Source: Parcubacteria group bacterium Gr01-1014_3 (lineage in GTDB: Bacteria; Patescibacteriota; Minisyncoccia; UBA6257; WO2-44-18). From it: DNA of 64,000 bases. How positions within the stretch are numbered: position 1 is the first letter of the stretch; every line of letters begins with the position of its first letter. The notes under the pieces were generated by a model, which worked only from the letters and a program-made list of their open reading frames with translations, did no database searches and was not told the origin of the DNA. The position numbers were made by a program, and so were the translations under genes. The stretch is taken from positions 316,203-380,202 of the forward strand of contig VMGF01000001.1 in NCBI GenBank assembly GCA_007376445.1, written 5' to 3'. Positions 1 to 64,000 of this stretch are shown in pieces.

Positions 1-1458
1 ATTCCTATCATTGCCGATGAAAAGATCGATCTGGCTTTTGGCACGGGCGCGGTAAAGGTGACACCGGCGCACGATATGCTGGATTCCGAGATCGGTGAGC
101 GTCACCAACTGCCGAAATACGAAATTATCAATGAGCGAGGCAAGATGACTGACGTCGCTGGCGCGGAATTCACCGGTTTGAAAGTGGCCGAAGCTCGTGA
201 AAAGGTGGTGAAAAAACTAGAAGAGGCAGGACTCATCGAGAAAGTGGAAGATTATAAGCACAACGTGGCGATCTGCTATCGCTCCGCCACGGTACTGGAA
301 CCGCTTTTGAGCAATCAGTGGTTTTTGAAGATGGCCGAGCTGGCGAAAGAAACCCTCAAAACCATGAAGTCCGGAAAAACCAAGATTTTGCCGGAAAATT
401 TTGAAAGAACCGCCACGGCTTGGCTAGAGAATATCCGAGATTGGTGCATTTCTCGCCAGATCTGGTGGGGACATCAGCTACCTGTTTGGTTTTGCGAAAA
501 ACAAACAGGAATTTCCAATTCTCAAGTTCCAATTTCCAATGAAAATTTAAAATTGAAAATTGAAAATTCATCGGCGACCAAGGATTTCGTTGTTGCAATT
601 GAAAAACCTATCAAATGCCCATTTTGTAAAAATTGTATCATGGAGCAGTCGGCCGATGTACTAGATACCTGGTTTTCTTCGGCGCTTTGGCCGTTCGCGG
701 GTTTATCGGATAAGGATATAAAGGACTTTTATCCGTCTAGCGTATTGATCACCGCGCGCGACATCATCAATCTCTGGGTTTCCCGCATGATCTATTCCGG
801 TTTGGAGTTCCAAAAAGCCACACCGTTCCCGGAAGTTCTGATTCACGCCACGATTTTAACCAAAGATGGCCAAAGAATGTCCAAGAGCAAGGGGACGGGC
901 ATTGATCCGGTGGAACTGATCGATAAATATGGCGCGGACGCGACCCGCTTCGGTATTATTTGGCAGGCCATGGGCACTCAGGACATCCGCTGGGATGAGA
1001 CGGCGGTGCAGGGTGGCAAGAAATTCGCCAATAAACTTTGGAATATCGCCAAATTCATTCAAGGCAAATTAGCGAATAGCGAATTTAGTACGAATAAACG
1101 AATAAACGAATTTGGAATTCGTAAATTAGAGAAGGATTCGTTATTAGTTGATCAGGAAGATAAAGAAATCTTGGCAAAACTGGAAACTTTGAAATCGGAA
1201 GTAGAAAAAGACACCAAAAACTACGAACTTGGCCAGTCTCTGCACAAAATTTATGAATTCGTGTGGCATGAGGTGGCCGATAAATACCTTGAGGCCTCCA
1301 AGAAGCGCGAAGACGAAAATGTTAAAATGGTATTAGGGTATATTTTGCAAGAATCATTAAAGATCTTGCACCCATATATGCCCTTTATCACGGAAGAGAT
1401 CTACCAAAAGCTTTCCGATCGCCCCGGCGAGAGCTGGCTGATCGTTGAGCAGGTTTAG
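1..1458 (+). CDS. valS: valyl-tRNA synthetase, C-terminal part (5' end lies outside the window)
   Basis: The frame is open from nt 1 and begins IPIIADEKIDLAFGTGAVKVTPAHD, the class I ValRS motif. A KMSKS-type motif MSKSKGTGIDP and a coiled-coil C-terminus follow. The stop is TAG at 1456-1458. It carries an in-frame low-complexity insert ISNSQVPISNENLKLKIEN encoded by ttccaa/gaaaatt repeats. Confidence 0.9.
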   Translation: MPIIADEKIDLAFGTGAVKVTPAHDMLDSEIGERHQLPKYEIINERGKMTDVAGAEFTGLKVAEAREKVVKKLEEAGLIEKVEDYKHNVAICYRSATVLEPLLSNQWFLKMAELAKETLKTMKSGKTKILPENFERTATAWLENIRDWCISRQIWWGHQLPVWFCEKQTGISNSQVPISNENLKLKIENSSATKDFVVAIEKPIKCPFCKNCIMEQSADVLDTWFSSALWPFAGLSDKDIKDFYPSSVLITARDIINLWVSRMIYSGLEFQKATPFPEVLIHATILTKDGQRMSKSKGTGIDPVELIDKYGADATRFGIIWQAMGTQDIRWDETAVQGGKKFANKLWNIAKFIQGKLANSEFSTNKRINEFGIRKLEKDSLLVDQEDKEILAKLETLKSEVEKDTKNYELGQSLHKIYEFVWHEVADKYLEASKKREDENVKMVLGYILQESLKILHPYMPFITEEIYQKLSDRPGESWLIVEQV

Positions 1459-1465
1459 ACGAATG

Positions 1466-1523
1466 CCAGGTAGTGAAAACTCGAGCCTGCCTGGCAAAAA
1501 ACACTCGAGTTTCTACTACCTGG
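1466..1523. repeat. Family A inverted-repeat element, copy 1 (58 nt; CCAGGTAGTGAAAACTCGAG ... CTCGAGTTTCTACTACCTGG)
   Basis: It is a near-perfect palindrome filling the valS-to-next-gene spacer. It ends 1 nt before the ATG at 1525. The same termini recur at 40637 and 48564. Confidence 0.85.
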
Positions 1524-1524
1524 A

Positions 1525-2223
1525 ATGCTGATCTTCAACTATATTTTACTTACAATTCTCGGCCTCGCGCCAAGCCTTACCTGGCTGGTTTTTTATCTCC
1601 GCGAGGACGCGAATCACCCCGAACCGCGCAAGCTTCTTTTATATACTTTCCTGTCCGGCGCCGTCATCACGCTGATGGTGCTTCAGATCCAGCTGATCGT
1701 GAATCGCTGGCTGGTGAATTCTGGCGTGGATGGCTACGGATCGATCTCATTCTTAATGCTGGCGATCGTGGAGGAGTTCTTTAAATTTCTGGCTGTCTAT
1801 TTGGTGATCCGATATCGGCCGGAGTTTGATGAGCCGGTGGACGCGATGATTTATATGATAGTCGGAGCGCTTGGTTTTGCCGCGGTGGAGAACGTGGCCT
1901 CGGTTTTTCAGGCGACTGGTTCCTTTTTCCCGAAACCTGGTCCGTTGGAGACCACTATCTTGCGGTTCGTGGGCGCGACCCTGCTTCACACGCTTGCTTC
2001 CGGTTTCGTGGGTTATGAGTGGGGAAAGGCTAAGGCGGAGGGCCGGGACCCAAAGTTCAGCATTTTCATCGGCCTTGTCGGCGCCACTTTATTGCACGCA
2101 ATTTTCAATTATCTTATAATTAAATCAGGTCCGGTAACGCTGCCGATAGTGCTCCTGGTTCTGGTAGCGCCGTTTCTTCTTAGCGATTTTGAAAAACTGA
2201 AACATCTCCGGAATAAAATTTAA
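1525..2223 (+). CDS. PrsW-family intramembrane metalloprotease-like membrane protein
   Basis: It is a multi-TM protein with EEFFKFL, FAAVEN and HTLASGF motifs resembling the PrsW EExxK / FxxxEN / H signature. Confidence 0.55.
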   Translation: MLIFNYILLTILGLAPSLTWLVFYLREDANHPEPRKLLLYTFLSGAVITLMVLQIQLIVNRWLVNSGVDGYGSISFLMLAIVEEFFKFLAVYLVIRYRPEFDEPVDAMIYMIVGALGFAAVENVASVFQATGSFFPKPGPLETTILRFVGATLLHTLASGFVGYEWGKAKAEGRDPKFSIFIGLVGATLLHAIFNYLIIKSGPVTLPIVLLVLVAPFLLSDFEKLKHLRNKI

Positions 2224-2227
2224 AACA

Positions 2228-2698
2228 ATGAATGAAGAAATAAAAAAAGAAGACGTAGATATGGAGGTGGACGGCGATAACGCCGAAGTTGAGATACAAC
2301 TCGCCAAGTCAGGTTCTTCCGTTAAAGAGCGGAAAGCTAAATCCGTCTCCGACGACGAATACGATGACGACGGCCAGCTGACCATCGATGTCTATCAGAG
2401 CCCCGATGAGATCATCCTAGAATCTCCAATCGCTGGTGTGCGGCCGGAGGATGTGGATGTTTCTATCACCAACGAATCCGTGACTATTAAAGGAAAGCGC
2501 GAGCATGAGCGCCGTGTCCGCGACGATGATTATTTTTATCAGGAATGCTATTGGGGGCGCTTTTCTCGCTCTATAATCCTTCCGCAAGAAGTAGACGCGG
2601 AACGTTCCGAGGCTTTTATAAAAAATGGCGTGCTGACGGTCAGGATGCCGAAGCTGAACCGGCAGAGATCCAAGAAACTTCACGTGAAATCGGAGTAA
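2228..2698 (+). CDS. Hsp20 / alpha-crystallin small heat shock protein
   Basis: The alpha-crystallin domain has the pattern LTIDVYQSP...VTIKGKRE...GRFSRSIILP...NGVLTVRMPK. It has an acidic N-terminal extension. Confidence 0.8.
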   Translation: MNEEIKKEDVDMEVDGDNAEVEIQLAKSGSSVKERKAKSVSDDEYDDDGQLTIDVYQSPDEIILESPIAGVRPEDVDVSITNESVTIKGKREHERRVRDDDYFYQECYWGRFSRSIILPQEVDAERSEAFIKNGVLTVRMPKLNRQRSKKLHVKSE

Positions 2699-2807
2699 AT
2701 CCCACGCATAAGCTTTATGTATGGGACGAAAATCCCGCTGGACAAGCGGGGTTTTTCTATGTAAAATTTGGGCAGTTGTACTTTGAAACTCAAAGTGAGG
2801 AAAAAAT

Positions 2808-3761
2808 ATGGGCATCGCGCTTGTGCTGCACGGAGGCGGATTCGCCGGCGCTAAGCAGGTTGGTTTTGCTAAAGAACTTTGGGCTCGAGGCAAGATTCCA
2901 TCGGTTATTCAGGTGGTTTCAGTCGGCGCGCTTAACGGCGCCGGGTTAGTCGAGGTTGGTCCCGAAGAAGTTGAACGACGCTGGCGGTTGATTGAAAGAA
3001 ATGGTCCCAGCTCGATTTTTAATTGGAAGGGCATGCCTTTCCATCTCATATCAATGTCTAACGCGCTCCTGAGCGATTACGGACTGAACGAGTTGGTGAA
3101 GCAACTCGATATGAGCAAGATCGTTTCCTCGCCGATCCGGCTGGAGGTGGCAGTTAGGAACGAAACAACTAATCAGCTGATGTTTTTTTCTAATCACGAC
3201 CTGGATATCAAAGAGAATCCAGAAATTCTTCGCAAGGCGATCAAAGCCTCAGCTAGCCTGCCGGGTATTTTCCCACCGGTTGAGATAAATGGAGAATATT
3301 ATTCTGATGCCTACTGCTTCGATCTGGAGCGCTTAGCGAAATTCGAAACAATTTTATTATTGATGAATGAAGAGCCTAAGGCGAACAAAGACCTTCATTC
3401 CCTGCCCTCATATCAGAGACTTTTTGTGGGATTCAACGAGATCCTGGACGATCTGGTGGAACTGAAAATCGATTCTTTCGTAGATAAGCATCCTGAGTTC
3501 AAGAGAATTAAGATCAGCTCCAATCTTGGAATCTTCGATCGGATTAAGAAAAAGCTGGCTGACGCGGCTTCTAAGATATTGGAAGCGCTGGACCTTAAAG
3601 ATTCACGCCAGCTTATCGTGATCAGTCCGGAATACAGTCTTCCTACTTTGAGACTCGATAGCTTTCACCTGCCTACCAAGACCCAGGAAGGCGATATTGG
3701 TAAGGCGATAAGACTTAGTCAGGAACAGGCCAGGCAGCTTCTGGATCAGTTAGAAATTTAA
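2808..3761 (+). CDS. patatin-like phospholipase family protein (motifs degenerate)
   Basis: It has an N-terminal LHGGGFAGAKQVGF glycine-rich loop and a VSVGALNGA nucleophile-elbow-like segment. The canonical GxSxG is not perfect. A hairpin plus T-run terminator lies at about 3765-3795. Confidence 0.4.
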   Translation: MGIALVLHGGGFAGAKQVGFAKELWARGKIPSVIQVVSVGALNGAGLVEVGPEEVERRWRLIERNGPSSIFNWKGMPFHLISMSNALLSDYGLNELVKQLDMSKIVSSPIRLEVAVRNETTNQLMFFSNHDLDIKENPEILRKAIKASASLPGIFPPVEINGEYYSDAYCFDLERLAKFETILLLMNEEPKANKDLHSLPSYQRLFVGFNEILDDLVELKIDSFVDKHPEFKRIKISSNLGIFDRIKKKLADAASKILEALDLKDSRQLIVISPEYSLPTLRLDSFHLPTKTQEGDIGKAIRLSQEQARQLLDQLEI

Positions 3762-3866
3762 GTCCCCTTTCGAAAGAAGGGGACTTTTGAATTTCACGGC
3801 CCATTTTTTATTGCGCCGGATTTAACTATCCTAGTGGCTAATCGCTAGTCGCTATATACTATTTAC

Positions 3867-4385
3867 ATGGTGGAATTCGCGACCGAGGGAATTGTTTTAG
3901 ATAAGGAAGATGTTGGCGATTACGACGCCAAAGTTTTTTTATACACCCGGGATTTCGGCAAAATTCAGGGTAAGGTAAAAAGTTTAAGAAAAATCACCTC
4001 CAAGCTAGCCGGCCACCTCGAGCCTTTGAATATGGTGTCTGTCCGGCTGATCAGTAGAAATATTAATTTTTCCAATTTTCAAATTGTGGATGCCCTCAAG
4101 ACCGGGCAACTGCCTTCCACAACCGGCCGGATGACCGCCTTAAGATTGATCAAGGAAATCGCGCCGGAGGGGAATATGGATCTCGCGCTTTGGGATCTTC
4201 TAGTTGGTGGAGAACTTTCCGCCGCCAAAGTTCTTTCTTTGTTGGGTTTTGACCCGACCTTTGCCAGCTGCCAGCAGTGTGGTGATAAAAAACAGCTCAA
4301 TTTTTTAATTAAAAACCTGAACTATTTCTGCGCCCCATGCCTTTCCGTGGCATCTATCTCTGAAAAGGTTTTTGTTCTAAAATAA
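3867..4385 (+). CDS. recO: DNA repair protein RecO (short form)
   Basis: It has an N-terminal OB-fold region GIVLDKEDVGDYDAKVFLYTRDFGKIQGKVKSLRK and a C-terminal CQQCG...CAPC zinc finger. Confidence 0.6.
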   Translation: MVEFATEGIVLDKEDVGDYDAKVFLYTRDFGKIQGKVKSLRKITSKLAGHLEPLNMVSVRLISRNINFSNFQIVDALKTGQLPSTTGRMTALRLIKEIAPEGNMDLALWDLLVGGELSAAKVLSLLGFDPTFASCQQCGDKKQLNFLIKNLNYFCAPCLSVASISEKVFVLK

Positions 4386-4390
4386 GGGAA

Positions 4391-6109
4391 ATGACTCGAA
4401 CGACCAAGATTATTATTATTTTCTCGGTAGTCGCCGCTTTGGCGCTTTCGACTATTCTATATTTTGCTTATCAGGCCAGGATCGGGAGTGGTTTTGAGAT
4501 CGAGTTAAAGATGCCCGATCAAGTTTTCGTGGGCGTGCCGTTCGATCTGGATGTGAATCTGATCAATAATTCCGGAAATCCGCTTCAAAATGTCCAATTA
4601 TTCGTGCAGTTGCCGGAGGGCGTGGCCTTCGTGGGTTCACCGGCGACTAAGAGCGTGGATGTGCGCGATATGAAAAACATCGGCGACGGCGGACTTCAGC
4701 AGCAGGTCTATAAGCTGATCGTCTCCAGTGGCGAGAATAGCATCAAGCAGATATTCGCGCGCGCCATTTATTCTTCCGGTTCATTAAAGTCTCGTTTTGA
4801 AAGACGGCAAGAGCAGGAGTTGGCGGTGGGCGGATACGGACTTCAGCTGGATATTTCCACTCCGCAAAAAACTTTCAGCGGCGAAGATTTTGATATCGAG
4901 GTTTTTTATAAAAATGTTTCCGATCAGGATTTCTCCGACCTCAAACTTAAGCTCGACTACCCGCCAACTTTCAATTTCAAGAAATCTACTTTAAAGCCGG
5001 ACACGGGAAATAATATCTGGGTGCTTGGCGGACTTCGCAAAGGTTCGGAAATGAAGTTTAAAGTTACCGGCAATCTTGTCGGTCCCGATGGTTCCTTCTT
5101 CGATCTCAAGGCCGCGGTGGAGGCGAATCTTTCCGGACATAACTATCCGGTCAATGTAAAAACCGCGACTCTTTCAATCGCGCCATCACCGCTTTCTATC
5201 CGCATCGAGCTTAATGACAATCCGGATTATGTAGCCAAGGCCGGTGACAGCCTGAACTACACCCTTACATATGTAAACAATACCGATACCGGCTTGCGGG
5301 ATGTGGTCATCCGCGCCCAGTTGGTTGGCGCGATGTTTGATGTCGGCACTCTTTCGACTAATGGAAGTCTGCGCTCTTCCGACAACACGATCATCTGGAA
5401 CGCTTCCAATGTGCCGCAGCTGGCCAGTTTGCCGCCGGGCGCGAATGGCAATGTGGACTTTACCCTCCGGGCCAAGAATGATTTTCCAATCAAGCGCTTG
5501 AGTGATAAGAATTTTACTTTGAAAGTTGCCTCGGTGATCGAATCTCCAACCGTTCCGCAATTCGTGGAAGCCACGAAGACGATGGGCGCCTCTACTCTGG
5601 AGACGAAAGTTGGCGGGCAGATAAAGCTGGAGGCTAAGGTATTTTTCCGGGACGCCGAGTCGGGGATCATCAATAAAGGCCCCCTGCCGCTGAAAGTCGG
5701 TAAGCCGACTCAGTTCACCGTGCATTGGATCCTGACCAACTATGGCACGGATGTAAAAACTATCCAGGTGCGCGCGTTTTTGGGCGGTAATGTGAAGTAC
5801 GCCGGAGTTTCCAAGAGCACGACCGGGCAGTCGCCAGTTTATAACGACAACGCCCAGGAGATGTATTGGGATGTGAACCGCATCGCGGCTGGAACTGGCG
5901 TGGTGAATAAACCAGCCGAGGCGATCTTCCAGATCGAGGCGACACCCTCGGTGACGAACTTAAATCAGTTCATGGATTTGATCCAGAAGAGCACGCTGAC
6001 CGGTATCGATGAATTTACTAACCTTGAAATCAAGGCCGATGATCAATCTGTTTCTTCGAGTTTGCCGGATGATCCGACGGCGAGCGGGCAAGGCATAGTG
6101 GTACAATAA
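4391..6109 (+). CDS. hypothetical membrane-anchored extracellular protein (N-terminal TM, beta-rich repeats)
   Basis: The N-terminal TM helix is IIIIFSVVAALALSTILYF. It is followed by a long T/S/N/V-rich region with repeated blocks of the type LxYTLTYxNNTD. Confidence 0.4.
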   Translation: MTRTTKIIIIFSVVAALALSTILYFAYQARIGSGFEIELKMPDQVFVGVPFDLDVNLINNSGNPLQNVQLFVQLPEGVAFVGSPATKSVDVRDMKNIGDGGLQQQVYKLIVSSGENSIKQIFARAIYSSGSLKSRFERRQEQELAVGGYGLQLDISTPQKTFSGEDFDIEVFYKNVSDQDFSDLKLKLDYPPTFNFKKSTLKPDTGNNIWVLGGLRKGSEMKFKVTGNLVGPDGSFFDLKAAVEANLSGHNYPVNVKTATLSIAPSPLSIRIELNDNPDYVAKAGDSLNYTLTYVNNTDTGLRDVVIRAQLVGAMFDVGTLSTNGSLRSSDNTIIWNASNVPQLASLPPGANGNVDFTLRAKNDFPIKRLSDKNFTLKVASVIESPTVPQFVEATKTMGASTLETKVGGQIKLEAKVFFRDAESGIINKGPLPLKVGKPTQFTVHWILTNYGTDVKTIQVRAFLGGNVKYAGVSKSTTGQSPVYNDNAQEMYWDVNRIAAGTGVVNKPAEAIFQIEATPSVTNLNQFMDLIQKSTLTGIDEFTNLEIKADDQSVSSSLPDDPTASGQGIVVQ

Positions 6110-6114
6110 TTCCT

Positions 6115-7446
6115 ATGGATTTAATGGATAAAATACTTAGTCTTTCCAAGCGGCGGGGTTTTATTTTCCCTGGTTCAGAAATTTATGGCGGATTAGCCAA
6201 CTCTTGGGATTACGGCCCGCTTGGCGCGGAGTTAAAAAAGAATATCAAAGACGAATGGTGGAAGCGGTTTGTGCGCCAGCGGCCTGATGTGGTGGGCATC
6301 GATGCCGCTTTGATCATGAATCCGAAAGTCTGGGAAGCCTCCGGTCATGTGGCCGGTTTTTCCGATCCGTTGGTGGAGTGCAAAAAATGCCATGAGCGAT
6401 TCCGGGCGGATCATGTTGATGGTACGAAATGTCCTAGTTGCGGCGGTGAGCTGATGGCTCCGAAGCAGTTCAATCTAATGTTCAAGACCAATATTGGCCC
6501 TACGGAAGAACAGGGAAGCGAGGTTTATTTACGGCCGGAGACGGCGCAGGCGATGTTTGTGGATTTTAAAAATGTATTGGATACGACCCGCAAGCGGCTG
6601 CCGTTCGGCATCGCGCAGATGGGTAAAGCTTTTAGAAACGAAATTACGCCGGGTAACTTTATTTTCCGAACCCGCGAGTTCGAGCAGATGGAGATCGAAT
6701 ATTTCGTCAAAGAATCCGAGTGGGAAAAGCATTTTGAGGCGTGGCTGGAGGAGATGCGCTCCTGGCTCAAGCATCTGGGCGTGAAAAAATGGCACGAGCA
6801 GGAAATCCCGGATGGAGAACGGGCCCACTATTCCAAGCGCACTGTTGATATTGAGTATGATTATCCTTTTGGTCGGAAAGAGCTCTACGGCTTGGCTTAT
6901 CGGGGAAATTTTGACCTGACTCAACATGAGAAATTCAGTGGCCAGGATTTGAAGTACACCGATCCGGAGAATCCGAAAGAAAAATTCTTGCCGCATGTCA
7001 TTGAACCGACCTGGGGTGTGGACCGTTCGTTATTGGTAGCGATGCTGGAAGCGTACGCTGAGGAGGAAGTTAAAAGTTCAAAGTTAAAAGTTGAAAGTGA
7101 AAACGGAGAGGAAGAAGAGGACACCCGCGTGGTGATGCGTTTTCCGAAGTGGCTGGCGCCAGTCAAGGTGGCGATTTTGCCGCTTTCTAAAAAAGAAGAA
7201 CTCGCCAAAATAGCCAAGCCGCTACACGCGGAGCTGGCAAAAGAGTTTGCCTGTGAGTACGACGAGACGCAAAGTATCGGCAAGCGCTATCGCCGCCAGG
7301 ACGAGATCGGCACGCCATATTGCGTGACCGTGGATTTTGAAACCGCCAACGATCAGTCTGTCACCGTCCGCGATCGGGACACGATGAAGCAGGAGAGGAT
7401 TGCTATTAGTTCGCTCAAGCAGTATTTGATTGACAAATTAGCTTAA
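6115..7446 (+). CDS. glyQS: glycyl-tRNA synthetase (dimeric class II GlyQS type)
   Basis: The N-terminus RRGFIFPGSEIYGGLANSWDYGPLG is the GlyRS signature. Class II motifs and the anticodon-binding C-terminus are present. It carries an in-frame insert EEEVKSSKLKVESENGEEEED encoded by aagttaaaagtt repeats. Confidence 0.9.
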   Translation: MDLMDKILSLSKRRGFIFPGSEIYGGLANSWDYGPLGAELKKNIKDEWWKRFVRQRPDVVGIDAALIMNPKVWEASGHVAGFSDPLVECKKCHERFRADHVDGTKCPSCGGELMAPKQFNLMFKTNIGPTEEQGSEVYLRPETAQAMFVDFKNVLDTTRKRLPFGIAQMGKAFRNEITPGNFIFRTREFEQMEIEYFVKESEWEKHFEAWLEEMRSWLKHLGVKKWHEQEIPDGERAHYSKRTVDIEYDYPFGRKELYGLAYRGNFDLTQHEKFSGQDLKYTDPENPKEKFLPHVIEPTWGVDRSLLVAMLEAYAEEEVKSSKLKVESENGEEEEDTRVVMRFPKWLAPVKVAILPLSKKEELAKIAKPLHAELAKEFACEYDETQSIGKRYRRQDEIGTPYCVTVDFETANDQSVTVRDRDTMKQERIAISSLKQYLIDKLA

Positions 7447-7555
7447 AAGTCATACTATATATCCGCTCTTTGAAAGCTTGGTTTTCTGACAGTACTGCGC
7501 TGTCTGACAAGCTTTATTTTTTTCATCCGCGCATACCGGATGAAAGGAGGTTTAT

Positions 7556-8296
7556 ATGGCTGCGCATACCAGCCGTGAACTGGCAGAACTCCATATGCAT
7601 AGGCTATGGAGTGGCTCTGGGGGAATCGCTGAATTGGTTGCGAGGGATAAGCGAGACCCGGTAGAAGTAGCTGCAATACTGCAGGCTATCAAAGATGGTA
7701 AGACATTCGGCTGGCTGAGAGATCGAAGGTCGGAGGATCCTGATCACCTGCTTTATCAGTGGCAGAATCTCTACCTCGAGCTGGGTCTCAAGGTAGACAT
7801 CAGCAACCTCAAGATCCCGGCTCCCGAGCCCGGCTTCACCAGGCTGATCCTCATCCCGGAAGGCATGACACCCAACAAGGCGTTCGCCCTCCTCAAGAAG
7901 AAGACGCAGGCCTGGAAGTACACCGACAACCTCGATACGATCACCTCAATCCGCGACACCAAGAAGACCTATGTCATCTGGGTGCGAGACCGCCAGGAAG
8001 CCGACGAAGAACTCAAGAACAAGTCAGCCGACGATCTCAAGAGGGACGGCGTCAACTGCATCACTCTCATCGAGCGTCTACTCTACGAGTTGAAGTTCTT
8101 CACCGAAACCCTCCAAGGCGGGCAAGCCGGCAAGCACCTCGACGAGAAGAACTGGACGCTCTGTGCCGGCTCGCGTTTTCAGGATGGCAGCGTTCCGTAC
8201 ATGGACTGGGTTCCGGACGACGGCGGGGTCGGCGTCGGCTGGGGCTATGCCGACAGCCGGTTCGAGAGCATGCGCAGTCGTGTAGTAGTTTCGTAA
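7556..8296 (+). CDS. hypothetical protein, GC-rich with atypical codon usage
   Basis: It has a strong SD (aaaggagg) and a hairpin ttcatccg-cgcatac-cggatgaa just upstream. GC is about 60 percent against about 45 percent in its neighbours. A rho-independent terminator agccctccgacttaaagtcggagggcttttt follows at 8325-8355. Confidence 0.5.
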   Translation: MAAHTSRELAELHMHRLWSGSGGIAELVARDKRDPVEVAAILQAIKDGKTFGWLRDRRSEDPDHLLYQWQNLYLELGLKVDISNLKIPAPEPGFTRLILIPEGMTPNKAFALLKKKTQAWKYTDNLDTITSIRDTKKTYVIWVRDRQEADEELKNKSADDLKRDGVNCITLIERLLYELKFFTETLQGGQAGKHLDEKNWTLCAGSRFQDGSVPYMDWVPDDGGVGVGWGYADSRFESMRSRVVVS

Positions 8297-8410
8297 TCCT
8301 GGTCTCTGTTCTTTGTACTCCTAGCCCTCCGACTTAAAGTCGGAGGGCTTTTTAAATTATTGGAAATGTTTTAAAATACTCGCAGAACTTTTTAGTTAAG
8401 GAATGGCTAG

Positions 8411-8974
8411 ATGAGGTTCATTCTCGCCAGGCACTGCCAGACGGACGCGAATGTCCGCGGGCATATGCAGGGTCAGCTGGATTCGCCATTGAACGCTTTT
8501 GGTGAAGCGCAAGCCGAAGAGCTAGGCGTTCGTCTGCGGATCTTTTCGATCACGCGGATCGTTTGTTCGGATCTGCGGCGGGCCACTAAAACTGCCAGAA
8601 TCATTATCAAAAAGTTGTCCGAGAACGGAGCTAAGATACCAATCCGGCGCGATCGCCGATTGCGGGAAGTGGATTATGGCAGGATAGCGGGTTTGAGTTG
8701 GCGTCAGGCTGAATATCACTACAATATCCGCAAGGCGGATTACTGCAATCCCGAAGAAAACACCTTTGACTACACGACTTTTGGCGGTGAGAGCCGAAAG
8801 GCAGTAATAGACCGGCAGATGAAGCTGATTAATGAAATTGCCAGAAAATATCCCTGGGACGCGATCTTGCTGGTTGGCCACGGCAGTTCGCTGGCGGCTT
8901 TGCTCACCAGCTTGGGTCATGCCCCAAAAGCGCCACAAGGAAGTTTCCGAACATTAGAATATAACCCATCATAA
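8411..8974 (+). CDS. histidine phosphatase family protein (phosphoglycerate mutase-like)
   Basis: The RHCQT catalytic motif sits at the N-terminus, with LLVGHGSSLAAL near the C-terminus. Confidence 0.75.
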   Translation: MRFILARHCQTDANVRGHMQGQLDSPLNAFGEAQAEELGVRLRIFSITRIVCSDLRRATKTARIIIKKLSENGAKIPIRRDRRLREVDYGRIAGLSWRQAEYHYNIRKADYCNPEENTFDYTTFGGESRKAVIDRQMKLINEIARKYPWDAILLVGHGSSLAALLTSLGHAPKAPQGSFRTLEYNPS

Positions 8975-9018
8975 ATTCCCCGATAGAAATCGGGGAATTT
9001 TTTCTATATACTATCTCT

Positions 9019-10290
9019 ATGAAACAATTTACTAAAAAGACTTTAAAAAACGGCTTACGGGTTATTACGATTCCGAAAAAAGACAGCTTGGCGACTACCG
9101 TATTGGTTTTGGTAGAAGCCGGTTCAAAATACGAAACGAAAAAAATAAACGGTCTCTCGCACTTCCTGGAGCACATGTGCTTTAAGGGCACGAAAAAACG
9201 GCCGACGGCCCTGGATATTGCCGGTGAGCTAGATGGCATCGGCGCTGAATACAACGCTTTTACTTCTCAGGAATGGACCGGCTATTACGCGAAAGCGCAG
9301 TCGGAACACACCGACAAGGTTTTAGATATCATTTCTGATATGTATCTCAATCCGACTTTTGATCCGAAAGAGATCGAGAAAGAGAAAGGCGTAGTGATCG
9401 AAGAATTGAATATGTACGAAGATACTCCGCAGAGAAAAGTGCAGGATTTATTTATGGAGCTGTTGTATGGAGACCAGCCAGCTGGCTGGGATGTGGGCGG
9501 AAAAAAAGAGATCATTCAGAAACTCAACAAGGCGGATTTCTTAAAATATCGCGGCGAGCATTATGTGGCGAAAGCGACGGTGATCGTGGTTTCAGGAGCG
9601 GTCAATGAAAAAACTCTGCTTCCGAAAATCGAAAAAGCCTTTTCCAATATCACGGTGGCAGATAAGTCCGGGAAAATTAAAACTATCGAAAAGCAATCCA
9701 AGCCGGAAATTCTGATCAGGCACAAAGAATCTGATCAGACCCATCTGGTAATGGGTATACGGGCTTTTGACGCCTTCGACAAGCGGCGTTTCGCGCTGGA
9801 TGTGCTCGCGGATATTTTGGGCGGCGGCATGAGCTCACGATTGTTCCAGCGGGTGCGCGAAAAGTTGGGCGCGGCGTATTACGTGAATGCCGGAGTGGAT
9901 CTGTTGAGTGATCATGGCTATCTCGGCATCTCCGCCGGTATTGAGCATTCCAAAATAAATATCGTAATAAAAGCGATTTTGGAAGAATTGAACAAGATCA
10001 AAAAGAATTCTATTTCCAAAGAAGAACTTCATCGGGCAAAAGATCATCTGACCGGCCGCATGATCCTAGGGCTGGAAGCTTCGGATTCGTTGGCGATGTA
10101 TTATGGCGGCCAAGAAATTCTGCGACGCGAGGAAATGGCGCCGGAAGAACTGGTGAAAATTATCCACGCCGTTAATCTCGAAGATATCGTGGCTGTGGCA
10201 AATGACCTATTTAAGAACGATCGGCTGAATTTAGCGATGATCGGCCCCTATAAAGATCCGAAACAATTTGCGGAGATACTTCGTTTCTAA
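9019..10290 (+). CDS. M16 family (insulinase-like) zinc peptidase
   Basis: It has the HFLEHMCF (HxxEH) inverted zinc-binding motif. A terminator hairpin ttccccgatagaaatcggggaatttttt lies upstream. Confidence 0.85.
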   Translation: MKQFTKKTLKNGLRVITIPKKDSLATTVLVLVEAGSKYETKKINGLSHFLEHMCFKGTKKRPTALDIAGELDGIGAEYNAFTSQEWTGYYAKAQSEHTDKVLDIISDMYLNPTFDPKEIEKEKGVVIEELNMYEDTPQRKVQDLFMELLYGDQPAGWDVGGKKEIIQKLNKADFLKYRGEHYVAKATVIVVSGAVNEKTLLPKIEKAFSNITVADKSGKIKTIEKQSKPEILIRHKESDQTHLVMGIRAFDAFDKRRFALDVLADILGGGMSSRLFQRVREKLGAAYYVNAGVDLLSDHGYLGISAGIEHSKINIVIKAILEELNKIKKNSISKEELHRAKDHLTGRMILGLEASDSLAMYYGGQEILRREEMAPEELVKIIHAVNLEDIVAVANDLFKNDRLNLAMIGPYKDPKQFAEILRF

Positions 10291-10353
10291 TATAGTAGGG
10301 ATATAGGGCCGACACGCCCGATCCCGCCTGCGGCGGGCAAGTCCGCACTTTAC

Positions 10354-11373
10354 ATGGAACAGAAAGGCATAATGATCAGCTGGGCGAGCCTGTGGAAGAT
10401 AGTCTTAATGCTTCTGCTGGTTTGGGTTCTTTACGTGGCGCGTGAGATAGTGGTCGCGCTCTTTTTGGCTATCGTAGTTTCTGCCGCTTTTGACCCGGCC
10501 GTTAGTTGGATGGAGAAACGAAAAATTCCTAGAATTCTTGGCACGCTTGGCATGTATATCTTGATGATCTTCTTGATCGGCATGCTGGTTTACGCGGTTG
10601 TTCCGATCGCGCTTTCAGAATTAAGTATTTTCTTGGGTAACCTTGGTAAGATCTCCGGCAACCTTTCCGACCTCGTGGACGCCTCCAGTCTGATCCAGGC
10701 GGTGAATCAGAGTTTAACCAGACTGACCAACCTGCTTTTAAGTGGCAGCTCGTCCTTGCTGGATATTGGCTCACAATTTTTGGGCGGTTTAACAATGACG
10801 ATTTCGGTATTCGTTTTGTCCTTTTATCTTACAGTCGGCAAAGATGGTGTAGAGAAATTCTTGGTGAACGTTCTCCCGCCGGCCTATGAAAGCGTAGCGA
10901 CGGACCTTTATTATCGGATCCGAAAGAAGATCGGACGATGGCTGTCTGGCCAGGTTATCTTAAGTTTTGCGATTGGCCTGATGGTTTTCTTGGGGCTGTG
11001 GATATTAGGGGTTAAATACAGCCTGCTTCTTGGTATCTTGGCCGGTATCTTTGAGCTAATTCCTTATGTGGGCCCGATCTTTAGTGGAAGCTTGGCCGTT
11101 TTAGTTGGCGCGACCCATTCTTTGTCATTAGGCCTTTATACGGCTATTTTGTTCATCATTATTCAGCAGCTCGAGAATCATGTCCTGGTGCCGGCCGTCA
11201 CTAAATTCACGACCGACATTTCGCCGGTAGTCATTTTGGTAGCTCTACTTGTTGGCGCCAAGGTGTTTGGCTTTGTGGGATTGATCTTAGCAGTGCCGAT
11301 CACGGTGCTTTTACAGGAATTTTTGGAGAACTGGTCTCAAACAAAAGCTCGAAGGAGAGGACTGGGTATCTAG
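10354..11373 (+). CDS. AI-2E family transporter (PerM/TqsA-like permease)
   Basis: It has 7-8 TM helices and the conserved ELIPYVGPI motif. Confidence 0.7.
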   Translation: MEQKGIMISWASLWKIVLMLLLVWVLYVAREIVVALFLAIVVSAAFDPAVSWMEKRKIPRILGTLGMYILMIFLIGMLVYAVVPIALSELSIFLGNLGKISGNLSDLVDASSLIQAVNQSLTRLTNLLLSGSSSLLDIGSQFLGGLTMTISVFVLSFYLTVGKDGVEKFLVNVLPPAYESVATDLYYRIRKKIGRWLSGQVILSFAIGLMVFLGLWILGVKYSLLLGILAGIFELIPYVGPIFSGSLAVLVGATHSLSLGLYTAILFIIIQQLENHVLVPAVTKFTTDISPVVILVALLVGAKVFGFVGLILAVPITVLLQEFLENWSQTKARRRGLGI

Positions 11374-11497
11374 GTAAATTTTCAATGCTCAATTTTAAAT
11401 TTTCATTGAATTTTCAATGAACTAATTTTTAAACCCTGAAAATTATCAAATTGATAATTGATTGGAAATTGTTGCTTGAAAATTGTAAATTGATTCT

Positions 11498-13006
11498 ATG
11501 GAGAAATTCTACATAACCACATCCATCCCATATGTAAACGCGACGCCTCATTTGGGCAACGTGCTTGATTCCGTATACGCGGATGTCTTGGCGCGTTATC
11601 ATCGACAGCGAGGCGCGGATGTACGATTTTTGACCGGGTCTGATGAGCATGGTGTGAAAATTGCGCGAAGCGCCGCCGCCCGGTTCGCGGGCGAGCCTCG
11701 CCCATCGGATGGGCGGGAAGCGGTTCCGACAGAAATAATTCAAAGATTCGTAGATGAAACTTCCGCCAAGTTTCGCGCGCTCAAAGAGACCCTGAATCTT
11801 TCCTGGGATGATTTTATTCGCACTTCTGATCAGCAGCGGCATTGGCCTGGCGCGCAAAAACTCTGGAATGCCTTAGCGGCGCAGGGCGATCTATATAAAA
11901 AATCCTACAAGGGACTGTATTGCGTAGGTCATGAAGCTTTTGTGACTGACAAAGATTTGGATAACGGAGTTTGCAAAGATCACCAGAAAAAACCGGAGAT
12001 AATCGCGGAAGAAAACTGGTTTTTCAAACTTTCCAAATATTCTAAAGAGATAGAATCAAGAATCAAGAATCAAGAATTAAGAATAGTGCCGGAGGGAAAA
12101 CGGCATGAGATCCTTTCGCTCCTCAAAGAAGGATTGGAGGACGTGAGTTTTTCTAGGCCCAGCAAGGATTTGTCTTGGGGCGTGCCCGTGCCGGGTGACC
12201 CGACGCAGACGATGTATGTGTGGGCGGACGCTCTGGCCAACTACATTTCCGCTCTTGGTTATGGTTCGACAAGCTCACCACAAGTGGACGACTCTGAAAA
12301 AGACTTTAAAAAATATTGGCCAGCGGATGTACAAGTGATCGGCAAGGACAATCTCCGATTTCACGCTGCGATTTGGCCGGGCATGCTTTTGTCGGCAGGA
12401 TTACCACTGCCCAAAACCGTCTTCGTACACGGATTTTTAACCGTGGATGGCCAGAAAATCTCTAAAACCGTGGGGAATGTCATTGATCCGGTGGAGCTAG
12501 TGAAAAAATATGGTACCGACCCGGTCCGATATTATTTATTACGCGAAGTTTCGCCATTTGAAGATGGCGATTTTAGTTATGAGAAGTTTGAAGCGGCGTA
12601 TAACGGCGATTTGGCTAATGGTATTGGCAATTTTTCCGCGCGAGTCCTGGCCTTGGCGGAGAAAGCGGGGAATCTTGCGGCCGGTAAGGCCTCGCCAGAA
12701 ATAGAAGCCGCCATTCAAAAAACTCGCGAAGAATTAGAAGAAAAAATCGGTGAATATAAATTCCATGAAGCGGCGAGCGTGATTTGGGGGCTTATTTCGT
12801 TCGGTGATTCGTATGTAAACGAAAAAAAGCCGTGGCAAAATCCTGATCCGGGAGTTTTACTGGACCTGGTAACTATTTTAGAAAATGTCGCCGAATTATT
12901 GTCGCCGTTCATTCCGGGAACCGCTGAGAAAATTTCTAAATGCATAGTTCGCGAAGGTAAAATTCTGAAAATTAAAAAAGGCGAGGTTTTGTTTCCTCGC
13001 CTATAG
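11498..13006 (+). CDS. metG: methionyl-tRNA synthetase
   Basis: It has FYITTSIPYVNATPHLGN (HIGH-type) and KISKTVGNVIDP (KMSKS-type) motifs. It carries an in-frame insert IESRIKNQELRI encoded by an aatcaag tandem repeat. Confidence 0.9.
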   Translation: MEKFYITTSIPYVNATPHLGNVLDSVYADVLARYHRQRGADVRFLTGSDEHGVKIARSAAARFAGEPRPSDGREAVPTEIIQRFVDETSAKFRALKETLNLSWDDFIRTSDQQRHWPGAQKLWNALAAQGDLYKKSYKGLYCVGHEAFVTDKDLDNGVCKDHQKKPEIIAEENWFFKLSKYSKEIESRIKNQELRIVPEGKRHEILSLLKEGLEDVSFSRPSKDLSWGVPVPGDPTQTMYVWADALANYISALGYGSTSSPQVDDSEKDFKKYWPADVQVIGKDNLRFHAAIWPGMLLSAGLPLPKTVFVHGFLTVDGQKISKTVGNVIDPVELVKKYGTDPVRYYLLREVSPFEDGDFSYEKFEAAYNGDLANGIGNFSARVLALAEKAGNLAAGKASPEIEAAIQKTREELEEKIGEYKFHEAASVIWGLISFGDSYVNEKKPWQNPDPGVLLDLVTILENVAELLSPFIPGTAEKISKCIVREGKILKIKKGEVLFPRL

Positions 13007-13009
13007 CAG

Positions 13010-13624
13010 TTAGGCTTGCGCCTCTTCCTTGTGTTCCAGCATTGGCCGGAGTTTCTGATCAACGAACTCTTTAACCTGCCGGCGGTAATCATCTAGATTA
13101 CCGGAATTGTCGATTTTGAAGTCGGCTCCGGCGCCGATAGTCGAGATGTTAATCTCAGTCGGCTTCATTTCGTTCTCGCAGAACTGTTCCCAGGTCAGGT
13201 CGGCTTCGCCAGGCTTTTGATTACGGGCTTTGACGCGCTGGTATCGGGTATCCGGCGGAGCGGTGACGTACACCAGAAGATTTCTCACAAATCCCCGGAT
13301 CATTGTGCCGTCTTCCGGCCAGCGCACACCATCCACGATTTTAACTTCGGCCAGGTTTTCTTCAACAAACTTAGCCATGGCGGCGGCTAATGTCCAGCCA
13401 GGGAAGGCTTCTTTAAGGATTACCGGCATTTTCTGGAGATTTTCCCGTGACGGTAAGATATTGGCCGCGTCGCAGATCTTTTTCAAGATATCCGAGAAAA
13501 CCATTGTCCTTCGGCTAGGATGAAGCTGCTGATTGAACATCTCGTCGATCAATAGCCTGGAAAATGTTTCTTTCCCAGCGCCAATCTCTCCGGTAACACC
13601 GATTACGATTGCATGGCCGTTCAT
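13010..13624 (-). CDS. P-loop nucleotide kinase, dephospho-CoA kinase (CoaE)-like
   Basis: It has the Walker A GVTGEIGAGKET. Downstream blocks LVYVTAPPDTRYQRV and ADFKIDNSGNLDDYRRQV resemble CoaE. Confidence 0.5.
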   Translation of the reverse strand: MNGHAIVIGVTGEIGAGKETFSRLLIDEMFNQQLHPSRRTMVFSDILKKICDAANILPSRENLQKMPVILKEAFPGWTLAAAMAKFVEENLAEVKIVDGVRWPEDGTMIRGFVRNLLVYVTAPPDTRYQRVKARNQKPGEADLTWEQFCENEMKPTEINISTIGAGADFKIDNSGNLDDYRRQVKEFVDQKLRPMLEHKEEAQA

Positions 13625-13694
13625 CAGTCGCCCCCTTTCATCAGCGCCAAGGTTTGTGAAAAGACTTATGCTATAGTAGCCTAAAATTAATATT

Positions 13695-14528
13695 TTGAAA
13701 AGTATGAAACTATTCGACGCGCATACTCATATTCATTTTCCACTTTACGACGCTGATCGAGAGGCGGTGATTAAGCGCGCGAAAGAAGCTGGAGTCAAAA
13801 TGCTTTGCGTGGGAACGCAGGCGGCTTCATCGGAGGCGGCGGTAGAATTGGCGCGGAAAAATCCGAGAGAGGTTTGGGCGGCAGCTGGTTTTCATCCGAA
13901 TCATTTCGCGAGTTCGTGGTATCACGACAAAAAAGAGCAGCCGAAGGGCGAGAGGGAAGAGTTTGATGCCCAGCGGCTTCGAAAGATCGCCGAGAATCCG
14001 GAGGTAGTGGCGATCGGCGAGTTTGGCCTGGATTATTATCGATTGACCGACGAGTTAAAAGAAAAAGAAAATCAGCAGGAGGCGTTTCAGGTTCAGGCTA
14101 ATATAGCTAAAGACCTCCAAAAAGCGATGATGCTGCATTGTCGGCCAGCCAAGGGAACAGACGATGCTTATATCGAAGCCGACCGGATACTTTCTACTTT
14201 TGAAAACTTACCGCCGAGAATTTTCCATTTTTACGTCGGGTCTATGCGCATTACCAAAAAGCTGGTGGAGGCAGGATCTTATTTTACCTTCGGCGGCGTG
14301 ATCACATTTTCTCGGGATTACGACGAGATTATAAAATACATTCCGCTCGACCGGATCTTGCTGGAAACGGACGCGCCATATGTGGCGCCAATGCCATATC
14401 GCGGGAAGCGCAACGAACCAGCTTATATCATAGAAACCGCCAAGAAACTGGCTGAAATTAAAGGTATTTCAGCGGACGAAGCCGCCGAGCAGACGACCGT
14501 AAACGGATTGAAAGTTTTTAGGATTTAG
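13695..14528 (+). CDS. tatD: TatD family metal-dependent deoxyribonuclease/hydrolase
   Basis: The N-terminus FDAHTHIHF (metal-binding HxH) and the C-terminal ETDAPY motif are both present. Confidence 0.85.
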   Translation: MKSMKLFDAHTHIHFPLYDADREAVIKRAKEAGVKMLCVGTQAASSEAAVELARKNPREVWAAAGFHPNHFASSWYHDKKEQPKGEREEFDAQRLRKIAENPEVVAIGEFGLDYYRLTDELKEKENQQEAFQVQANIAKDLQKAMMLHCRPAKGTDDAYIEADRILSTFENLPPRIFHFYVGSMRITKKLVEAGSYFTFGGVITFSRDYDEIIKYIPLDRILLETDAPYVAPMPYRGKRNEPAYIIETAKKLAEIKGISADEAAEQTTVNGLKVFRI

Positions 14529-14563
14529 TATAGGATTAACGCAGTTCTTAAGGAGATGTTGCT

Positions 14564-14953
14564 ATGTGGGAAATCGAGAATAGACTACTCGCGAAGCTGA
14601 TTGAACTTACGAAAACCGATAAGATGCGGTGGGATGCCAATCTGGATATTCATTCAGCCATGCATGAAAGCAACAAGCTTTTTGTTTGGTGGCCTCAAGA
14701 TGGCAAGCCAGGCTTAACTCTTAACGACACTCGGGTCGAAGATTATGGCATTGGAATCGAAGTGTTGATCACCGAAATTCACAAACAGTACGAACGACAG
14801 GATCGGAATGGTTACGGTCCGACCGCGAAGAAGGAACGAGAAGAGGCCGATAGCAAGGGCCAGGAAGCCGCGCGGAAAGAAGCATCGGATTTCGCCAATG
14901 CGGCGAGCAAGTTCCTGGAAGACGAAAATAAGAAAAACAAAAAGAGACGCTGA
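14564..14953 (+). CDS. hypothetical small protein, paralog of the 15102 gene
   Basis: The block AKLIELTKTDKMRWDANLD parallels ALAKLTSQDKLVWEHHDL in the next gene. It has a lysine-rich tail. Confidence 0.45.
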   Translation: MWEIENRLLAKLIELTKTDKMRWDANLDIHSAMHESNKLFVWWPQDGKPGLTLNDTRVEDYGIGIEVLITEIHKQYERQDRNGYGPTAKKEREEADSKGQEAARKEASDFANAASKFLEDENKKNKKRR

Positions 14954-14974
14954 TAAAGCACTATTCCACGGCGG

Positions 14975-15006
14975 TCGCCGTGGTTTTTATTACTTCGGGT
15001 TGCTTT
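14975..15006. terminator. perfect hairpin ttgcttttatgacc-gta-tggtcataaaagcaa
   Basis: It is a 14-bp perfect inverted repeat between the two paralogous small genes. An extended -10 promoter, atatggtataat (TGnTATAAT), follows at about 15045-15056. Confidence 0.5.
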
Positions 15007-15101
15007 TATGACCGTATGGTCATAAAAGCAACCCATTGTAAGAATATAAAAATATGGTATAATTTCGGCAGTTCTAAGACAATCAACAAAAGAGGTGGCT
15101 C

Positions 15102-15533
15102 TTGAAAAACAAGGACTTCAGCGCCGGTTTCGTGAAAGCCCTCGCCAAGCTTACGAGTCAGGATAAGCTGGTTTGGGAGCATCACGATTTAAGTGGCCAT
15201 GGGTATCGGTTTGATTCGGACATCGCTTACTGCGAAACCTGGATCTTGTGTCTCGACACAGTAAAAAATTCTTTCGTGTTGCAGGTTGCTGAATCATTTA
15301 ACTGTTTCACGGAGTTTTCTGGTGCGGATTATGGGCTTGGCGGGCTTGATAGGGCAATTTCTAGCCAGCGCTATCGTCAGACAAGCGGAATGTGCAGGAA
15401 GGCCTTAGTCCCTGAGGACAAAATTGCCAAATTTATCAATGATAAGGTGCTCAAGGCTAAGAAAGACGATGAAGATCGGGAGACGGTTCTCGAAAAGTGC
15501 TCCCGGGCGTTTAAAGGAGAGAAATATGAATAG
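15102..15533 (+). CDS. hypothetical small protein, paralog of the 14564 gene
   Basis: It shares the N-terminal motif with the 14564 gene. A terminator gacctcgcttaaaggcgaggtttttt lies at about 15538-15565. Confidence 0.45.
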   Translation: MKNKDFSAGFVKALAKLTSQDKLVWEHHDLSGHGYRFDSDIAYCETWILCLDTVKNSFVLQVAESFNCFTEFSGADYGLGGLDRAISSQRYRQTSGMCRKALVPEDKIAKFINDKVLKAKKDDEDRETVLEKCSRAFKGEKYE

Positions 15534-15637
15534 ACTTGACCTCGCTTAAAGGCGAGGTTTTTTAATTGCCGATTTTTTAAAATCGTGCTATAAAGTAGCC
15601 AGCAATTTGAGAGGTTCATATACCAGGAGGTGGCCAA

Positions 15638-17233
15638 ATGATTGACCACGAAAGCACGCTGAATGATTTGTTTAATCGTGCCTCTAGGCTTTATCCGGAT
15701 CATCCGGCAATCTCATTTTTCGACTTCGAGCTGTCTTATAGCCAACTTGATATGCGCGCTGGTCAGTTTGCCAATTTTCTGAAAAAGAAAGGCATTGGAT
15801 ACGGTGACCGAGTTGGAATGATTTTGCCTAACTGTCCACAGCTGGTTATCGCTTATCGCGGCGCCCTAAGGGCCGGAGCAATCGTGGTGATGATGAATCC
15901 GCTCGCGAGTTCGGATGAGATTCTGGAGATGGTCCAGCAAACGAAGCCCTCGATCGTCATTTCTCTCAAAGATTTCCGGGAGCACAATTATGAGATCGCG
16001 AATTTCGCGACTTATGATGGAATGCTTATGGTGATCAGTCTGGCGGACTACCTGCCATTGATTACGGGTATGCTCTACGGAGCGAAGAATTTAGTGGGCA
16101 AGACATGGCACTGGGCGAGAAATCCTAATGACATTGGGTTTTTTGTAGGCCCAAGGTGGCATGAAACAGAATCTTGCGCGCCCACGAAAACAAACGGCGA
16201 GGTTAAACCATCTGATACCGCGGTACTCCAGTTTACCGGCGGTACGACCGGTGGGCTGAAGGCAGCTGAGCTTACCCATTACAATCTGGTGAATAACGCT
16301 AATCAAGCGGCAGCGATTTTGGGTGATCTGGTTTCACCGGAATCGGTTTTTCTGGGTGTATTACCAATTTTTCATGTTTATGGACTTTCGGTCTGTTTGA
16401 ATATCGCTTTTTCGCATGGCAGTAAGGTTGTCCTGTTGCCGCGTTTCAACGCGAAGCAGGTGATCAAGACAATCATTAGCGAGAAAGTTAATATTCTCCC
16501 GGCGATTCCAAAGATTTTTTCCGCTCTACTAAAGACGGGTGTCTCTTCTGACGCCTATCGTACTCTGCGCGCTTGTTTTTCTGGCGCCGGAGCGTTGGAC
16601 GGCAAGCTGAAGCAGGAGTTTCAGTCCTGGACTGGTGCCAAGATCTTTGAGGGCTACGGACTTTCCGAGACTTCACCGATTGCCATGGTTAATACACCGG
16701 AAGCGAATCGGGATGGAAGTTTGGGGAGGCCCGTGCCGGATACTGAAGCCAAGATCGTGGATGACGAACTGTTCATCCGCGGCCCTCAGGTGATGAGAGG
16801 ATATTGGGGTAAGCGCCAAGCGACCCACGAAGTTCTGGACCGCGACGGTTGGCTTGCTACCGGCGATATGGCTCGAATGGATGACGACGGGTTCTATTGG
16901 ATGACTGATCGGAAAAAGGACATGATCAAGATCAGGGGTGAAAATGTTTATCCGAGCGAGATCGAGAAAGTGATCAAGCGGCATGTTAATGTCGCTGAGG
17001 TGGCGGTGGTCGGCATTCCTGACCGTGACTTAGGCGAAAAGATCGTGGCCTGCGTGGTCCTGAAGGATGGAAAAACAAAGGCCGAGGAGATTCTGGCTTT
17101 CTGCCGGAAGGAAGGCCTCGCTTCGATAAAGATTCCGCAAGAGGTTCGGTTCGTAAAAGAAATACCGAAGAATCCGATTCTCGGAAAGGTCCTGAAGAAG
17201 GAGCTTCGGGCGATGATTCAAAAGCCGCAGTAA
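15638..17233 (+). CDS. AMP-dependent synthetase/ligase (acyl-CoA synthetase family)
   Basis: It has the AMP-binding motif TGGTTGGLKAAELTHYN, a GYGLSETS block, and a C-terminal domain with IKIRGENVYPSEIE. The SD is ccaggaggtgg. A terminator aaaagccgcagtaatgcggcttttttt lies at about 17221-17248. Confidence 0.85.
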   Translation: MIDHESTLNDLFNRASRLYPDHPAISFFDFELSYSQLDMRAGQFANFLKKKGIGYGDRVGMILPNCPQLVIAYRGALRAGAIVVMMNPLASSDEILEMVQQTKPSIVISLKDFREHNYEIANFATYDGMLMVISLADYLPLITGMLYGAKNLVGKTWHWARNPNDIGFFVGPRWHETESCAPTKTNGEVKPSDTAVLQFTGGTTGGLKAAELTHYNLVNNANQAAAILGDLVSPESVFLGVLPIFHVYGLSVCLNIAFSHGSKVVLLPRFNAKQVIKTIISEKVNILPAIPKIFSALLKTGVSSDAYRTLRACFSGAGALDGKLKQEFQSWTGAKIFEGYGLSETSPIAMVNTPEANRDGSLGRPVPDTEAKIVDDELFIRGPQVMRGYWGKRQATHEVLDRDGWLATGDMARMDDDGFYWMTDRKKDMIKIRGENVYPSEIEKVIKRHVNVAEVAVVGIPDRDLGEKIVACVVLKDGKTKAEEILAFCRKEGLASIKIPQEVRFVKEIPKNPILGKVLKKELRAMIQKPQ

Positions 17234-17280
17234 TGCGGCTTTTTTTATTGCTCTAATTTTAGTAAACTGGAGACACGTAG

Positions 17281-19608
17281 ATGGCATATAATTTTAAGAA
17301 AATTGAGGCGGCTTGGCAGAAAGTTTGGGCAAAAAATAAGCATAAAATTTGGGCCGCGGAGGACCAATCCGTCAAACCGAAGCAATATGTTCTCGATATG
17401 TTCCCGTATCCATCCGGCGAGGGCCTTCACGTCGGTCACGTCGAGGGTTATACCGCTTCCGACGTCTATTCTCGCTTTATGCGGATGAATGGCTACAATG
17501 TCGTCCACCCGATGGGCTGGGATGCCTTTGGACTCCCGGCGGAGAATTACGCTATCAAAACCAAACAGCACCCGGAGAAGGTGGTTAAAAAGAATGTAAA
17601 AAGATTCCAGGAGCAATTACAAAGCCTGGGATTCAGTTATGACTGGCAGAGAGAGATCAACACCACCGATCCGGAATATTATAAATGGACACAGTGGATT
17701 TTCGTGCAACTTTTTAAAAAAGGATTGGCATATGAAGCGGAGCTTCCGGTGAACTGGTGCCCGAAAGATAAAACGGTATTGGCAAACGAAGAGGTGGTTG
17801 ATGGTTGCTGTGAGCGGTGCGGGACGGCCGTGGAACGGCGCAATTTAAAGCAGTGGATTTTAAAGATCACTGCTTACGCCGATCGGTTATTAAATGACTT
17901 AGATGGCTTGGATTGGCCGGAGCGCGTTAAAGAAATGCAAAGAAACTGGATCGGCCGATCCGAGGGAGCCATCATTAAGTTTCAAGTTGTAAGTTCTAAG
18001 TTTCAAATTGAAGTTTTCACTACCCGGCCGGACACGCTCGCCGGTGTCACATATATGGTTCTTGCTCCGGAGCATCCACTGATCGGAAAGCTGGTGGTCA
18101 ACGCGGAAAACGTCAAAGAGATCGAGTCGTATATTCAAAAATCCAAGAACAAGAGCGATCGGGAGCGTCAGGAAAATAAAGAAAAAACTGGCGTGGCCTT
18201 GAAGGGGGTCATGGCCGTAAATCCGATCAGCCAAGAAAAAATTCCGGTCTGGATCGCTGACTATGTGTTGGCCCAATATGGGACGGGCGCGATCATGGCC
18301 GTGCCACAACACGACGAGCGTGACCGGGAATTCGCCGAAGCCTTCCATCTTCCGATTATCGATAAGCCCTTGATAGATAAAGAAACGGCTATCCAAAAGG
18401 CAGGGGGTGTAAAAAAAGTTAATTTTAAATTGCGCGACTGGATTTTTTCCCGTCAGAGATACTGGGGCGAGCCGATCCCGATCATTAAATGCCCGACCTG
18501 TGGCAATCAGCCGGTAGCCGAGGAAGATCTTCCGGTAAAATTACCGAATGTTAAGAATTATGAACCGACCGGTAATGCCGAGTCTCCACTCGCCGCTATA
18601 ACGAAGTGGGTCAATGTGAAATGTCCAAAGTGCGGAGGCGACGCCAAGAGAGAAACGAACACGATGCCGCAGTGGGCCGGTTCGTGCTGGTACTACCTCG
18701 CATATCTTATGCGAGGAATTTCCAATTTCCAATTTCCAATTTCCAAATACAAAGAGGTTTTTGATCATTGGCTTCCGGTGGATTTATATTTGGGCGGCGT
18801 GGAGCACGCCGTGCTTCATCTTTTATACGCGAGATTTTGGCACAAGTTTTTATTTGATATCGGCGTAGTTTCCACCAGTGAACCATTCAAAAAACTTGTG
18901 AATCAGGGACTGATTCTTGGCCCGGACGGACAAAAGATGTCCAAGTCCAAGGGTAACGTAGTCAGTCCAGATGAAATGGTGGAAAAATTCGGAGCTGATT
19001 CACTTCGCCTATACGAAATGTTCATGGGCCCGCTTGAAGACGCGAAACCATGGGATCCGACCGGAATCGTGGGCGTTCACCGGTTCCTCGGCAGGATATA
19101 TAACCTTGCGTTAAAAATCCAAAATCCAAAATCCAAAATCCAAAATTCAAAACTTGATCAACTTTTACACAAAACCATAAAAAAAGTTACCGAGGATATT
19201 CAGGGATTTCATTTCAACACCGCCATCAGCGCTCTTATGATCTTGCTGAACGAGATAGAAAAACAGCCGGAGGCCGCGGCCGCGCATGTACCCACGATCG
19301 CTAAGCTGCTTTTCCCGTTAGCGCCACATTTGGCTCAAGAAGTTTGGAAAATGCTGGGCAACAAAGGCTTGCTGGATCACGAAGAGTGGCCGAAGTATGA
19401 AAAGGCGCTGATTGAAGACGCGGAATTTGAACTGGTCATACAGATCAACGGCAAAGTCCGCGATCACGTGATGGTTAAAAAGGGTATTGGTCAGTCGGAG
19501 GCTGAAAAGCTGACACTGAACCGGGAAATAGTGAAGAAGTGGCTGGAAGGAAAGCCGCCCAAGAAGATTATTTTCGTCAAAGACAGGTTGCTCAACGTAA
19601 TTGTTTAA
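17281..19608 (+). CDS. leuS: leucyl-tRNA synthetase
   Basis: It has PYPSGEGLHVGHVEGY (HIGH) and KMSKSKGN motifs plus a CP1 editing domain. It carries three in-frame repeat-encoded inserts: QVVSSKFQIEV, SNFQFPISKYK and KIQNPKSKIQNSK. Confidence 0.95.
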   Translation: MAYNFKKIEAAWQKVWAKNKHKIWAAEDQSVKPKQYVLDMFPYPSGEGLHVGHVEGYTASDVYSRFMRMNGYNVVHPMGWDAFGLPAENYAIKTKQHPEKVVKKNVKRFQEQLQSLGFSYDWQREINTTDPEYYKWTQWIFVQLFKKGLAYEAELPVNWCPKDKTVLANEEVVDGCCERCGTAVERRNLKQWILKITAYADRLLNDLDGLDWPERVKEMQRNWIGRSEGAIIKFQVVSSKFQIEVFTTRPDTLAGVTYMVLAPEHPLIGKLVVNAENVKEIESYIQKSKNKSDRERQENKEKTGVALKGVMAVNPISQEKIPVWIADYVLAQYGTGAIMAVPQHDERDREFAEAFHLPIIDKPLIDKETAIQKAGGVKKVNFKLRDWIFSRQRYWGEPIPIIKCPTCGNQPVAEEDLPVKLPNVKNYEPTGNAESPLAAITKWVNVKCPKCGGDAKRETNTMPQWAGSCWYYLAYLMRGISNFQFPISKYKEVFDHWLPVDLYLGGVEHAVLHLLYARFWHKFLFDIGVVSTSEPFKKLVNQGLILGPDGQKMSKSKGNVVSPDEMVEKFGADSLRLYEMFMGPLEDAKPWDPTGIVGVHRFLGRIYNLALKIQNPKSKIQNSKLDQLLHKTIKKVTEDIQGFHFNTAISALMILLNEIEKQPEAAAAHVPTIAKLLFPLAPHLAQEVWKMLGNKGLLDHEEWPKYEKALIEDAEFELVIQINGKVRDHVMVKKGIGQSEAEKLTLNREIVKKWLEGKPPKKIIFVKDRLLNVIV

Positions 19609-19647
19609 AACTTGCTGGGCATATCTGGAGTTATATACAATATCCAC

Positions 19648-21468
19648 ATGTGCGGCATAGCTGGTTATATAGGTAAAAAAGAAGGGTTGCCGATAGTGCT
19701 TTCGAATTTACGCAAACTAGAATACAGAGGCTACGACTCCGCGGGCGTGGCCTTTTTTAATTCTGCTAAAGATGCCCGGTGTGAAGTTTTGAAGGCGGTT
19801 GGCAAGCTGGCTAACCTCGAAAAAAGCATCTTAGGCGTAAAATCCTTGCCGTTGACTGCAGTTATTGGCCATACACGCTGGGCGACGCATGGCGTGCCCA
19901 ATGAAGTTAACGCGCACCCGCACACGGATTGTCGCGGAGAGGTGATCTTGGTTCACAACGGCATTATTGAAAATTATCGTCAGCTCAAAGATTCACTTTC
20001 AAAAAAGGGTCATCGATTTCGCTCTCAGACTGACACGGAAGTAGTGGCGCACTTGATCGAGGAGGGCCTGAAAAACGGCCGGAATTTCCCGGCGGCTCTG
20101 GAAATTTCACTTAAACAGATTGTTGGAGCTTACGCGCTCGCTATCATTTATAAAAAAGATCCACATAAAATTTATCTGGCGCGCCTGGGAAGTCCGCTGG
20201 TCGTTGGCGTGGGTAAAGATGAGCATTATATTGCATCTGACCCGACGGCCCTGGCTGGCTTAGTTAAAAAAGTAATTTATCTGAAAGACGGCCAGCGTGG
20301 CGTGCTATCGGTAGATGGATTTGAGATTGGCCCGGCTAGGCCAAAGATCGAGAGTTTGGATCTGAGTCCAGAGCAGGCGCAAAAGGGGAAATTTCCGCAT
20401 TTTATGCTGAAAGAAATTTTTGAAGGTCCGGAGGTACTTCTTTCCGCGCTTCGCGGACGCTTAATGCCGAAAACTAATTCAGTTAAGCTGGGCGGATTGA
20501 GCGAAGTTGAAAGCAAGCTCAAAAAAATAAAAAAATTGGAGATCATCGCTTGTGGCACTTCTTATTATTCCGGCATGGTTGGCGAATTATTTTTTGAAGA
20601 GCTGGCCGACCTGCCCACGGAAGTTTTGCTGGCTTCGGAGTATCGGTATCGCCGTTATCCGGTGAAGCCGGGTACCGCGGCATTATTTATTTCGCAATCC
20701 GGAGAGACGGCGGACACTCTCGCGGCGCTCCGGAAGGCGACCGCTAATAAAATGCTAACCCTGGGCATCGTTAACGCGGTTGGATCCAGCATAGCGCGAG
20801 AAACAATAGCGGGAGTCTATAATCACGCCGGGCCGGAGATTGGCGTGGCTTCCACTAAGGCCTTCCTCTCTCAGCTTGGGGTTCTAGCTCAAATGGCAAT
20901 ATTTTTGAGCGCAAACAAAGCCAAATTGCACAAAGAAGTCATCGCGGAGCTGGCGAACATACCAGCCAAGATCAATACTATTTTGAAAAAAAACGAACAG
21001 ATAAAAGCGCTAGCGCAAAAATATATTAAATATCAGAATTTTATTTATCTTGGCCGTGGACACAACTATCCGACCGCGCTTGAGGGGGCGCTCAAGCTGA
21101 AAGAAATTTCCTATGTGCACGCGGAGGGTTATGCCGGGGGAGAGATGAAGCACGGCCCGATCGCTTTGATTGATGCGGGATTTCCGGTCATCGCGCTCGC
21201 GACTAAGAACCGGGTTTATGAAAAAATGATTTCCAACCTCGAAGAGATCAAGGCTAGGCGCGGACCGATCCTCGCCATCGCTACGGTTGGGGATCGGCAC
21301 ATCGCTAAGTTAGTTGATGATGTTTTCTTTGTGCCAAAGACGCATGAGATGCTCGAACCGCTTCTTAACATCATTCCGCTTCAGTTATTTGCCTACCATT
21401 TCGGCGTTTTGCGTGGCCACGATGTAGATAAGCCTCGAAATTTAGCCAAAAGCGTTACGGTTGAATAA
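19648..21468 (+). CDS. glmS: glutamine--fructose-6-phosphate aminotransferase
   Basis: The true start is probably the ATG at 19648, giving MCGIAGY with Cys2 as nucleophile. The listed ORF begins 12 codons earlier. Two SIS domains are present. Confidence 0.9.
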   Translation: MCGIAGYIGKKEGLPIVLSNLRKLEYRGYDSAGVAFFNSAKDARCEVLKAVGKLANLEKSILGVKSLPLTAVIGHTRWATHGVPNEVNAHPHTDCRGEVILVHNGIIENYRQLKDSLSKKGHRFRSQTDTEVVAHLIEEGLKNGRNFPAALEISLKQIVGAYALAIIYKKDPHKIYLARLGSPLVVGVGKDEHYIASDPTALAGLVKKVIYLKDGQRGVLSVDGFEIGPARPKIESLDLSPEQAQKGKFPHFMLKEIFEGPEVLLSALRGRLMPKTNSVKLGGLSEVESKLKKIKKLEIIACGTSYYSGMVGELFFEELADLPTEVLLASEYRYRRYPVKPGTAALFISQSGETADTLAALRKATANKMLTLGIVNAVGSSIARETIAGVYNHAGPEIGVASTKAFLSQLGVLAQMAIFLSANKAKLHKEVIAELANIPAKINTILKKNEQIKALAQKYIKYQNFIYLGRGHNYPTALEGALKLKEISYVHAEGYAGGEMKHGPIALIDAGFPVIALATKNRVYEKMISNLEEIKARRGPILAIATVGDRHIAKLVDDVFFVPKTHEMLEPLLNIIPLQLFAYHFGVLRGHDVDKPRNLAKSVTVE

Positions 21469-21652
21469 GTTGAGTGGATGCTATAAAATTCACTTTACGG
21501 ACTTTATAGACTTTACGAACTTTCAACTTTTTATTATGACTAAAACTGGTTTATTTTTTATGATGGCCTCGGTCTTTTTTATTTTCGCGGCCTACAAATA
21601 TGCCCCCGCAGTTTTTAGCGAGCATGGCGCGCTGGCGAACGTGATGGAGAGT

Positions 21653-22696
21653 TTATTTACGTTCCGTTAGAACTACTTTCACATTCAAAGCTTTTTTCCC
21701 GCGGAGAACTTTCATAATGAGCGTATCGCCAACTTCTTTTTCCTCCAGAATATCTTGAATAGTGTGCTCGGAGGTGATCATTTCCCCGTCGCATTCCACG
21801 ACCAAGTCTTTTTCTTTAATGCCAGCTTTATGGGCCGGGCTTCCGGGCACGATCGCTTCGGTTTGGGGGATCTGGCCGATAACTAAAGCGCCGTGGTTGG
21901 CTGGGAGTTTCATCTTGTCTTTCAGATTTTCATCCACGCTGACATAGCGGAGACCAAGTAGTGGACGCTTGATGCGTCCGAACTTTTTAAGATCGGCAAG
22001 ATCGCGTTTGGCAAAGTTGATTGGGATCGCGAAGCCGAGGTTTTGCGCGCCGAAAACGATAGCCGAGTTAATGCCGATGGCTTCGCCATTCAAATTGACC
22101 AATGGACCACCGGAGTTGCCGGGATTGATAGCGGCATCAGTTTGAAGAAGGCCGCGTAGTTCTTGCTGCGGAGCGTTTGGTTCACTGGCGGCCCGGATAG
22201 ACCGGCCTAAGCCGGAGATAATACCGGCGGAGACGCTGTTGCGGAAAAGGCCGAGAGCGTTGCCGACGGCGATGGCGGTTTCGCCAAGCTCTACATCATC
22301 AGAATTGCCGAGAGAGATCGTTGGTAGATTTTGGCCAGGCATATCAAGAATAGCCACATCGTCAATCGGATCGCGGGCCAGGACTTTCGCGTTAAACTTT
22401 TTGCCGTCATTCATAATCACGGCGTATTCGGCGTGAGGGTCCACGATAACGTGCTTGTTGGTCAGAATGGTGCCGGTCTTTTCTACGATAAATCCGGAGC
22501 CACCGCCAACTTTGACCATGCCCCGGGCGTCAATTTCTTCGGCTGGGATCTGCGAACGCAAACCGCCATAAGGCAAGAATGGCAAAAGTTCTTTTGGAAC
22601 TTCTTTCTCGAGATCATCCAGGCTTTTGGAGATGATGATTGAAACGACCGCCGGCATTACTTTTTTAATTGCGTCTACGATTGGTGATTTGGTCAT
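21653..22696 (-). CDS. htrA: HtrA/DegP family serine protease with PDZ domain
   Basis: It has the trypsin-like catalytic motif GNSGGPLVN and a C-terminal PDZ domain. Confidence 0.85.
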   Translation of the reverse strand: MTKSPIVDAIKKVMPAVVSIIISKSLDDLEKEVPKELLPFLPYGGLRSQIPAEEIDARGMVKVGGGSGFIVEKTGTILTNKHVIVDPHAEYAVIMNDGKKFNAKVLARDPIDDVAILDMPGQNLPTISLGNSDDVELGETAIAVGNALGLFRNSVSAGIISGLGRSIRAASEPNAPQQELRGLLQTDAAINPGNSGGPLVNLNGEAIGINSAIVFGAQNLGFAIPINFAKRDLADLKKFGRIKRPLLGLRYVSVDENLKDKMKLPANHGALVIGQIPQTEAIVPGSPAHKAGIKEKDLVVECDGEMITSEHTIQDILEEKEVGDTLIMKVLRGKKALNVKVVLTERK

Positions 22697-22796
22697 AGTT
22701 TTTAGTTTATTTTGATTGCTCTTATTATAACAACTTTTTTAGTTAATAAAAAAAGCCCCCGCCACAACTTTGATAGATGTTGGCGGGGGCGCTGAT

Positions 22797-23096
22797 TCAC
22801 TTCCTGACCTTGTACCAGATGGCGATCTGAACTCCGAACTGCGTACCGCTCTGGGTTCGAGAGTAAATATAGATCTTGCCGTCATTTTCCTTCAGCCAGG
22901 CATTCACTTCCTTCTCCAGCTTTTCCATATCGCCAACTCCGGCGGAGAAGATCTTGACCTGCTCAGCTTCTTGGAATTGTTCTGCCTTCGCCTCATCCAT
23001 GGCGCGCAAGGGAACAGGAGCGGCGAATCCGCAGATCGCTACCACTACTACGATAAAGATCAAAGCAATTAGTCCACTCTGCAAGTGGTACTTCAT
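22797..23096 (-). CDS. hypothetical small secreted/membrane protein
   Basis: The N-terminal signal/TM is LIALIFIVVVVAICGFAA. A terminator gcccccgccaca...tgttggcgggggc at about 22755-22795 lies at its 3' end. Confidence 0.4.
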   Translation of the reverse strand: MKYHLQSGLIALIFIVVVVAICGFAAPVPLRAMDEAKAEQFQEAEQVKIFSAGVGDMEKLEKEVNAWLKENDGKIYIYSRTQSGTQFGVQIAIWYKVRK

Positions 23097-23142
23097 CTAA
23101 CACCTCCAAAAGACTATGCGTAATTTAACACTTAAATAATTA

Positions 23143-23814
23143 CTAGTCAATCTTAGAACGCCCGTGATGCTTCCAAAGCTCAATAACGGCTGGAACAACC
23201 GAAATCATAATGATGGCGATCACTACTAATCCAAAGTTATCTTTGATGATCGGAATATTGCCAAAGAAATAACCACCAAAAATGAATAAGCCGATCCAAG
23301 CGATACCGCCGATGATGTTGTAACTTAAAAAGGTTTTATATTCCATTTTGCCGACTCCGGCGATAAAGGGAGCGAAGGTGCGGATGATCGGGACAAAGCG
23401 GGCGAGGATGATCGTTTTTTTGCCATGTTTTTCATAAAATCCTTGTGTACGCTTTAGGTATTCTTCATTGATCAACGGCCGATCTTTTTCAAAAACCCTT
23501 CCTCCTATTTTGTAGCCAGCCCAATAGTTTGCGGTATCACCAAGGATCGCGGCCGCGGTGAGCAGTAAAAATAACCAAACCGGATCAAGGCTAGTTGTAG
23601 CCGCGAGTGCGCCAGCGGCAAAAAGCAAAGAATCGCCAGGCAAGAATGGCGTGACCACGAGGCCGGTTTCTAAAAAGATTATTAAAAATAAAACACCATA
23701 AGCCAGGAGGCCGTAGTCTTGCACTACCACCCCAAGATGCCGATCGATATGGAGAATATATTCAAAGGCGAGTTTAAGAAGTTCCATTAAATGATTATAA
23801 CTGATTTTTGCCAC
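23143..23814 (-). CDS. DedA family membrane protein
   Basis: It has VTPFLPGDSLLFAAGALAA and IPIIRTFAPFIAG, both typical DedA/SNARE-associated motifs. Confidence 0.8.
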   Translation of the reverse strand: MAKISYNHLMELLKLAFEYILHIDRHLGVVVQDYGLLAYGVLFLIIFLETGLVVTPFLPGDSLLFAAGALAATTSLDPVWLFLLLTAAAILGDTANYWAGYKIGGRVFEKDRPLINEEYLKRTQGFYEKHGKKTIILARFVPIIRTFAPFIAGVGKMEYKTFLSYNIIGGIAWIGLFIFGGYFFGNIPIIKDNFGLVVIAIIMISVVPAVIELWKHHGRSKID

Positions 23815-23874
23815 CGCCGTTGGCGGGGCATTGATTTTCCAGCCAATCGCTTCGCTCTTGGGAAAAATCTAATG

Positions 23875-23955
23875 TGCCCAGGGCGGGAGTTGAACCCGCA
23901 CGCCTTTCGGCATACGCACCTCAAGCGTACGCGGCTGCCGTTACGCCACCTGGGC
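23875..23955 (-). tRNA. tRNA-Leu(GAG), type II with long variable arm
   Basis: The reverse complement is GCCCAGG-TG-GCG...CGC-G-TACGC-TTGAGGT-GCGTA-var arm-GCGGG-TTCAACT-CCCGC-CCTGGGC-A. The anticodon loop TTGAGGT gives anticodon GAG. The discriminator is A. Confidence 0.8.
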
Positions 23956-24615
23956 CTATATTATTCCTTGCTTGCCTATTATAGCCAAAGTCCGCTTAAT
24001 TTTCAAATATTTACGCGAGAGATGGGTCGAATGATTTTTATAATAAATTTTTGGCAATAATTTTAAAGATTCCGATTTAGCGTATTTTAAGGCCCGGGCA
24101 GAATTGTTAACACTTTTAGTATAGTGGCCGGTTATTTTTAGATGGTTAAAAATTTGTTTTTGTAGCCAATCAAGGTGCCTTTTGCTCGCAGAAATAAAAC
24201 AAACATAAAACATAAAGCTAGATTTCCAGCGGGGATCCCAATAGGAGTAGAATGTGCCATCGCCATCAAAATGCCCACGAAGGAAGTCCCAGAAATATTT
24301 AACAGGTATGTCTAACTCGCCAAGAGTTTTTGATTTGTTAGGAATCAGTCCTATACCAAGTAGGAACTTGTAGAAATTCACATCACCGAATTGTAGCCGG
24401 GTGACTGTTTTGTGTTTATGCCCGCTCCATTTTTTGCTAATTTTATTTTTGATATTTAAGCACTTTTTAAAATTTTCCAATTGTTCTAAGTCCTGTGACG
24501 TAAAATCAAAATGTCGGCCATCAGGCGACAGATTTCCATCGGTCGTGATTAACCCGATCGCATAGGCGAATTCCGGCGACCATTTAATTTTCACTTTGTT
24601 TTGAGGTTTAGCCAT
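23956..24615 (-). CDS. LAGLIDADG homing endonuclease (double-motif, free-standing)
   Basis: It has two LAGLIDADG motifs, FAYAIGLITTDGNL and FLRGHFDGDGTF, about 100 aa apart in 219 aa. Its stop codon directly abuts the 5' end of tRNA-Leu(GAG) on the same strand. Confidence 0.85.
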   Translation of the reverse strand: MAKPQNKVKIKWSPEFAYAIGLITTDGNLSPDGRHFDFTSQDLEQLENFKKCLNIKNKISKKWSGHKHKTVTRLQFGDVNFYKFLLGIGLIPNKSKTLGELDIPVKYFWDFLRGHFDGDGTFYSYWDPRWKSSFMFYVCFISASKRHLDWLQKQIFNHLKITGHYTKSVNNSARALKYAKSESLKLLPKIYYKNHSTHLSRKYLKIKRTLAIIGKQGII

Positions 24616-24802
24616 TTCTTGTATTATACCTCAAGGTAATAGCGTATGCCAATGGTGGATAATGGCGATTATTTGACGAATTTGAAAATATATGGCAAAA
24701 TGTGCTTGGTATTTTGAAATGGCCCGCCAGAGGCGGGCAGGCTGACTGGAGACCTGGGATGTTCCCGGGGAGACGGTTAGCTACAAAAAAGGAGGTGACC
24801 CA

Positions 24803-25423
24803 ATGGGGAACCTGTTAAGGGAAACGCCGTACTCTGAGATTACGGCAACGCTCGAGGTGCTTCAGAGATTCGGAGTTGAGCGAAAGCATCTTGAAGTGAT
24901 TCGGCAAGACGAGGACTATGCCATTGAAATTGCCCGCGCGATTGTCAACTTGCGTGATCCGACAAGGGTCGCTAGAAAGGTCACTGGTAATTGTTTTGAA
25001 GTTACCATGGATTGTTCTCGGACCCTCGAGCAGATGATAGCCGAGGCTAGGTTTAGCTGGGTCAATCCGGAAATCACCGCGGAGAGATTCCCAGTCAAGG
25101 GAGCCGGCAAATCAAAGGTCTGCGTTGAGCTATTCTCTTACCCAGAGGCCATGACGAGCGAGCTTGTTCTTATAGACCTAGCAATGCGCGGCCTTGAGCC
25201 TGCTCCAATTGAGGTCGGCCTCGCGCTTAGCAGAGAAAATCCTGATCTTCAGCGCCTGTCCCTGATTCCAATGTTTGGTTCCGTCTGGATTGATCCGGGC
25301 AGTATGCGTAAATATGTTCCTACGCTTGGCGGAACTTGGGATGGTGGGCGACGGCTTGATATGATGCTACACAAAAACTATTGGTTTACTCCATGCCGCT
25401 TTCTGGTTCTTCGTAAACCTTAA
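24803..25423 (+). CDS. hypothetical protein
   Basis: It has a strong SD (aaaaaggaggtgaccca). A GC hairpin gcccgccagaggcgggc sits in the leader. A terminator gcccgcaagagaaatcttgcgggcatttttt lies at about 25430-25465. Confidence 0.45.
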   Translation: MGNLLRETPYSEITATLEVLQRFGVERKHLEVIRQDEDYAIEIARAIVNLRDPTRVARKVTGNCFEVTMDCSRTLEQMIAEARFSWVNPEITAERFPVKGAGKSKVCVELFSYPEAMTSELVLIDLAMRGLEPAPIEVGLALSRENPDLQRLSLIPMFGSVWIDPGSMRKYVPTLGGTWDGGRRLDMMLHKNYWFTPCRFLVLRKP

Positions 25424-25479
25424 TATTTTGCCCGCAAGAGAAATCTTGCGGGCATTTTTTATCTCAAAAAACCCACCGC

Positions 25480-25857
25480 TTAGGCGGTGGTTTTTTCTAC
25501 TTCCTTATCTTTGGCGGTAGCGGCTTTTTGCTCTTGGCTAGAGCCGAGCTTCTGGCGGGTTTGTTTCTTGGAGAGATCACGGATGTAATAGATCTTGGAT
25601 CGGCTGACTTTCTTTGGTGAGCTGATGATCTCTACCTTGTCGATCTTCGGAGAATGAATCGGAAAAACTTTTTCCATACCCACGCCAGCCACAGTCGCGC
25701 GGACGGTAAAGGTCGCGCCAGGCTCGGAGCCATGCTTTCTAGCCAAAACCAAGCCCTCAAAGCGGGATAGGCGTTCTTTGTCGCCATCCTTGGTCTTTTC
25801 CCAGACCCGGACCACGGCGCCGGACTTAATCTTCTTCATTACTTCTAAAGACATCAT
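25480..25857 (-). CDS. rplS: 50S ribosomal protein L19
   Basis: It has the L19 signature RFEGLVLARKHGSEPGATFTVRATVAGVGMEKVFPIHSPKIDKVEII and a basic C-terminal extension. A terminator aaaaaacccaccgcttaggcggtggtttttt lies downstream. Confidence 0.9.
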   Translation of the reverse strand: MMSLEVMKKIKSGAVVRVWEKTKDGDKERLSRFEGLVLARKHGSEPGATFTVRATVAGVGMEKVFPIHSPKIDKVEIISSPKKVSRSKIYYIRDLSKKQTRQKLGSSQEQKAATAKDKEVEKTTA

Positions 25858-25890
25858 AATAGGTTATATTCTACCGAATATCGGAAAATT

Positions 25891-27072
25891 TTGCAACATG
25901 TTAATTTGAAGGTAATGAAGACCCTTGTCGACGTACGATTATTGTCCCGGGGTGGAACTTCGGGTATTGAAGAGTACACCCGGAATCTTTTGGGCGCTAT
26001 TTTGAGGCTGGATCAGGAAAATGACTATACTCTTTTCTATAACGCGCTCAGAAAAGAGCCGCTGAACCTGGCCGAGCCGATCGCGAAATATCCAAATCTG
26101 AAGATAGTTGATTGGAAAGTGCCGAACAAAATATTGGATTTTTCCAGCCGGACACTAGGCTGGCCGGCGATTGATAAGCTGATCCCGGCCGATGTGGTCT
26201 TTAGCCCGCACTTTAATATTTTGAAAAGCGCCGAGGCGCCGCGGGTGATCACTTTCCATGACCTCTCATTCCTGCATCATCCGGAGTTTTTTTCTTTCAA
26301 GCAGAGATTTTGGCACTGGCTTCAGGATTATCAACGACAAGCCAAGTCAGCGTCCAAGATCATCGCGGTTTCGGAATTTACCAAGAGTGATCTGGTGAAT
26401 CTGCTGGGTATTCCGGATGAGCGGATCGAGGTGGTTTACTCTGGGATCGATCCGGGGTTTCAGCGTCTGCCCAAAGAGCGGCTGGAGATTTTTCAGCGTG
26501 AGCGGGATCTTTACTATCAGTTTATTTTATATCTCGGCACCATCGAGCCACGGAAAAATGTGGCCGCGATCATCCGGGCTTTCAATATCTTAAAAAAACG
26601 ACCGGGCTATTCTGACTTCCGTCTGGTTTTGGCTGGTAAATTAGGCTGGCTTTACCAGGACGTGCTTAGAGAAATAAGAAATTCGCCCTTTAAAAAAGAC
26701 ATTGTTCTTTGGGGTCCCGTCCGAAGCGGAGAGAGAGTTTTATTGTATAATTTAGCTAGAGCCTTCGTGTACCCATCTTTTTTCGAAGGATTCGGTTTTC
26801 AGCCGCTTGAAGCCCAGGCGAGCGGATGTCCGGTGGTAGTTTCTGACCGGACCTCTCTTCCAGAAGTGGTTGGCGAATCCGCTTTAAAAGTTAATCCCTG
26901 GAACCTGGACGAAATCGCCGGGGCTATCGATCAGGCTGTTGGTGGATCCCGTGAGCGCCTAATCGGCTTAGGCCTAGAGAACATTAAGCGTTTCAGCTGG
27001 GAGAAATCCGCTCAAAAAACCTTAGACATACTCAAGAATGCCCAAAAAGTTTCAAGACATACTCCCTCCTAA
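25891..27072 (+). CDS. glycosyltransferase family 1 (GT4-like)
   Basis: It has the GT1 C-terminal motif EGFGFQPLEAQASGCPVVVSD. Confidence 0.85.
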   Translation: MQHVNLKVMKTLVDVRLLSRGGTSGIEEYTRNLLGAILRLDQENDYTLFYNALRKEPLNLAEPIAKYPNLKIVDWKVPNKILDFSSRTLGWPAIDKLIPADVVFSPHFNILKSAEAPRVITFHDLSFLHHPEFFSFKQRFWHWLQDYQRQAKSASKIIAVSEFTKSDLVNLLGIPDERIEVVYSGIDPGFQRLPKERLEIFQRERDLYYQFILYLGTIEPRKNVAAIIRAFNILKKRPGYSDFRLVLAGKLGWLYQDVLREIRNSPFKKDIVLWGPVRSGERVLLYNLARAFVYPSFFEGFGFQPLEAQASGCPVVVSDRTSLPEVVGESALKVNPWNLDEIAGAIDQAVGGSRERLIGLGLENIKRFSWEKSAQKTLDILKNAQKVSRHTPS

Positions 27073-29062
27073 ACCGAAGATTCCGCAATGGAAGCGGCCG
27101 GTGACGTCGAAACTCCTACTTCCGCCTTCGGCGAATTTTAATAGATATTCTGGGCCAAGCTCGCCGAAGCCAAAAAATTCCTTCCAGACGCCACTCGCGG
27201 CGACTCTGGTGATTTTTTTATTACTGATAGTATTTTATGCCTCCAATATCTTTGACCTTAAGAAGAAGGTGGCCGGAGTGGCGCCAGCGGTTTCCGATAA
27301 ATTTCAGACCGCCCTGGAGTCTTTGTTGAACCTGGATATAAAGTCTGCTAAAGAAAATTTTGCTGCGGCATCTTCTGATATCGATTCGCTCAAATCCGAA
27401 GCGAATCGCTACGGCCTCACCAGCATAGCGGAGACGATCGGCGTAGTGATCCCATATGTAAAATCTTTCCCGGATCTGGTAAAGAGCGTGGCCGATCTCG
27501 CCAAGGGTACGGTGGATCTGAGTACCGATTTGGAAAATCTGTATAAAAATATGCTGGGCTGGATGATCAACCGAGAGGGCGATCAGCTGATCAAAAGCTT
27601 GTCTGGGATGAAGGATCGGGTAGAGAAGATCGGCGGTCTGACGGCGACGATCATGGAGGCTGGCTCGAAGATAGGTGATGGCCTGGGGCCGGATTTAGGA
27701 GCGGTGAACGCGAAGGTTAAAAAAGGCCTGGGTTTTTTGGACTCTTTTTTGGGCTGGCTGAATGTGTCCCGTAATCAGCATCTTTTAGTTTTATTTCAAA
27801 ATCCGGATGAGATCCGCCCGGGTGGAGGATTTATCGGAAGTTACGCACATGCGACTTTACTCAAGGGCAGTCTTATGGATTTGGATGTCCGGGATATTTA
27901 CGATCCCGATGGCCAGCTGGTTCGGAAAGTGGTTCCGCCAAAAGCACTTCAGCGGATTACGGAGAAGTGGGGAGCTCGTGACGCCAACTGGTTCCCGGAT
28001 TTTCCAACTTCGGCGCGGAAAGTTTCGGAATTGCTAGAAAGTTCAAAGATCTATAATGAACAGCTGGTTAAATTCAGCGGGGTAGTGGCACTCAACACTG
28101 AAGTTATCCGCGATCTGATGGATGTCATCGGCCCGGTGAAGTTAAAGGATTACAATCTTACGCTAAATAGCGCGAACATTATCAAGATCATTCAGTCCGA
28201 GGTGGAATCGGGAGAAGATAAAAAAGCCGGCCAACCGAAGAAGATATTGCAGGTTTTGACTCCAATCATTTTTGACCGGATCGGTAAACTTGGCGACGAA
28301 GAGAAAAAAGGCTTGCTCCTCAAGCTCAAAGAGCGGTTTCAAGGAAAGGATATTATGGTGTATTTCAAAGACCCATCCTTAGAGGCCTACCTGAAAGAGG
28401 CCGGAGTAGCGGGCGAGATAGCGTCTCTGCCGAATAGTTTTTTTGGAAGTTATCTCTCTGTGGTGAACGCGAACATCGGCGGCGGCAAGAGTGATGCCTT
28501 CGTGGATCAATCGATCGGCTTGAATGTGAAAATTGCCAAGGATGGAGCTATCTCGAATCGTCTGGTAATCACCCGCGAGCATACTGGCGAGGAGGAAAAA
28601 GAGTGGTGGTATAAAGCCACCAATAAAAATTATATTCAGGTCTTAGTTCCGCTGGGTTCGCGTTTATTAAAAACAACGGGAGCGACGACGAAGCCGGCTC
28701 CAGTCGCCAGGAATTATAAAGCCTTGGGTTTTCAGATAGACGCGGATGTTTCCGGAATAGAAGCGGCTGGCGCGATGTTCGGCAAACTAGTTTTCGCGAA
28801 CTGGCTGGATGTTCCGGCTGGCGAGAAAAAATCTCTTGAGCTGGAATATCTGAATCCAGGCAAGTTCGATCTTTCAAAAAATAAAAAATTCAGCTTTATA
28901 TTTGATAAGCAATCGGGTGTGAATGGAATATTGGCCCTGGAAATCGAACTACCGGAGGGCTATATGTGGGAAGCAACCGGATCGCGCGTGTTTAAAGAGA
29001 GCTATCAGGGTCTGCTGTCTCGAATTTCTCTAGATTTAAATCTTTTGGAAGTTTCGCGGTAA
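27038..29062 (+). CDS. hypothetical membrane-anchored protein, DUF4012-like
   Basis: It has an N-terminal TM and then a large domain with the block NPDEIRPGGGFIGSYAHATL, reminiscent of DUF4012 proteins. This is recall only. It overlaps the glycosyltransferase gene start, which suggests an operon. Confidence 0.4.
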   Translation: MPKKFQDILPPKPKIPQWKRPVTSKLLLPPSANFNRYSGPSSPKPKNSFQTPLAATLVIFLLLIVFYASNIFDLKKKVAGVAPAVSDKFQTALESLLNLDIKSAKENFAAASSDIDSLKSEANRYGLTSIAETIGVVIPYVKSFPDLVKSVADLAKGTVDLSTDLENLYKNMLGWMINREGDQLIKSLSGMKDRVEKIGGLTATIMEAGSKIGDGLGPDLGAVNAKVKKGLGFLDSFLGWLNVSRNQHLLVLFQNPDEIRPGGGFIGSYAHATLLKGSLMDLDVRDIYDPDGQLVRKVVPPKALQRITEKWGARDANWFPDFPTSARKVSELLESSKIYNEQLVKFSGVVALNTEVIRDLMDVIGPVKLKDYNLTLNSANIIKIIQSEVESGEDKKAGQPKKILQVLTPIIFDRIGKLGDEEKKGLLLKLKERFQGKDIMVYFKDPSLEAYLKEAGVAGEIASLPNSFFGSYLSVVNANIGGGKSDAFVDQSIGLNVKIAKDGAISNRLVITREHTGEEEKEWWYKATNKNYIQVLVPLGSRLLKTTGATTKPAPVARNYKALGFQIDADVSGIEAAGAMFGKLVFANWLDVPAGEKKSLELEYLNPGKFDLSKNKKFSFIFDKQSGVNGILALEIELPEGYMWEATGSRVFKESYQGLLSRISLDLNLLEVSR

Positions 29063-29726
29063 GCTTCAGGAGTTTTCCGTCAGGAAGCGTAAATTCGACT
29101 GAGCCAGCGTGCAGAAATTGGCGATTCACCCAGGATGGGGTAGGGCGTCGGCCGCCATAAAGCCTATCGCCGACTATCGGGTGATTGGTTGAGGCCAGGT
29201 GAATACGAATTTGGTGAGTGCGTCCGGTTTTAGGGGCTACCTCTAGTAAAGTTAGATCGTGATTTTCCCACTTAAGCCGGCGAACGGTCCGATAAACCGT
29301 GGTCGCGTCCTTAACCATTTTCGCGTGGCGGACATCCGAAGTTCGCTTTAAAGTACCGGTTTTAATTCCAATTGGTTTTTTAATTACGCCGCTCGCGGGC
29401 TGCATTTTACCCCAGACTATTGCCGTATAGGTTTTTTGGATCTGGTGGGTCTGAAAAAGATTTTTTAAATATTCAAAAGTTTTTTGATTGCGGGGTACTA
29501 AAATAATTCCCGAAGTGTCCTTGTCCAGACGATGTACGATACCAGGACGATGTTCCGGATCATCGCCAACGGTTTTAACTTCCGGATATTTTTCGAGCAA
29601 CCAGTCAGTAAGCGTTGCCTCAGACTTTTTTCCTTCAATGGGATGAACTAAAAGACCGGCCGGCTTATTAATGGCCAAGAGGTTTTTGTCCTTGTAGATT
29701 ACTTCTATCTTCGGTTTCATTGCCAT
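28992..29726 (-). CDS. RluA family pseudouridine synthase
   Basis: It has the catalytic motif HRLDKDTSGIILV. Confidence 0.85.
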   Translation of the reverse strand: MAMKPKIEVIYKDKNLLAINKPAGLLVHPIEGKKSEATLTDWLLEKYPEVKTVGDDPEHRPGIVHRLDKDTSGIILVPRNQKTFEYLKNLFQTHQIQKTYTAIVWGKMQPASGVIKKPIGIKTGTLKRTSDVRHAKMVKDATTVYRTVRRLKWENHDLTLLEVAPKTGRTHQIRIHLASTNHPIVGDRLYGGRRPTPSWVNRQFLHAGSVEFTLPDGKLLKLTAKLPKDLNLEKFETADPDSSL

Positions 29727-29795
29727 ATTGTACCAAATTTTTCATATTTTTGCAACTAAAAAACCCACTCTTTTTATAGAGTGGGCAGTACTTTG

Positions 29796-30347
29796 TTATA
29801 CACCGTATTCATCCAACATTTTAAGGTGGTTAGCAGCGGCAAGGAGGCGGGTTACTCGACAGGTAGCTATCACGGTCGAGTCATGATTATATGGCCGTTC
29901 CAAGATGATTGTGTTGCATCCAGCCTTGTAGCCAGCGCTGACATCCGCGTAGGTGTCACCAATAATGTAGGAGTGAGACAGGTCAATGTTCCACTTGTCG
30001 GCGGCCGCAATCAGCATCCCGGGATTCGGCTTCTTCATGGGGCAGCCGGCTTCCCGTGTGTGGCGGCACATAAAGCAGTCATCGGGCTGAACGCGCGCCA
30101 GGACGGCTTCATGAATTTTTGTCCATTCCTCTTCCGAGACATGTCCATAAGCGACATCGGGCTGATTGGTCGTGATGATGCGAAGATACCCGAGATCCGA
30201 GATGATCTTCATTGCCAGATCGACGTCCGGATCGAATTCTAGCTCATTCATCGAAAATGGCGCGGTCATTTTGTCGAATCCAGGACGAGCGATGGCCTTA
30301 ATTAGGGTGCCATCGCGATCCAGAAAAACCGCTCTGCGTTGTGGCAT
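29796..30347 (-). CDS. HAD-IIIA phosphatase, D,D-heptose 1,7-bisphosphate phosphatase (GmhB)-like
   Basis: It has FLDRDGTLI (DxDGT), the Cys/His cluster CFMCRHTREAGCPMKKPNPGM, and IIGDTYADVSAG. Confidence 0.75.
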   Translation of the reverse strand: MPQRRAVFLDRDGTLIKAIARPGFDKMTAPFSMNELEFDPDVDLAMKIISDLGYLRIITTNQPDVAYGHVSEEEWTKIHEAVLARVQPDDCFMCRHTREAGCPMKKPNPGMLIAAADKWNIDLSHSYIIGDTYADVSAGYKAGCNTIILERPYNHDSTVIATCRVTRLLAAANHLKMLDEYGV

Positions 30348-30545
30348 CGGACCTCCATATTAAAGTGCGGTCAAATTATGCCATAAAACCACAAAATCCG
30401 CCAGGGGCGGACTTATGGAAAGTAACAGTTATGAGTAAGCGATTCGCTTATTGAGAGTGAGGTTTCAATAAGCCAATCACATCATATAAAACAGGGGAAA
30501 TAGGGACTTGGTTTCAGTTGTAAGTTTTAAGGTATAAGTTAAAAG

Positions 30546-30893
30546 TTATCTGCGAAAAGTGTTCAGATAGGCGATCAAAGCCCGGCCGAAGTCGCGGAGA
30601 ATCAACGAACTGATGCCCAGGCCAAGAAGAATCGCGATCTGGACGAGAGTATGGGTTCCGAAGAAGGCGGTGAAAATATATTTGATGAATTCCCAAAGAT
30701 TCGAGTCCGCGGCGCCCGTCGCGTTTTCCAGTACTTTACCCACGAAAACTTTATTCGCGAAAATTCTTAGCGCGATCAATAAAATTACGATCTGGGCGAC
30801 GATGAGCGGCACGATGCGGCGCATGAACCAGATCGCGTAAACTTTCCAGAGTACGCGGTTTTTGAAAAATTCGTTGAGTGTTGGTGTGGGCAT
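30546..30893 (-). CDS. small 2-TM membrane protein, possible anti-sigma partner
   Basis: It lies immediately downstream of the sigma factor gene on the same strand. Function is inferred from position only. Confidence 0.3.
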   Translation of the reverse strand: MPTPTLNEFFKNRVLWKVYAIWFMRRIVPLIVAQIVILLIALRIFANKVFVGKVLENATGAADSNLWEFIKYIFTAFFGTHTLVQIAILLGLGISSLILRDFGRALIAYLNTFRR

Positions 30894-30910
30894 TAGAATT
30901 GGATTTCGGA

Positions 30911-31477
30911 TTAAACCTCAGTACTTATTTTTTGGAATAACCTTTTAGCTCGGAATAGCCTCATTTTCAGCGTGGTAATCGTGATCTTTTCCAGCTTACA
31001 GATATCATTATAAGACTTATCCTCCAGGTAGTATAACTTGAGGACACGGGCTAAATGTTCCGGCATCTTGGTGATCACGCTATTTACCGCGGTTTTAGCG
31101 TCGTGAATATCCGCGAGACTGCTACCGTGCGTATTCGGCATTTCATCATAAAGCACCGGGTCCAGATATTCGGTCTGTCCAGATTTCTTTTTTAGATCTT
31201 GATAGTGCGTGAAAGAAGTGTTCATCAAGATCTTGTACGCCCAGCTTTTGAACTCGATGCCAGACTCCTTCTTGAAGTTCTTGCCGTATTTGTACATCTT
31301 CACGAAAGTTTCCTGAACGATGTCTTCGGCTTCCGGCTGACTGCGAACTACGCCCAGTGCCTTCCGGAGAAAGGGGGCTTGATACTTTTCCACTAAAATA
31401 CTGAATTTAGAAGGGTCTTTGAGCGCGAGCTTTAAGACCTCTTCGTCTGGTAATTGCTTATCGTCCATAACACCCAC
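30911..31477 (-). CDS. RNA polymerase sigma-70 family factor (ECF-like)
   Basis: It has region 2 EAEDIVQETFVKMYKY and a region 4 HTH YNDICKLEKITITTLKMRLFRAKRLF. Confidence 0.7.
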   Translation of the reverse strand: MGVMDDKQLPDEEVLKLALKDPSKFSILVEKYQAPFLRKALGVVRSQPEAEDIVQETFVKMYKYGKNFKKESGIEFKSWAYKILMNTSFTHYQDLKKKSGQTEYLDPVLYDEMPNTHGSSLADIHDAKTAVNSVITKMPEHLARVLKLYYLEDKSYNDICKLEKITITTLKMRLFRAKRLFQKISTEV

Positions 31478-31595
31478 TTTATACTATAACATTCGACTAT
31501 AGTCAAAGGAGACGTGAATTTTAAAAAAAGAACCCGCTACGTCCGAAGACATAGCGGGTAAGCAGTTGGGTTGCTTAGCCAGATTGACGTTGACC

Positions 31596-32255
31596 TTACC
31601 GGAAATAGAACTTGCTGAGATCGTTCTTGTTCACCATGATCCAGGCATCCCAGGTGTCGCCGCCGTCGAGTTCGATGGAGATCTTGGTGCCATCTGTGAA
31701 TTTCAGCTCGATGCCCTCGACGCCATTCTCGATCAAGTCGATGCCGTCTGGAGCAATAGTCTTGCCGCCGAATTTGGAACAAAGCTTGGCAGCGAATTCC
31801 TGGCGCGACTTTTTGAGCTTGTTTGCCCTACGCGTTTCAGCCGTCACTTTCGCTCGCTGACTGCGCCTATCCTGTAGCCGCGCATTCTCTTCCTGTGCTT
31901 TCTGGAAGTCTTTCCTGATTTTCGGATACGACACTTCCAGCGCCACTCCCACCGCAGGCACTTCGCGCCAGCCGCCGCCATCGATCTTCTTGCGCTGCTC
32001 CTTTCGCATGAACGTGTGACGGATTACAGCGGTGTAAGGGTTGATGATGGCGATGCGATCGCTCGGGACTTCGAAGTTTCCCTTGTGGGTTTCGATCATC
32101 AATTTCGGTTCATCTCCGAGAAGATGCGCCTTGATTACCGGGAAGTTCGGGAAACTGGCTCCACGCACTCGATGACCACCAGAAACGATCCATCCACCCT
32201 CGTTGAGCTTTTCGATCAGCTTCTCCGCCGACAGCGGCGTCCCGTAGAGTTCCAT
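31596..32255 (-). CDS. hypothetical protein
   Basis: It is a long ORF with good coding character and no recognisable motif. Confidence 0.4.
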   Translation of the reverse strand: MELYGTPLSAEKLIEKLNEGGWIVSGGHRVRGASFPNFPVIKAHLLGDEPKLMIETHKGNFEVPSDRIAIINPYTAVIRHTFMRKEQRKKIDGGGWREVPAVGVALEVSYPKIRKDFQKAQEENARLQDRRSQRAKVTAETRRANKLKKSRQEFAAKLCSKFGGKTIAPDGIDLIENGVEGIELKFTDGTKISIELDGGDTWDAWIMVNKNDLSKFYFR

Positions 32256-32411
32256 GACCTTTCTCCTAATTGTTTTTCAAGTTCAAAAGAACGCAGACAA
32301 TCCACATTCTTCACTAGGGTCAATTATAGCAAATATAAGGCATTTTGTCAATACCATGCAAGTTGCCAGTTGAGGCTGACTTTGATAACATCTATAATAC
32401 TTTAGTCTAGC

Positions 32412-32483
32412 GGGTGTGTAGTTCAGTGGTAGAACGCTGTCCTGATAAGACAGAGGTCGAAGGTTCGATTCCTTCCACACCCA
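32412..32483 (+). tRNA. tRNA-Ile(GAT)
   Basis: The cloverleaf is GGGTGTG-TA-GTTC-AGTGGTA-GAAC-G-CTGTC-CTGATAA-GACAG-AGGTC-GAAGG-TTCGATT-CCTTC-CACACCC-A. The anticodon is GAT. Confidence 0.85.
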
Positions 32484-32515
32484 CAGTATATTTTTTCGCC
32501 GAGAAACGAGTCTTC

Positions 32516-32590
32516 TGGTGCGCCCTGTAGGGATTGAACCTACGCTCTCACCCATGTCAAGGGTGCGCTTTACCATTAAGCTAAGGGCGC
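32516..32590 (-). tRNA. tRNA-Val(GAC), CCA encoded
   Basis: The reverse complement is GCGCCCT-TA-GCTT...AAGC-G-CACCC-TTGACAT-GGGTG-AGAGC-GTAGG-TTCAATC-CCTAC-AGGGCGC-A-CCA. It is convergent with tRNA-Ile. Confidence 0.85.
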
Positions 32591-33273
32591 ATTTTTATTA
32601 GACGTTCGCAAAATCCTTTACTTATATTAAGTAATTTTCTTTTAATTGCAACATTACCACAACTCACCGCGCAAACACCTTTGTAGCTGGGGTATGTTTT
32701 GGATCCGATAGTTCTTTTATCAAGATTCACAAACTTAAAATTTTCGATTGGTAAATCAAGTTCTTTGGACCAAAATTTTTTCATTTTTTCTGGACTTTGA
32801 TCCGCTCTTAAATAAAGATCGCAGCGCAATTTATCATCCGGGATAAGATAAAAATTTTTCAACATATAAACAAAAGACTTTAATAAGAGTGGGTTGGAGT
32901 TGCCCATACCAGTGCTGTCTTTGCTTTTTATTCCTTCTCCCATGTATAACATTGCCAGGGCGATTTCCAGCGTTGCTTTATTCCGCATATTTAAATTATT
33001 CAGAACCGCCTCCGCCTCCTTTTGCGCCACTAAAAGTCTTTTTTGTTTTTCGTTTCGATGCCACTGGCTTGCCACCTCTCTTGCTTTTACTAAACCATTC
33101 TTCCATCTCTTAATGAGATTCGACTTTTGTTCTTTAGTTAATTCAACATTTTTAAACCAACCACTAAGAGTAGAGCGGTGAATTTTAAGCTCTTTTTCTA
33201 TTCGCCCAATAGACAGGCCGCGCCGTCTTAGATAGATTGCCTTGTGTTTTTTTCTGGACCACTTAGAATCCAT
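32581..33273 (-). CDS. HTH-domain protein with a degenerate LAGLIDADG-like motif (possible decayed homing endonuclease/maturase)
   Basis: It has an N-terminal HTH RGLSIGRIEKELKIHRSTLSGW and a central LEIALAMLYMGEGIK block resembling a degenerate LAGLIDADG. Its 3' end overlaps the 5' end of tRNA-Val by 10 nt on the same strand. Confidence 0.3.
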   Translation of the reverse strand: MDSKWSRKKHKAIYLRRRGLSIGRIEKELKIHRSTLSGWFKNVELTKEQKSNLIKRWKNGLVKAREVASQWHRNEKQKRLLVAQKEAEAVLNNLNMRNKATLEIALAMLYMGEGIKSKDSTGMGNSNPLLLKSFVYMLKNFYLIPDDKLRCDLYLRADQSPEKMKKFWSKELDLPIENFKFVNLDKRTIGSKTYPSYKGVCAVSCGNVAIKRKLLNISKGFCERLIKMRP

Positions 33274-33522
33274 GTATAAATTATAACATCAGTAGTCTGA
33301 TGACGGCAAATAAAAAAACCGGACTATTTATCCGGTCTTTGATTGTCATTCAAGGCAGATCTTGAGACGAGCGTCTCCACAATAAAAAAACCAATGGTCA
33401 TCAATAATGTACTTATAACGATCGGGCTTGGTACGATTCCGCAAAACTGAAGAATCATCATAACCATCAATACAGCCAGTCCCGTGATAGTTGCCCGATG
33501 TTCCGAGATCCAGAACTTCACT

Positions 33523-33723
33523 TTATAGACCCTCCGCTTTTTCGAGGTTAAAGTTAACAATTTCCGGTGGAGATGACAAGGATTGGTTTCGGGACTGAAT
33601 GACTCTTTTGGCGAGGAAAGATACGCCCAGGGAAGCGATGGCGCTCAGGATCATTAGTATTATCAATCCAGCTACTACCAGGGCGATCGAGGCCTTTCGA
33701 TGTTTTTCTTGATGGAAGTCCAT
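33523..33723 (-). CDS. hypothetical small membrane protein
   Basis: It has a single TM. Its ATG is formed at the terminus of Family B element copy 1. It overlaps another small ORF (33324-33560) out of frame. This may be a frameshifted gene. Confidence 0.3.
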   Translation of the reverse strand: MDFHQEKHRKASIALVVAGLIILMILSAIASLGVSFLAKRVIQSRNQSLSSPPEIVNFNLEKAEGL

Positions 33724-33840
33724 CCCGTTAGAAGCAGGTCGTCGAAGACGACCGTAGATCTGCCGTCCGACAACGGTTTGGTAAAAATTTTAATTTATTA
33801 TTCGGGTTTTGTGTCATAGATTAGTTGCTTCTAACGGGAT
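33722..33840. repeat. Family B inverted-repeat element, copy 1 (119 nt; ATCCCGTTAGAAGCA ... TGCTTCTAACGGGAT)
   Basis: It has 15-bp terminal inverted repeats. It exactly fills the spacer between the PilO-like stop and the 33723 start. A second 119-nt copy lies at 55628 in inverted orientation. Confidence 0.85.
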
Positions 33841-33845
33841 CCATT

Positions 33846-34367
33846 TCACTTAAAGAATACTTTAACTTTCGCGCTTAGCTCAAAGTGATCGTCTTTTCGG
33901 ATTAGATTTGTTTCTTCAAAAGCGATCGGCAGAGCGCCGTTTTCAAGGCCGCGTAAAAAGTTTAAGAGATCGGAATAAACGCCGCTGGCTTTCAAATTAA
34001 ACCGCAGTACACCCGGTTGGTCTGGTTTCGGCATGATCGTATCAGCAAGATTGATCTCGGTGACGATCTTATTTTTTGAGCCCTGCGAATTAACCAGGTC
34101 AGATAATTTCGCGGCCTGGTCTTGGCTCGGAAGGAGTTTCGATAATTTCTCGGTCAGCTGGCCAGCTTCTTCGGCTTGTCGGATAAGCGCGTCCAGTTCG
34201 GCGGTACCGACTTTACGGAGATCCAATTCACTCTTTTTTTCGAAGACGGTGCCGAGGGAGATGTCGAGGTGGAAGGCGAGTCCGAGGGCGATGGCCGCGA
34301 GTCCGCCAATCACGCCAAGGGTGATGAGGATTTGCGATAGAATTTGTTTTTTAGAAGAATCGAGCAT
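33846..34367 (-). CDS. PilO/GspM-like pilus assembly protein (start probably at the second Met)
   Basis: It has a short cytoplasmic N-terminus, a TM ILITLGVIGGLAAIALGLAF, a coiled-coil, and a C-terminal alpha/beta domain. The upstream Met at 34430 would overlap the dprA start. Confidence 0.4.
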   Translation of the reverse strand: MLDSSKKQILSQILITLGVIGGLAAIALGLAFHLDISLGTVFEKKSELDLRKVGTAELDALIRQAEEAGQLTEKLSKLLPSQDQAAKLSDLVNSQGSKNKIVTEINLADTIMPKPDQPGVLRFNLKASGVYSDLLNFLRGLENGALPIAFEETNLIRKDDHFELSAKVKVFFK

Positions 34368-34395
34368 ACTATATATATTTATTATACCACTCGCG

Positions 34396-35424
34396 ATGAT
34401 TAACGAACTTAAGGCATATAACGCTTTCAATGTGGCTTTGGCCGCTGACTACCGCAAGCTGGAGCGGATTTATAAGATGTATGGATCCTGGCCCGAGGCT
34501 TGGGCGGCGGAGCAGTCCGCTTATAAAGTTAATGCCGAAAAAGAATGGGACAAGTTGGGCGAGCATGGCATTGAACTCGTTTTGATGGGCGATAGCCGCT
34601 ATCCGAAATTACTCAAAGAAATTCCCTGGGTACCGCACGGGATCTATTATCGGGGCAAATTATCCGAAGCGCCGACCGTGGCGATCGTTGGAACGAGAAA
34701 AGTTAGCGATGTGGGCCGGAAATTAGCTTTTGATTTTGGTAAAGACTTGGCTGGCAGGGGTATGACCGTGGCGAGCGGTCTCGCGCTTGGTGTGGATGCC
34801 AGCGCGCATGAAGGCGCCCTGGAAGCCGGTGGGATCACGCTGGCAGTTTTGGCGGTTGGCCTGGATCGGGTATATCCCGCCAGACATCAGGCGCTCGCGG
34901 AAAAGATCATTCAAAGCGGCGGAGCCTTGATCAGCGAATATCCGGTAGGCATGGTTTCTTACGAGGGTAATTTTATACAGCGCAACCGGATCGTGAGTGG
35001 TTTAAGCCTAGGGACGATTATCATCGAAGCGCCAGAAAGGTCCGGAGCGCTGGCGACCGCGCGTTTCGCGCTGGATCAGAACCGGGAGGTGATGGTCACG
35101 CCCGGCCCGGCCCGTCATCCGAATTATGTTGGTTCGCATGGGCTTATCAAGGCTGGCGCTCAGCTGATAACTTCGTCCGAGGACGTGTTGGAGTCTCTGG
35201 GATTGTCGTCAAAAGAAGAAACAGGCCAAACCTTGGAGTTACCCAATATCGGCGGTGACGAAGCCAAGATTTGCGGGGTTCTAAAAACCGAAGGCCGGAA
35301 GCTGAATGTTGACAAAATCTCCGATTTATCGAAAATTGATGCCCAGACCGTGAGCCGACTTCTCACCTTTCTGGTGATGCGGGGTATAATCAAGGAAACT
35401 ACTGACGGCCAATACTATATATAG
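34396..35424 (+). CDS. dprA: DNA processing protein DprA (Smf)
   Basis: It has the Rossmann-like DprA core VAIVGTRKVSDVGRKLAFDFGKDLAGRGMTVASGLALGVDASAHEGAL and a C-terminal winged-helix. The listed ORF has a spurious 121-codon N-terminal extension. Confidence 0.85.
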   Translation: MINELKAYNAFNVALAADYRKLERIYKMYGSWPEAWAAEQSAYKVNAEKEWDKLGEHGIELVLMGDSRYPKLLKEIPWVPHGIYYRGKLSEAPTVAIVGTRKVSDVGRKLAFDFGKDLAGRGMTVASGLALGVDASAHEGALEAGGITLAVLAVGLDRVYPARHQALAEKIIQSGGALISEYPVGMVSYEGNFIQRNRIVSGLSLGTIIIEAPERSGALATARFALDQNREVMVTPGPARHPNYVGSHGLIKAGAQLITSSEDVLESLGLSSKEETGQTLELPNIGGDEAKICGVLKTEGRKLNVDKISDLSKIDAQTVSRLLTFLVMRGIIKETTDGQYYI

Positions 35425-35475
35425 AGGAGTAATCGCGAATATACAAATAAAATATTTAATATTGCGAATAATAAA

Positions 35476-35613
35476 ATGAAGTTAGTCATCGTAGAATCTC
35501 CAACAAAAGTCCCGAAAAATTCCAAATCTTTAATTTGGTTATTTTTCGAGGATCCTCGATTTTGTCATCAAATCAAAGATTTGAACAAAATCGGGACAAA
35601 AACAATCATATGA
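35476..35613 (+). other. 45-codon upstream ORF that is a decayed duplicate of the topA 5' end and ends in ATGA overlapping the topA start
   Basis: MKLVIVESPTKVPKNSKSLIW... compared with the topA N-terminus MKLIIVESPTKAKTISKFLG. The first ~35 nt of the two starts are homologous. The stop TGA overlaps the topA ATG. Confidence 0.5.
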
Positions 35614-37676
35614 AGCTCATAATCGTAGAATCGCCCACTAAAGCTAAAACTATCTCTAAATTCTTAGGGCCTGATTACAAGGTGGAGTCTTCTTATGGTC
35701 ACGTGCGCGATCTTCCCAAAAGCAAACTTGGGGTTGATTTGGAGAATAATTTTGAACTTCAATATGTTATTCCGGTGAAAGCCAGGAAAGTTGTTAACCA
35801 GCTTAAAAAAGACGCGAAAGATAGCGATGAGGTAATTCTCGCGACTGATGAAGACAGAGAAGGCGAGGCGATCGCTTGGCATTTGAGTCAGGCGCTTGGA
35901 TTAAAAGACCAGAAAAATATTAAACGGATCGTTTTTCACGAAATTACCAAAGCCGCGATTGAAAAAGCTCTGCAAAATCCGAGATCGCTTGATCTGAACA
36001 TGGTGGACGCCCAGCAGGCGCGCCGCGCGCTCGACCGCCTGGTGGGTTACAAGCTTTCGCCGTTCTTATGGAAAAAGGTAGCGCGGGGATTGTCGGCTGG
36101 CCGCGTGCAATCCGTGGCGGTGCGGTTGATCGTTGACCGGGAAAACGAGATCCGGGCTTTCAAGCCGGAGGAATACTACACCATCATCGCTAATCTGAAG
36201 GCGGAGTCTGTGACGGCTCCAGTTGAGGCGCTCCTTTCTAAGATCGATGGAAAGTCTTTGGAGAAATTTGATATTAAGAACGGTGAGCAGGCGAACGAAA
36301 TAGTCAGCGATCTCAAAAAACAGAAATTTGTTGTTTCGAATGTGGAAAAGCGAACGGCCAAAAAGAATCCGCCACCGCCGTTCATCACCAGCACGCTTCA
36401 GCAGGAAGCCGTAAAAAGGCTGGGATTTTCTTCAAAGAAAACGATGTTTATCGCCCAACGTCTTTACGAACAAGGTTTGATCACCTATATGCGCACCGAT
36501 TCGGTGAATCTTTCCCAAGACGCGCTTATCGCCGCCAAAAGCTGGCTGGAGAAAACTTTCGGCGCTGAATACGCCGCCGCCGCGCCGCGCGTGTTCGCCG
36601 GTAAATCCCGTCTCGCCCAGGAAGCTCACGAAGCGATCCGCCCGACCGATGTGTCCAACGCGCCGGAAGATCTGAAAGATGAAAGTGATAAAAAACTTTA
36701 CAAAATGATCTGGCAGAGATTTTTGGGTTCGCAGATGCCGGAGGCCAGGGTCGCGCTGTCTTCTCTAGAGATCACCGCGGGAAAATATACCCTGAAGGCC
36801 AGCGGCCAGCAGATCATTTTTGATGGCTACCTTAAAATCTGGCCACAAAAGTTTTCAGAAAAAGAATTGCCGGTGCTGGCGAAGAACTCCGCTCTTGATC
36901 TGGCCGAGGCGAACGCCCTTCAGCACTTTACTGAGCCACCAGCCCGTTATTCTGAAGCCAGCTTAATTAAAGTCTTGGAAGAATACGGCATCGGCCGGCC
37001 TTCAACCTACGCGCCGATCATTTCGGTGATTCAGACACGCAACTATGTCCAAAAAGAAAAAGGCCGCTTCGTGCCGACCGAAACCGGAGAACTGGTCAAT
37101 AAAGTGATGACCGAGCATTTCGCGGCAGTGGTGGATATCGATTTTACCGCCAACATGGAAGAAGAGTTGGACCATATCGCGGACGGCAAGGAAAAATGGC
37201 AGGACGTGATCGGAAAATTCTACGGTCCATTCGCGAAAAATCTGGAAGAGAAATATCTGGAAGTTTCCAAGGCACCAGAAGAAACAACCGATGAGAAATG
37301 CGAAAAATGCGGAAAGCCGATGCTGATCAAAGCCGGCCGGTTTGGCAAATTCATGGCTTGCTCCGGTTTTCCGGATTGCAAAACCACCAAACCACTGCCG
37401 AAATCAGCGCCGAAGCTGACGGGGATCAAGTGTGAAAAATGCGGCGAAGGTGAATTAGTTGAGCGCCGGGTTAACAAGGGCCGGGCTCGCGGAAAGTTTT
37501 TCTGGGGCTGTTCGAAATATCCCAAGTGCGATAACGCGACCTGGCAAGATCCGACTAAGAAAGAAGGAGAGGGCGTCGTGACGGACGGCGCGAAGGCTGT
37601 TGAAAAGCCCGCTGACACTGACAGCGAATCCGAAACACCGGAAGGACCAGAAGAGCTCGATGTCGAATCAAAGTAA
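35610..37676 (+). CDS. topA: DNA topoisomerase I
   Basis: It has the Toprim N-terminus MKLIIVESPTKAKTI, the catalytic region, and three C-terminal CxxC zinc ribbons. The listed ORF start at 35535 is an N-terminal over-extension. Confidence 0.9.
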   Translation: MKLIIVESPTKAKTISKFLGPDYKVESSYGHVRDLPKSKLGVDLENNFELQYVIPVKARKVVNQLKKDAKDSDEVILATDEDREGEAIAWHLSQALGLKDQKNIKRIVFHEITKAAIEKALQNPRSLDLNMVDAQQARRALDRLVGYKLSPFLWKKVARGLSAGRVQSVAVRLIVDRENEIRAFKPEEYYTIIANLKAESVTAPVEALLSKIDGKSLEKFDIKNGEQANEIVSDLKKQKFVVSNVEKRTAKKNPPPPFITSTLQQEAVKRLGFSSKKTMFIAQRLYEQGLITYMRTDSVNLSQDALIAAKSWLEKTFGAEYAAAAPRVFAGKSRLAQEAHEAIRPTDVSNAPEDLKDESDKKLYKMIWQRFLGSQMPEARVALSSLEITAGKYTLKASGQQIIFDGYLKIWPQKFSEKELPVLAKNSALDLAEANALQHFTEPPARYSEASLIKVLEEYGIGRPSTYAPIISVIQTRNYVQKEKGRFVPTETGELVNKVMTEHFAAVVDIDFTANMEEELDHIADGKEKWQDVIGKFYGPFAKNLEEKYLEVSKAPEETTDEKCEKCGKPMLIKAGRFGKFMACSGFPDCKTTKPLPKSAPKLTGIKCEKCGEGELVERRVNKGRARGKFFWGCSKYPKCDNATWQDPTKKEGEGVVTDGAKAVEKPADTDSESETPEGPEELDVESK

Positions 37677-37691
37677 AAAATAAACCACCGC

Positions 37692-38720
37692 TTAATAGGC
37701 GGTGGTTTTGGTAATGTGATACGGTTCTTCGGCGTTGCGGCCGATACTCCAGAGCAGATTGTCTAGCTCCACGATCGTGACCTCGTTCAAGCTGAGAGCC
37801 TTCCTGGCTTCATTGATATCATTCAGCATCTTGGCAACCGCGTAGATCGTGGCGACGCGGATCTCGGTTTCTTCCTGGCCGTATTGTTCGATCGGCTGGC
37901 GCTTCGCGATTCTTTCTCCGAAATCGTGTTCATACAGCAAGATCTTATATTTTCGGAGCGCGTTCGGCACGGCGCAGTCGGCGATCGGACCGATTTCTTC
38001 AATGTTCTTGAGCGGTTTTAGCTCACCATCCGAGTTTAGCGCCCGGCCCTGATAAACCAGTGGCCACAACTGAGCGCGTTTATTGAAATGCAAGGTGTGG
38101 CTTCGGGATTGATCTTTTCCAAATTGGAAGACCATCCTATCGCTCCCGAAAGTTTTTGGAAAAGTGGCCTGCAGCAGTTCTAGTATGCCTTTATCAGAAT
38201 TTTTTTCGGATGAAGCCGCTTCATAACTCGCGCATTCCAGAAGATTTTTGGGATCGCCGTCAAACCAATTTAGCAATTCTTCGGCTGTTTCGATCAGGAA
38301 TTCGCGACGCTCATCAAGCAGAGGGATGGCGACATTGCCTCGAAAGAACTGTTCCGCCTCTTCCTTGATGTTCATAATATGGATGAGCTTTTTGCAGTCA
38401 ACCGGCCGATTTTCGAATTGACGATAGAAGCAGGCGGCCATAGCGGCCGAACCGCGGAGATCGCCAACGGAAAATCTTTCGCCGGTATTTTCCGGATTGG
38501 TGAAGCAAAAATCAATCGCGCATTCAAACAGACTCTGGGAGATGAAAGCGGCATGATTTTCAGGAAAAGCCCCCTTCATCTTCCAGTCTGGCGGGGTGAA
38601 TTTGTATGTCGCGAGATTCCGCGCGCACTGATCCAGGTTACCTTCATCCAAATATACAAATTTCTTTTCGAATTCCGGATTTTGCCACAGTTCGATGATT
38701 TGCTTTGTGGCCTGATTCAT
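37692..38720 (-). CDS. queuosine salvage protein, Qng1/DUF2419 family (queuosine 5'-phosphate N-glycosylase-like)
   Basis: Several blocks parallel the eukaryotic Qng1 (C9orf64) family: LLDERREFLIETAEELLNWFDG, KRAQLWPLVYQ, ETEIRVATIYAVAKML and LDNLLW. This is from memory of the family, with no database check. Confidence 0.55.
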   Translation of the reverse strand: MNQATKQIIELWQNPEFEKKFVYLDEGNLDQCARNLATYKFTPPDWKMKGAFPENHAAFISQSLFECAIDFCFTNPENTGERFSVGDLRGSAAMAACFYRQFENRPVDCKKLIHIMNIKEEAEQFFRGNVAIPLLDERREFLIETAEELLNWFDGDPKNLLECASYEAASSEKNSDKGILELLQATFPKTFGSDRMVFQFGKDQSRSHTLHFNKRAQLWPLVYQGRALNSDGELKPLKNIEEIGPIADCAVPNALRKYKILLYEHDFGERIAKRQPIEQYGQEETEIRVATIYAVAKMLNDINEARKALSLNEVTIVELDNLLWSIGRNAEEPYHITKTTAY

Positions 38721-38792
38721 CCCGGTTATCCTTTCTGATGGCGAACGCTGTTGAAAAAGAACCTGTCGTAGAATAATCTGAAACTAGATGAC

Positions 38793-38850
38793 GGTCAACC
38801 CCGCACCTTTCTAAGAGTGAGGCCAATACACGAAGTGCTCTTAGAAAGGT
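38793..38850 (+). promoter_or_regulatory. 19-bp perfect inverted repeat hairpin in the divergent region between qng1-like and rel
   Basis: ccccgcacctttctaagag-(20 nt loop)-ctcttagaaaggtgcgggg immediately precedes the rel SD ggagc. A candidate -35/-10 (ttgaaa N17 taatct) lies at about 38752-38780. Confidence 0.5.
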
Positions 38851-40588
38851 GCGGGGTCAAGGAGCTTTTATGAACGTAAAAGAACTTATTCAAAAAGACA
38901 AATACAGCCTAGTGGCGAGAGCCTATGAGTTCGCCCGCAAAGCCCACTTGGGCCAGAAGCGGAAAAACGGCGAACCTTACTTTACGCACGTCGTAGCCGC
39001 CGCTGACTCGGTTTTGGAATGGGGGCTGGATGATGAGACTGCCGCCGCGGCTTTGTTGCACGATGTCGTCGAAGATACGCCTCACCCGATCCAGGAGATC
39101 CGGGAAACATTCGGAGAGGAAGTCGCTTTCCTGGTGGATGGCGTCACCAAGATTGGCAAGGTCCGCTATCGGGGCATTGAGGCCAAGGTGGAAAATCTCC
39201 GGAAATTTATTTTGTATCTCAGCCAGGACATGCGCGTGATCTTGGTGAAGTTGGCCGATCGTCTTCATAATATGAAGACTTTGTATGCAGTTCAGCCGCA
39301 AAAGCAAAAGCGGATCGCGCTCGAAACCATGGAGATCTACGCGCCTCTCGCGTACCGCTTGGGTATGCAGAGGCTGAGTGGAGAGCTGGAAGATCTGTCC
39401 TTTCCATATATTTATCCAGAGGAGCATAAGTGGCTGATCGGTCATGTTAAAGAGCGCTTCGAGGAGCGGGAACGTTTCGCGCAAAAACTTCGCCCGGTTA
39501 TTGAAAAAGAACTTAATAAGAATGGCATTGAATCGGTCCGGATTGATTCACGCGCTAAACGGTATACGAGTTTATATAAAAAATTGCTCCGCTATGATAT
39601 GAACGTCGAGAGCATCTACGATCTCGTGGCTATCCGCATCATCGTTCCTTCGCTGGAGGACTGTTACTCGGCGCTGGGTATCGTCCACAAAATGTACCCG
39701 CCGGTACCTCATCGTTTCAAAGACTATGTCGCTCTTCCGAAGTCCAACGGTTATCGGAGTTTACACACCACGGTTTTCGGTCCGGAAAATAAGATCACCG
39801 AAATCCAGATAAAAACCGAGCAGATGCATGATGAAGCGGAGCATGGCATCGCCGCGCATTTCGCCTATCAAAAAACCAAAGACTCCAAGGATTATCTCAA
39901 GCGCAACGCCGCTTTTGCCGACAAAAAGGAGCTGGTTTGGGTTCAACAGCTGAAGAACTGGCAAAAGGGTTTTACGAATCCGGAAGAATTCCTGGCTTCT
40001 TTGAAGATAGACTTCTTTCAGGACAGGATATTAGCGCTCACGCCTAAGGGCGAAGTCTTTGATCTGCCGTTTGGCGCGACACCGGTAGATTTCGCCTATC
40101 AGATCCACACCGAAATCGGGAATCATTGCTCCGGCGTAAAGATCAACGGCAAGATCGGCACACTCGATCATTTGTTGAAATCCGGCGATATCGTGGAGAT
40201 CATCACGCAAAAAAATAAGAACCCCTCGGATTCCTGGCTTAACTTCGTACGCACCGGATCGGCCAAAAATCATATCCGCGCCGCTTTGCGCCACGGGAAG
40301 ACCACCTTAAATAAGAGCGAACCGCAGTTCACGGATTTTCGTCTGGCCGTAGCAAATAGAGATGGACTATTTAATGAGATTTCAAACTTAATATCCCGTT
40401 CGCACGGAAATATCCTGACGCTTAACGCTCAAACCACGACCAACGCCAAAGGCGGGCAAGCCGGCAATCAAAAACACACTCTACTCAAAATTCGTTGCGC
40501 GGTTTTGGCGAAAGATAAATCTGAAAAGATGCTGGAGAAGTTAAAAGGGTTTAAGGAAATAAAGGAAATTTCTTACAAGTCGGTTTAG
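38849..40588 (+). CDS. rel: bifunctional (p)ppGpp synthetase/hydrolase Rel/SpoT homolog (short, lacks ACT domain)
   Basis: It has an HD hydrolase domain HLGQKRKNGEPYFTHV...LHDVVEDT, a synthetase domain RIDSRAKRYTSLYKKL...YRSLHTTVFGP, and a TGS domain. It ends before a canonical ACT domain. The start may be the Met at 38870. Confidence 0.85.
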   Translation: MRGQGAFMNVKELIQKDKYSLVARAYEFARKAHLGQKRKNGEPYFTHVVAAADSVLEWGLDDETAAAALLHDVVEDTPHPIQEIRETFGEEVAFLVDGVTKIGKVRYRGIEAKVENLRKFILYLSQDMRVILVKLADRLHNMKTLYAVQPQKQKRIALETMEIYAPLAYRLGMQRLSGELEDLSFPYIYPEEHKWLIGHVKERFEERERFAQKLRPVIEKELNKNGIESVRIDSRAKRYTSLYKKLLRYDMNVESIYDLVAIRIIVPSLEDCYSALGIVHKMYPPVPHRFKDYVALPKSNGYRSLHTTVFGPENKITEIQIKTEQMHDEAEHGIAAHFAYQKTKDSKDYLKRNAAFADKKELVWVQQLKNWQKGFTNPEEFLASLKIDFFQDRILALTPKGEVFDLPFGATPVDFAYQIHTEIGNHCSGVKINGKIGTLDHLLKSGDIVEIITQKNKNPSDSWLNFVRTGSAKNHIRAALRHGKTTLNKSEPQFTDFRLAVANRDGLFNEISNLISRSHGNILTLNAQTTTNAKGGQAGNQKHTLLKIRCAVLAKDKSEKMLEKLKGFKEIKEISYKSV

Positions 40589-41559
40589 ACTGTGAAATCT
40601 TGCGGGGGGTACTGCTCGCCCTCTACTGGCTGCCTGCCAGGTAGTGAAAGTTCGGCAGGCTCGCCAGAGGCGAGCGGATCAGCAGTGGCCGAACTTCTAC
40701 TACCTGGTTCCGGGATTATTCTTTGCACGATATTCATCAGTTCTTCGGGAGAATAAAAAGCGATGGTCAGTTTGCCCGTGGCGCCGTCCTGCTCGAGTTT
40801 TACTTTTGTACCAAGCGCGGCTTCCAGGTCTTGTTGTACGCGGAGCAGTTCTGGATTAACGCCATAATTTAAAATCTCTGGCGCCGGCTGGGCTTTTTCT
40901 TGTTTCACTTTATCGATCCGGGATTTTAATTCGCGGACGCTGAGGTTGTTGCGTATAATATCCTCAAAAAGGAAATTTTGCTGCTGGATATCCGGCACGC
41001 TGAGAAGTAGGCGGCCCTGGCTTTCGTTGATCTGGCCACGGGCGACCGCGTCTTGGATCGGGGTCGGAAGAGCGAGCAGGCGGATGGTGTTGGCGACCAC
41101 CTCACGGCTTTTACCAAGGCGGGCGCCGATCTCGCGCTGGGTCAGGTTGAACTCATCCTGAAGCCGGGAGTAGGCGCGGGCGGCTTCGATGGCGTTTAAG
41201 TTGGAGCGCTGGACGTTTTCCAAGATAGCCAACTCCAACCGATCCCGATCGCGATTGATGCTTTTGATGATCGCCGGAATACGTTCCAGGCCGGCCATCT
41301 GGGAAGCTCGCCAGCGCCGTTCACCGGCGATAAGCTGATACTGAACTTGTGTGCCCGTCTCAGTTTCCTGCTCAACCTTGGTGACGATGATCGGCTGAAG
41401 CACGCCGAATTCTCGGATGGAAGCCGCGAGCTCGCCCAATTCTTGTTCGTTAAATTCCCGCCGTGGCTGATACGGGTTAGGGGAGATCCGGTCGGTTTCA
41501 ATTAAAAAAACTGGGCCTTGAATCGGTAAGTCTTCCATAATATTCACAGTATAGCCCAA
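40585..41559 (-). CDS. parB: chromosome partitioning protein ParB/Spo0J
   Basis: It has the ParB box GERRWRA and an HTH. The native C-terminus KLTIAFYSPEELMNIVQRII is extended by about 35 aa that read into Family A element copy 2. Confidence 0.85.
   Translation of the reverse strand: MGYTVNIMEDLPIQGPVFLIETDRISPNPYQPRREFNEQELGELAASIREFGVLQPIIVTKVEQETETGTQVQYQLIAGERRWRASQMAGLERIPAIIKSINRDRDRLELAILENVQRSNLNAIEAARAYSRLQDEFNLTQREIGARLGKSREVVANTIRLLALPTPIQDAVARGQINESQGRLLLSVPDIQQQNFLFEDIIRNNLSVRELKSRIDKVKQEKAQPAPEILNYGVNPELLRVQQDLEAALGTKVKLEQDGATGKLTIAFYSPEELMNIVQRIIPEPGSRSSATADPLASGEPAELSLPGRQPVEGEQYPPQDFTV
40637..40707. repeat. Family A inverted-repeat element, copy 2 (71 nt; CCAGGTAGTGAAAGTTCGGC ... 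GCCGAACTTCTACTACCTGG)
   Basis: It has the same termini as copies 1 and 3, including the conserved TGAAA/TAGAA asymmetry. Its internal stem has a different sequence but remains complementary. Confidence 0.8.
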
Positions 41560-41606
41560 AGTTGAAAATTTGAGTAGAAAGTTTTACAATAGCAAGGACT
41601 AGCTAT

Positions 41607-41689
41607 GCTCGGGTGGCGGAACGGCAGACGCAATGGACTCAAAATCCATCGATCGCAAGGTCATGAGGGTTCAAGTCCCTCCCCGAGCA
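41607..41689 (+). tRNA. tRNA-Leu(CAA), type II
   Basis: The cloverleaf is GCTCGGG-TG-GCG...-ATGGA-CTCAAAA-TCCAT-long variable arm-GAGGG-TTCAAGT-CCCTC-CCCGAGC-A. Confidence 0.8.
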
Positions 41690-42066
41690 CACTTCGACTC
41701 GCTTTGCTCGCTCAGTGTAAACACTGACGAGGCGAAGTACCCTGAGCCCGTCGAAGGGCCTCAATATTTTTTATGAATTGGTTTGTATATATTGCCGAAT
41801 CAAAATTTGGACATTATTATACCGGAATTACCACGGATCCTTCGCAGCGGATAATTAAACACAATACTGGCAGGGGATCTCAGATGGGAAAGCAGCAGGG
41901 GCCATTTGAACTGATCTATGCCTCCAGGCCATTTCCCAATAAATCCGAAGCGCGAAAAAGAGAAATCCAAATCAAGGGTTGGACTAGAGATAAAAAAAGA
42001 AAGCTAATATTAGGAGAATGGGTCTAATTTACTCCGAGCACATTTCGACTTCGCTCAGTGTAAACA
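41683..42066 (+). mobile_element. small integrated element carrying a GIY-YIG nuclease gene, bounded by direct repeats of the tRNA-Leu(CAA) 3' end
   Basis: DR-A at 41683-41723 (ccgagcacacttcgactcgctttgctcgctcagtgtaaaca) includes the last 7 nt of the tRNA. DR-B at 42034-42066 (ccgagcacatttcgacttcgctcagtgtaaaca) lies immediately after the GIY-YIG stop. Confidence 0.7.
41773..42027 (+). CDS. GIY-YIG nuclease superfamily protein (small, URI-domain only)
   Basis: FVYIAESKFGHYYTGITTDPSQRIIKHN matches the GIY-(10-11)-YIG plus R/H core. Confidence 0.75.
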   Translation: MNWFVYIAESKFGHYYTGITTDPSQRIIKHNTGRGSQMGKQQGPFELIYASRPFPNKSEARKREIQIKGWTRDKKRKLILGEWV

Positions 42067-42103
42067 AACTAAAAAACCTCCACAGCGTGGAGGTTTAAAT
42101 TAT

Positions 42104-42808
42104 TTATGAAATCAGGGTACCAGCCGCTTCGCCGTTGATCGCCTTGAGTAAGTTGCCTTGCTCAAAGACTTTGAATATGAAGATTGGCATCTTTTTCATC
42201 TCGGCCTGGGCGACGGCGCTTCGGTCGAGGATGCCGCCGAGACCGCGTTTCAGGAATTCGTTGTAGCTGATCTTGGGGTAGCGCTTGGCATCAGGATTAC
42301 GCATCGGATCGCTTGCGTAAACACCGTCGACCTTCGTGCCTTTCATCACCACGTCCGCGCCGATATCCGAAGCGCGCAGGACTGCCGCGGTGTCGGTGGT
42401 GACACCAGAATTTCCGGTACCGCCAGCCAATACAACAACTCGACCTTTTTCCAGGTGCCGAAGAGCTCGTCGAATAATGTATGGTTCAGCGACCTTGTTA
42501 ACTTCAATTGAAGTCATAACCCTAGTTTGAAGGCCTTCCCGATCTAGAAAGTCTTGTAACATAAGGGCATTTTGAATTGTGGCCATCATACCGATATGAT
42601 CAGCCGTGGCGCTGTCCGTGCCGAAGTTTTCCGTGAGATAGCTACCGCGGACTATGTTGCCGCCGCCGATCACGATGGCTAGCTGGACTTGGCCATGGAT
42701 AGACTTGATCTCATCCGCCAAAAAATCCAAACGCTTCCGGTCAAAGATGTGGCTCTCGCCTTTTAAGGCCTCGCCAGTGATCTTCAACAAGACCCTTTTA
42801 TATGCCAT
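42104..42808 (-). CDS. pyrH: uridylate kinase
   Basis: It has KRVLLKITGEAL...AIVIGGGNIVRG and TGNSGVTTDTAA motifs. The start is probably MAYKR at 42808, with SD gaaggaggtgg. A bidirectional terminator aaaaacctccacagcgtggaggttt lies at about 42076-42100. Confidence 0.9.
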   Translation of the reverse strand: MAYKRVLLKITGEALKGESHIFDRKRLDFLADEIKSIHGQVQLAIVIGGGNIVRGSYLTENFGTDSATADHIGMMATIQNALMLQDFLDREGLQTRVMTSIEVNKVAEPYIIRRALRHLEKGRVVVLAGGTGNSGVTTDTAAVLRASDIGADVVMKGTKVDGVYASDPMRNPDAKRYPKISYNEFLKRGLGGILDRSAVAQAEMKKMPIFIFKVFEQGNLLKAINGEAAGTLIS

Positions 42809-42941
42809 TCCGCCACCTCCTTCAAAGAGCCGAAACTTCATATATAGTAGGTGGAAAATAGGCTAAAATCAAGCATATTTAGCTCTCTTGACATTTGGCT
42901 AAAAATATGATAATATATACCCAGCGAAGTACACCTCAGAA

Positions 42942-43460
42942 ATGGGGCTTTTAAATCTCAGAAGAGATTTACAACCCAGGGGCGTACCGCTTAAAAACAT
43001 GACTAATCTCATTCAAAAGGTAGTTAATGGAGTTATCTCATTGGCCATTATCGTTAATGCCCAAGCTATTACTCCGGCTACTCAATTCACTACTTTGGAC
43101 CTTGAGAATGCCTTTGTTGAAGCGGACTTGAACGCCACTGCGCTGGTCGCCAAAACTCCTTTAGAGGAGGGTGTTCGTAGGATGATGGTGGATATGACTG
43201 CCTATTCTTCGACTCCCGGCCAGACTGATGATTCGCCGTTTATTACGGCTTCCGGTCATCATGTTCGCGATGGTATCGTAGCGGCTAACTTCCTTCCAAT
43301 GTACACCCAGATCAAGATCCCCGAGCTTTTCGGCGAGAAGGTCTTCGTGGTTGAGGATAGGATGAACCGCCGTTACACTCACCGTGTCGACATTTGGTTT
43401 GCCGATACCAAGGATGCTTGGAAATTCGGTCTCAAGCGTGTAGAGATAGTGGTATTGTAA
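42942..43460 (+). CDS. 3D-domain (MltA-like) protein with signal/TM anchor
   Basis: MTAYSSTPGQTDDSPFITASGHHVRDGIVAAN...VDIWFADTKDAWKFG fits the 3D (three-Asp) domain pattern. Confidence 0.65.
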   Translation: MGLLNLRRDLQPRGVPLKNMTNLIQKVVNGVISLAIIVNAQAITPATQFTTLDLENAFVEADLNATALVAKTPLEEGVRRMMVDMTAYSSTPGQTDDSPFITASGHHVRDGIVAANFLPMYTQIKIPELFGEKVFVVEDRMNRRYTHRVDIWFADTKDAWKFGLKRVEIVVL

Positions 43461-43536
43461 ACCCAAAAGCGCCCCTCGCGGGCGCTTTTGGTTAGTTGAA
43501 AAAAAGTCGAAAAAAGATAATACTATAACTAGTTTC

Positions 43537-43609
43537 AGGCCGCATAGCCAAGTGGTAAGGCAGAAGTCTGCAAAACTTCTATGCGCCGGTTCGATTCCGG
43601 CTGCGGCCT
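43537..43609 (+). tRNA. tRNA-Cys(GCA)
   Basis: The cloverleaf is GGCCGCA...GAAGT-CTGCAAA-ACTTC...GCCGG-TTCGATT-CCGGC-TGCGGCC-T. The discriminator is U. Confidence 0.85.
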
Positions 43610-43638
43610 CCGCGAATTTTTCGCGAATATACAGATTT

Positions 43639-43719
43639 GCCCGGGTGGTGAAATGGCAGACACACATCCCTTAAGAGGATGCGCCGCAAGGCTTGCCGGT
43701 TCGAGTCCGGCCCCGGGCA
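43639..43719 (+). tRNA. tRNA-Leu(TAA), type II
   Basis: The cloverleaf is GCCCGGG-TG-GTG...-CATCC-CTTAAGA-GGATG-long arm-GCCGG-TTCGAGT-CCGGC-CCCGGGC-A. Confidence 0.85.
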
Positions 43720-44072
43720 CAATAGATAAAATGCAAACAAAATGCCAGCACAAAAATAGGAGAATCCAATCAACACCGTCGTTTCATCAGTCGGGTTTTA
43801 CCCCAACTATTTCAGAATGTGTAGATTGCAAGTTAGTCATGCAAGAGACGGAATTTCTTCAATTTGAAGCTGTGGTCGAGCTTACAAATTGGCAAAAGTG
43901 GATTCCGATGTTCATTTCAGGGATCGCATTAGTAGTCTCCGTAGTTGGTACCTGGATTAGTTGGTATAAATAATTTTTTCTCTACTCCCGCCAAAGGCGG
44001 TGCCCAAAAATTTATATTGACGTTAATATAAAATTATGCTATAAAATGCGGGTGTCGTAAGATTCAGGCACA

Positions 44073-45533
44073 TTGACAATAGGAGGACCCAGAATGATCG
44101 TAGGACTGCTGCTCGTTATGAGTGTTGTGGCGACGCTTTTGCTATTCTTTTTGCTTCCCCGGACGGCATGGTTTCGGCGTATGCGCGCGCATTGGCTTGT
44201 ATTCCGCCTGGCGTGGACTGTACATAAAATGAAAGAAGTCGTCGACAATTATGACTCCCCAAAATCAAAGCTGAAAAGAGCTCGTGAAGCAGTTGAAGTT
44301 TTACGAGCCGGTTTCTGGGTGAATCCCATGGGTGACAATATCTACTTGGATTCAGGCGAATACTCCGGAATAGCCGGACGACTAAGTGACATTGTCGAGG
44401 CACTGGAAGCCAATTCTTCATATGAGCAAATTGGCACCACGAAAGAAGAGGTCATTGGTTTTAGGAATGGTAACGCCCACAAGGCTTCCGCGCGGCTTCA
44501 GGTTGACCTGTTTCGGAATCTTAAACAAGAACCTCGTATTCATTGTATTACCAAGCTTGCAGAAGACGCCGGCTTCACTCTTGACGAAATCGGCACGAGC
44601 GTAAGAGAACTCGAATCGCTCCAGAGAGAACATGATCGTCTACTACGGGTAGACGAAGTGCAAGGATTTAGAGAGTGGGCTACGGGTAAATCGGATTTCC
44701 GGCGAGCCCCCGACGAGTTCGAGAAGCGAATTTCTGATCTTTTGTCTGGGAAGCATTACGCCGGTAGATTCACTTATGAAGAGATCGGCACCAGCGAGCA
44801 GGAGTATCTGGAAATTATGCGCCTTGCTCGGCGTCGCGAAGTGATTTTCTGGATCGATTATTTTAAGAATAAGACTGATAAAGGCGAAACCGATAACTCA
44901 TTCGCCCGAAAAGAGATCAGGAAGTCTTTGAAGAAATCGGGATTGGCATTGAGCGATTTCGGCATCACCGCACTTGACTTGGACGAAATCGAACGACGCG
45001 CCTATATTAACAAGGCCAAGGATTCACTGAAAGAACTTAAGACGCCGGGTGAGGGTTGGTTTTACTCAGGACCTCTTAATACGAATTATTCCAATGTCCG
45101 ATTCTATAAGCCCGCGCTTTTGGGGTGCATTCCCGGAGATCCTCTGGTCTTTGTAAAAGAAATTGAGAAAAATCTGGCGACCGCAAAGAGCACGCTATCC
45201 GATATTGGGACGAACGAGTCGGAAATGAAAGTTTTTGTGCGCGCTGGCCATCTTGCTTCTGTTAAGTTTCTTTTGAAAGAGCTTGAAGACGTCTCGCAAA
45301 CTCCCAGACGAACCAGAATCGAACGAGTAGCGAGTATGCTTGGACCTAAAGCAATGATCATGGATGATCCAAGCAGCCCAATTGATCGTACGACTCTCGA
45401 GGACCCATATCCGATCGATCGCGATATTCAAGCGATTGAATATCATCTCAATGGAGCGGGAATCGGACTCGAAGAAATAGGAAGTTCTCAGGAGAAGCTT
45501 CAGGAACTGAAAGCTATTATCGAGGCACGGTAA
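44073..45533 (+). CDS. novel repeat protein: N-terminal TM plus six ~60-70 aa repeats each carrying an (E/D)-I-G-T-S-x-x-E motif
   Basis: The repeat hits are YEQIGTTKEEV, LDEIGTSVRELESL, YEEIGTSEQEYLEI, LSDFGITALDLDEI, LSDIGTNESEMKVF and LEEIGSSQEKLQEL. A strong promoter (TTGACG N17 TATAAA) and SD aggagga lie upstream. It sits immediately after the tRNA-Cys/tRNA-Leu pair. Confidence 0.5.
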   Translation: MTIGGPRMIVGLLLVMSVVATLLLFFLLPRTAWFRRMRAHWLVFRLAWTVHKMKEVVDNYDSPKSKLKRAREAVEVLRAGFWVNPMGDNIYLDSGEYSGIAGRLSDIVEALEANSSYEQIGTTKEEVIGFRNGNAHKASARLQVDLFRNLKQEPRIHCITKLAEDAGFTLDEIGTSVRELESLQREHDRLLRVDEVQGFREWATGKSDFRRAPDEFEKRISDLLSGKHYAGRFTYEEIGTSEQEYLEIMRLARRREVIFWIDYFKNKTDKGETDNSFARKEIRKSLKKSGLALSDFGITALDLDEIERRAYINKAKDSLKELKTPGEGWFYSGPLNTNYSNVRFYKPALLGCIPGDPLVFVKEIEKNLATAKSTLSDIGTNESEMKVFVRAGHLASVKFLLKELEDVSQTPRRTRIERVASMLGPKAMIMDDPSSPIDRTTLEDPYPIDRDIQAIEYHLNGAGIGLEEIGSSQEKLQELKAIIEAR

Positions 45534-45596
45534 ATACGGAAGATTTACAGAAATCAAAAATAAAACCCGCATAATCTTAATGATTGGCGGGCTTTT

Positions 45597-45935
45597 TTAT
45601 TTATTTTCCAGCAACTTTTTTTCCACACCAGCCGCTTTCTCCGGGCCGACGTCAATTTTGAAGACGATCTTAGGCATCGGGCGGATATTGATCTTGTCAT
45701 TCAGGATTCCCTGCAAATATCCGCGGCTTTTTTCGAGAACTTCCAGAACCCGGTCAGCTTTGTCGGAGGGGATGACGCTGATCTTACTGATCGCGCGGTC
45801 CAGGTCTTTATTTACATCAACTTCGGTCAGCGTGATCAGCGCGCCGTCAACTTCGATATTGCGTAGCAGGATCTCCGCCAGATTTTTGCGGATCAGTTCA
45901 CTGACCCGGTCTTTTCGATAAAATTGCTTTGGCAT
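45597..45935 (-). CDS. rbfA: ribosome-binding factor A
   Basis: It has a KH-like RbfA fold signature, RVSELIRKNLAEIL...ALITLTEVDVNKDLDRAISKISV. Confidence 0.85.
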   Translation of the reverse strand: MPKQFYRKDRVSELIRKNLAEILLRNIEVDGALITLTEVDVNKDLDRAISKISVIPSDKADRVLEVLEKSRGYLQGILNDKINIRPMPKIVFKIDVGPEKAAGVEKKLLENK

Positions 45936-46034
45936 TGTTTATTAATGAATAAATAATTTTCAATTATAAATTATAAATTTTAAATTAATTTAAAATTTTA
46001 AAATTAAAAATTTATAATTCATTTTGGTTAATGA

Positions 46035-47513
46035 CTATGTTCGGTATAACAATAGGTCCCCCTTGGCGATTTTGGTGGTTGACTCAACCAGGAGGCCGCA
46101 CTCATTTCCGGTCTCAATTTTACCAGCATCCTTTTTGCCCTGTTGTAGGTTAGTGATTTTCAATTCGCCAATAACCGAACCGTTCCGTTCGATAGCTAGC
46201 GTGGATTTATTCAAGATCACGCCCTCGATGACTTTCCCGCCGATAATTTGCTTGCCTGCAGTAGCCTTAGCGGGGGTGGTTTTTCCGCTCTCCCCAAAGA
46301 TGGCCAGAATTTCCAGACGACCGACAACCTGAGGCAGATAGGCCTTTGCCAGCTCTTGCTCGATAACTTTCAAAAGATCGTAAACGATCTCAGATTGGAT
46401 AATTTTAATTTTATGATCCAGGGCCAGAGCTTCCGCCGGTTTAGTGATTTTTGTTTTAAAACCCACGATAACGGCCTTGGTGGAGATCGCGAGTTTTACA
46501 TCGCCATCGGTGATATCGCCGACCGATTCTTCAATGATCTCAATTTTCTGAGTTTTCTTGAGCGGCAGACTTTTTACGATTTCCGCGAGCGCTTCCAAAG
46601 AACCCGAAACATCAGCTTTCAGGATCACGTTCACATCGGACTCGCTGGTCTTGCTCGCCGCGATAACTTTCTTAATTTTAATATTCGGTTCATTTTTTCC
46701 GGCCACGAAATTTTCACCGGCCTTCGGCAGGCTTTCCAATCCAAAGATCAGCGCAGGGGAAGATGGGCTGATTTCTTTGACCGCTTTGCCCAAAAAGTTT
46801 TCCAGCATTTTCACTTTGCCGTTGGCGCTCTCGGTGGAAATGAGATCTCCGAAGCGTAAAGTGCCATCGGTCACGATGACCGTGGCTACGACGCCGCGGC
46901 GGGAGTCCATTTTGGATTCCAAAATCAAACCGCTGGCCGGTTTAGCGGGATCATATTCCAGATCTTCCAGTTCCGAAGCCAAGAGAACCAGGTCGAGAAG
47001 TTCATTTACGCCTTGGCCGCTTTTGGCGGAAATTTCCTGATTGCTTACATCGCCACCATAGCCTTCGAGGAATACTTCGCTCTGCATCAGCTCGTTTTTA
47101 ATTTTATTCGGATCCACGCCTTCCTTGTCGATTTTATTGATAGCGACAATGAAAGTCGTTTTAGTTTCTTTAAGAATTTTTATTGCGGCTTTAGTTTGTG
47201 GCTGGACGCCGTCATCGGCGGCTACCACCAAGATTGCCACGTCGGCGACATGCGCTCCGCGAGTTTTCATCTTACCGAAAGCTTCATGGCCCGGAGTGTC
47301 AATAAAAGTGATTCGCGCTGCTTGTCCTGAGCTTGCCGAAGGATGGACAATCTCATAAGCCCCAATGGACTGGGTAATACCGCCGGCTTCTTTAGCGGCT
47401 ACGTTGGTCTTCCGGATATAGTCGAGCAGCGTGGTCTTTCCATGGTCCACACTGCCCATGATTACTATGATAGGCGATCGTTTTGGCATAGTTATGTGGT
47501 TAAAGATTGCCAC
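46035..47513 (-). CDS. infB: translation initiation factor IF-2 (short form lacking N-terminal domains)
   Basis: It has the G-domain IVIMGSVDHGKTTLLDYI, GGITQSIGAY and DTPGHEAF, followed by beta-barrel domains. It is upstream of rbfA on the same strand. Confidence 0.9.
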   Translation of the reverse strand: MAIFNHITMPKRSPIIVIMGSVDHGKTTLLDYIRKTNVAAKEAGGITQSIGAYEIVHPSASSGQAARITFIDTPGHEAFGKMKTRGAHVADVAILVVAADDGVQPQTKAAIKILKETKTTFIVAINKIDKEGVDPNKIKNELMQSEVFLEGYGGDVSNQEISAKSGQGVNELLDLVLLASELEDLEYDPAKPASGLILESKMDSRRGVVATVIVTDGTLRFGDLISTESANGKVKMLENFLGKAVKEISPSSPALIFGLESLPKAGENFVAGKNEPNIKIKKVIAASKTSESDVNVILKADVSGSLEALAEIVKSLPLKKTQKIEIIEESVGDITDGDVKLAISTKAVIVGFKTKITKPAEALALDHKIKIIQSEIVYDLLKVIEQELAKAYLPQVVGRLEILAIFGESGKTTPAKATAGKQIIGGKVIEGVILNKSTLAIERNGSVIGELKITNLQQGKKDAGKIETGNECGLLVESTTKIAKGDLLLYRT

Positions 47514-47648
47514 AAAAATTGATTTTGAGCAAATTCTGTAAAATTTTAAAGTCCAAATTTTAAATTTTAAGTTAATTTTTTAATTTTGAAATTTATAAAT
47601 TGATTTAAAATTGAAAATTTAAAATTGAAAATTCTGTATACTTAAGGT

Positions 47649-48542
47649 ATGTCGGAAATCGAAAAACTGCTTAAAAACTATCTGGATTATCTGGAAATCG
47701 AGAAGAACCGGCTGGTTTTGACCAGGAATAATTATGAGCGGTATCTCCGGGCATTTTTTGAGAACGGCAAGATCGAGAAGTTAAGTCATCTTACTTTGGA
47801 TAAAATAAAGGATTTTCGTCTGGCACTCGCGCGGCGGGATCTCAAAAAATCTACCCAAGCGTACTATGTGATCGCGATCCGGAATTTCTTGAAGTATCTG
47901 ATCAAAGAGGATTATGAAGTTGTTTCGCCGGACAAGATCGAACTGCCCAAGCTTTCCCAGCGGCAGATCGAGATATTGGATACGGCTGATTTTGAAAGAT
48001 TTTTAAAGGCGCCAAAAGGCGATGATCTTCGTACTTTGCGTGACCGGGCGATCTTGGAGGTTTTCTTTTCTACCGGACTTCGTTTGTCGGAGCTCTGTAA
48101 GTTGGACCGGTATCTGAATCTGGAAAGAGGAGAGTTCACCGTGCGGGGCAAGGGTGAGAAGTTGCGGACGGTATTCTTATCTTCAACCGCCCAGGACGCT
48201 ATCAAAAAATATCTGGCTAAACGGCCGGACACTTTGGAGGTTCTTTTCGTGAGTCTCACAAAAGAAAAAGATAACCCGAAAGTGGTTGGTCCGATCACTT
48301 CCCGGTCAGTCCAGCGTATGGTTAACTACTACGCGAAAAAAGCCGGAGTTATGCATAAGATCACTCCGCACGGATTGCGCCATCTTTTCGCGACAGATTT
48401 ATTGATGAACGGCGCCGACATCCGTTCGGTTCAGGAATTATTGGGCCACAGCAATATTTCCACCACCCAGATTTACACGCACGTCACCAATAAGCATCTA
48501 CAGGACGTTCATAAGGCTTTTCACGGAAAACGCAGACGCTAA
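47649..48542 (+). CDS. tyrosine recombinase, XerC/XerD family
   Basis: It has an N-terminal SAM-like domain and the catalytic R...HGLRHLFATDLL...LGHSNISTTQIYTHV with the Tyr nucleophile. Confidence 0.85.
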   Translation: MSEIEKLLKNYLDYLEIEKNRLVLTRNNYERYLRAFFENGKIEKLSHLTLDKIKDFRLALARRDLKKSTQAYYVIAIRNFLKYLIKEDYEVVSPDKIELPKLSQRQIEILDTADFERFLKAPKGDDLRTLRDRAILEVFFSTGLRLSELCKLDRYLNLERGEFTVRGKGEKLRTVFLSSTAQDAIKKYLAKRPDTLEVLFVSLTKEKDNPKVVGPITSRSVQRMVNYYAKKAGVMHKITPHGLRHLFATDLLMNGADIRSVQELLGHSNISTTQIYTHVTNKHLQDVHKAFHGKRRR

Positions 48543-48563
48543 TGTTGTATAATTAGGAATATG

Positions 48564-48684
48564 CCAGGTAGTGAAAACTCGAGCAATGAATTCAGCGAGA
48601 AAGCTAAGTTTTTACTATCCAGCATGCCAGGCAAGGAGACTCGGTCCTGTCTGGCAAAACTAAACTCGAGTTTCTACTACCTGG
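48564..48684. repeat. Family A inverted-repeat element, copy 3 (121 nt, carries a ~60-nt nested internal insertion)
   Basis: Its termini are ccaggtagtgaaaactcgag ... cctgtctggcaaaactaaactcgagtttctactacctgg. The outer halves are colinear with copy 1. The internal segment itself contains a degenerate end-to-start junction (tttttactatccagcatgccagg). It ends 1 nt before the ATG at 48686. Confidence 0.8.
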
Positions 48685-48685
48685 T

Positions 48686-50053
48686 ATGCGATTAGTTGAA
48701 AAATTCTTTGTAATTGTAGCTTTGGTTCTGGGCGGATGCGCGGTTATTGCAGCGATGGAGCCGAACTATGCCCTGGCGGCTTCCAAGATTATTTCTATCA
48801 GCATAGATAATCCGGATGGGCCGTTAAAATCATCTACGGTTAGTTTCTCTATACCATTTGGCCTGGCGCCGATCAACTTAACCGACGCGATGAATTGGAA
48901 TTCAAGCGCGAGGCGGCTTGAGATCGATCTCGGTTCGTTCACCACCAAAGAAACCAAGACGGTAATTTTTGCTATCGAAGGCGAGCTCGGAAATTATTTA
49001 GTGAGCGGTGAGATCACCGGCGTCTGGCCGAAAACCAACTCGTTGCCGGAAGAATCTTTCAAAGGCACGATCGATCCATTCGTGGTGCTGATCGAGCCGG
49101 AAGGTAGCCAATCTTCAGTTTTAGAATTTCTGGACAATCTTAGGCGTGATCCTCGCGTGGCCGGTCCTATGGCCAAGATCGCCCAGCCGGTTTCCGTGGC
49201 TCTAGGCGCCGTTGGCACAGCCGCCGCGGCTGCCAACGCTTTTATGACGAGCCCGGCGCTTCTCGCCGAGCTTTCCCGCCTGCTCAGCTTGTTTGGCTTC
49301 GGTATGTTCCGTCTTAAAAAACGGAAGCCATGGGGTCGGGTCTACGACCGCCTGACTGATAATCCGATCTATGGAGCGGTAGTTAAAATATTTGATTCAA
49401 AATATAAATTGGCGAAAGAAACGCAGACCACGGACAAAGAAGGTCGTTTTGGATTTTTAGTTTCGTCGGGCGAGTATTACATCCGCATTATACGCGCCGG
49501 CTATGAAGATTATCAGTCCGCGCTTATTAAAATTTCCCAGCCGGATCAGTCTTTGATCTTGGATGTGCCGATGGTAGTAACGGGAGCAACGATAAAGAGG
49601 CCAATGATCAACACCCTGAAACTCAAGCAGCAGCTTCGTGACGTTTTTTATGTCAGCGGTTTGGCGCTGACGGTGATCGGCAGTCTGATCAGCTTGGCGG
49701 TGGCGCTGATAGTGCCGAGTATACTCAACTACGGGATCGTGTTGGTTTATCTGATCCTCTGGGTCTTCCGGATTGGGATGGCGCACGAGCATGTTAAATC
49801 TTTCGGCAAAGTTTTGGATAAGTCCACGAATAAACCGGTGGATCTGGCCGTGGTCAGATTATTCTCCGCCGATCAATCCTGGTTATTGGAGACGCGAGTG
49901 ACCGACGCGAGCGGCAAGTTCCGTTTCTTGGTGAATCACGGCGGTTATTATGTGACTGCCGTCAGAGAAGGATATGGGTCTTTCCAGTCCGCTCCGCTAG
50001 AACTTAAGAAATCCGACGTCTTCGCGCACGATATTAAAATAGAGAGGGCATAG
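48686..50053 (+). CDS. membrane protein with two carboxypeptidase-regulatory-like (CarboxypepD_reg) domains
   Basis: It has an N-terminal TM. Two homologous blocks, VVKIFDSKYKLAKETQTTDKEGRFGFLVSSGEYYIRIIRAGYEDYQS and VVRLFSADQSWLLETRVTDASGKFRFLVNHGGYYVTAVREGYGSFQS, are separated by TM helices. Confidence 0.5.
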   Translation: MRLVEKFFVIVALVLGGCAVIAAMEPNYALAASKIISISIDNPDGPLKSSTVSFSIPFGLAPINLTDAMNWNSSARRLEIDLGSFTTKETKTVIFAIEGELGNYLVSGEITGVWPKTNSLPEESFKGTIDPFVVLIEPEGSQSSVLEFLDNLRRDPRVAGPMAKIAQPVSVALGAVGTAAAAANAFMTSPALLAELSRLLSLFGFGMFRLKKRKPWGRVYDRLTDNPIYGAVVKIFDSKYKLAKETQTTDKEGRFGFLVSSGEYYIRIIRAGYEDYQSALIKISQPDQSLILDVPMVVTGATIKRPMINTLKLKQQLRDVFYVSGLALTVIGSLISLAVALIVPSILNYGIVLVYLILWVFRIGMAHEHVKSFGKVLDKSTNKPVDLAVVRLFSADQSWLLETRVTDASGKFRFLVNHGGYYVTAVREGYGSFQSAPLELKKSDVFAHDIKIERA

Positions 50054-50174
50054 AAATAATTTTCAATTTCCAAATACCAATTTTCATTCAACAATCAATA
50101 TTCAAACTTCAACCGGTTTGAAAATTAATCCTTGTAAATTGATTGAAAATTGTAAAATTGAGAATTGATAATTT

Positions 50175-51704
50175 TTAAATTGGCAGTTTGCCAATTTTTC
50201 CAAGCAAACTCCTCCCTGTCATTTCTTTTGGCTTTTGGATTGCCAGAATTTCTAAAATAGTTGGCGCTACATCCGCCAGAATTCCGGCTGTTGGCACCTT
50301 GTCTTTCACCAGCTCTCCGCCATCCTGGCGGTATTTTTCATTAACTATCCAAAGCGGCACCGGGTTGGTGGAATGGCCGGTGTCGATCTGGCCAGTTTCC
50401 AAATTGATCATCTCTTCGGCGTTGCCGTGATCTCCGGTGATAACTAAAGTACCGCCAACTTCAGCGACGCGCGCTTTGATCTTACCCAGGCACTCATCCA
50501 CAATCTCGATCGCCTGAATGCCGGCATCCAGATTGCCGGTGTGAGCGACCATGTCGGAGTTCGCCAGGTTGATGGCGATGAAATCATATTCACCAATGGC
50601 GGCGATCGCCTTTTCGGTGATCTCTCTCGCGCTCATCTCGGGTTTTTTGTCATACCGGAAGTTATCCTTGGAAGGGACAAGAACGCGATCTTCTTTTGGA
50701 AAGGGTTTTTCCGCTCCGCCATTTAAGAAATAGGTGATATGCGCGTATTTTTCCGTTTCGGCGATGTGCGCCTGATTTTTTCCGGCATCCGAGATGGCTT
50801 TTGCCAGCGGTTCGGTAATATTTTGTGGCGCGAAAGCAACCGGGATCTTAAAGTCTTCCTGATAAGAAACCATGGTGATCAGTAAAAGTTTTTTTATTTT
50901 CATAAAAGCCTCAGTTAGTTGGCGCGCTCGGTCTGGCCGGAAATTAAAAAAGATCAAAGCGTCCGCTTCATCGAATTTTCCGACCGGTTGGCCGGCAGTG
51001 TCGGTAACAACAGTCGGAGGAAGATTTTCGTCTTCAATTTTATTTTGATAGGCCAACTCAACTGCTTCACGGGCGGAAGCGGCTTTTACGCCCTCGCCAC
51101 GGATGATCGCTGCCATCGTTTTTTCGGTAAGATCTAATTTTTTAGTGCGGTCGAGCGCCGTAACTCTTCCGATGAGAGTGGCAATTTTACCTATATTCAG
51201 TCTTGTCATCGCGGTTTCAACTTGCTCTAAAAGCGTGAGCGCGGTGCGGGGCGGGGAGTCTTCGCCATCCGTAAAAAGATGAAGATAAACTTCACCGGCG
51301 TATTTTTTCTTAGCCAGCATTTCTAGTAAGCCGACGAGATGGTTAACGTGAGCGTGAATACCGCCGGTCGAAAGCAGTCCCATCAGATGAATCCGAGGCC
51401 GCTGAATGGCTTCGCTCCAAACCGGCAAATTAGAAAACGAGCCGTCTTGGATCGCCAGACTGATTCGCGGATAGTTTTGATAGATAACCAGGCCCGCGCC
51501 GATGTTGGTGTGGCCGACTTCCGAACTACCTACGTCGCCCCAGGGAATTCCCACGGCGATACCGGAAGCCTGAAGCGCCGTTCCAGGATAAAAACGACTG
51601 ATCTCAAGAAGATTCGGTTTCTTAGCCTGATGAATGGCATTGCCGGTCTCCTGATAAGAGACGCCGAAGCCGTCGAGAATTGTAAGGACTGTCGTTGGTT
51701 TCAT
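50175..51704 (-). CDS. gpmI: 2,3-bisphosphoglycerate-independent phosphoglycerate mutase
   Basis: It has the iPGM N-terminus TILDGFGVS, the metalloenzyme motifs, and LVITGDHGNAEEM. Confidence 0.9.
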   Translation of the reverse strand: MKPTTVLTILDGFGVSYQETGNAIHQAKKPNLLEISRFYPGTALQASGIAVGIPWGDVGSSEVGHTNIGAGLVIYQNYPRISLAIQDGSFSNLPVWSEAIQRPRIHLMGLLSTGGIHAHVNHLVGLLEMLAKKKYAGEVYLHLFTDGEDSPPRTALTLLEQVETAMTRLNIGKIATLIGRVTALDRTKKLDLTEKTMAAIIRGEGVKAASAREAVELAYQNKIEDENLPPTVVTDTAGQPVGKFDEADALIFFNFRPDRARQLTEAFMKIKKLLLITMVSYQEDFKIPVAFAPQNITEPLAKAISDAGKNQAHIAETEKYAHITYFLNGGAEKPFPKEDRVLVPSKDNFRYDKKPEMSAREITEKAIAAIGEYDFIAINLANSDMVAHTGNLDAGIQAIEIVDECLGKIKARVAEVGGTLVITGDHGNAEEMINLETGQIDTGHSTNPVPLWIVNEKYRQDGGELVKDKVPTAGILADVAPTILEILAIQKPKEMTGRSLLGKIGKLPI

Positions 51705-51729
51705 TTATTCATTATATAATAAGAAGACT

Positions 51730-52770
51730 ATGCAGCGAAAAATCATCATCGGTATTTTGGTTATTATCGGGATAGCTTTACTTTTCTGGTTCGTGTCAAA
51801 ACCGGCGGCTCGGACCGTGGCTTTCCATCAGTATTTTATTGAGAACCGATATTTCGCGCCGGATCCGACCAAATTAGATTTGGAGAATATGGAAGCGGTG
51901 TTCCAGCATGTTTTTCTCGCGCTGGATTCAGCCGTAATGGTTTATCCCACGGAAAATTATTATTATTTCGTGCTGAATGTGTCCTCCGAAGGAGGATCGG
52001 CCTCCGGCGGAGATGGAAAGCCCATTCGACAGGCTCAGGGCAAGCCGATCTGGGGGAATTTGCATCTGGGCCCGGAGTCGCGCGACGCCGGGTTGATAGA
52101 TTTTGCTTACTGGGAATTCAAGGACCAGCCACGGCTGGCAAGTGCGCCTGATTTAGAAAATGATCGTTCGGTGAAATACCGCCAGTTCGGAAAAGCCGAT
52201 GGCCTGGTCATTAAAAAATTAACCGGTCTTCAATACCAGATTTCATATCGCGGGAAAACGGTTCTTTTTTCCATGAACCATCTCCCCCAAACACCGCCGA
52301 AGAATTTTCCTTTAAGGCCAGGCGAAGTTTTCACGCAGAAAACCTTTGATGAATCGGGATACAGCTTTTTTCTGATCAGAAATATGATGCCGCCAGCTTT
52401 TTCTTTCGTGCTTAATGATGAAGTTGACCTGCCCGAACCGCTGACCCCCATTCATAAAAATATTTGGATCGGGAAAAAATCCGGATTCGTATTTTATGAA
52501 GATCCAGAGGATCATCGCAAGACCTTGATCGGCATCAGCCAGGTAAATGCCAGTAAAAATAACTATTATGACGGCCCATTTGATCAGCTGGCGGATAATT
52601 ACGTGAAAGGGGATGAATTTAAGGACGCGATCTTGGCTGTTTATCCGTTACTGGCCGGCAAGATCGATAAGTATGGGCAGTTTTTAGACCGCGCGGGCGC
52701 CCGTTTGGCGATCGCTCCCTATCAAACCTATGAAAAGCTTGAGGATCTATATGATATAATTAAAAAATGA
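51730..52770 (+). CDS. hypothetical membrane-anchored protein
   Basis: It has an N-terminal TM and no recognisable motifs. Confidence 0.4.
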   Translation: MQRKIIIGILVIIGIALLFWFVSKPAARTVAFHQYFIENRYFAPDPTKLDLENMEAVFQHVFLALDSAVMVYPTENYYYFVLNVSSEGGSASGGDGKPIRQAQGKPIWGNLHLGPESRDAGLIDFAYWEFKDQPRLASAPDLENDRSVKYRQFGKADGLVIKKLTGLQYQISYRGKTVLFSMNHLPQTPPKNFPLRPGEVFTQKTFDESGYSFFLIRNMMPPAFSFVLNDEVDLPEPLTPIHKNIWIGKKSGFVFYEDPEDHRKTLIGISQVNASKNNYYDGPFDQLADNYVKGDEFKDAILAVYPLLAGKIDKYGQFLDRAGARLAIAPYQTYEKLEDLYDIIKK

Positions 52771-53111
52771 TTGAAGAAGATAAAAAGAAGAAAAAGCTCC
52801 GGCTTATCGTCTGGGCTCTGACCACCTCATTTGTTTTATTGGTAATTTGCGTTTTCACGGCGCTAGGTTTGAATCCATTTTATCCACTAGGTACTCCGAA
52901 GGGTTATATTCCGACCGTTACTTTGGCCCTGGACCGTTCCATTTTTGGACAGGAGCCGTTGGTTTTGGCGAGCGTGAGTTTGCCGATGATGGTACCACCG
53001 CTTCCGACCACGCTGGCTTTCCCAATGCCGAAACTGGAAGCCGAACTTAATTTAGATAAGAAATTTTCCCCGGTTATCACTCCAACTGTTACTTATAAAC
53101 CAGCTTATTAA
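52767..53111 (+). CDS. hypothetical small membrane protein
   Basis: It has an N-terminal TM. It overlaps the upstream stop and abuts the 53113 gene, consistent with an operon with the surface protein. Confidence 0.35.
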   Translation: MIEEDKKKKKLRLIVWALTTSFVLLVICVFTALGLNPFYPLGTPKGYIPTVTLALDRSIFGQEPLVLASVSLPMMVPPLPTTLAFPMPKLEAELNLDKKFSPVITPTVTYKPAY

Positions 53112-53112
53112 A

Positions 53113-55560
53113 ATGGCCGATCTGAATCCAGCAAAACCAAAAACTCCGGACCAGTCCGCCTCTGACCGATTGGTTAAAAAAGACAATCGCAGGCTCACCT
53201 GGACGATAGTTGGGTTAATTACCGTAGTCACGCTTCTGCTTTTATGTATTTTACCGGGCAGTCCGGCGCTTGCCGTTCTTTTGAAATTGCCGGAAAAAGC
53301 CCAGCCAGTGATTACTAAGCTTGAGTCAATCTCTTTTGATCCAGTTGGCCCGTCTTCCGGTTCCGGCGGCGGATCTTCCAGCGTCGAGTTTCCAGTCGGG
53401 TCTTCCATTATAGTTAATGTTCCGCCCGATTTGACTAGGCCTCGACCCACGCCAACTCCTCCTCGCCGTTGGCCTGACTGTGTTCGTCCGGTTATCGGCA
53501 TCACCACGGCTACCACCGAAATTGAAGAATGTCCGGATTCCAGTATTCCAAAACCACCGCCACCGCCACCAACTCCAGTACCGGGTGAACCGAAGAAGCC
53601 AGCGGTCTTTGATTTCGGAGACGCGCCGGATAAGCCGAAAGGCGGTTTCCCATCATTACTATCCAGCAGCGGAGCCAGGCACTTTGACGTGAGCCGGTTT
53701 TATTTGGGCAAACGCGTGGATGTTGAGGGAGATTCTAAGCAGGTAGATGCCGATAGTGCCACTCCGCCAGCCGGTGTCGGTCCTGACGATGGTTTGAATA
53801 TAACCCTAAGTCTTGGCGTGGGCGCCGCGGGTACGGCTCTTGTAGATGGCATCGCGGAAATTCACAATAATAATTGGCCGGAAGAAAAACCGATCTATTT
53901 AAATGCCTTATATGATTTCAATAACAATCTTCAATGGGACATTCCAGGAGAGCACGTAGTTACCGATTATGAATTACACATTCCGCCAGGCGAGAGCGTG
54001 TACGGCAATATTATTTCCTTAAGCGCGAATAGATTAAATTGGCTCCGGGCCACGGTCTCAGAAATTCCACTTGGACTCGGCTATAACGGTTCCTGGTCAA
54101 AGGCGTTTGATTTTGGTGAAACTGAAGATTATTTCAAGCCGGAAATTTATCCTATCCATATAGTCAAAGGTTCGCACTTCGTCTTTACGTCGGAGGATAG
54201 AGAGCACAAGTGGGGTCCTTCGCAGATACATATAACTGGACCTACATACGGAGTTCCGGTAGAGACAGGGGGAGGTAGGCCAAAAGATCCCGGCCCAGCC
54301 ACGATTGATATGACCAAGCCGACTCCAGCCAAGCCAGGAACCGATGTTCCGACCTTTGATCCACGGCTGTTTACCCATGAAGGGGCAACGACGCGTCTGA
54401 CTCCGAGAAAACCAGGGTCAAACGTTGATCCGAACCCGACTTCTTTAATCATTACCTTACCGACGCAGCGGGGTGGATTATCGGTGGTGAATATATTTCC
54501 GATTCCAGATTTCTTAACCAGCGCCATTACTCAAATTCAAATTCGCAATCTCGAGCGGACATTGTTTCATCTGGAGCAGTTAGCGGATCGCCCGATTACT
54601 AGAATCCGAACAGTTCAGAAAGAGATCGAGGTACTCAAAGAAGTTATCAAGCTTGTGCCGACCCCGACTACACCGATCGGCGGTATCACCGCGCCGGCGC
54701 AGTATAAAATTGAGGTAATCGGTATCGATACCGGCAAAGGAACAATGGACATTCAGGCCTATGGCTTTGTATCCGGCAATAATGAGGTTGAAATATTGGA
54801 ATACTCTGCCAACGGACAATTACTTAATAAAACCAGCAAGCCATTTAATACCGCGAGTTTCCGGTTTGAATTTAAGAGTTTCTCAGGAGCCGTCTCGATA
54901 GTAATGCGATTGGTTCATAATGGCGATGTAGTGCCGGGTACTAGCATTAATGTTCCGTCCGTGGCTACGATAACCGGGGGACTGAGCGGCGCTGGGCCAC
55001 AGTGCCAATACACGATCTCGCTGGACGATACTCTTGCTGATGGGACGGCGAATACCGCTTACAGCCAGACAGTTACCGCGACCGGTGGCAGTGGCTCATA
55101 TACCTACGCCGTTACGGCTGGTTCTTTACCAACAGGCCTGACCCTTGCTTCTAACGGAACAATTACCGGCACGCCGACTACCGCCGCGACCTACGCATTT
55201 ACGATCACCGCGACGGATGTTAGCGGCTGTACCGCAAGCCGGGCATATTCTGTGACTATTGCCAGCGCTTGCCCAACCGTTTCTTTCTCTCCTACCGACT
55301 TCGTAGATGGTCAAGATGGGCGTGCAAGCGATACGAGCGTAGCTGGTACCTTGACTTCCAGTACCGGAACAGGAAGTAACCAGGCTTTGAATATGCCTCC
55401 TGGGGTTGATGTGAATATATCTGGATCTGGCACGGGTGTTATAACCTGGAACATACTTGGTACGCCTATAGGCGTGGGCGATTACTCCTTTACCGCTAGG
55501 ATAGCAGTTGCTGGTTGTTCTAATTTAGATACACCATTTACTTGGACGGTTACGCCTTAA
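53113..55560 (+). CDS. large surface protein with GEVED-like domain and C-terminal He_PIG (putative Ig) domain
   Basis: It has an N-terminal TM and a Pro-rich linker. The block FDFGDAPDKPKGGFPSLLSSSGARH...DVEGDSKQVDAD...GETEDYF is GEVED-like. The C-terminus YSQTVTATGGSGSYTYAVTAGSLPTGLTLASNGTITGTPT matches He_PIG. A terminator ccagctcctttattggagctgg lies at about 55583-55610. Confidence 0.6.
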   Translation: MADLNPAKPKTPDQSASDRLVKKDNRRLTWTIVGLITVVTLLLLCILPGSPALAVLLKLPEKAQPVITKLESISFDPVGPSSGSGGGSSSVEFPVGSSIIVNVPPDLTRPRPTPTPPRRWPDCVRPVIGITTATTEIEECPDSSIPKPPPPPPTPVPGEPKKPAVFDFGDAPDKPKGGFPSLLSSSGARHFDVSRFYLGKRVDVEGDSKQVDADSATPPAGVGPDDGLNITLSLGVGAAGTALVDGIAEIHNNNWPEEKPIYLNALYDFNNNLQWDIPGEHVVTDYELHIPPGESVYGNIISLSANRLNWLRATVSEIPLGLGYNGSWSKAFDFGETEDYFKPEIYPIHIVKGSHFVFTSEDREHKWGPSQIHITGPTYGVPVETGGGRPKDPGPATIDMTKPTPAKPGTDVPTFDPRLFTHEGATTRLTPRKPGSNVDPNPTSLIITLPTQRGGLSVVNIFPIPDFLTSAITQIQIRNLERTLFHLEQLADRPITRIRTVQKEIEVLKEVIKLVPTPTTPIGGITAPAQYKIEVIGIDTGKGTMDIQAYGFVSGNNEVEILEYSANGQLLNKTSKPFNTASFRFEFKSFSGAVSIVMRLVHNGDVVPGTSINVPSVATITGGLSGAGPQCQYTISLDDTLADGTANTAYSQTVTATGGSGSYTYAVTAGSLPTGLTLASNGTITGTPTTAATYAFTITATDVSGCTASRAYSVTIASACPTVSFSPTDFVDGQDGRASDTSVAGTLTSSTGTGSNQALNMPPGVDVNISGSGTGVITWNILGTPIGVGDYSFTARIAVAGCSNLDTPFTWTVTP

Positions 55561-55627
55561 AACTCTAACCTGTTAACAAAACCAGCTCCTTTATTGGAGC
55601 TGGTTTTGTTATAATAAAATGGAATGA

Positions 55628-55746
55628 ATCCCGTTAGAAGCAACTGGTCAATAATTATGAAAAACGATCTCATTTTTACGATAACCCTAGAATCAAATAG
55701 TCGGGCACTTTACGGTCGTCTAATGACGACCTGCTTCTAACGGGAT
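55628..55746. repeat. Family B inverted-repeat element, copy 2 (119 nt, inverted relative to copy 1)
   Basis: atcccgttagaagcaac ... cggtcgtctaatgacgacctgcttctaacgggat. The last AT of the right terminus plus a flanking G forms the start codon of the 55745 gene. Confidence 0.85.
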
Positions 55747-58700
55747 GAAGAAGATCCTCTTTTTAGCCACTGGCGCGGTTTTAATCGTTTTACTAGCAAT
55801 GATCGCTTACGGCTATGCTTTTTATCGTAGCCTGAATCCATTTATAGTTTTTGATCCGGGATTTTATTTTACTCCACAGCTCGAGTTGGTTTTAAAAACC
55901 AAGGGCCAGCCTTCCGCGGCGGGTCAACAGGCGAGCGTTTTAGAAACGCTCACGCTTCCGATCGTCTGGCCACCGATTACCGGAAGCTCGGTATTTAATT
56001 TCACTCTACCCAGCCAGGTTTCCGCTGCCTTGGAGTCTAACGGCCAGCTTGTTAACCCATATTTAGTTTTGAGTTTTGCGTTAGTTCCTAGCGAGGGCGT
56101 TTCTTCGGTGCCACCTCTCACGGTGGGCGAATTGTCATTTGAGCCAATCGTTCCACCAGCCGCGACGGGGGAGTTCGAGTTGATTTTGCCGATCACAAGC
56201 GATCAAGAAAATGTTAGCGTGGTTCTACCGCCGAGCCTGATCGCCGCCTACAATAATCTTGCTAACGAAATTATCGCCGCCGAGGAAGCTGGTGGAGCAG
56301 AAGAGTCTTCGGCGACTGGTGGTTCGTCTGTTTCCAGCGGAGGAACGGCACCGTCTAGTGGGGCTGGTTCGCCAGCTTCTGGCGCAGGCTTACCCGCCCC
56401 TGGCGTTGGCTCCACGGGTTCAGCTCCATCATCTGGCGGATCACCGTCTTCTGGTAGTGGTACAGGAGCGCCTGGCGGTTCTAGCGTGCCTGCTTCTGGT
56501 TCTGGTTTTCCCACCTCTGGCTCGGGCTTTCCTGCCTCTGGCACTGGTTTACCAGCACCATCGAATGTGATTACTGAGACCGCGTCCGAACCAGGAATTA
56601 TCGAATCTTTTATCAACGCCATCGACGATGCCGTGGTCGCCATCAATGAATTTTTTACCGAACCATTCACTTCGATATTTATTGGAGAGCCAACTGACAC
56701 ACCTTCCACGCCATCGACTATCGTTTCATCATCAGGAACTGGCGGTGCGACATCGGCAGGTTCTGTTCCCGGCACTACGGTGCTCGCGCCTGCTGGCAGT
56801 ACTGCTACTTCTCCGGTTACATCAGGCACTTCTGGTTCCACGGCTACTGGCGGAACAGGACCGACGGCTCCCACGTCAGGCACCACCGCGACTTCGCCAT
56901 CCGGCATTTCTGCGACCGCTCCTGCTACATCAGTTTCAGCCCCGGCAACTGGCGATTCCACAGGATTTTTTGATAATGTTTTCAGCGCGATTGATACCGC
57001 AGTTACTTCAATCACAGGCTTCTTTATTGATCCGATAGTGACGACGGTTACTTCGATTTCGGATTCTATCAATATCATTGCCACAAATCTGCAACCCACC
57101 GTGTATCGGGATCTTGGTGACGCGCCCGCACCAGGGAATGGCGGGAATTATCCGTCGTTACTCGTAGATAACGGTTCTCGCCACAAAATTACCTTCCCAT
57201 TGTATTTAGGTTACTTGGTAGATGTCGAGCCAGACTCGCTTCAGGTAGATGACGATAATTTCGATGATGGCTTTGAGTCAACCACTTGGCTGATTAAAAT
57301 TTCCAATAACAGCTGGACCGAAGGGCCGATCTATCTCAATATGCTGATTGATCTTAATCACGACGGCGATTGGGACGAATCCGATACGGAGTGGGCTGTG
57401 AAAAATCAGCAGGTCATAGTTCCTGCCGGTACTTCCAAGACAGTCTTGCCACTCATCTCCAATCTGCTGGTTGGTTTGAATTTCCCGATCACGGATACTT
57501 GGATTCGCCTGACAGTTACTGCCACGCCGGTGGACGCTCCATATATCGGCACCGGAAGTTTCATGTATGGTGAGTCGGAAGATTATTTTGTGACGATCAA
57601 AACTCCACCACCACCAGCTAAAGCGTCTGTTTATAACAGCGGTGTGCCAGCAGTAAAACTGCCCGGAAAATTGGTTGGAGATATTGTTTCTGAGGTTGTT
57701 ATTGTAACTTCACCGACTGCCGATCCGGGCGGCTCTCCGGCCCCTAAGCCATCGGGAGTGGATACGGTGAATCAGTATGACCATCAGATCGAAGGATCTT
57801 TCTGGCATAGTTATCAATCAACTTACTACGAATGGAAGAAGCGTACCGAGGTTGAGACAGTCTCTGCCGGCAAAGCACCAGGCGTTGCGCCAGCTCCGGC
57901 TCCAGCCCCCACTCCATCAACGCCAGGACCGAGTACTGGTGGAACAACATCAGCGGATCGTCCACCATACGATCATCAAACCGAAGGATCTTTCTGGCAT
58001 AGCTACAGCGATTCATACTATCGTTGGAAAAATACGATTGAAGTTCCGGTTTCTACTGGCAAGCCTCCGGTTTCCGCGCCAACTCCAGCGCCAACTCCAA
58101 CTCCAACTCCAGCCCCAACTCCAGCGCCAACGCCAACTCCCGGCTCGGTCCGGCCGGATGGTTTTAAATATACCTACCACGTCTTCAACTCCAGCGATTA
58201 TGTTCCAGGTGTTTATCATATTGGCGAGACCACTGACATTAAATACACCGATCCGGGCATTGAGAAAGATGGTTATAGAGTTACCCCATTACCGTTCTAC
58301 TGCGCCGATTCTTCAAGCGATTCAGACAACTGCACCCCACCGAAGCCAATAGCCGTCGAAGATCTACCTTCAGTCCCAAGCGTGGATACATCAAAGCCGT
58401 TAATCACGCCGGTTACAGTTGTTATTGACGAAATTCCTGGCGGAGCCGGTAGCGATGTTTTGACTGCCCCGTCAGTATTCCAGAGGATTTTTGATAGCAT
58501 TACGGAATTTTTAAGCGTGGAGCCAGCCACACCGTCGATCCATGACACCATCCTTTCAATTCGTATTAAGAATCTTCGCGATACCGCCACGCAACCAGCG
58601 CCATTACCTTCTCCGATCGTACCTATTGAACCAACGCCCGGTCCTAAAACACCATTCTCGCCAACCGAACCACCGTATGTAGTCCCTCCCGTAGTTATTC

Positions 58701-60223
58701 CAAGTGAACCGGGTTTCTTTGATAGATTAAAAGAGCTCTTCAGTTTCGGGCCGGAAATAATTCCAAGCAAAGACTACGATCTTCCAGGCGCTATTGATGA
58801 GGAAATGACTCGTACTATCTATACGTCTCCAGATAAGTTGAAATGTTCCGGTGGAGATTGTCCGGGAGGCGAGCAGTCTGTCATACAACAATCGCCGGCG
58901 GAATCACAACCAATTCATCAAGTAACATTGAGTGGATTCGAAAGAGCCAAGGAGGGCGTAACCGAGGTATTTAATAGCGCCGTCGAGGGAGCTCAAAAAC
59001 TCAGTGATGTGATTTTCCAGGATATTAGAATAACTCTCAATCCGGAAATAGCCCCTCTTACCCAAGAAAACCTTGACGCGCAACGATCCTTATTCTCAAC
59101 CGAGTCGGTTTCAGAAGTCACCGTGTTCGGTACCGACTATTCCACCGTGGTTCAGCGGGAAATTCCCACGATCAGCGTAACCGCCGAGACACCATTGGTG
59201 GTCCAGAGAATCGTTCAGCAGGATGCGATTAATAAACTGGAGGGTATTATCACTCAGCCGACCACGGTGATAATTTCCCCGATTGAGCAAACATTCCTGC
59301 GATTACAGCAAAGCCTGCAAACTCTTAATGAGAGCGTGCAGAAATTCGCGGACCGACAGAATTTAGTTGTTCAGCAGCCGTTGGTGTTGCCTACGGACGC
59401 GGCTCAAATCACGCCGGATAAGATTCTTGTTGATGGAAAATTGGTTGATCAGTCGCTCGCGGAAATTGCCGCGAAACCAAATCAATGCTGGCTTTCCTCC
59501 AGCAACGACGGAACAAAAGTCCTCTTAAACATCGAGGTTAACGGCACAACTCCGACTGGCCAAATCGCTAGCGCGGACGCGGTAGCCGAAGGATATGATG
59601 ACTTTAATAACGTGGTATTTAGGGAGGTTATTGGCGGAAGACCGATTTCCGGCACCGCTTCGGCCGATCTATTGGTTAGTTATTACAGCCAGCCTAGAGA
59701 CTCCGCGCGTATCAGTAATAGAGTGCTATCGCTTGTTCCGACTCCGACATTCTTCGGCGGCTCTGGTATACCGGCTTATAAAAGAGTTTCCGTTAAACTG
59801 ATCGGCAGGAACGGAACAAACTGTGCCGATTCAAATTCTAATCAGGGAGCTTCCGGCGCCTCGTCAATCCAAAATCCGGCCGGAGGAGCCGGACAAACGG
59901 TTCTTTCCATCACACCCGCGGCGACTTGCGGAGCGGTAACGGTATTGCCAGCCACTTTACCGGATGGCTCCGAGACCCCGCCGCTACTATACAACCAGAC
60001 TGTTTCAGCTTCAAACGCTGGAGGTTCAACCTTTACCTTCGCGGTTACCGCCGGTTCATTGCCGAACGGCCTGTCTTTGGACGCAAACACTGGAGTGATT
60101 ACCGGCACGCCGACTAGAGCTGATACATTCAACTTCACAATCACCGCGACACCGGTTGGCGACTGCTCGGCTACCACTGGCTCCAGGGCTTATACGATAG
60201 TTGTGCTTGGAGGTGGCGCGTAA
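55745..60223 (+). CDS. giant surface protein (1492 aa) paralogous to the 53113 gene: TM, S/G/T/P low-complexity linkers, GEVED-like domain, internal tandem repeats, C-terminal He_PIG domain
   Basis: It has YRDLGDAPAPGNGGNYPSLLVDNGSRH...DVEPDSLQVDDD...GESEDYF. A duplicated module YDHQ(I/T)EGSFWHSY..YY.WK occurs twice. A PTPAPTPTPTPAPTPAPTPTP tract lies at 58078-58140. The C-terminus is YNQTVSASNAGGSTFTFAVTAGSLPNGLSLDANTGVITGTPT. Confidence 0.6.
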   Translation: MKKILFLATGAVLIVLLAMIAYGYAFYRSLNPFIVFDPGFYFTPQLELVLKTKGQPSAAGQQASVLETLTLPIVWPPITGSSVFNFTLPSQVSAALESNGQLVNPYLVLSFALVPSEGVSSVPPLTVGELSFEPIVPPAATGEFELILPITSDQENVSVVLPPSLIAAYNNLANEIIAAEEAGGAEESSATGGSSVSSGGTAPSSGAGSPASGAGLPAPGVGSTGSAPSSGGSPSSGSGTGAPGGSSVPASGSGFPTSGSGFPASGTGLPAPSNVITETASEPGIIESFINAIDDAVVAINEFFTEPFTSIFIGEPTDTPSTPSTIVSSSGTGGATSAGSVPGTTVLAPAGSTATSPVTSGTSGSTATGGTGPTAPTSGTTATSPSGISATAPATSVSAPATGDSTGFFDNVFSAIDTAVTSITGFFIDPIVTTVTSISDSINIIATNLQPTVYRDLGDAPAPGNGGNYPSLLVDNGSRHKITFPLYLGYLVDVEPDSLQVDDDNFDDGFESTTWLIKISNNSWTEGPIYLNMLIDLNHDGDWDESDTEWAVKNQQVIVPAGTSKTVLPLISNLLVGLNFPITDTWIRLTVTATPVDAPYIGTGSFMYGESEDYFVTIKTPPPPAKASVYNSGVPAVKLPGKLVGDIVSEVVIVTSPTADPGGSPAPKPSGVDTVNQYDHQIEGSFWHSYQSTYYEWKKRTEVETVSAGKAPGVAPAPAPAPTPSTPGPSTGGTTSADRPPYDHQTEGSFWHSYSDSYYRWKNTIEVPVSTGKPPVSAPTPAPTPTPTPAPTPAPTPTPGSVRPDGFKYTYHVFNSSDYVPGVYHIGETTDIKYTDPGIEKDGYRVTPLPFYCADSSSDSDNCTPPKPIAVEDLPSVPSVDTSKPLITPVTVVIDEIPGGAGSDVLTAPSVFQRIFDSITEFLSVEPATPSIHDTILSIRIKNLRDTATQPAPLPSPIVPIEPTPGPKTPFSPTEPPYVVPPVVIPSEPGFFDRLKELFSFGPEIIPSKDYDLPGAIDEEMTRTIYTSPDKLKCSGGDCPGGEQSVIQQSPAESQPIHQVTLSGFERAKEGVTEVFNSAVEGAQKLSDVIFQDIRITLNPEIAPLTQENLDAQRSLFSTESVSEVTVFGTDYSTVVQREIPTISVTAETPLVVQRIVQQDAINKLEGIITQPTTVIISPIEQTFLRLQQSLQTLNESVQKFADRQNLVVQQPLVLPTDAAQITPDKILVDGKLVDQSLAEIAAKPNQCWLSSSNDGTKVLLNIEVNGTTPTGQIASADAVAEGYDDFNNVVFREVIGGRPISGTASADLLVSYYSQPRDSARISNRVLSLVPTPTFFGGSGIPAYKRVSVKLIGRNGTNCADSNSNQGASGASSIQNPAGGAGQTVLSITPAATCGAVTVLPATLPDGSETPPLLYNQTVSASNAGGSTFTFAVTAGSLPNGLSLDANTGVITGTPTRADTFNFTITATPVGDCSATTGSRAYTIVVLGGGA

Positions 60224-60342
60224 CAATAAAAAGCACCCTTCCACGAGGGCGGGGTGTTTTTGATTGTGGACGGGGGGAGACTTGCCGCCCGAAACTTCGG
60301 GCGAGCCTCGCTCAGCTTGGCTGAGCGGGAACCCCACCTATG

Positions 60343-60423
60343 TGCTCCCGACAGGATTCGAACCTGTAACCCTTGCGGGACGTGGTCCTAAGCCACGCGT
60401 GTCTGCCGTTCCACCACGGGAGC
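60343..60423 (-). tRNA. tRNA-Leu(TAG), type II
   Basis: The reverse complement is GCTCCCG-TG-GTG...-CGTGG-CTTAGGA-CCACG-long arm-ACAGG-TTCGAAT-CCTGT-CGGGAGC-A. Two short GC hairpins follow its 3' end at 60285-60335. Confidence 0.8.
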
Positions 60424-60548
60424 ATATTTTTAGCCTATATTGACTTCCTTTATATAATATGGTATAATTCTAGCAGAAACTTGAGCTTATGGCAATGCGT
60501 TATAAGCGGCAAGTGGTTCCTTAACAATAACCTGTAAATGGAGGAAAA

Positions 60549-61487
60549 ATGAAAGTCATCTTCGGTCTGTTGGTGTTGGCTGCCTTGGTGGTGGCTACGG
60601 TGCTGGCGGCGGAGACCTGGCCTTTGTACTACGTTGTGCCGTCAGCGGCGCTCGTGGTCGTCTATCTCTTGGGATGTATCGTCAATGTTCAGCCCAAGAC
60701 GGCGGTCGTGATCGTCAATCCGTTCGGCGGTATGCGCGAGGCGAGGCAGGGCTGGCAGCTGGTTCTCCGGCCATTCGAGTGGTTGGGCAAGATTAACGGC
60801 GCCGAAGTGTTCAGTCTTCAGAAGCGGGTGCTCGACGTCAAATTGGATGTTGAGTCCGAAGATGAGGAAGTGCTCACACTGGACCTCTCGATCAACTTTC
60901 GGATCGTGGCTCTTATCAAGTTCTTGGAATTCCCGGAAGCGGAATTCAAGGAAAGCCTCAGTGAGCATGCCAAGGCTTTGGCGAGCGAGCGGGCGCGTCT
61001 TTGTAAGGACCGGGACGAGATCATGGACAAGAAGGCGGACATCGAGGATTTCATTCACTTCGGCTTCCAGCGGAGGATGTTCAGCGGAAATCTTTTGCTG
61101 GAGGAGTATCACGGCATCAAAGTTGATACCGTGGTGATCAGCGATCCCGAGCTTCCCGAAGACCTGAAGAAGGCCGAGGTGGAGCGCGAGATCGCCGAGA
61201 AGCGCGCAGAAGCCAAGGTGCATGAGGCGAAGGGCCTTGCTAGAGCGGCGAAGGCGCTTCAGGGCAGAACCCCGAAGGGTCAGCAGCCGGAGATGAAGAG
61301 AGAGAAGGCCATGGAGCTCGAGCTGATCCGGTCCGGGGCGATTAAGAAGGAGAACAAGGAGGTCGAGATCGGGCCGCATTTGGCCGAAGCAATCGACTCG
61401 CTCCCGAAGGGCGTTCTCGCATTCTTCGGTTCTCTGTTCATGCCCAAGGGTGGGAAGCGTAAGGGTAAGAAGAAGGGAGGTCCGTAA
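60549..61487 (+). CDS. SPFH/band-7 (stomatin/prohibitin-like) domain membrane protein, GC-rich
   Basis: It has two N-terminal TMs. An SPFH-like core VVIVNPFGGMREARQGWQLVLRPFEWLGKINGAEVFSLQ...LTLDLSINFRIVA is followed by a coiled-coil AEKRAEAKVHEAKGLARAAKAL. GC is about 60 percent. Confidence 0.45.
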   Translation: MKVIFGLLVLAALVVATVLAAETWPLYYVVPSAALVVVYLLGCIVNVQPKTAVVIVNPFGGMREARQGWQLVLRPFEWLGKINGAEVFSLQKRVLDVKLDVESEDEEVLTLDLSINFRIVALIKFLEFPEAEFKESLSEHAKALASERARLCKDRDEIMDKKADIEDFIHFGFQRRMFSGNLLLEEYHGIKVDTVVISDPELPEDLKKAEVEREIAEKRAEAKVHEAKGLARAAKALQGRTPKGQQPEMKREKAMELELIRSGAIKKENKEVEIGPHLAEAIDSLPKGVLAFFGSLFMPKGGKRKGKKKGGP

Positions 61488-61984
61488 TGGCCAATGTGCC
61501 AAGTCCGATCCCGGTACCTGTCACGGCGGCGGGCAATCCCGCTCCGGCGACCGAGTTCTACAAGAGCAAGGCGCTCAAGGTGGTGGCAGTTCTCGCGGTT
61601 CTTTCGCTGGCGATCGCAATGATCGTCGGCCACTTCAGTGGCAAGTCCACTGCCGAAGCCGGAGCAGGCGGAGCAGGTTCACCCGCCAAGGGCGGGCAGA
61701 TCAGCTACAGCTCCGAGGCTCCGATTCGTTTCGGTCCTTCGAAGAGGATTGAGATCGACCTCAAGGTGGATGAGTGGAGCCCACTTATCATCGCGCCTGA
61801 ACGTTGCAAGAGCGTTATGGGAGCGGTGAATCCACCGGCTGGTTACTTCATTCAATTTCCCGACGGGAAAGAGATCGAAGTTACACCACACGGGAGGGAG
61901 GGATTTCTTCCGGCGAAACGCGGAGAGTATCGTTTCCGCGGCGTGCAACCCGGCCAAAGGCTGGTGATGCACGTGACGTACTAG
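61487..61984 (+). CDS. hypothetical membrane protein (possible SPFH partner), GC-rich
   Basis: Its ATG overlaps the upstream stop (TAATG). It has an N-terminal TM and a beta-rich C-terminus. A strong terminator gcgcccctgctctgttttacagagcaggggcttttttatt lies at 61988-62028. Confidence 0.4.
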   Translation: MANVPSPIPVPVTAAGNPAPATEFYKSKALKVVAVLAVLSLAIAMIVGHFSGKSTAEAGAGGAGSPAKGGQISYSSEAPIRFGPSKRIEIDLKVDEWSPLIIAPERCKSVMGAVNPPAGYFIQFPDGKEIEVTPHGREGFLPAKRGEYRFRGVQPGQRLVMHVTY

Positions 61985-62076
61985 CAGCGCCCCTGCTCTG
62001 TTTTACAGAGCAGGGGCTTTTTTATTCCAAATCAAAAACCGCCTTAAGGCGGTTTTTGAGAAAATAGCTATTGATC

Positions 62077-62433
62077 TTAAAGTATTGATTTCACAATAAA
62101 GACTACGGCACGAGACAATAGCGCTACTGCCACGCCGACAGCGGCAAAGATGATAACGCTCTTGGCTTTATTGATATTCTCTTCACTACCTCCAGCAGTC
62201 AAGTAGAGATAAGCCGCGTATAAAGTCATTACCGTCGCTAATAATATCAAACCAGTGAACAAATAATTGATCAATGTTTCGATGATTCTAATAACATCTT
62301 GGACGTTCTTAACGGCCGGTTCTGGAGGAGTTTGGATACCACTCTGGGCAAGCGAGAGCGATGGTGAAATGGCCATCAGGGACGCTATGCCAATTTTTTT
62401 AAGATTTAATTTCATATATTGAATAATGTACAC
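62077..62433 (-). CDS. TrbC/VirB2-like T4SS-pilin family small protein (paralog 1 of 3)
   Basis: It has a signal peptide and two TM helices, with the shared motif LYAAYLYLTAGGSEENINKAKSVIIFAAVGVAVAL. Confidence 0.5.
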   Translation of the reverse strand: MYIIQYMKLNLKKIGIASLMAISPSLSLAQSGIQTPPEPAVKNVQDVIRIIETLINYLFTGLILLATVMTLYAAYLYLTAGGSEENINKAKSVIIFAAVGVAVALLSRAVVFIVKSIL

Positions 62434-62464
62434 GACCTTTTTGGGATATTTATATTATACCATA

Positions 62465-62851
62465 TCATTTCGCCTTATATCCTATCAAATCAGCCACTAT
62501 CAGTGAGATACCATTGGATACTAATAAAATAGCGAAACCGATAGCGGCGTAAAGAATGGTTTTTTTGCCAGTTTCAATCTTGCCCGGATCTCCGGCGGAC
62601 GACATTATCATGAAAGCTCCATATAGCACCATGATCGTGACAATCGGAATGGCGATCACAAGCAAGCCCCGGATAATTTTATCGAGAAGTTCGGTGATAC
62701 TGCCTACCGATAGAGGATTCGGAAGCTCCGAGGCATCGGTGCTATCAGACCCCGGATCTCTAAATGGTTGAGCGGTGGCCAGAGAAGGAATCAAGAATAA
62801 AGAATTAAGAATTATGAATGAAGCGAAGATTATGATGAAAGATTTGGTCAT
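62465..62851 (-). CDS. TrbC/VirB2-like T4SS-pilin family small protein (paralog 2 of 3)
   Basis: It has a signal peptide ending ATAQP and the motif LYGAFMIMSSAGDPGKIETGKKTILYAAIGFAILL. Confidence 0.5.
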   Translation of the reverse strand: MTKSFIIIFASFIILNSLFLIPSLATAQPFRDPGSDSTDASELPNPLSVGSITELLDKIIRGLLVIAIPIVTIMVLYGAFMIMSSAGDPGKIETGKKTILYAAIGFAILLVSNGISLIVADLIGYKAK

Positions 62852-62904
62852 TTATTTATTGTATCTTTTTTTGATTCTAGATTCTAGCTATTAGATACTG
62901 GCTT

Positions 62905-63330
62905 CTATTGAATATATGTCGTGGTGGTCGGTATTAGGTTAATGATTGCTTTGATAATTAACCAAGAACCCATGGCGATAGCTACACCGATAACCGCCGC
63001 GTAGATGATCTTTTTACCGCTATCTACTTTCCCGCTATTTCCACCGGCGGTCATTATCTCGAAAGCACCATACACGATAAATCCGGTGGCGAGCGGGATG
63101 CTGATACCAACCGCGTAGTTAATGAGGTTTTTTAGGAATTTGATGAAAGCGGGGATGTTGCAGGATTTGGGGTCGCTAGGCGGAAGCGCCGGATCGCAAT
63201 CGATAGTACTGCTTAGGGAGGGTTGGGCGTGGGCCGGCAAGGCAGTTAGAAGGTATAAGTTAAAAGTTATAAGGCTAAGAAAAAGCAGAGACACAGCAAA
63301 AATGGTTTTTAGATTTAAATATTTAAACAT
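62905..63330 (-). CDS. TrbC/VirB2-like T4SS-pilin family small protein (paralog 3 of 3)
   Basis: It has a signal peptide ending AHAQP and the motif VYGAFEIMTAGGNSGKVDSGKKIIYAAVIGVAIAM. Confidence 0.5.
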   Translation of the reverse strand: MFKYLNLKTIFAVSLLFLSLITFNLYLLTALPAHAQPSLSSTIDCDPALPPSDPKSCNIPAFIKFLKNLINYAVGISIPLATGFIVYGAFEIMTAGGNSGKVDSGKKIIYAAVIGVAIAMGSWLIIKAIINLIPTTTTYIQ

Positions 63331-63382
63331 AAGAGTATTTTAGCATTTAACTTCGAACTTTAAACTTACCAACTCATAACTT

Positions 63383-64000
63383 CTACCTGGTTCTCCGTTC
63401 CATCAGCGCGTTGATCTCGTCTTCGGATTGCTGGAGGGCTTGCTGGGCGGGGAGGCGGCCGTTAATGACTGATTCGATCATTTTAGAGAAGGAATTTTCC
63501 ACGGCAACATTATTAATCTGCGGCCAGGAGCGGGCAGTCAGAGATTGCTTGGCGAAGATCTCGTAATTTGGATCGGCCAGATTAGCCGCGATCATGCTTC
63601 GCAAAGCAGGTGGGCGCTTGCTCTCGATAAGATATTTATTGGATTCGGCCGGATTGGTAGTCAAGAAACTGATGAAATCCCAGGCCGCGGTCGGATTCAA
63701 GCTCTTATTCGTAACGGCGAGGCCCCAGTAATTCGGGAAGCTGATGCTCTGCTGGGCATTTTTTGGCTGAGGTACAGGGGCGATCTTGAAATTCAGGAAT
63801 GGATTTTTTTCTTTCAAAGCTTCGCGGAGGTAGGAGTAGTTGATGGTCATCGCGAGATCACCCGCGGCAAAGGCGTCCACGGAATAAACCTGAGAATCGC
63901 TCCAGGTGAAGTTTTTGTGGGCTGGGTTGGCAAAGTCGGTATAGAAGGAGAGCGCGTTCAATCCCTGATCAGAGCTGTAGGTCGCGCGTGAGAAGTCCGG
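63383..64000 (-). CDS. ABC transporter extracellular solute-binding protein, C-terminal part (N-terminus beyond the window end)
   Basis: It has SBP family-1-like C-terminal blocks NYWGLAVTNKS...AWDFISFLT. The reading frame stays open to the window edge. Confidence 0.5.
   Translation of the reverse strand, partial: PDFSRATYSSDQGLNALSFYTDFANPAHKNFTWSDSQVYSVDAFAAGDLAMTINYSYLREALKEKNPFLNFKIAPVPQPKNAQQSISFPNYWGLAVTNKSLNPTAAWDFISFLTTNPAESNKYLIESKRPPALRSMIAANLADPNYEIFAKQSLTARSWPQINNVAVENSFSKMIESVINGRLPAQQALQQSEDEINALMERRTR

Follow-up and report, generated by a model that had tools for sequence, protein, structure and literature searches.

Heptanucleotide repeat arrays carried in frame by aminoacyl-tRNA synthetase genes of a Parcubacteria genome belong to a family dispersed through genes and spacers

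How do AT-rich repeat strings come to lie in frame within four aminoacyl-tRNA synthetase (aaRS) genes of Parcubacteria group bacterium Gr01-1014_3, in the 64,000-nt stretch of DNA analysed here (the window)? The original prediction attributed them to a proliferating simple-repeat element inserted into surface loops of essential enzymes. All six strings that it quoted were matched exactly, 1-8 nt from the positions given for them, and at each the reading frame is kept in an intact host ORF, assigned by Pfam to ValRS (partial, 1-1458), alpha2-type GlyRS (6115-7446), MetRS (11498-13006) or LeuRS (17281-19608). Tandem Repeats Finder returned all six sites as arrays of period 7, 14 or 21, and each segment is a heptanucleotide tandem array of approximately 4-5 units and approximately 30 bases. 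Three units make 21 nt and are read as seven amino acids, (AATTTCC)3 giving NFQFPIS. The 7-nt unit and the discrete size of approximately 30 nt, which define the object, had been overlooked, as had a seventh repeat segment, the second in valS. The arrays located by Tandem Repeats Finder in synthetase genes are as follows.

510 to 572, plus strand: valS composite of two adjoining arrays, 510-540 of (AATTTCC) type and 540-568 of (TGAAAAT/GAAAATT) type, encoding ISNSQVPISNENLKLKIENS
1070 to 1111, plus strand: second valS repeat segment, (TAGCGAA)2 and (ACGAATAA)2.8, encoding NSEFSTNKRINEFG
7067 to 7103, plus strand: GlyRS array, 5.3 units of (AAGTTAA/AAAAGTT), encoding VKSSKLKVESEN
12048 to 12086, plus strand: MetRS array, 4.7 units of (AGAATCA), encoding IESRIKNQELRI
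17976 to 18015, plus strand: LeuRS site 1, degenerate (TAAGTTC) array, also two copies of period 21, encoding KFQVVSSKFQIEV
18716 to 18748, plus strand: LeuRS site 2, (AATTTCC)4AA, a perfect 30-nt module, encoding ISNFQFPISK
19113 to 19152, plus strand: LeuRS site 3, (AAAATCC)4 plus AAAATTC AAAAC, encoding LKIQNPKSKIQNSK

The same program located the following arrays elsewhere in the window.

11375 to 11493, no strand assigned: intergenic heptamer arrays, inverted with respect to each other, upstream of metG: (CAATTTY)n then (RAAATTG)n
30512 to 30548, no strand assigned: intergenic degenerate array (TAAGTTT/TAAGGTA/TAAGTTA)
45950 to 46019, no strand assigned: intergenic AT-only heptamer arrays (AATTATA / AATTTAA)
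47541 to 47634, no strand assigned: intergenic arrays (AAATTTT; ATTGAAA/ATTTAAA) in the infB-xerC spacer
50054 to 50174, no strand assigned: inverted heptamer arrays in the spacer of convergent genes
62785 to 62823, no strand assigned: degenerate (GAATTAA/AGAATNA) array in the leader, or at the 5' end, of a minus-strand T4SS-pilin-like ORF
63244 to 63273, no strand assigned: degenerate (AGTTATA/AGTTAAA) array close to the 5' end of another minus-strand pilin-like ORF

Period 7 is the sole short period over-represented in the window: a lag-7 identity test found 8 regions versus 0.0 in 30 composition-preserving shuffles, and the same test found no regions at periods 1-5, 8-11 or 13. The claimed sharing of sequence between genes and spacers holds as well, and a single dispersed repeat family common to both is borne out. 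The leuS string CAATTTCCAAATAC, the 14-mer that LeuRS site 2 has in common with the arrays between the convergent genes, occurs without mismatch at 18737 and 50064, and a 22-mer at 47613, within the infB-xerC arrays, is identical to valS 541-562 at 21 of 22 positions; neither recurrence was matched in 100 shuffles. Array density per kb is higher in spacers than in coding DNA, and arrays in spacers exceed the genic ones in length, degeneracy and variability of phase. The inverted arrays upstream of metG fold as a long imperfect RNA hairpin (-24.8 kcal/mol, z -2.99) and those between the convergent genes as a long hairpin (-24.8 kcal/mol, z -4.06; 0/200 shuffles equally stable), whereas single coding arrays are unstructured as RNA and the valS composite, which consists of two roughly inverted heptamer arrays, forms only a weak hairpin (z -0.57).

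Whether the genic arrays are insertions depends on the site. The valS composite falls inside the ValRS zinc knuckle, after one Cys pair and before the other, and adds 24 aa to the minimal 31-aa loop of orthologues (17 to 20 aa relative to Thermus thermophilus ValRS); the second valS segment adds about 11-13 aa relative to the same enzyme. The GlyRS array adds 9 aa relative to a solved structure (PDB 8u2q) in the linker joining the catalytic and anticodon-binding domains, and LeuRS site 2 adds 4 aa relative to T. thermophilus in a loop ahead of WLPVD, between helices 464-479 and 486-494 of the AF2 model (pLDDT 55-63). In contrast, LeuRS site 3, the loop opening the anticodon-binding domain between helices 593-613 and 623-641 of the model, is shorter than the Thermus loop; LeuRS site 1, which aligns to T. 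thermophilus LeuRS without a gap, is an equal-length overwrite; and so is the MetRS array, not an insertion, which aligns gaplessly to PDB 4dlp and to the MetRS of two syntenic relatives (L081, L082). Placement in loops likewise stands for the lineage-variable loop and linker insertions of ValRS and GlyRS but not for LeuRS site 1, a confidently modelled beta-hairpin (strands 226-236 and 242-247, pLDDT approximately 87) that leads into the editing domain, directly before VFTTRPDT.

Heptamer arrays are also found in the syntenic relatives, and the LeuRS, GlyRS and ValRS sites carry them in many Paceibacteria, with a unit sequence that differs by lineage within identical boundaries at a given protein site. 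L082 GlyRS has a homologous (GAAAAGT)4 array at the same site and L081 GlyRS has none; perfect (AATTTCC) or (AAATTCG) arrays occupy the same 30-33 nt of LeuRS site 1 in L094, L099 and L115; L083 has (AATTCAA)4 at LeuRS site 2; LeuRS site 3 varies in length among orthologues, many of which have other heptamer peptides; and heptamer-type peptides occur in ValRS orthologues at the second valS site. Since equivalent heptamer-encoded peptides are held at the same positions across Paceibacteria, the sites are old and recurrent, not private lineage-specific insertions as had been supposed. At LeuRS site 2, where L081 also has the (AATTTCC) unit, 8/8 codons are identical versus a background of 48% (p = 0.003), so that synonymous positions are conserved above the gene background at this one array site. 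No length polymorphism was seen: 14 near-identical, independently assembled LeuRS sequences all carry the arrays at a single length.

A search of metagenomes with (AATTTCC)3 gave more than 120 matches, and 498 kb of metagenome contigs contained 83 extra period-7 arrays (approximately 1 per 6 kb), compared with 11 of period 6 and 14 of period 8. Only 10 period-7 arrays were found in 1.29 Mb of non-CPR LeuRS loci, and none in 138 kb of Falkow-, Kaiser- and Saccharibacteria. The arrays are thus restricted to a Parcubacteria/Paceibacteria subgroup and phage-like contigs, and are rare in ordinary bacteria. Bona fide housekeeping genes account for 36 of the 40 host ORFs tested, representing at least 36 unrelated protein families, and the same composite as in valS lies in frame in the LepA gene of L119. 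The arrays are therefore not specific to synthetases, and, since the same modules occupy many unrelated essential genes, it is fair to describe them as a proliferating element that is tolerated in frame. Within the window, the 6.6 kb of aaRS coding DNA contain 6 arrays and the other ~51 kb of coding DNA 1 (binomial p ~1e-5), a strong excess that permissive loops explain only partly. Every genic array keeps the frame and lacks stop codons, whatever its orientation (28 sense, 10 antisense) or codon phase (10:12:16); the length of the perfect array is divisible by 3 in 22/38, and opposite orientations give unrelated peptides (NFQFPIS versus GNWKLEI).

The module of the commonest unit is (AATTTCC)4AA(TTT), with a sharp left end and no stop codon in six frames. 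It starts as AATTTCC in 54/85 copies and has a modal length of 30 nt, this phase being measured on sequences retrieved with that pattern, a bias limited to arrays below 27 nt. Full copies continue with AA in 38/38 and then decay, and the upstream flank is random. Among non-seed arrays of approximately 20 other units, lengths are bimodal, with 21 arrays at 30-34 nt and none at 28-29 or 35-39, and 17 of the 22 long arrays start at AAT. Single arrays showed neither target-site duplications nor terminal inverted repeats.

On balance we consider it probable that the arrays are a clade-specific, AT-rich, dispersed family of heptanucleotide modules of the general form (AATNNNN)4AA, resembling the short tandemly repeated repetitive sequences (STRRs) of cyanobacteria, that operates at the DNA level and is translated as a passenger. 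A putative period-7-specific process would make and homogenise the repeats, by concerted evolution or by re-writing within fixed boundaries, and they would spread as small modules, including inverted composites of approximately 65-80 nt. Selection would be a filter only, keeping a frame-preserving length, a stop-free unit and a position tolerated by the protein, either a zinc-knuckle or linker loop or a hairpin in which the encoded peptide retains key residues; copy number inside genes would change only by 3-unit steps, in line with an exact 3-unit difference between two ValRS orthologues and with a LeuRS array of 7.3 units (both described below); and the presumably translated peptides (NFQFPIS, KIQNSKF and others) would be passengers, not adaptations. 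Large class I synthetases may be over-represented because they offer several permissive, anciently occupied sites. Equal-length replacements in MetRS and LeuRS site 1, and one of +1 aa in Fmt, are awkward for a simple model in which a module is inserted, and the constant length of the 14 LeuRS arrays, the lack of target-site duplications and terminal inverted repeats at single arrays, the synthetase excess within the window and the failure to identify a generating enzyme or template all count against the module reading.

Ordinary microsatellites are an unlikely source. On that reading each array would have grown locally, through replication slippage, out of a chance proto-repeat in weakly constrained AT-rich DNA and been retained by drift in a small genome whose repair is weak, with only frame-preserving states surviving in genes. 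Slippage with a frame filter fits the ValRS orthologues P0349 and P0353 (78% identity), which differ by LKLKIKN, exactly 3 units (7 aa), and the 7.3-unit array of P0040 LeuRS; ATCAAGAA in L081 MetRS, at codons homologous to the MetRS array, is a possible local seed, as the native AAA-TTT-CC (K-F-P) on the left border of LeuRS site 1 may be; and the length, degeneracy and variable phase of spacer arrays also suit it. However, slippage under coding selection predicts periods 3, 6 and 9, which are rare, and a geometric, not a bimodal, distribution of lengths; growth from a 1.5-copy seed to a 4.5-copy array would require essential genes to pass through lethal frameshifts; polymorphism is absent among near-identical strains; and one AT-rich unit recurs with the same left phase and a random upstream flank in dozens of unrelated genes, some on contigs of 55-68% G+C. 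Phase-variable contingency loci similarly have a non-triplet repeat unit in an ORF, where one-unit slippage would shift the frame, but the genes affected here are those of essential housekeeping enzymes rather than of surface structures, restriction-modification or virulence, and no frameshifted alleles were seen, the sole length difference being the frame-preserving 3-unit step.

It is improbable that the arrays are functional nucleic-acid signals, whether sites for an oligomeric protein with a 7-nt register (compare HutP and TRAP with their spaced triplets) or uptake or recombination signals spread by molecular drive, with genic copies selected or driven. The discrete size of four full units plus AA, the phased AAT of other units, the conserved synonymous sites and the presence of arrays in GC-rich contigs and phages are consistent with such a function, as is DprA, which is encoded in the window. 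On the other side, the many different units imply no single recognition sequence, genic arrays have both orientations, coding arrays are unstructured, and no candidate for a binding protein emerged. Within a LeuRS cluster of >90% identity, in which P0152 looks mosaic, an allele swap suggests recombination but could be a chimeric assembly. Uptake sequences (USS/DUS) are over-represented short motifs found also at tolerant genic positions and as inverted terminator-like pairs in spacers, which the inverted arrays between convergent genes may resemble in distribution, but they have one fixed motif at approximately 1 per kb, compared with many units at the lower density found here.

That selection has favoured the peptides as added length in synthetase loops, serving for instance solubility, partner binding or moonlighting, is very improbable: the sites do recur across lineages, and the LeuRS site 1 peptide retains the conserved F-P...I-x-V-F pattern, but identical DNA is found in spacers, both orientations yield unrelated peptides across unrelated families, the 7-nt period is no codon multiple, and from lineage to lineage the peptides at a given site are wholly different while the DNA periodicity is kept. 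An assembly or sequencing artefact is scarcely credible even though all data come from metagenome-assembled genomes and P0152 could be chimeric, given that long essential ORFs stay intact across arrays, that independent NCBI, JGI, ENA and Logan assemblies show arrays at identical sites, and that all 14 LeuRS sequences agree.

As a module family, the heptamers may be a scarcely documented relative of both the 7-base repeats of cyanobacteria and the in-frame "selfish" repeats of Rickettsia. STRRs have reportedly been found inside a functional gene, that of RNase P RNA (Vioque 1997). Like STRRs and the GGGNATC repeats of Xanthomonas and Nostoc, the Parcubacteria arrays are genome-dispersed tandem 7-nt units with period 7 specifically over-represented, several unit sequences per genome and a higher density (per kb) in spacers than across coding DNA as a whole; they share with STRRs, which form hairpins, hairpin-forming spacer arrangements (PMC2670836). 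They differ in belonging to another phylum (Patescibacteria/Paceibacteria), in often lying in frame inside essential protein-coding genes, in the fixed phase and 30-nt mode of the commonest unit, and in having AT-rich units with phased AAT that are unable to form G-quadruplexes, so that the four-unit preference is not explicable by such structures. Rickettsia palindromic elements (RPEs) lie in frame in many unrelated housekeeping genes and encode a conserved peptide that the fold and function of the protein can accommodate (PMC10969869). The inverted composite form of the Parcubacteria arrays (valS, lepA and spacers) is also palindromic, but RPEs are complex palindromes of approximately 100-150 bp in about ten families, whereas the Parcubacteria modules are tandem heptamers of 30-33 nt (single) or approximately 65-80 nt (composite), the single arrays being non-palindromic and some copies replacing sequence at unchanged length.

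The repeats carried by the synthetase genes belong to a clade-wide, DNA-level family of heptanucleotide arrays that has a discrete size, is common to spacers and genes, occurs in both orientations and all three codon phases, and conserves synonymous sites at the one orthologous array compared. The window has a G+C content of approximately 48%, is approximately 91% coding by a simple ORF mask and has densely packed genes. Four synthetase genes (valS, glyS, metG and leuS), identified with Pfam, lie within 20 kb on one strand (positions 1-21500), and no other synthetase was identified among the scanned ORFs of the window. The genes, the units of their arrays and the spacers with a period of seven nucleotides are as follows.

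1-1458: partial valS (ValRS), with a composite at 510-572 in the zinc knuckle, in which an AATTTCC-type array abuts a TGAAAAT/GAAAATT-type array (units AATTTCC and TGAAAAT)
6115-7446, same strand: glyS (alpha2-type GlyRS), with an array at 7067-7103 (unit AAGTTAA)
11375-11493: spacer with period 7
11498-13006, same strand: metG (MetRS), with an array at 12048-12086 (unit AGAATCA)
17281-19608, same strand: leuS (LeuRS), with arrays at 17976-18015 (site 1), 18716-18748 (site 2) and 19113-19152 (site 3) (units TAAGTTC, AATTTCC and AAAATCC)
45950-46019: spacer with period 7
47541-47633: spacer with period 7
50085-50173: spacer with period 7

The original prediction was of six AT-rich strings in frame within the four synthetase genes, some of which recur in spacers. 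All six strings were found where they had been predicted, inside intact ORFs, and both recurrences were confirmed: a valS string of 22 nt recurs at 47613 with 21 of 22 nucleotides identical, and a leuS string of 14 nt is present in exact copies at 18737 and 50064, neither recurrence being reproduced in 100 shuffles. The 14-nt recurrence on its own is weak evidence because, by simple arithmetic, some exact pair of 14-mers is to be expected in 64 kb by chance; the 22-nt recurrence, unlike it, is not weak evidence. The seven-base unit had been overlooked. Tandem Repeats Finder called a period of 7 (or 14/21) at every site, and a lag-identity scan of the window found eight period-7 regions versus 0.0 in shuffles, with none for most other periods. 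The window holds at least 14 array loci with at least eight different units. Array density per kb is 0.5 in spacers, 0.12 in coding sequence and 0.9 within the four synthetase genes, and six of the window's seven stringent coding arrays fall in the 6.6 kb of synthetase genes (binomial p approximately 1e-5).

When public metagenomes were scanned for exact copies of (AATTTCC)3, more than 120 contigs were among the matches listed; of 80 contigs examined, 49 had the array inside a stretch of 250 aa or more without a stop. A clear Pfam identity was obtained for 36 of 40 such ORFs, which comprise approximately 28 kinds of host gene: LeuRS (four), Val/Ile-type RS (two), TsaD (two), UvrC (two), LepA, Fmt, KsgA, MiaA, a MiaB-like enzyme, GatA, GuaA, RecG, UvrD, AddB, SecD, SecF, PrmC, prepilin peptidase, P-type ATPase, glycosyltransferases, methylases and others. 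Synthetases account for six of the 36 identified hosts, a share estimated to be a few-fold over the expectation for a small proteome, with the excess mostly due to LeuRS. The original interpretation holds as far as a repeat family common to genes and spacers and carried in frame is concerned; the arrays are not restricted to synthetases, and not all of them are insertions or lie in loops. The 38 in-gene arrays are sense in 28 cases and antisense in ten, are distributed 10:12:16 over the codon phases, and have a perfect length divisible by three in 22 cases. With the seed excluded, 498 kb of matching contigs contained 83 arrays of period 7 versus 11 of period 6 and 14 of period 8, and approximately 30 different units occur in related contigs at a density of approximately one array per 6 kb. 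The negative control, which consisted of 1.29 Mb around LeuRS in ordinary bacteria, mostly of distant Firmicutes type, contained ten period-7 arrays and about as many of periods 6, 9 and 12; no period-7 array was found in 138 kb of Falkow-, Kaiser- and Saccharibacteria. Judging by their names, the homologues belong to Harrison-, Giovannoni-, Yanofsky-, Azam- and Nomurabacteria, which are Paceibacteria, and the array was present in 11 viral contigs as well. One of them, an IMG/VR contig of 68% G+C (L210), belongs to a genuine phage, since portal, capsid and methylase genes are present, and its positions 3819-6136 carry six period-7 arrays (including CAATTTC, CCTACCG, AATGNCC and TTGGTCA) and none of periods 5, 6, 8 and 9; one array is flanked by the inverted 7-mers GTGGTCA/TGACCAC, and the unit TTGGTCA is among the classic units of the cyanobacterial STRR family.

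The AATTTCC arrays start exactly at AATTTCC in 54 of 85 cases, and their perfect length has its mode at 30 nt (18 arrays), with another 27 arrays at 31-33 nt; the module formed by this commonest unit is (AATTTCC)4AA. Over the 21 nt upstream of 38 full copies, agreement with the unit is no better than chance (1.6-2.0 of 7). Four units are followed by AA in 38 of 38 copies, then by T in 22 and by TT in 21, beyond which there is no signal. A random upstream flank together with decay after AA(TT) means that the left end is sharp and the right end fuzzy. Neither TIRs nor target-site duplications were seen, the flanks of these 38 copies being random upstream with no duplicated flank. Arrays of other units, which lie outside the search's own selection, have bimodal lengths (29 at 21-27 nt, none at 28-29 nt, 21 at 30-34 nt and hardly any longer), and 17 of the 22 long ones begin at AAT on one strand. 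Phase and length appear to vary more among spacer arrays, judging from the individual arrays. A contig of 60% G+C (L135) has two adjacent perfect (TCGTCAT)n arrays of 84 and 73 nt at 836-991, far beyond the 30-34 nt class.

Three relatives were compared with the window, namely L081 (Harrisonbacteria) and L082, which are syntenic with it at approximately 70% protein identity (patatin-like gene, glyS, M16 peptidase, AI-2E transporter, metG, tatD, leuS and glmS), and a third relative, L083. All three contain period-7 arrays, with other periods essentially absent. At LeuRS site 2, (TTTCCAA)3.7 is present in L081 and (AATTCAA)4 in L083, their left ends at most one base from the start of the window array; the GlyRS linker carries (GAAAAGT)4 in L082 and no array in L081. 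The LeuRS proteins of the window and L081 are 71% identical and use the same codon at 48% of identical residues, versus eight of eight identical residues within the one orthologous array (p = 0.003). Across 120 homologues, LeuRS site 2 is either canonical (RY[LI]DP...KEKYWMP) or of array type ([AG]Y...array...F(D/K)xWLP), the latter with many different peptides, among them NFQFPIS, NSKFKIQNSK, NLKLKIKN, NSKFEIRNSK or a 7.3-unit QKSKIKNQKSKIKNQKS, and the pattern at sites 1 and 3 is similar. One stretch of 30-33 nt at site 1 is perfect AATTTCC in L094 and L099, AAATTCG in L115, and degenerate in the window and L083; the constancy of its boundaries as the unit is exchanged implies concerted evolution or re-writing. 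The zinc-knuckle arrays of two ValRS orthologues with 78% identity differ by exactly LKLKIKN, which is three heptamers, and no change of array length was found among 14 near-identical LeuRS sequences when length polymorphism was sought within 90%-identity clusters. One LeuRS (P0152, compared with P0099 of its >90% cluster) is near-identical to its siblings over the first approximately 650 aa, with almost all of its 77 differing positions in the C-terminal third, a mosaic divergence; its loops at sites 2 and 3 are canonical, those of the siblings array-type, and this swap of loop alleles is due to recombination or to chimeric assembly. At the start of the ValRS editing domain (aa 213-224, before VATTRPET), a PISNFKFQISN array is present in one of the orthologues P0349 and P0353 and missing from the other. 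Structurally, this position corresponds to LeuRS site 1 (before VFTTRPDT), which makes one and the same hairpin prone to arrays in two paralogues. Many Parcubacteria LeuRS of approximately 930-1100 aa have a NUDIX domain inserted behind the editing domain (L094, L115, L137; P0048, P0049, P0065 and others).

The prediction that the repeats are insertions into surface loops was borne out at ValRS, GlyRS and LeuRS site 2, where there is a net gain in a knuckle, linker or loop, and failed at MetRS and LeuRS site 1, where length is unchanged. The ValRS array, between the Cys pairs of the zinc knuckle, adds approximately 17-20 aa relative to Thermus and 24 aa relative to the minimal orthologue loop of 31 aa; the GlyRS array adds 9 aa in a linker between domains; LeuRS site 2 adds 4 aa; and the MetRS array leaves no gap relative to solved MetRS or the two syntenic orthologues. 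In the AlphaFold model of LeuRS (mean pLDDT 74), site 1 is a confident beta-hairpin (strands 226-236 and 242-247, pLDDT approximately 87), site 2 is a loop joining helices 464-479 and 486-494, and site 3 is a loop joining helices 593-613 and 623-641 that is shorter than its Thermus counterpart. Elsewhere the net length change is exactly +11 aa in TsaD, +26 aa in LepA and +1 aa in Fmt, where the array overwrites a conserved hairpin in place. A further repeat segment in valS at 1070-1111, consisting of (TAGCGAA)2 and (ACGAATAA)2.8 and encoding NSEFSTNKRINEFG, is approximately 11-13 aa longer than in Thermus ValRS, and heptamer-type peptides are found there in orthologues too.

Because seven and three are coprime, three units make seven codons, and the cyclic heptapeptide is identical in all three frames. 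It is NFQFPIS for (AATTTCC)3 and GNWKLEI for the complement, both strands being stop-free in every frame; pure (GAAAATT)n would contain TGA, and the valS copy has TTA there and stops short of the next TGA. The arrays are probably generated and homogenized by a process specific to period 7, with selection acting only as a filter that retains stop-free copies which keep the frame and lie where the protein tolerates them; within genes the copy number would shift in three-unit steps only, and the encoded peptides would be passengers. Plain slippage is an unlikely source of the arrays: it explains the three-unit step and possible local seeds, but not the absence of periods 3, 6 and 9, the mode at 30-34 nt, the fixed phase with random flanks or the AT-rich arrays in GC-rich DNA. 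A candidate model in which a local seed heptamer is reiterated rightwards would fit LeuRS site 1 and MetRS. It is conceivable, at rather long odds, that a dedicated process of Paceibacteria and their phages writes modules of approximately 30 nt, (AATNNNN)4AA, into DNA, for example by reiterative (templated) synthesis that is primed at nicks or gaps and has a 7-nt register and a ruler of approximately 30 nt, which could either add sequence or overwrite an equal length. Such writing would account for the sharpness of the left end and the fuzziness of the right, for the exchange of units within fixed boundaries and for the replacements of equal length seen in MetRS, LeuRS and Fmt; if it occurs, the four-unit preference in other bacteria would be a mechanistic signature and not due to G-quadruplexes, to which it has been ascribed so far.

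A function of the period-7 arrays at the nucleic acid level is improbable. The spacers at 11372-11497 and 50054-50174, in which (CAATTTY)n is followed by (RAAATTG)n, fold well beyond shuffles (z of -3.0 and -4.1), and tRNAs were the sole Rfam matches in the window, the intergenic arrays matching neither a T-box nor any other known RNA. The valS composite has a left-arm/right-arm layout like that of the inverted spacer arrays and a fold z of -0.57; the idea that coding arrays form RNA hairpins was dropped because single coding arrays are unstructured (z of +0.7 to +1.8). Attenuation by cognate amino acids was likewise dropped, as translations read by eye had no consistent surplus or deficit of the cognate residue. 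A protein-level function of the peptides is most improbable, being contradicted by the antisense and spacer copies, and there is next to no chance of an assembly artefact, which independent assemblies contradict.

Knowledge of heptamer repeats in cyanobacteria dates back to 1990. TIRs with target-site duplications are the hallmark of MITEs; the Paceibacteria arrays differ from MITE-like elements in having neither. Heptameric SSRs are over-represented in many bacteria, with no mechanism given, and those of Xanthomonas and Nostoc prefer approximately four units (PMC4692102); cyanobacterial STRRs are 7-bp, hairpin-forming repeats without known function (PMC2670836); and Rickettsia palindromic elements (RPE) are the classic in-frame repeats of housekeeping genes (PMC10969869). 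The arrays resemble STRRs and heptameric SSRs in their head-to-tail 7-nt units, over-representation of period 7, many loci, several units and preference for approximately four units (30 nt for AATTTCC, 30-34 nt for other units), but are AT-rich, so that no G-quadruplex is possible, and a four-unit preference with fixed phase despite this speaks for a preference rooted in the way the repeats are made. They resemble RPE in occupying many unrelated genes with the ORF preserved (36 Pfam-verified hosts), although they are far smaller, and unlike either group they are often found within essential genes in a CPR lineage. Phase-variable contingency loci are not matched, since the hosts are essential enzymes with intact ORFs, no variation was found in 14 sequences and the sole variant is frame-preserving; nor is a DNA uptake sequence, a single conserved motif of biased uptake at approximately 1 per kb, matched by arrays of many units at approximately 1 per 6 kb. 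Compositional drift like that of Plasmodium was dropped because the window is 48% G+C and AT-rich arrays also occur in contigs of 55-68% G+C. The array family is composed of repeats of the heptameric SSR/STRR type that behave as in-frame passengers of the RPE type, and no description of heptanucleotide or simple repeats was found in the literature on Parcubacteria, Patescibacteria and CPR. In an ultra-small, streamlined bacterium, enzymes at the core of translation harbour DNA-level repeat modules that are merely translated, which bears on the amount of junk tolerable in a minimal genome. In CPR annotation and alignment, low-complexity "insertions" such as NFQFPIS, KIQNSKF and GNWKLEI are repeat footprints and not homology; for marker-gene phylogenetics, array and array-free alleles are interleaved among lineages and possibly recombine; and the origin of heptamer repeats is testable in these small genomes.

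The DNA of the valS composite (AATTTCC AATGAAAATT-TAAAATTGAAAATTGAAAATTC) is found again, in frame, in the LepA gene of a Nomurabacteria-like contig; in many close homologues of this LepA the loop has 8 aa, and others have the 26-aa composite or unrelated GC-rich palindromic inserts. A GC-rich 15-aa segment of metG (11675-11720, ARFAGEPRPSDGREAVP) is missing from L081, L082 and solved MetRS and contains a GGGCGAG...CGCCC hairpin of non-significant fold (z of -1.5); it may be a different type of in-frame mini-insert. Loops of Paceibacteria proteins repeatedly contain in-frame GC-rich peptides such as NPLLDKEGAGGG, PPQKGGE and P(T/A)GRQ, some of them nested in heptamer arrays (LepA loops P0171, P0177, P0187 and others; ValRS P0285, P0290 and P0391; LeuRS P0015). 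Back-translated, they resemble small GC-rich palindromes such as CTGCCTGCCGGCAGGCAG, which points to a putative second family of in-frame hairpin elements. The GlyRS gene of L082 has a 21/42-nt tandem repeat at 1240-1340, with TCGAAAT every 21 nt, that encodes SKSDVKM/SKSPVEM 4.5 times ahead of a CPSCGG zinc motif. A 1492-aa He_PIG/GEVED surface-type protein of the window contains two GC-rich coding repeats, at 56495-56550 (period 21, 2.7 copies) and at 58076-58140 (period 6/12/18, GCGCCAACTCCA five times), which are ordinary codon-multiple repeats with no relation to the heptamers. On the minus strand at 23956-24615, a LAGLIDADG-like ORF adjoins tRNA-Leu(GAG), and both L081 and L082 retain a homologue of it beside their L19 gene. 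The ORF is possibly a relative of homing endonucleases, either domesticated or free-standing.

Follow-up and report, generated by a model that had tools for sequence, protein, structure and literature searches.

The question raised by this locus is what a short inverted-repeat sequence is doing at position 1466 of the window (the whole 64-kb stretch of DNA that was analysed), directly ahead of a start codon, and, if it is a mobile element, what moves it. A first-pass annotation had described a MITE-like family of three copies, at 1466-1523, 40637-40707 and 48564-48684, with common termini, asymmetric arms and internal stems that differ between copies yet remain complementary. Our analysis finds all three copies in place and supports this interpretation with four qualifications. 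In addition, it brings in a point that lay beyond the view of that annotation: elsewhere, the same termini bound a gene for a GIY-YIG nuclease.

Copy 1 is a 58-nt MITE on the plus strand (1466..1523), recognised by its termini, its fold and its absence from the orthologous valS-prsW junction. It consists of a left arm (CCAGGTAGTGAAAACTCGAG, 1466-1485), a loop (1486-1503) and a right arm (CTCGAGTTTCTACTACCTGG, 1504-1523), and it lies between the valS stop (1458) and the ATG (1525) of a PrsW-family gene (1525..2223; Pfam PF13367). The tetranucleotide AATG stands on both sides (1462..1465 and 1524..1527) as a target-site duplication (TSD). Copy 2 is a 71-nt MITE on the plus strand (40637..40707). 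Its arms occupy 40637-40656 and 40688-40707, an inner hairpin spans 40659-40675, and the whole element falls within the parB ORF (40585..41559, minus strand), which converges with relA/spoT. Copy 3 (48564-48684) is a 121-nt dimer of two plus-strand units in tandem, set between a xerC/D-like gene and the gene of a 455-aa membrane protein and flanked by TATG (48560..48563 and 48685..48688). Its first unit, 3a (48564..48622), which aligns with copy 1, has an intact left arm and a degenerate right arm (CTAAGTTTTTACTATCCAG), while the second, 3b (48627..48684), has a degenerate left arm (CCAGGCAAGGAGACTCGG) and an intact right arm. The start codons that had been noted next to copies 1 and 3 lie inside the right-hand TSDs themselves, at 1525-1527 and 48686-48688.

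The termini that define the family are not a chance resemblance. The exact 13-mers CCAGGTAGTGAAA and TTCTACTACCTGG occur three times each in the window, always as pairs; allowing up to two mismatches raises the counts to 9 and 7, where 0.96 and 0.60 would be expected, and none of 100 shuffles reaches them. Two extra terminus matches, at 18015 and 31024, are solitary half-sites within coding sequence and were taken as chance. Each window element has 20-nt arms that read inward as CCAGGTAGT, then GA in the left arm or AG in the right, then AA and seven variable nucleotides. The asymmetry between the arms that the first-pass annotation saw in every copy is thus a matter of arm positions 10-11 (GA on the left, AG on the right when read as the reverse complement), which places a tandem G.T/A.C mismatch, and not a bulge, in the fold-back. 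The inner seven nucleotides differ between copies (ACTCGAG vs GTTCGGC) with complementarity kept, as had been claimed. The resulting hairpins have fold z-scores of -6 to -8 on either strand (copy 1 folds as RNA at -30.1 kcal/mol, z -7.6). None of the window elements (units of 58-71 nt, the dimer of 121 nt) has an ORF confined to it.

Hairpins of this kind might be plain intrinsic terminators, or REP/REPIN-like palindromes of a RAYT (Y1 HUH) enzyme, a reading that we find scarcely credible. The elements are palindromic and intergenic, and their arms contain GTAG, the tetranucleotide that marks many REP sequences, but they carry 4-bp TSDs, whereas REP/RAYT and IS200/IS605-type movement leaves none. 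As for termination, direct reading of the sequence finds no T-run after any right arm (the bases that follow are AATGCTG, TTCCGGG and TATGCGA in copies 1 to 3), and the elements stand upstream of starts and not downstream of stops, with one of them inside parB.

The window elements are mobile DNA that arose by insertion, as their TSDs and an empty site together demonstrate. The empty site, a form of evidence that the first-pass annotation had asked for, is that of copy 1: in two contigs (L241 and L242) whose PrsW is 94% identical, the valS-prsW junction has a single AATG (TAGCCGAATGCAG) and is exactly 62 bp shorter, reading ...GTTTAGCCGAATGCAGATC... where the window reads ...GTTTAGACGAATG, the 58-nt element and AATGCTGATC... 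Copies 2 and 3 yielded no such clean site. Further copies, which had also been proposed as a check, are abundant. When one genome per species was searched for the two termini with 28-58 nt between them, at least 117 genome loci joined the three in the window. Among the matches listed, nearly all loci are in Patescibacteria, and the lineages include Yanofsky-, Portnoy-, Giovannoni-, Gottesman-, Harrison- and Azambacteria, Saccharibacteria and Paceibacteria. Among the matches listed, a perfect 4-bp TSD flanks 64 of the 108 distinct short elements, against about 7 in shuffled flanks, and 24 more have a TSD with one mismatch; the consensus is Y-W-T-R and TATG is the commonest. The reading of the AATG and TATG flanks in the window as TSDs (AATG/AATG in copy 1, TATG/TATG in copy 3) is borne out across the family.

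Elements are also found inserted into or beside one another. In one case a short element lies within the left arm of a long one, flanked by an AAAA TSD, and its removal leaves an arm that matches more than 30 other elements. A tRNA-tRNA spacer is 11 nt long in L050 and 92 nt (11 + 77 + 4) in L037, and adjoining elements spaced by exactly 4 nt occur at three loci (L152, L182 and L214). Copy 3 has the same layout, tATG-[3a]-cATG-[3b]-tATG, where the CATG common to both units (48623..48626) is the target duplicated by the second insertion. The first-pass annotation had read copy 3 as an element with a nested insertion of about 60 nt; its observation of degenerate inner ends stands, but 3b is homologous to copy 1 throughout and the inner ends are decayed, and the copy is better described as a head-to-tail tandem pair sharing CATG than as one element inside another. 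Every mark of a MITE that sequence comparison can reveal is present in this family (short non-coding units, terminal inverted repeats, a fixed 4-bp TSD, dispersed copies, an empty site and shared termini), and the proposal of a MITE-like mobile family, backed by the empty site of copy 1, by more than 100 further copies with 4-bp TSDs and by nested and tandem insertions, is sound.

Copy 2 had been described as a C-terminal extension recruited by parB. It is indeed translated, being read through in frame on the minus strand as ParB residues PGSRSSATADPLASGEPAELSLPG, and most ParB homologues stop about 45 residues earlier. However, the final QYPPQDFTV of ParB is common to close relatives, which argues for insertion into an existing tail and against simple extension: 71 + 4 = 75 nt amounts to an in-frame insertion of 25 ParB codons. 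The flanks, CCTG (40633..40636; CAGG on the parB strand) and TTCC (40708..40711; GGAA on the parB strand), are a decayed TSD. An orthologous copy in L250, where ParB is 90% identical, has an intact CGAA/CGAA TSD in this place; its termini, CCGGG...CCCGG, show arm position 3 changed from A-T to G-C on both sides, so that pairing is kept, its inner stems are identical to those of copy 2, and the differences are confined to the loops. In L251, which is more distantly related, this position in parB is occupied by a decayed remnant. In another sequence (L249) no arms can be recognised, but a 9-mer from the interior of the element is present, and we do not claim it as a clean empty site. Judged from these alignments, copy 2 is an old in-frame insertion inside the 3' tail of parB. 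Insertions within open frames tend to preserve the frame, with length plus TSD divisible by three in 15 of 23 such elements among the matches listed (p = 0.002).

What might move these elements is suggested by longer ones with the same ends. L072 carries the family termini and a TATG TSD around an 88-aa ORF, and L057 has the same arrangement around a GIY-YIG ORF. A metagenome scan for the termini 272-302 nt apart returns at least 120 loci, with at least 63 distinct elements of 300-325 bp. Among the matches listed, 39 of the 63 have a perfect TSD (11 in the control) and 49 of the 63 have an intact GIY-YIG ORF of 82-96 aa. The layout is compact: a 20-bp arm, about 7 nt, the GIY-YIG ORF (about 88 aa) and a stop codon that abuts the right arm, ending 19-20 nt from the end of the element in 38 of 49 cases among the matches listed. 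Element sizes in 1.7 Mb of fetched loci are bimodal, at 50-100 and 300-350 bp. The sampling was pattern-driven, with gaps of 28-58 and 272-302 nt only, so that other size classes may have been missed. A Portnoybacteria MAG (PEYL01) contains both an ORF-bearing copy and many MITEs. There is no demonstrable similarity between the MITE interior and the GIY-YIG ORF, and the status of the MITEs as deletion derivatives is therefore not established; what is shown is only that the two classes have termini in common. A search of a phage database with a full-length element gave no match.

The protein of the long elements scores 55-64 bits against Pfam PF01541 (cut-off 22.6), with weak additional domain matches to T5orf172 and MUG113, and in NCBIfam only a sub-threshold match, to a group I intron endonuclease model. 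No DDE, DEDD, HUH, serine or tyrosine transposase domain was detected in it with Pfam or NCBIfam. The closest solved proteins by sequence are UPF0213 BH0048 (E 4e-6) and Slx1, and an AlphaFold model (pLDDT 89) has a fold closest to BH0048, EF2693 and the nuclease domain of Slx1; in a Foldseek search of the PDB, 1zg2 matches at E 1e-4 and Slx1 entries at E 3e-3 to 5e-2, while UvrC and I-TevI have E >1. Sequence comparison and the predicted model thus both place the protein in the Slx1/UPF0213 branch of the GIY-YIG superfamily. An alignment of 45 sequences, whose members are 66-87% identical to the first, has 23 invariant residues, among them Y4, Y6, R27, H31, N32 and E51, to which catalytic roles can be assigned by homology only. 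In public databases these proteins are named 'putative endonuclease', 'GIY-YIG nuclease family protein' or 'excinuclease ABC subunit C'.

The insertions have a preference for the starts of host genes and are co-oriented with them. Among the matches listed, a host start lies just downstream of the long element on the same strand in 34 of 49 cases, and on the opposite strand at the upstream end in 1 of 49. Read in the orientation of the ORF, the TSD is TATG in 21 of the 49 intact elements (among the matches listed); other subfamilies have ATGA or TGGA, or else GGAG, GAGG or AGGA, which is the ribosome-binding site of a host gene whose ATG follows 8-10 nt further on. The start of the host gene survives insertion intact because the TSD duplicates the ATG or, in some subfamilies, the Shine-Dalgarno GGAG, although the manner in which translation of the host gene continues is inferred. 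Where the TSD is NATG, 15 of 22 elements among the matches listed have a frame that runs without a stop from the upstream host ATG copy into the nuclease ORF, and gene callers accordingly predict proteins with an MPGSENST extension. For the short elements, the host start is at the right end in about 35 cases and at the left end in about 19, among the matches listed. The arm asymmetry was considered as a determinant of orientation. GA is at the 5' end of the ORF in 44 of 49 elements and reversed in 5 (among the matches listed), and in the 5 reversed elements the TSD and the host gene still follow the ORF, so that the asymmetry does not set the orientation.

Two features of target choice stand apart. 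Some other short elements lie in TTGA(C) or TATA sequences that resemble promoter boxes. One subfamily, the TGGA type, shows a longer preferred site, in partial likeness to the specificity of homing genes: it is nearly site-specific, at ...TATTATTGGACCGGNTAA, the 3' end of genes ending ...DFSIMAYYW, and this target resembles the left junction of the element itself.

With the long elements at hand, the meaning of the covariation in the arms can be weighed. The family has terminal inverted repeats of 20 bp, CC(A/G)GGTAGT-GA-AA plus 7 nt at one end and the AG version at the other. Arm positions 1-9 and 12 are conserved, with A-T or G-C at position 3. Positions 12-20 are at least 90% paired, falling to background at position 21, and each of positions 13-20 is at least 90% Watson-Crick while using two to four pair types, in short and 310-bp elements alike. 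The G.T/A.C mismatch at positions 10-11 is present in all scored short (106) and long (63) elements among the matches listed. These sets were retrieved or filtered as GA/AG, and the unbiased count comes from a scan for any purine pair, in which, among the matches listed, 72 of 77 elements are GA/AG, none is GA/GA or AG/AG and 5 are other combinations.

The first-pass annotation had taken the covariation to imply selection for an RNA hairpin or a DNA cruciform, and one could go further and regard the hairpins as primarily functional structured RNAs (cis-regulatory 5'-UTR elements or small RNAs), with mobility a secondary matter. We consider this highly unlikely. The hairpins are certainly stable (-30 to -55 kcal/mol ahead of host genes), their stems covary, as in the compensatory change between copy 2 and its L250 orthologue, and many copies stand directly upstream of start codons. 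However, the TSDs and the empty site show that copies arise by insertion, and the same arm covariation holds where the arms lie about 270 nt apart around an ORF. There is also no strand-specific wobble excess at positions 13-20 (25 G.T/T.G vs 19 A.C/C.A), and the short elements occur in both orientations, within coding sequence and beside tRNAs. Rfam 15, run on the whole 64-kb window at the gathering threshold, returns tRNAs only, and permissive scans around copies 1 and 2 give only far-sub-threshold matches to generic miRNA and snoRNA precursors. The idea that an upstream ORF from the duplicated ATG has to run through the MITE, so that translation is coupled, was likewise rejected, as the frame is open in 13 of 22 start-codon insertions and in 48 of 86 others, which is no enrichment. 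The covariation itself is therefore upheld, at arm positions 13-20, as a property of transposon terminal inverted repeats that does not single out an RNA hairpin; arms that pair in single-stranded DNA or in a cruciform, or a single protein that recognises the two ends, are at least as likely. Divergence of the inner arms tracks that of the protein (Spearman -0.53), a correlation that is uninformative on sequence versus structural recognition because co-descent predicts the same pattern, and the covariation could reflect co-descent, or co-evolution of protein and DNA, with no pairing required.

Taken as mobile DNA, the window copies (four units) are in our judgement probably MITEs of a Patescibacteria family that is mobilised in trans by the GIY-YIG nuclease of the ~310-bp elements. 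The role of this protein as the mobility enzyme is inferred, in the absence of any biochemical or genetic test, and so is the paired state of the arms, as single-stranded or cruciform DNA, as the form recognised. The latter is suggested by the structure-specific Slx1 kin of the protein, by inner arms that are paired but variable and by the fixed mismatch 9 bp from the ends. In the mechanism that we propose, a small structure-specific GIY-YIG nuclease would recognise the paired arms; the conserved outer 12 bp with their G.T/A.C mismatch would serve as its landmark, and the inner 8 bp as a stem whose sequence does not matter. The nuclease would then break the DNA at the ends of the element and make a 4-nt staggered break in the target, and host repair and replication would complete the insertion, filling the stagger and leaving the TSD; MITEs would be moved in trans by the same protein. 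None of this enzymology has been demonstrated. To our knowledge, GIY-YIG enzymes are hydrolytic nucleases, and neither transposase activity nor 4-nt staggered cleavage is known for any of them; in addition, 88 residues are very few for end recognition plus target cleavage.

A competing explanation is that these are ordinary transposons with terminal inverted repeats and TSDs, moved in trans by a conventional transposase that has not been sampled, the GIY-YIG gene being a passenger (for example, an addiction or homing-helper nuclease). It has in its favour that no GIY-YIG protein is known to catalyse transposition (as a matter of general knowledge, and none was found in the literature searched), and a 4-bp TSD with 20-bp inverted repeats is typical of DDE elements. 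The window also has the MITEs without any ORF-bearing copy of the family, which counts against the nuclease model as well; the sole GIY-YIG ORF within the 64 kb (41773..42027) is of a divergent type without the family arms. We nevertheless think a hidden transposase improbable. No longer element with these ends is found in the 1.7 Mb of loci, where the three terminus pairs spaced 420-4000 bp apart have neither matching arms nor TSDs and were taken as chance. GIY-YIG is the only gene, packed between the arms, in 49 of 49 elements with an intact ORF among the matches listed; the ORFs are kept intact, with the 23 invariant residues noted above; and at least two unrelated types of inverted repeat (L039 and L043) likewise enclose a GIY-YIG ORF. 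The xerC/D-like integrase adjoining copy 3 was also considered, and no gathered evidence implicates it.

The nuclease of the ~310-bp elements as the mobilising enzyme of the MITEs is accordingly the reading that we retain. A stronger form of it, in which the ~88-residue GIY-YIG protein is itself the transposase of an unrecognised class of insertion sequence (~310 bp) that recognises its ends by structure, leaves joining to host repair and is expressed from the host start codon or Shine-Dalgarno sequence, would explain many multi-copy CPR genes annotated as 'GIY-YIG nuclease family protein' together with the hairpin repeats; we regard this form as evenly poised between right and wrong.

Patescibacteria have tiny, streamlined genomes that are thought to carry few mobile elements, and here is an abundant family that has spread across many candidate phyla under no other annotation than 'putative endonuclease' or 'excinuclease ABC subunit C'. 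Should the GIY-YIG protein prove to be what moves the elements, it would represent a sixth chemical type of transposase; at ~310 bp, the element would be the smallest autonomous DNA transposon known and set a new lower size limit, and part of the bacterial stand-alone Slx1-like proteins would have to be re-read as selfish genes. Insertion at start codons and ribosome-binding sites with duplication of the signal is a neat parasitism of host expression that does not kill the gene. Gene calling is affected too, since callers predict the MPGSENST... N-terminal extensions, as well as a ParB tail that is in fact element sequence. Practical interest could, moreover, attach to a nuclease that is compact, guided by structure and directed to a defined landmark in DNA. 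The literature searched, including a search with the exact 13-mer, contains no description of such elements, and the family is apparently undescribed, although coverage was incomplete and an earlier description is not excluded.

Among known systems, the bacterial MITEs (Correia/NEMIS of Neisseria, RUP, Nezha and Chunjie) are likewise short, non-coding and dispersed, with terminal inverted repeats and a short TSD; they too can form hairpins, lie near gene starts and have termini in common with an ORF-bearing element. In contrast to these, the only product of the partner element here is a GIY-YIG nuclease in place of a DDE transposase, the TSD is 4 bp at Y-W-T-R and not TA, and conservation of the outer 12 bp, the fixed GA/AG mismatch included, extends over class-level lineages of Patescibacteria. 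The Rickettsia palindromic elements resemble copy 2 in being palindromic repeats that lie in frame in a protein gene and are translated, but they have no sequence relationship to the family, and we know of no autonomous partner or clear TSD for them.

Classical insertion sequences such as the IS5 group, which targets YTAR, have the same plan of a single ORF between terminal inverted repeats, a 4-bp TSD, a near-palindromic target and MITE derivatives. The elements described here, however, are ~310 bp long whereas known insertion sequences are at least roughly 700 bp, and their ORF is a GIY-YIG nuclease in which no known transposase domain was detected. Integron attC sites and the ends of IS200/IS605 offer a parallel to the arms, in that they too have a fixed imperfection in a hairpin whose stem is otherwise variable, which suggests recognition by structure; those systems depend on tyrosine recombinases or HUH enzymes and do not duplicate their target, whereas no such enzyme goes with this family.

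The GIY-YIG homing endonuclease genes (I-TevI and Seg) are also selfish elements with a GIY-YIG nuclease as their only product. Homing enzymes have a C-terminal DNA-binding domain and long specific sites, spread by recombinational repair and have no terminal inverted repeats or TSDs; the long elements, in contrast, encode a bare catalytic domain (82-96 aa), enter diverse 4-mer sites and have both inverted repeats and TSDs. Insertions with GIY-YIG in CPR rRNA genes have been reported to resemble no intron and seem not to spread by homing (PMC11270868).

Closest to the long-element protein in sequence and fold are the Slx1 and bacterial UPF0213 (YhbQ-like) nucleases. Slx1 is structure-specific and cuts branched and stem-loop DNA, an activity that fits arms that must pair. 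The prokaryotic Slx1-like proteins were treated as vertically inherited housekeeping genes in the 2006 survey of the superfamily (PMC1564403). In the elements described here, by contrast, the gene lies between inverted repeats and TSDs at many different sites. Against the background of these systems, the window feature is a new MITE family, and its partner is a transposable element of a new variety, perhaps even of a new class.

The copy of family A (miniature elements with 20-bp inverted arms and a 4-bp target duplication) that lies in-frame within the 3' tail of parB has a counterpart in L251, a locus from outside the window whose ParB is 80% identical. At a position equivalent to that of the window copy (40637-40707), L251 carries a decayed element remnant, AACCAGCCTCGCCGAGTC...TTCTTCCCTACCCGCCGA (~960-1060), which is now inside a longer ParB tail. 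This suggests an old insertion that is in the course of being absorbed by the coding sequence.

The 3' ends of genes are the target of the CCGGG-ended subfamily of ORF-bearing family-A elements in metagenome loci (L135, L145, L146, L165, L179, L196, L203 and L230), which is almost site-specific. These elements produce a TGGA duplication and insert at ...TAYTGGACCGGNTAA; this sequence is the 3' end of genes for proteins with a dockerin-like C-terminal motif (...DGKVDLVDFSIMAYYW). It resembles the left junction of the element itself, and tandem arrays are also present at this TGGA site.

Two further elements in the window (33721-33845 and 55626-55747) share the termini ATCCCGTTAGAAGCA / TGCTTCTAACGGGAT and make up another MITE-like family, here called family B. 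In both, the neighbouring gene takes its ATG from the terminal ...GGGAT and the G that follows it; the target duplication may be 2 bp (AT). The family B termini are similar to those of a GIY-YIG-encoding element in another locus, L039 (ATCCTGTTAGAGATA...TATCTCTAACAGGAT+G), where an ABC ATPase gene has its ATG at the TATCTCTAACAGGAT+G end.

The window itself encodes an 84-residue UPF0213-like GIY-YIG protein (41773-42027, forward strand; E 4e-9 against the family-A profile), the ORF for which lies immediately behind tRNA-Leu(caa). Direct repeats of ~40 bp each (~41683-41726 and ~42034-42068) flank this ORF and take in the tRNA 3' end (CCGAGCACAYTTCGACT...CGCTCAGTGTAAACA), and inverted repeats are absent around it. 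The ORF and its direct repeats look like a different, tRNA-targeting GIY-YIG cassette. In L027, a GIY-YIG ORF likewise lies directly behind a tRNA.

AT-rich (TTGAAAATTGAAAATT)-type repeats occur at 45949-46010 and 47578-47639 of the window, and further ones at 512-569, 11379-11436 and 50053-50174. One pair forms a 62-nt inverted repeat, 82% complementary, on either side of an ORF for a 492-aa, IF-2-like GTPase (46035..47513), and another repeat falls within the valS coding region.

L036, from a MAG labelled Candidatus Humimicrobiaceae and not Patescibacteria, contains a typical family-A MITE (6061-6140) that sits at a start codon and is flanked by a duplicated TATG; its presence there could reflect either horizontal transfer or a binning error. 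Palindromic arrays built from the 11-mer CCAGGTAGTGA, with 3-7 direct copies followed by inverted ones, are numerous in one non-CPR MAG, the Verrucomicrobiae CAVXLO01 (among the matches listed, L017, L029, L032, L055, L063, L068, L069, L074, L078, L080, L095, L098, L100 and L105). This 11-mer is identical to the family-A terminus, but the architecture of the arrays is different from that of family A.

Follow-up and report, generated by a model that had tools for sequence, protein, structure and literature searches.

Palindromic elements next to start codons

The window analysed here, a 64,000-nucleotide stretch of contig VMGF01000001.1 from Parcubacteria group bacterium Gr01-1014_3, carries palindromic elements of two families, A and B. 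A preliminary description of this DNA had counted five copies, four of which were said to end 0-1 nt before a start codon. All four junctions are confirmed in the sequence; the count itself requires revision, as family A copies 2 and 3 are a single composite element (48564-48684) and a diverged copy (40636-40708) had been missed.

The first family A element, A1, is a short version of 58 nt on the plus strand (1466..1523) with the arms CCAGGTAGTGAAAACTCGAG and CTCGAGTTTCTACTACCTGG. It is flanked by two plus-strand copies of AATG: the upstream one (1462..1465) contains the native start codon position (ATG 1463-1465), and the downstream one (1524..1527) consists of A 1524 followed by ATG 1525-1527, the working start of a PrsW gene (1525-2223, 232 aa) whose homologues are 225-232 aa long, with coverage of 97-100% of the protein. 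The native start codon lies 4 nt past the stop of the upstream tRNA-synthetase gene. The composite, or A-long, element spans 121 nt (plus strand, 48564..48684), its outer arms pairing perfectly and its inner ends being decayed. It comprises copy 2 (48564-48623) and copy 3 (48627-48684) of the preliminary description with an internal ATG (48624-48626) between them, and aligns with 45 other A-long elements, a subfamily of ~130 nt from other genomes. The flanking duplication is TATG on the plus strand, upstream at 48560..48563 (ATG 48561-48563) and downstream at 48685..48688, where T 48685 precedes ATG 48686-48688, which opens a 455-aa ORF (48686-50053). A TATAAT box (48548-48553) lies 7 nt upstream of ATG 48561-48563, and from this spacing the geometry appears to be like that of a leaderless transcript. 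The diverged copy, A4 (plus strand, 40636..40708), is situated within the 3' end of the parB gene (ORF 40585-41559, minus strand) and is read in frame with it (...IVQRIIPE-PGSRSSATADPLASGEPAELSLPG-RQPV... to the stop); its site has neither a recognisable duplication nor a start codon.

Both family B copies are long elements with a terminal T...A. B1 (minus strand, 33723..33839; arms TCCCGTTAGAAGCA and TGCTTCTAACGGGA) without its terminal bases occupies 33724-33838 and abuts the ATG 33723-33721 of a 66-aa ORF, such that this ATG takes its A (A 33723) from the last base of the element. The duplication, TGGA on the minus strand, is found upstream at 33840..33843, where with A 33844 it forms the ATG 33844-33842, and downstream at 33719..33722, where with the element's terminal A it rebuilds the ATG 33723-33721. 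The upstream ATG lies 5 nt past the stop of a PilO-like gene. Within B1 runs an upstream ORF (uORF) of 29 codons and a stop (minus strand, 33728..33817; MTQNPNNKLKFLPNRCRTADLRSSSTTCF), whose TAA belongs to the right arm and is separated by 4 nt from the ATG of the gene. B2 (plus strand, 55629..55745; inverted repeats I5, I15 and I18) without its terminal bases spans 55630-55744 and abuts the ATG 55745-55747 heading a 1492-aa ORF. Its plus-strand TGAA duplication lies at 55625..55628 (upstream ATG 55624-55626) and 55746..55749, and 8 nt before the upstream ATG there is a TATAAT (55610-55615), which we infer to be a -10 box. The uORF inside B2 has 27 codons and a stop (plus strand, 55657..55740; MKNDLIFTITLESNSRALYGRLMTTCF), with the TAA at 55738-55740, again 4 nt before ATG 55745. 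Since both copies are co-oriented with their own gene and these genes are on opposite strands, B1 and B2 have opposite orientations on the chromosome.

Insertion with duplication of a 4-bp target

At the locus of A1, two related sequences (L244 and L245), with a PrsW 94% identical to that of the window, have the empty site GTTTAGCCGAATGCAG, where the window reads GTTTAGACGAATG, the 58 nt and AATGCTG (i.e. ...GAATG, 58 nt, AATGCTG). The difference is a 62-nt insertion composed of the 58-nt element and AATG, and the existence of an empty site in a relative proves insertion with duplication of AATG. Further empty orthologous sites were found in other lineages; the SecA and ComM-like genes have a family A element in one lineage, a family B element in another and none in others. 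Each start-codon copy in the window has the above-mentioned second ATG at its upstream end, which indicates that the ATG belongs to the target-site duplication (TSD). The duplications of other copies vary (CCGA, TTTG, TCAA, TTGA, CAAG; TGAA, TGGA, TGAG, TGTA, TGGG) and covary on the left and right, as expected of real TSDs. One locus (L233), which has cTTGG to the left of the element and ATGG to its right, is consistent with a 4-bp TSD plus a terminal T...A, and in two others (L234 and L146) the element ends are C...G, which results in a GTG instead.

In the long elements of both families the TSD takes in start-codon bases at a constant register: it is (T/C/A)ATG in family A and, in family B, the TGNN that follows an A, with the terminal A of the element rebuilding the ATG. 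This register relative to the ATG is fixed across hundreds of copies from many genomes. The AATG and TATG flanks, which the preliminary description had suggested might reflect a preference for ATG, are hence true 4-bp duplications with such a register. After insertion one ATG stands in the old upstream context and an identical one directly after the element, heading an intact gene. The target is asymmetric, with the ATG conserved and its mirror not, an atypical choice if the transposase is a symmetric DDE enzyme. Away from ATG, the short subfamilies of A and B alike have duplications of other sequence (TCAA, TAAA, TTGA, CAAG), which means that the enzyme family can use non-ATG targets, and some short copies sit within the 3' ends of genes.

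Two related families of MITEs

A scan of public genomes and metagenomes for paired copies, whose counts are samples and not censuses, recovered at least 69 copies of family A and at least 112 of family B. These are 45-461 nt in length, dispersed and without a transposase gene, and the hosts of the copies listed are mostly Parcubacteria-type genomes. As is typical of MITEs, they have terminal inverted repeats (TIRs) at both ends, starting with CC(A/C)G(G/T)TAG in both families, with arms of 20 nt in family A and of 13-15 nt plus a second stem of 7 bp in family B; a TSD of fixed length (4 bp) and variable sequence, with an empty site in a relative; and many dispersed small copies that lack a transposase gene. 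In both families the copies differ greatly in their central part. Accordingly, A and B are probably two related families of such non-autonomous transposons, widespread among the Patescibacteria (CPR bacteria) and found largely in those of the Parcubacteria type. A search of 240 loci (~1.5 Mb) and of viral contigs turned up neither an autonomous element nor a transposase with ends of this kind; for this reason we infer both the chemistry of transposition and any target preference.

Elements of the IS1380 family have ends starting with CC and a 4-bp duplication. Ends starting with CC and duplications in the 4-5-bp range, which characterise the IS1380/piggyBac group, are present in the elements described here, and the TNAA-like targets of the short subfamilies (TCAA, TAAA, TTAA) resemble the TTAA target of piggyBac, whereas neither IS1380 nor piggyBac is known to use targets that contain ATG, as the long subfamilies do. 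IS1380 serves as the prokaryotic outgroup of piggyBac in PMC10813416, and as no transposase was found we treat this kinship as a lead only.

Several other repeats invite comparison. Like the elements here, the Correia elements (CREE/NEMIS) of Neisseria are 100-150-bp MITEs beside genes, co-transcribed with them and forming long hairpins (PMC3184786). They differ in having a TA duplication, promoters and an IHF site and in not being locked to start codons, and their ends are dissimilar in sequence. Correia elements have TIRs of ~26 bp and can alter expression. The REP2 repeats of Neisseria and IR repeats of Borrelia lie directly upstream of ORFs and supply the ATG initiation codon (PMC3184786). 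Unlike the present families, they have no TIRs or duplications and carry a promoter and ribosome-binding site (RBS), whereas in the elements described here it is the target duplication that supplies the ATG, by itself in family A and together with the terminal A in family B. Rickettsia palindromic elements (RPEs) occur in frame inside Rickettsia genes, and A4 in the 3' end of parB resembles them in being read in frame; however, this concerns a single copy of families found mostly at start codons. REP/BIME sequences (PMC3733652) are RAYT-mobilised palindromes of 20-40 nt with a GTAG or CGTC head and no duplication, mostly past the 3' ends of genes; with 58-155 nt, 4-bp duplications and placement at gene 5' ends, the present elements do not belong with them.

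The closest functional parallel is with the MIRUs. Both are short dispersed repeats placed at start codons between genes, co-oriented with the downstream gene and having, in family B here, a small gene-oriented ORF. MIRUs, the mycobacterial interspersed repetitive units reportedly going back to Supply et al. 1997, are direct or tandem units of 40-100 bp that lack both a hairpin and long TIRs. The MIRU ORF overlaps the start of the gene (-4 spacing), whereas in family B 4 nt separate the end of the uORF from the ATG, and family A, unlike MIRUs, has no coupled ORF. Being palindromic MITEs with 4-bp duplications in Patescibacteria rather than mycobacteria, the elements here are not MIRUs, and the likeness is functional only. 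According to PMC12548453, MIRUs insert at start codons, have an internal ORF coupled to the gene and are thought to be nearly expression-neutral; the earlier suggestion that the present elements would tie a repeat to gene expression in an unprecedented manner was in that light overstated.

Placement, orientation and predicted structure

Among the copies listed, ~76-84% of those in the ~115-150-nt subfamilies are exactly on true start codons, as against 9% of control ATG sites. Of the family A copies listed from other genomes 35-42 of 69 are on start-like ATGs, compared with 9.2% of control YATG sites (p ~1e-18), and 59 of the 70 listed long family B copies are at start codons, where 38.5% would be expected for non-coding ATGAA sites (p ~4e-15). 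Among the copies listed from other genomes, the pattern seen at the four junctions of the window is therefore far beyond chance. Motif preference combined with loss of coding insertions accounts for less than this, for start codons constitute 30-38% of non-coding motif sites as opposed to 61-84% of the elements listed. The orientation relative to the gene is strongly biased among the copies listed (37:6 for A and 54:5 for B). Given that motif preference falls short and that orientation is kept, selection, extra targeting or both must act. Moreover, although more than 30 nt of spacer is present upstream at 70% (A) and 47% (B) of the sites, the element is exactly on the ATG. From fixed copies alone, targeting and selection are not to be told apart.

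The downstream genes are unrelated housekeeping genes, some of them essential, among them those for ribosomal proteins, RecA, SSB, MreB and SecA. For L14, L22, S13, L31, SSB and MreB the match between Pfam profile and downstream protein begins at residues 1-6 of the latter, indicating that the ATG after the element encodes the true protein N-terminus; the alignments for L5, L2 and RecA start at residues 17-41.

The stems are 20-24 bp long. When the stretches are folded together with their flanks, energies of -37 to -60 kcal/mol are predicted, and the predicted fold pairs the duplicated bases and hides both AUGs. Stem 2 of family B displays compensatory changes. An Rfam search returned tRNA matches only, and none for the elements. 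The uORF of long family B, present in both window copies, has 18-28 codons, or up to 40 if the frame opens at the upstream ATG. Among the 65 long copies listed, 35 have an ATG-initiated ORF with 18 or more codons in the frame that the right-arm TAA closes, and the other five frames have 0-2 such ORFs each (p ~1e-34). With this TAA 4 nt before the rebuilt ATG, the geometry of the sequence implies translational coupling with the downstream gene, which the mini-gene probably keeps translated. Nonetheless, the uORF is missing from ~45% of long family B copies, whose placement and orientation are no different. No coupled uORF is present in family A, where the reading frame opened at the upstream ATG ends at scattered points inside the element. 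B1 is identical in two strains (116/116 in L250 and L251), whereas the flanking genes are only 87-92.5% identical (p ~2e-5), a hint that it may be more constrained than a neutral passenger.

A proposed explanation and its alternatives

We favor, at a probability of roughly 0.6, the interpretation that these are selfish MITE insertions that are nearly expression-neutral rather than dedicated regulators. A transposase, whatever its source, would favor short ATG-containing targets, and selection in compact genomes would then retain mainly gene-oriented copies on real start codons, because, as we propose, only these leave both neighboring genes intact and expressible. The 20-24-bp hairpin would hide the rebuilt AUG, and translation entering the element would rescue expression. 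In family B the uORF would start in the A/T-rich centre, read through the 3' arm and stop at a UAA 4 nt before the AUG, the rescue being by termination-reinitiation coupling. In family A a short ORF from the upstream AUG copy (MPGSENS...) might unzip the 5' arm; since the stops of this ORF scatter inside the element, we propose that mechanism only tentatively.

A more far-reaching version is possible, if rather less likely than not to hold in full: MITEs specialised for start codons through a directional, ATG-reading transposase and their own translation-restoring devices (the terminal A and a uORF ferrying ribosomes through the hairpin) might have colonised even ribosomal-protein genes, and, given the conservation of B1, hosts could now use the hairpins as a dispersed form of post-transcriptional control.

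Survivorship could in principle do without targeting, if a transposase with little or no preference for ATG inserted widely and only duplications of start codons spared both neighbors in gene-dense genomes. The 4-5-nt gene junctions holding A1 and B1, with few tolerable positions, the non-ATG targets of the short subfamilies and the short copies within gene 3' ends are in line with this. We nevertheless regard it as unlikely, for shifts of 1 nt would be equally harmless and yet the register is fixed (NATG for A, A followed by TGNN for B), most sites have the free upstream spacer noted above, start codons exceed their share of non-coding motif sites and few long-subfamily copies occupy other neutral places such as convergent gene ends.

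It is doubtful, too, that the element is kept as a cis-regulatory hairpin of a dispersed regulon, its long stem occluding the start codon and working as a thermometer or being opened, like a switch, by an RNA, a protein or a helicase. The predicted concealment of the AUG and duplicated bases, the tracking of gene orientation, the perfectly kept B1 amid diverging flanks, the compensatory changes in stem 2 and an internal ACTATCTGG motif of A-long, which could pair with the 5' arm in an alternative structure, are what such a device might show. However, the stems are, by their length and predicted energies, far too stable for a thermometer; known thermometers are much less stable. With a predicted hairpin that is not marginally stable and no Rfam match, the elements do not fit among RNA thermometers or riboswitches. 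The targets are also functionally unrelated, the corresponding gene is free of the element in close relatives and among orthologues, the centre is highly variable, and the duplications with empty sites show spread by transposition and not descent of a regulatory site. The preliminary description had offered target-site preference and a thermometer-like or riboregulated switch as alternatives: the former is supported, although preference alone is insufficient, and the latter is not. Very unlikely, finally, is a mobile promoter or 5'-UTR cassette within which transcripts begin (with its own translation start in B), so that the hairpin never forms, an arrangement akin to that of the Correia and REP2 elements of Neisseria, as, despite TATGATAAT-like strings often present in the A/T-rich centre of family B and the precedent of repeats carrying promoter, RBS and ATG (PMC3184786), the window copies show no sigma-70 -35/-10 consensus, A1, B1 and many others lie inside operons (including ribosomal-protein operons) where read-through transcription is certain, and the 18-nt loop of A1 has no space for a promoter.

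Implications

These elements bring very stable predicted hairpins right up to the start codons of essential genes, in hosts whose genomes are reduced and whose ribosomes are unusual, and so constitute a natural experiment, repeated many times, on translation start beside strong structure. The uORF design suggests the idea of a portable 'insulator' for synthetic biology. For annotation, the elements mark true start codons and explain why assemblies of Patescibacteria show ATGs in duplicate, and spurious short ORFs, ahead of genes. Should the cognate transposase be found, its ATG-containing target would represent a new kind of target choice.

Element copies in the window and in other genomes

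By direct reading of the window sequence we found all four junctions between repeat elements and start codons named in the preliminary description to be correct. The elements belong to two related hairpin-forming families, A and B, each with long and short subfamilies. The first family A copy (1466-1523) is separated by a single A from ATG 1525, with which a PrsW protease gene begins; a single T likewise lies between the end of family A copy 3, at 48684, and ATG 48686. The two family B copies directly adjoin ATG 33723 (33724-33838, minus strand) and ATG 55745 (55630-55744). Each element also has a second ATG at its upstream edge (1463, 48561, 33844 on the minus strand, and 55624), which had been missed. 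The repeats described as family A copies 2 and 3 are indeed present, but they form one composite element (48564-48684), with perfect pairing of the outer arms and decayed inner ends. A sixth, diverged family A copy, likewise overlooked, lies at 40636-40708 within the 3' end of parB rather than on a start codon. It is in-frame with the minus-strand ORF 40585-41559, where it reads PGSRSSATADPLASGEPAELSLPG followed by 16 further codons, and appears to have extended the C-terminus of ParB. In this it is like the Rickettsia palindromic elements, which extend other genes in a similar way.

To survey family A we searched a single genome of each species for the arm motif CCAGGTAGTRRAARYTCG, without flanking bases, and obtained at least 120 loci; a scan of metagenomes with CCCGTTAGAAGCARST yielded at least 120 further loci for family B. 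Among the matches listed, paired family A arms 58-155 nt apart were found in Yanofsky-, Portnoy-, Harrison-, Doudna- and Liptonbacteria and in other Parcubacteria-type MAGs, and the unpaired motif matches outside Patescibacteria look like chance. Searches of viral contigs with the family A pattern gave nine unpaired matches and zero paired ends. When CCNGNTAG end pairs 0.7-3 kb apart were sought in all sampled loci as signs of an autonomous copy, only neighboring MITEs (non-autonomous transposons with terminal inverted repeats) were recovered, and no transposase with matching ends was found in the sampled loci or, for the family A pattern, in the viral contigs. A literature search for such elements in Patescibacteria found no description.

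Insertion with a target-site duplication

In a relative with a 94%-identical PrsW and the same gene order the sequence is GTTTAGCCGAATGCAGATC, against GTTTAGACGAATG[58 nt]AATGCTGATC in the window, the difference being exactly the 58-nt palindrome and the second AATG. Judged from this comparison, the first family A copy is an insertion with a 4-bp target-site duplication, and the native PrsW start codon originally lay 4 nt past the stop of the upstream gene. Among the matches listed, family A flanks are overwhelmingly TATG...TATG, or CATA...CATA on the opposite strand, and the other copies show CCGA, TTTG, TCAA, TTGA, AAAA or CAAG at both ends; since these variable sequences are repeated at both ends, the flanks are true duplications lying outside the element. 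The 113-125-nt subfamily of family B has the layout ATGNN-T-CCCGTTAGAAGC...GCTTCTAACGGG-ATGNN, in which, among the matches listed, NN covaries between left and right (AA, GA, AG, TA, GG). The best parse would have the arms end in T...A and the duplication be TGNN, such that the terminal A of the element rebuilds the ATG. In support of this parse, one locus (L233) reads cTTGG to the left and ATGG to the right, and two others (L234 and L146) have C...G ends, giving GTG. The 60-66-nt subfamily of family B likewise has C...G ends, with duplications of TCAA, TAAA, TTGA, TTAA or CAAG. Together these patterns show the elements to be MITEs, whose duplication restores the start codon in a fixed register. 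Single-strand insertion of the IS200/IS605 type, 3' of a fixed tetranucleotide, is ruled out by the covariation of the flanking bases, which behave as true duplications.

Both families have the end motif CC(A/C)G(G/T)TAG, and related enzymes probably move them. In their CC ends and 4-bp duplication, and in the TNAA-like targets of their short subfamilies, the elements are reminiscent of IS1380 and piggyBac.

Comparison across the sampled loci also revealed empty orthologous start sites in other lineages. For SecA, a ComM-like ATPase and others, family A occupies the start codon in one lineage and family B that of the ortholog in a second lineage (L061 versus L210, L123 versus L188, L180 versus L112 and L102 versus L229), with empty start sites in further orthologs. 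This occurrence of A, B or nothing on the same orthologous gene indicates that some start codons have been struck repeatedly and independently. A search for an empty family B site through the PilO-like neighbor of the first copy found one relative, in which the copy is also present; a homolog search with the protein downstream of the second copy found none.

Placement on start codons

To assess placement we rebuilt the empty sites and counted an ATG as start-like when the frame stayed open for 60 codons or more downstream of it and for no more than 25 codons upstream. This survey beyond the window, which the preliminary description had envisaged, gave, among the matches listed, start-like sites for 35/69 family A copies of all kinds (~42/69 with looser limits), against 9.2% of 5,203 control YATG sites in the same loci (p ~1e-18). 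Of the 76 long family B copies listed, 70 have the order copy then start codon, and 59 of these are start-like, against an expectation of 38.5% for non-coding ATGAA sites (p ~4e-15). When genes are called crudely, no more than 30-38% of the motif sites outside genes are start codons; the observed share among the matches listed is 61-64% by the same strict criterion and 76-84% by a looser one. The earlier reading of the flanks as a target-site preference for ATG is supported, and the start-codon pattern is much stronger than could be seen from the window.

It might be argued that placement arose entirely by filtering, with only harmless insertions surviving. This does not explain the fixed register relative to the ATG, nor why upstream spacers were left unused: at 70% of family A and 47% of family B sites the upstream co-directional ORF had been more than 30 nt away before the element inserted. 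A shortage of space does not account for the start-codon placement.

The proteins encoded downstream include ribosomal L14, L22, S13, L5, L31 and L2, as well as SSB, RecR, RecA and MreB. Pfam profiles for L14, L22, S13, L31, SSB and MreB align from residues 1-6 of these proteins, indicating that the ATG after the element is the true N-terminus and that the element is not an N-terminal extension. Such an extension is also ruled out by element lengths, which plus 4 are not consistently a multiple of 3, and by the ORFs from the upstream ATG, which end inside the element. Among the matches listed, orientation relative to the gene is biased 37:6 in family A and 54:5 in family B. The two family B copies of the window lie on opposite strands of one replichore, each co-oriented with its own gene, and the GC skew keeps one sign throughout the window; it is thus the gene that the bias follows and not the direction of replication, making a replication-strand bias an unlikely source. 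We thus show the elements on true start codons of many housekeeping genes, in the orientation of the gene.

The original ATG is seldom preceded by a Shine-Dalgarno-like motif. In 18/64 family B and 5/38 family A sites a TATAAT-like box ends 6-8 nt ahead of it, with two such boxes in the window (48548-48553 and 55610-55615), a geometry that would suggest leaderless or nearly leaderless transcripts.

Stop codons were considered as a possible target of the short subfamilies, in which some duplications contain TGA or TAA, but the pattern is not consistent across copies. In six short copies (L004 1536-1610, L023, L053, L069, L129 and L217) a TAG in the arm (CCAGGTAG or CCCGTTAG) closes a long ORF from the flank, of 513 codons in L004. 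The short element would have entered such a gene close to the 3' end and seems to provide its stop codon.

Element architecture and the upstream reading frame

The long form of family A looks like a fused dimer of the short form, in the order 5' arm, small GC hairpin, decayed internal end (ACTATCTGG), A/T-rich stretch and 3' arm. The ORF from its upstream ATG (MPGSENS...) has stops scattered within the element, and a gene-coupled frame of the family B type was sought in family A and not found. Long family B copies have two stems: an outer one of 12 bp and, beyond an ACCT bulge, a second of 7 bp, in which two positions show compensatory changes (GC to TA or AT). Their A/T-rich center is variable. 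Among the matches listed, 35/65 long family B copies have an ORF of 18-28 codons (uORF) that begins at an ATG ~28-58 nt from the element's edge; in 5 of these 35 the open frame reaches back to the upstream ATG copy and is 38-40 codons long. The uORF stops at a TAA in the 3' arm (CTTC-TAA-CGGG-ATG), leaving 4 nt to the gene. Each of the other five frames has 0-2 such ORFs (p ~1e-34). In the window the predicted uORFs lie at 33817-33728 (minus strand) and 55657-55740. Family B is thus shown often to carry a putative uORF that stops 4 nt before the gene.

Conservation of the peptides is limited to the arm-encoded ending (T-A/T-T-C-F), and by-eye comparison of one closely related pair revealed mostly non-synonymous changes; the open frame, rather than the peptide, appears to be what matters. 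Among the matches listed, the uORF is absent from ~45% of long family B copies, whose site and orientation are the same nonetheless. Some uORF-less copies (L162_1736, L169_64 and L179_1611) have a minimal start-stop pair, ATGTAA or TTGTAA, ~15-20 nt ahead of the second stem.

The first family B copy is identical at 116/116 positions in two other assemblies (L250 and L251), in which the flanking genes are only 92.5% and 87% identical in DNA (p ~2e-5). A non-coding passenger is expected to diverge faster than genes, not slower, and the identity suggests constraint or gene conversion.

Other repeats in the window

A third palindrome (35509-35597, within 35467-35643) has 29-nt arms that are 76% complementary and ends, GTCCCG...CGGGAC, that resemble those of family B. 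It lies between two 43-nt copies of the topA start region (ATGAAGTTAGTCATCGTAGAATC... and ATGAAGCTCATAATCGTAGAATC..., 77% identical), the downstream one heading the real topA gene; this duplication is at odds with the 4-bp rule, and the palindrome had no match among 251 sampled loci. A/T-rich low-complexity intergenic repeats of the AAATTGAAAATTGAAAATT type occur at 512-569, 11379-11436, 45949-46010, 47578-47639 and 50053-50174, and include a 62-nt inverted pair, 82% complementary, flanking an IF-2-like gene (46035-47513). They could be promoter or terminator regions; they bound no insertion sequence.

Proposed mechanism and relationship to known systems

We propose that the transposase would favor short ATG-containing targets and that selection would retain copies on real start codons. 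In the mRNA, the arms, together with G·U, U-A, A-U and U·G pairs between the two duplication copies, are modeled to bury the AUG, and translation entering the element would reopen the stem. In family B, the uORF would begin in the open center, unwind the 3' arm and end beside the AUG, as in termination-reinitiation (reviewed in PMC12548453). In family A, an ORF from the upstream AUG might conceivably unwind the 5' arm.

The preliminary description had also offered a thermometer-like or riboregulated switch, with the element as a regulatory hairpin over the start region. This does not fit: the stems are too stable (-37 to -60 kcal/mol predicted for the folded stretches), an Rfam scan of the window matched tRNAs only and none of the elements, the target genes are unrelated, and relatives have empty sites. 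A mobile promoter brought by the element fits no better, as copies sit inside operons (the first copies of both families at 4-5-nt junctions), and sigma-70 promoter and terminator scans around the composite family A element and both family B copies of the window found no consensus promoter or terminator inside them.

Correia elements share with the insertions described here the MITE build and the mRNA hairpin and differ in the site. MIRUs lack terminal inverted repeats, so the present elements are MIRU-like in their working and not members of that group. The mycobacterial MIRU is the closest functional precedent; MIRUs are described in a review (PMC12548453) as repeats that insert at start codons, by which their internal ORF becomes coupled to the gene. 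The Neisseria REP2 and Borrelia IR repeats also provide an ATG, but it comes with a promoter and RBS and the repeats have no duplications (PMC3184786), in which they differ from the elements here. On the sequence evidence, then, these elements are MITEs with a start-codon lifestyle, to which one family adds a built-in uORF predicted to couple translation to the gene.
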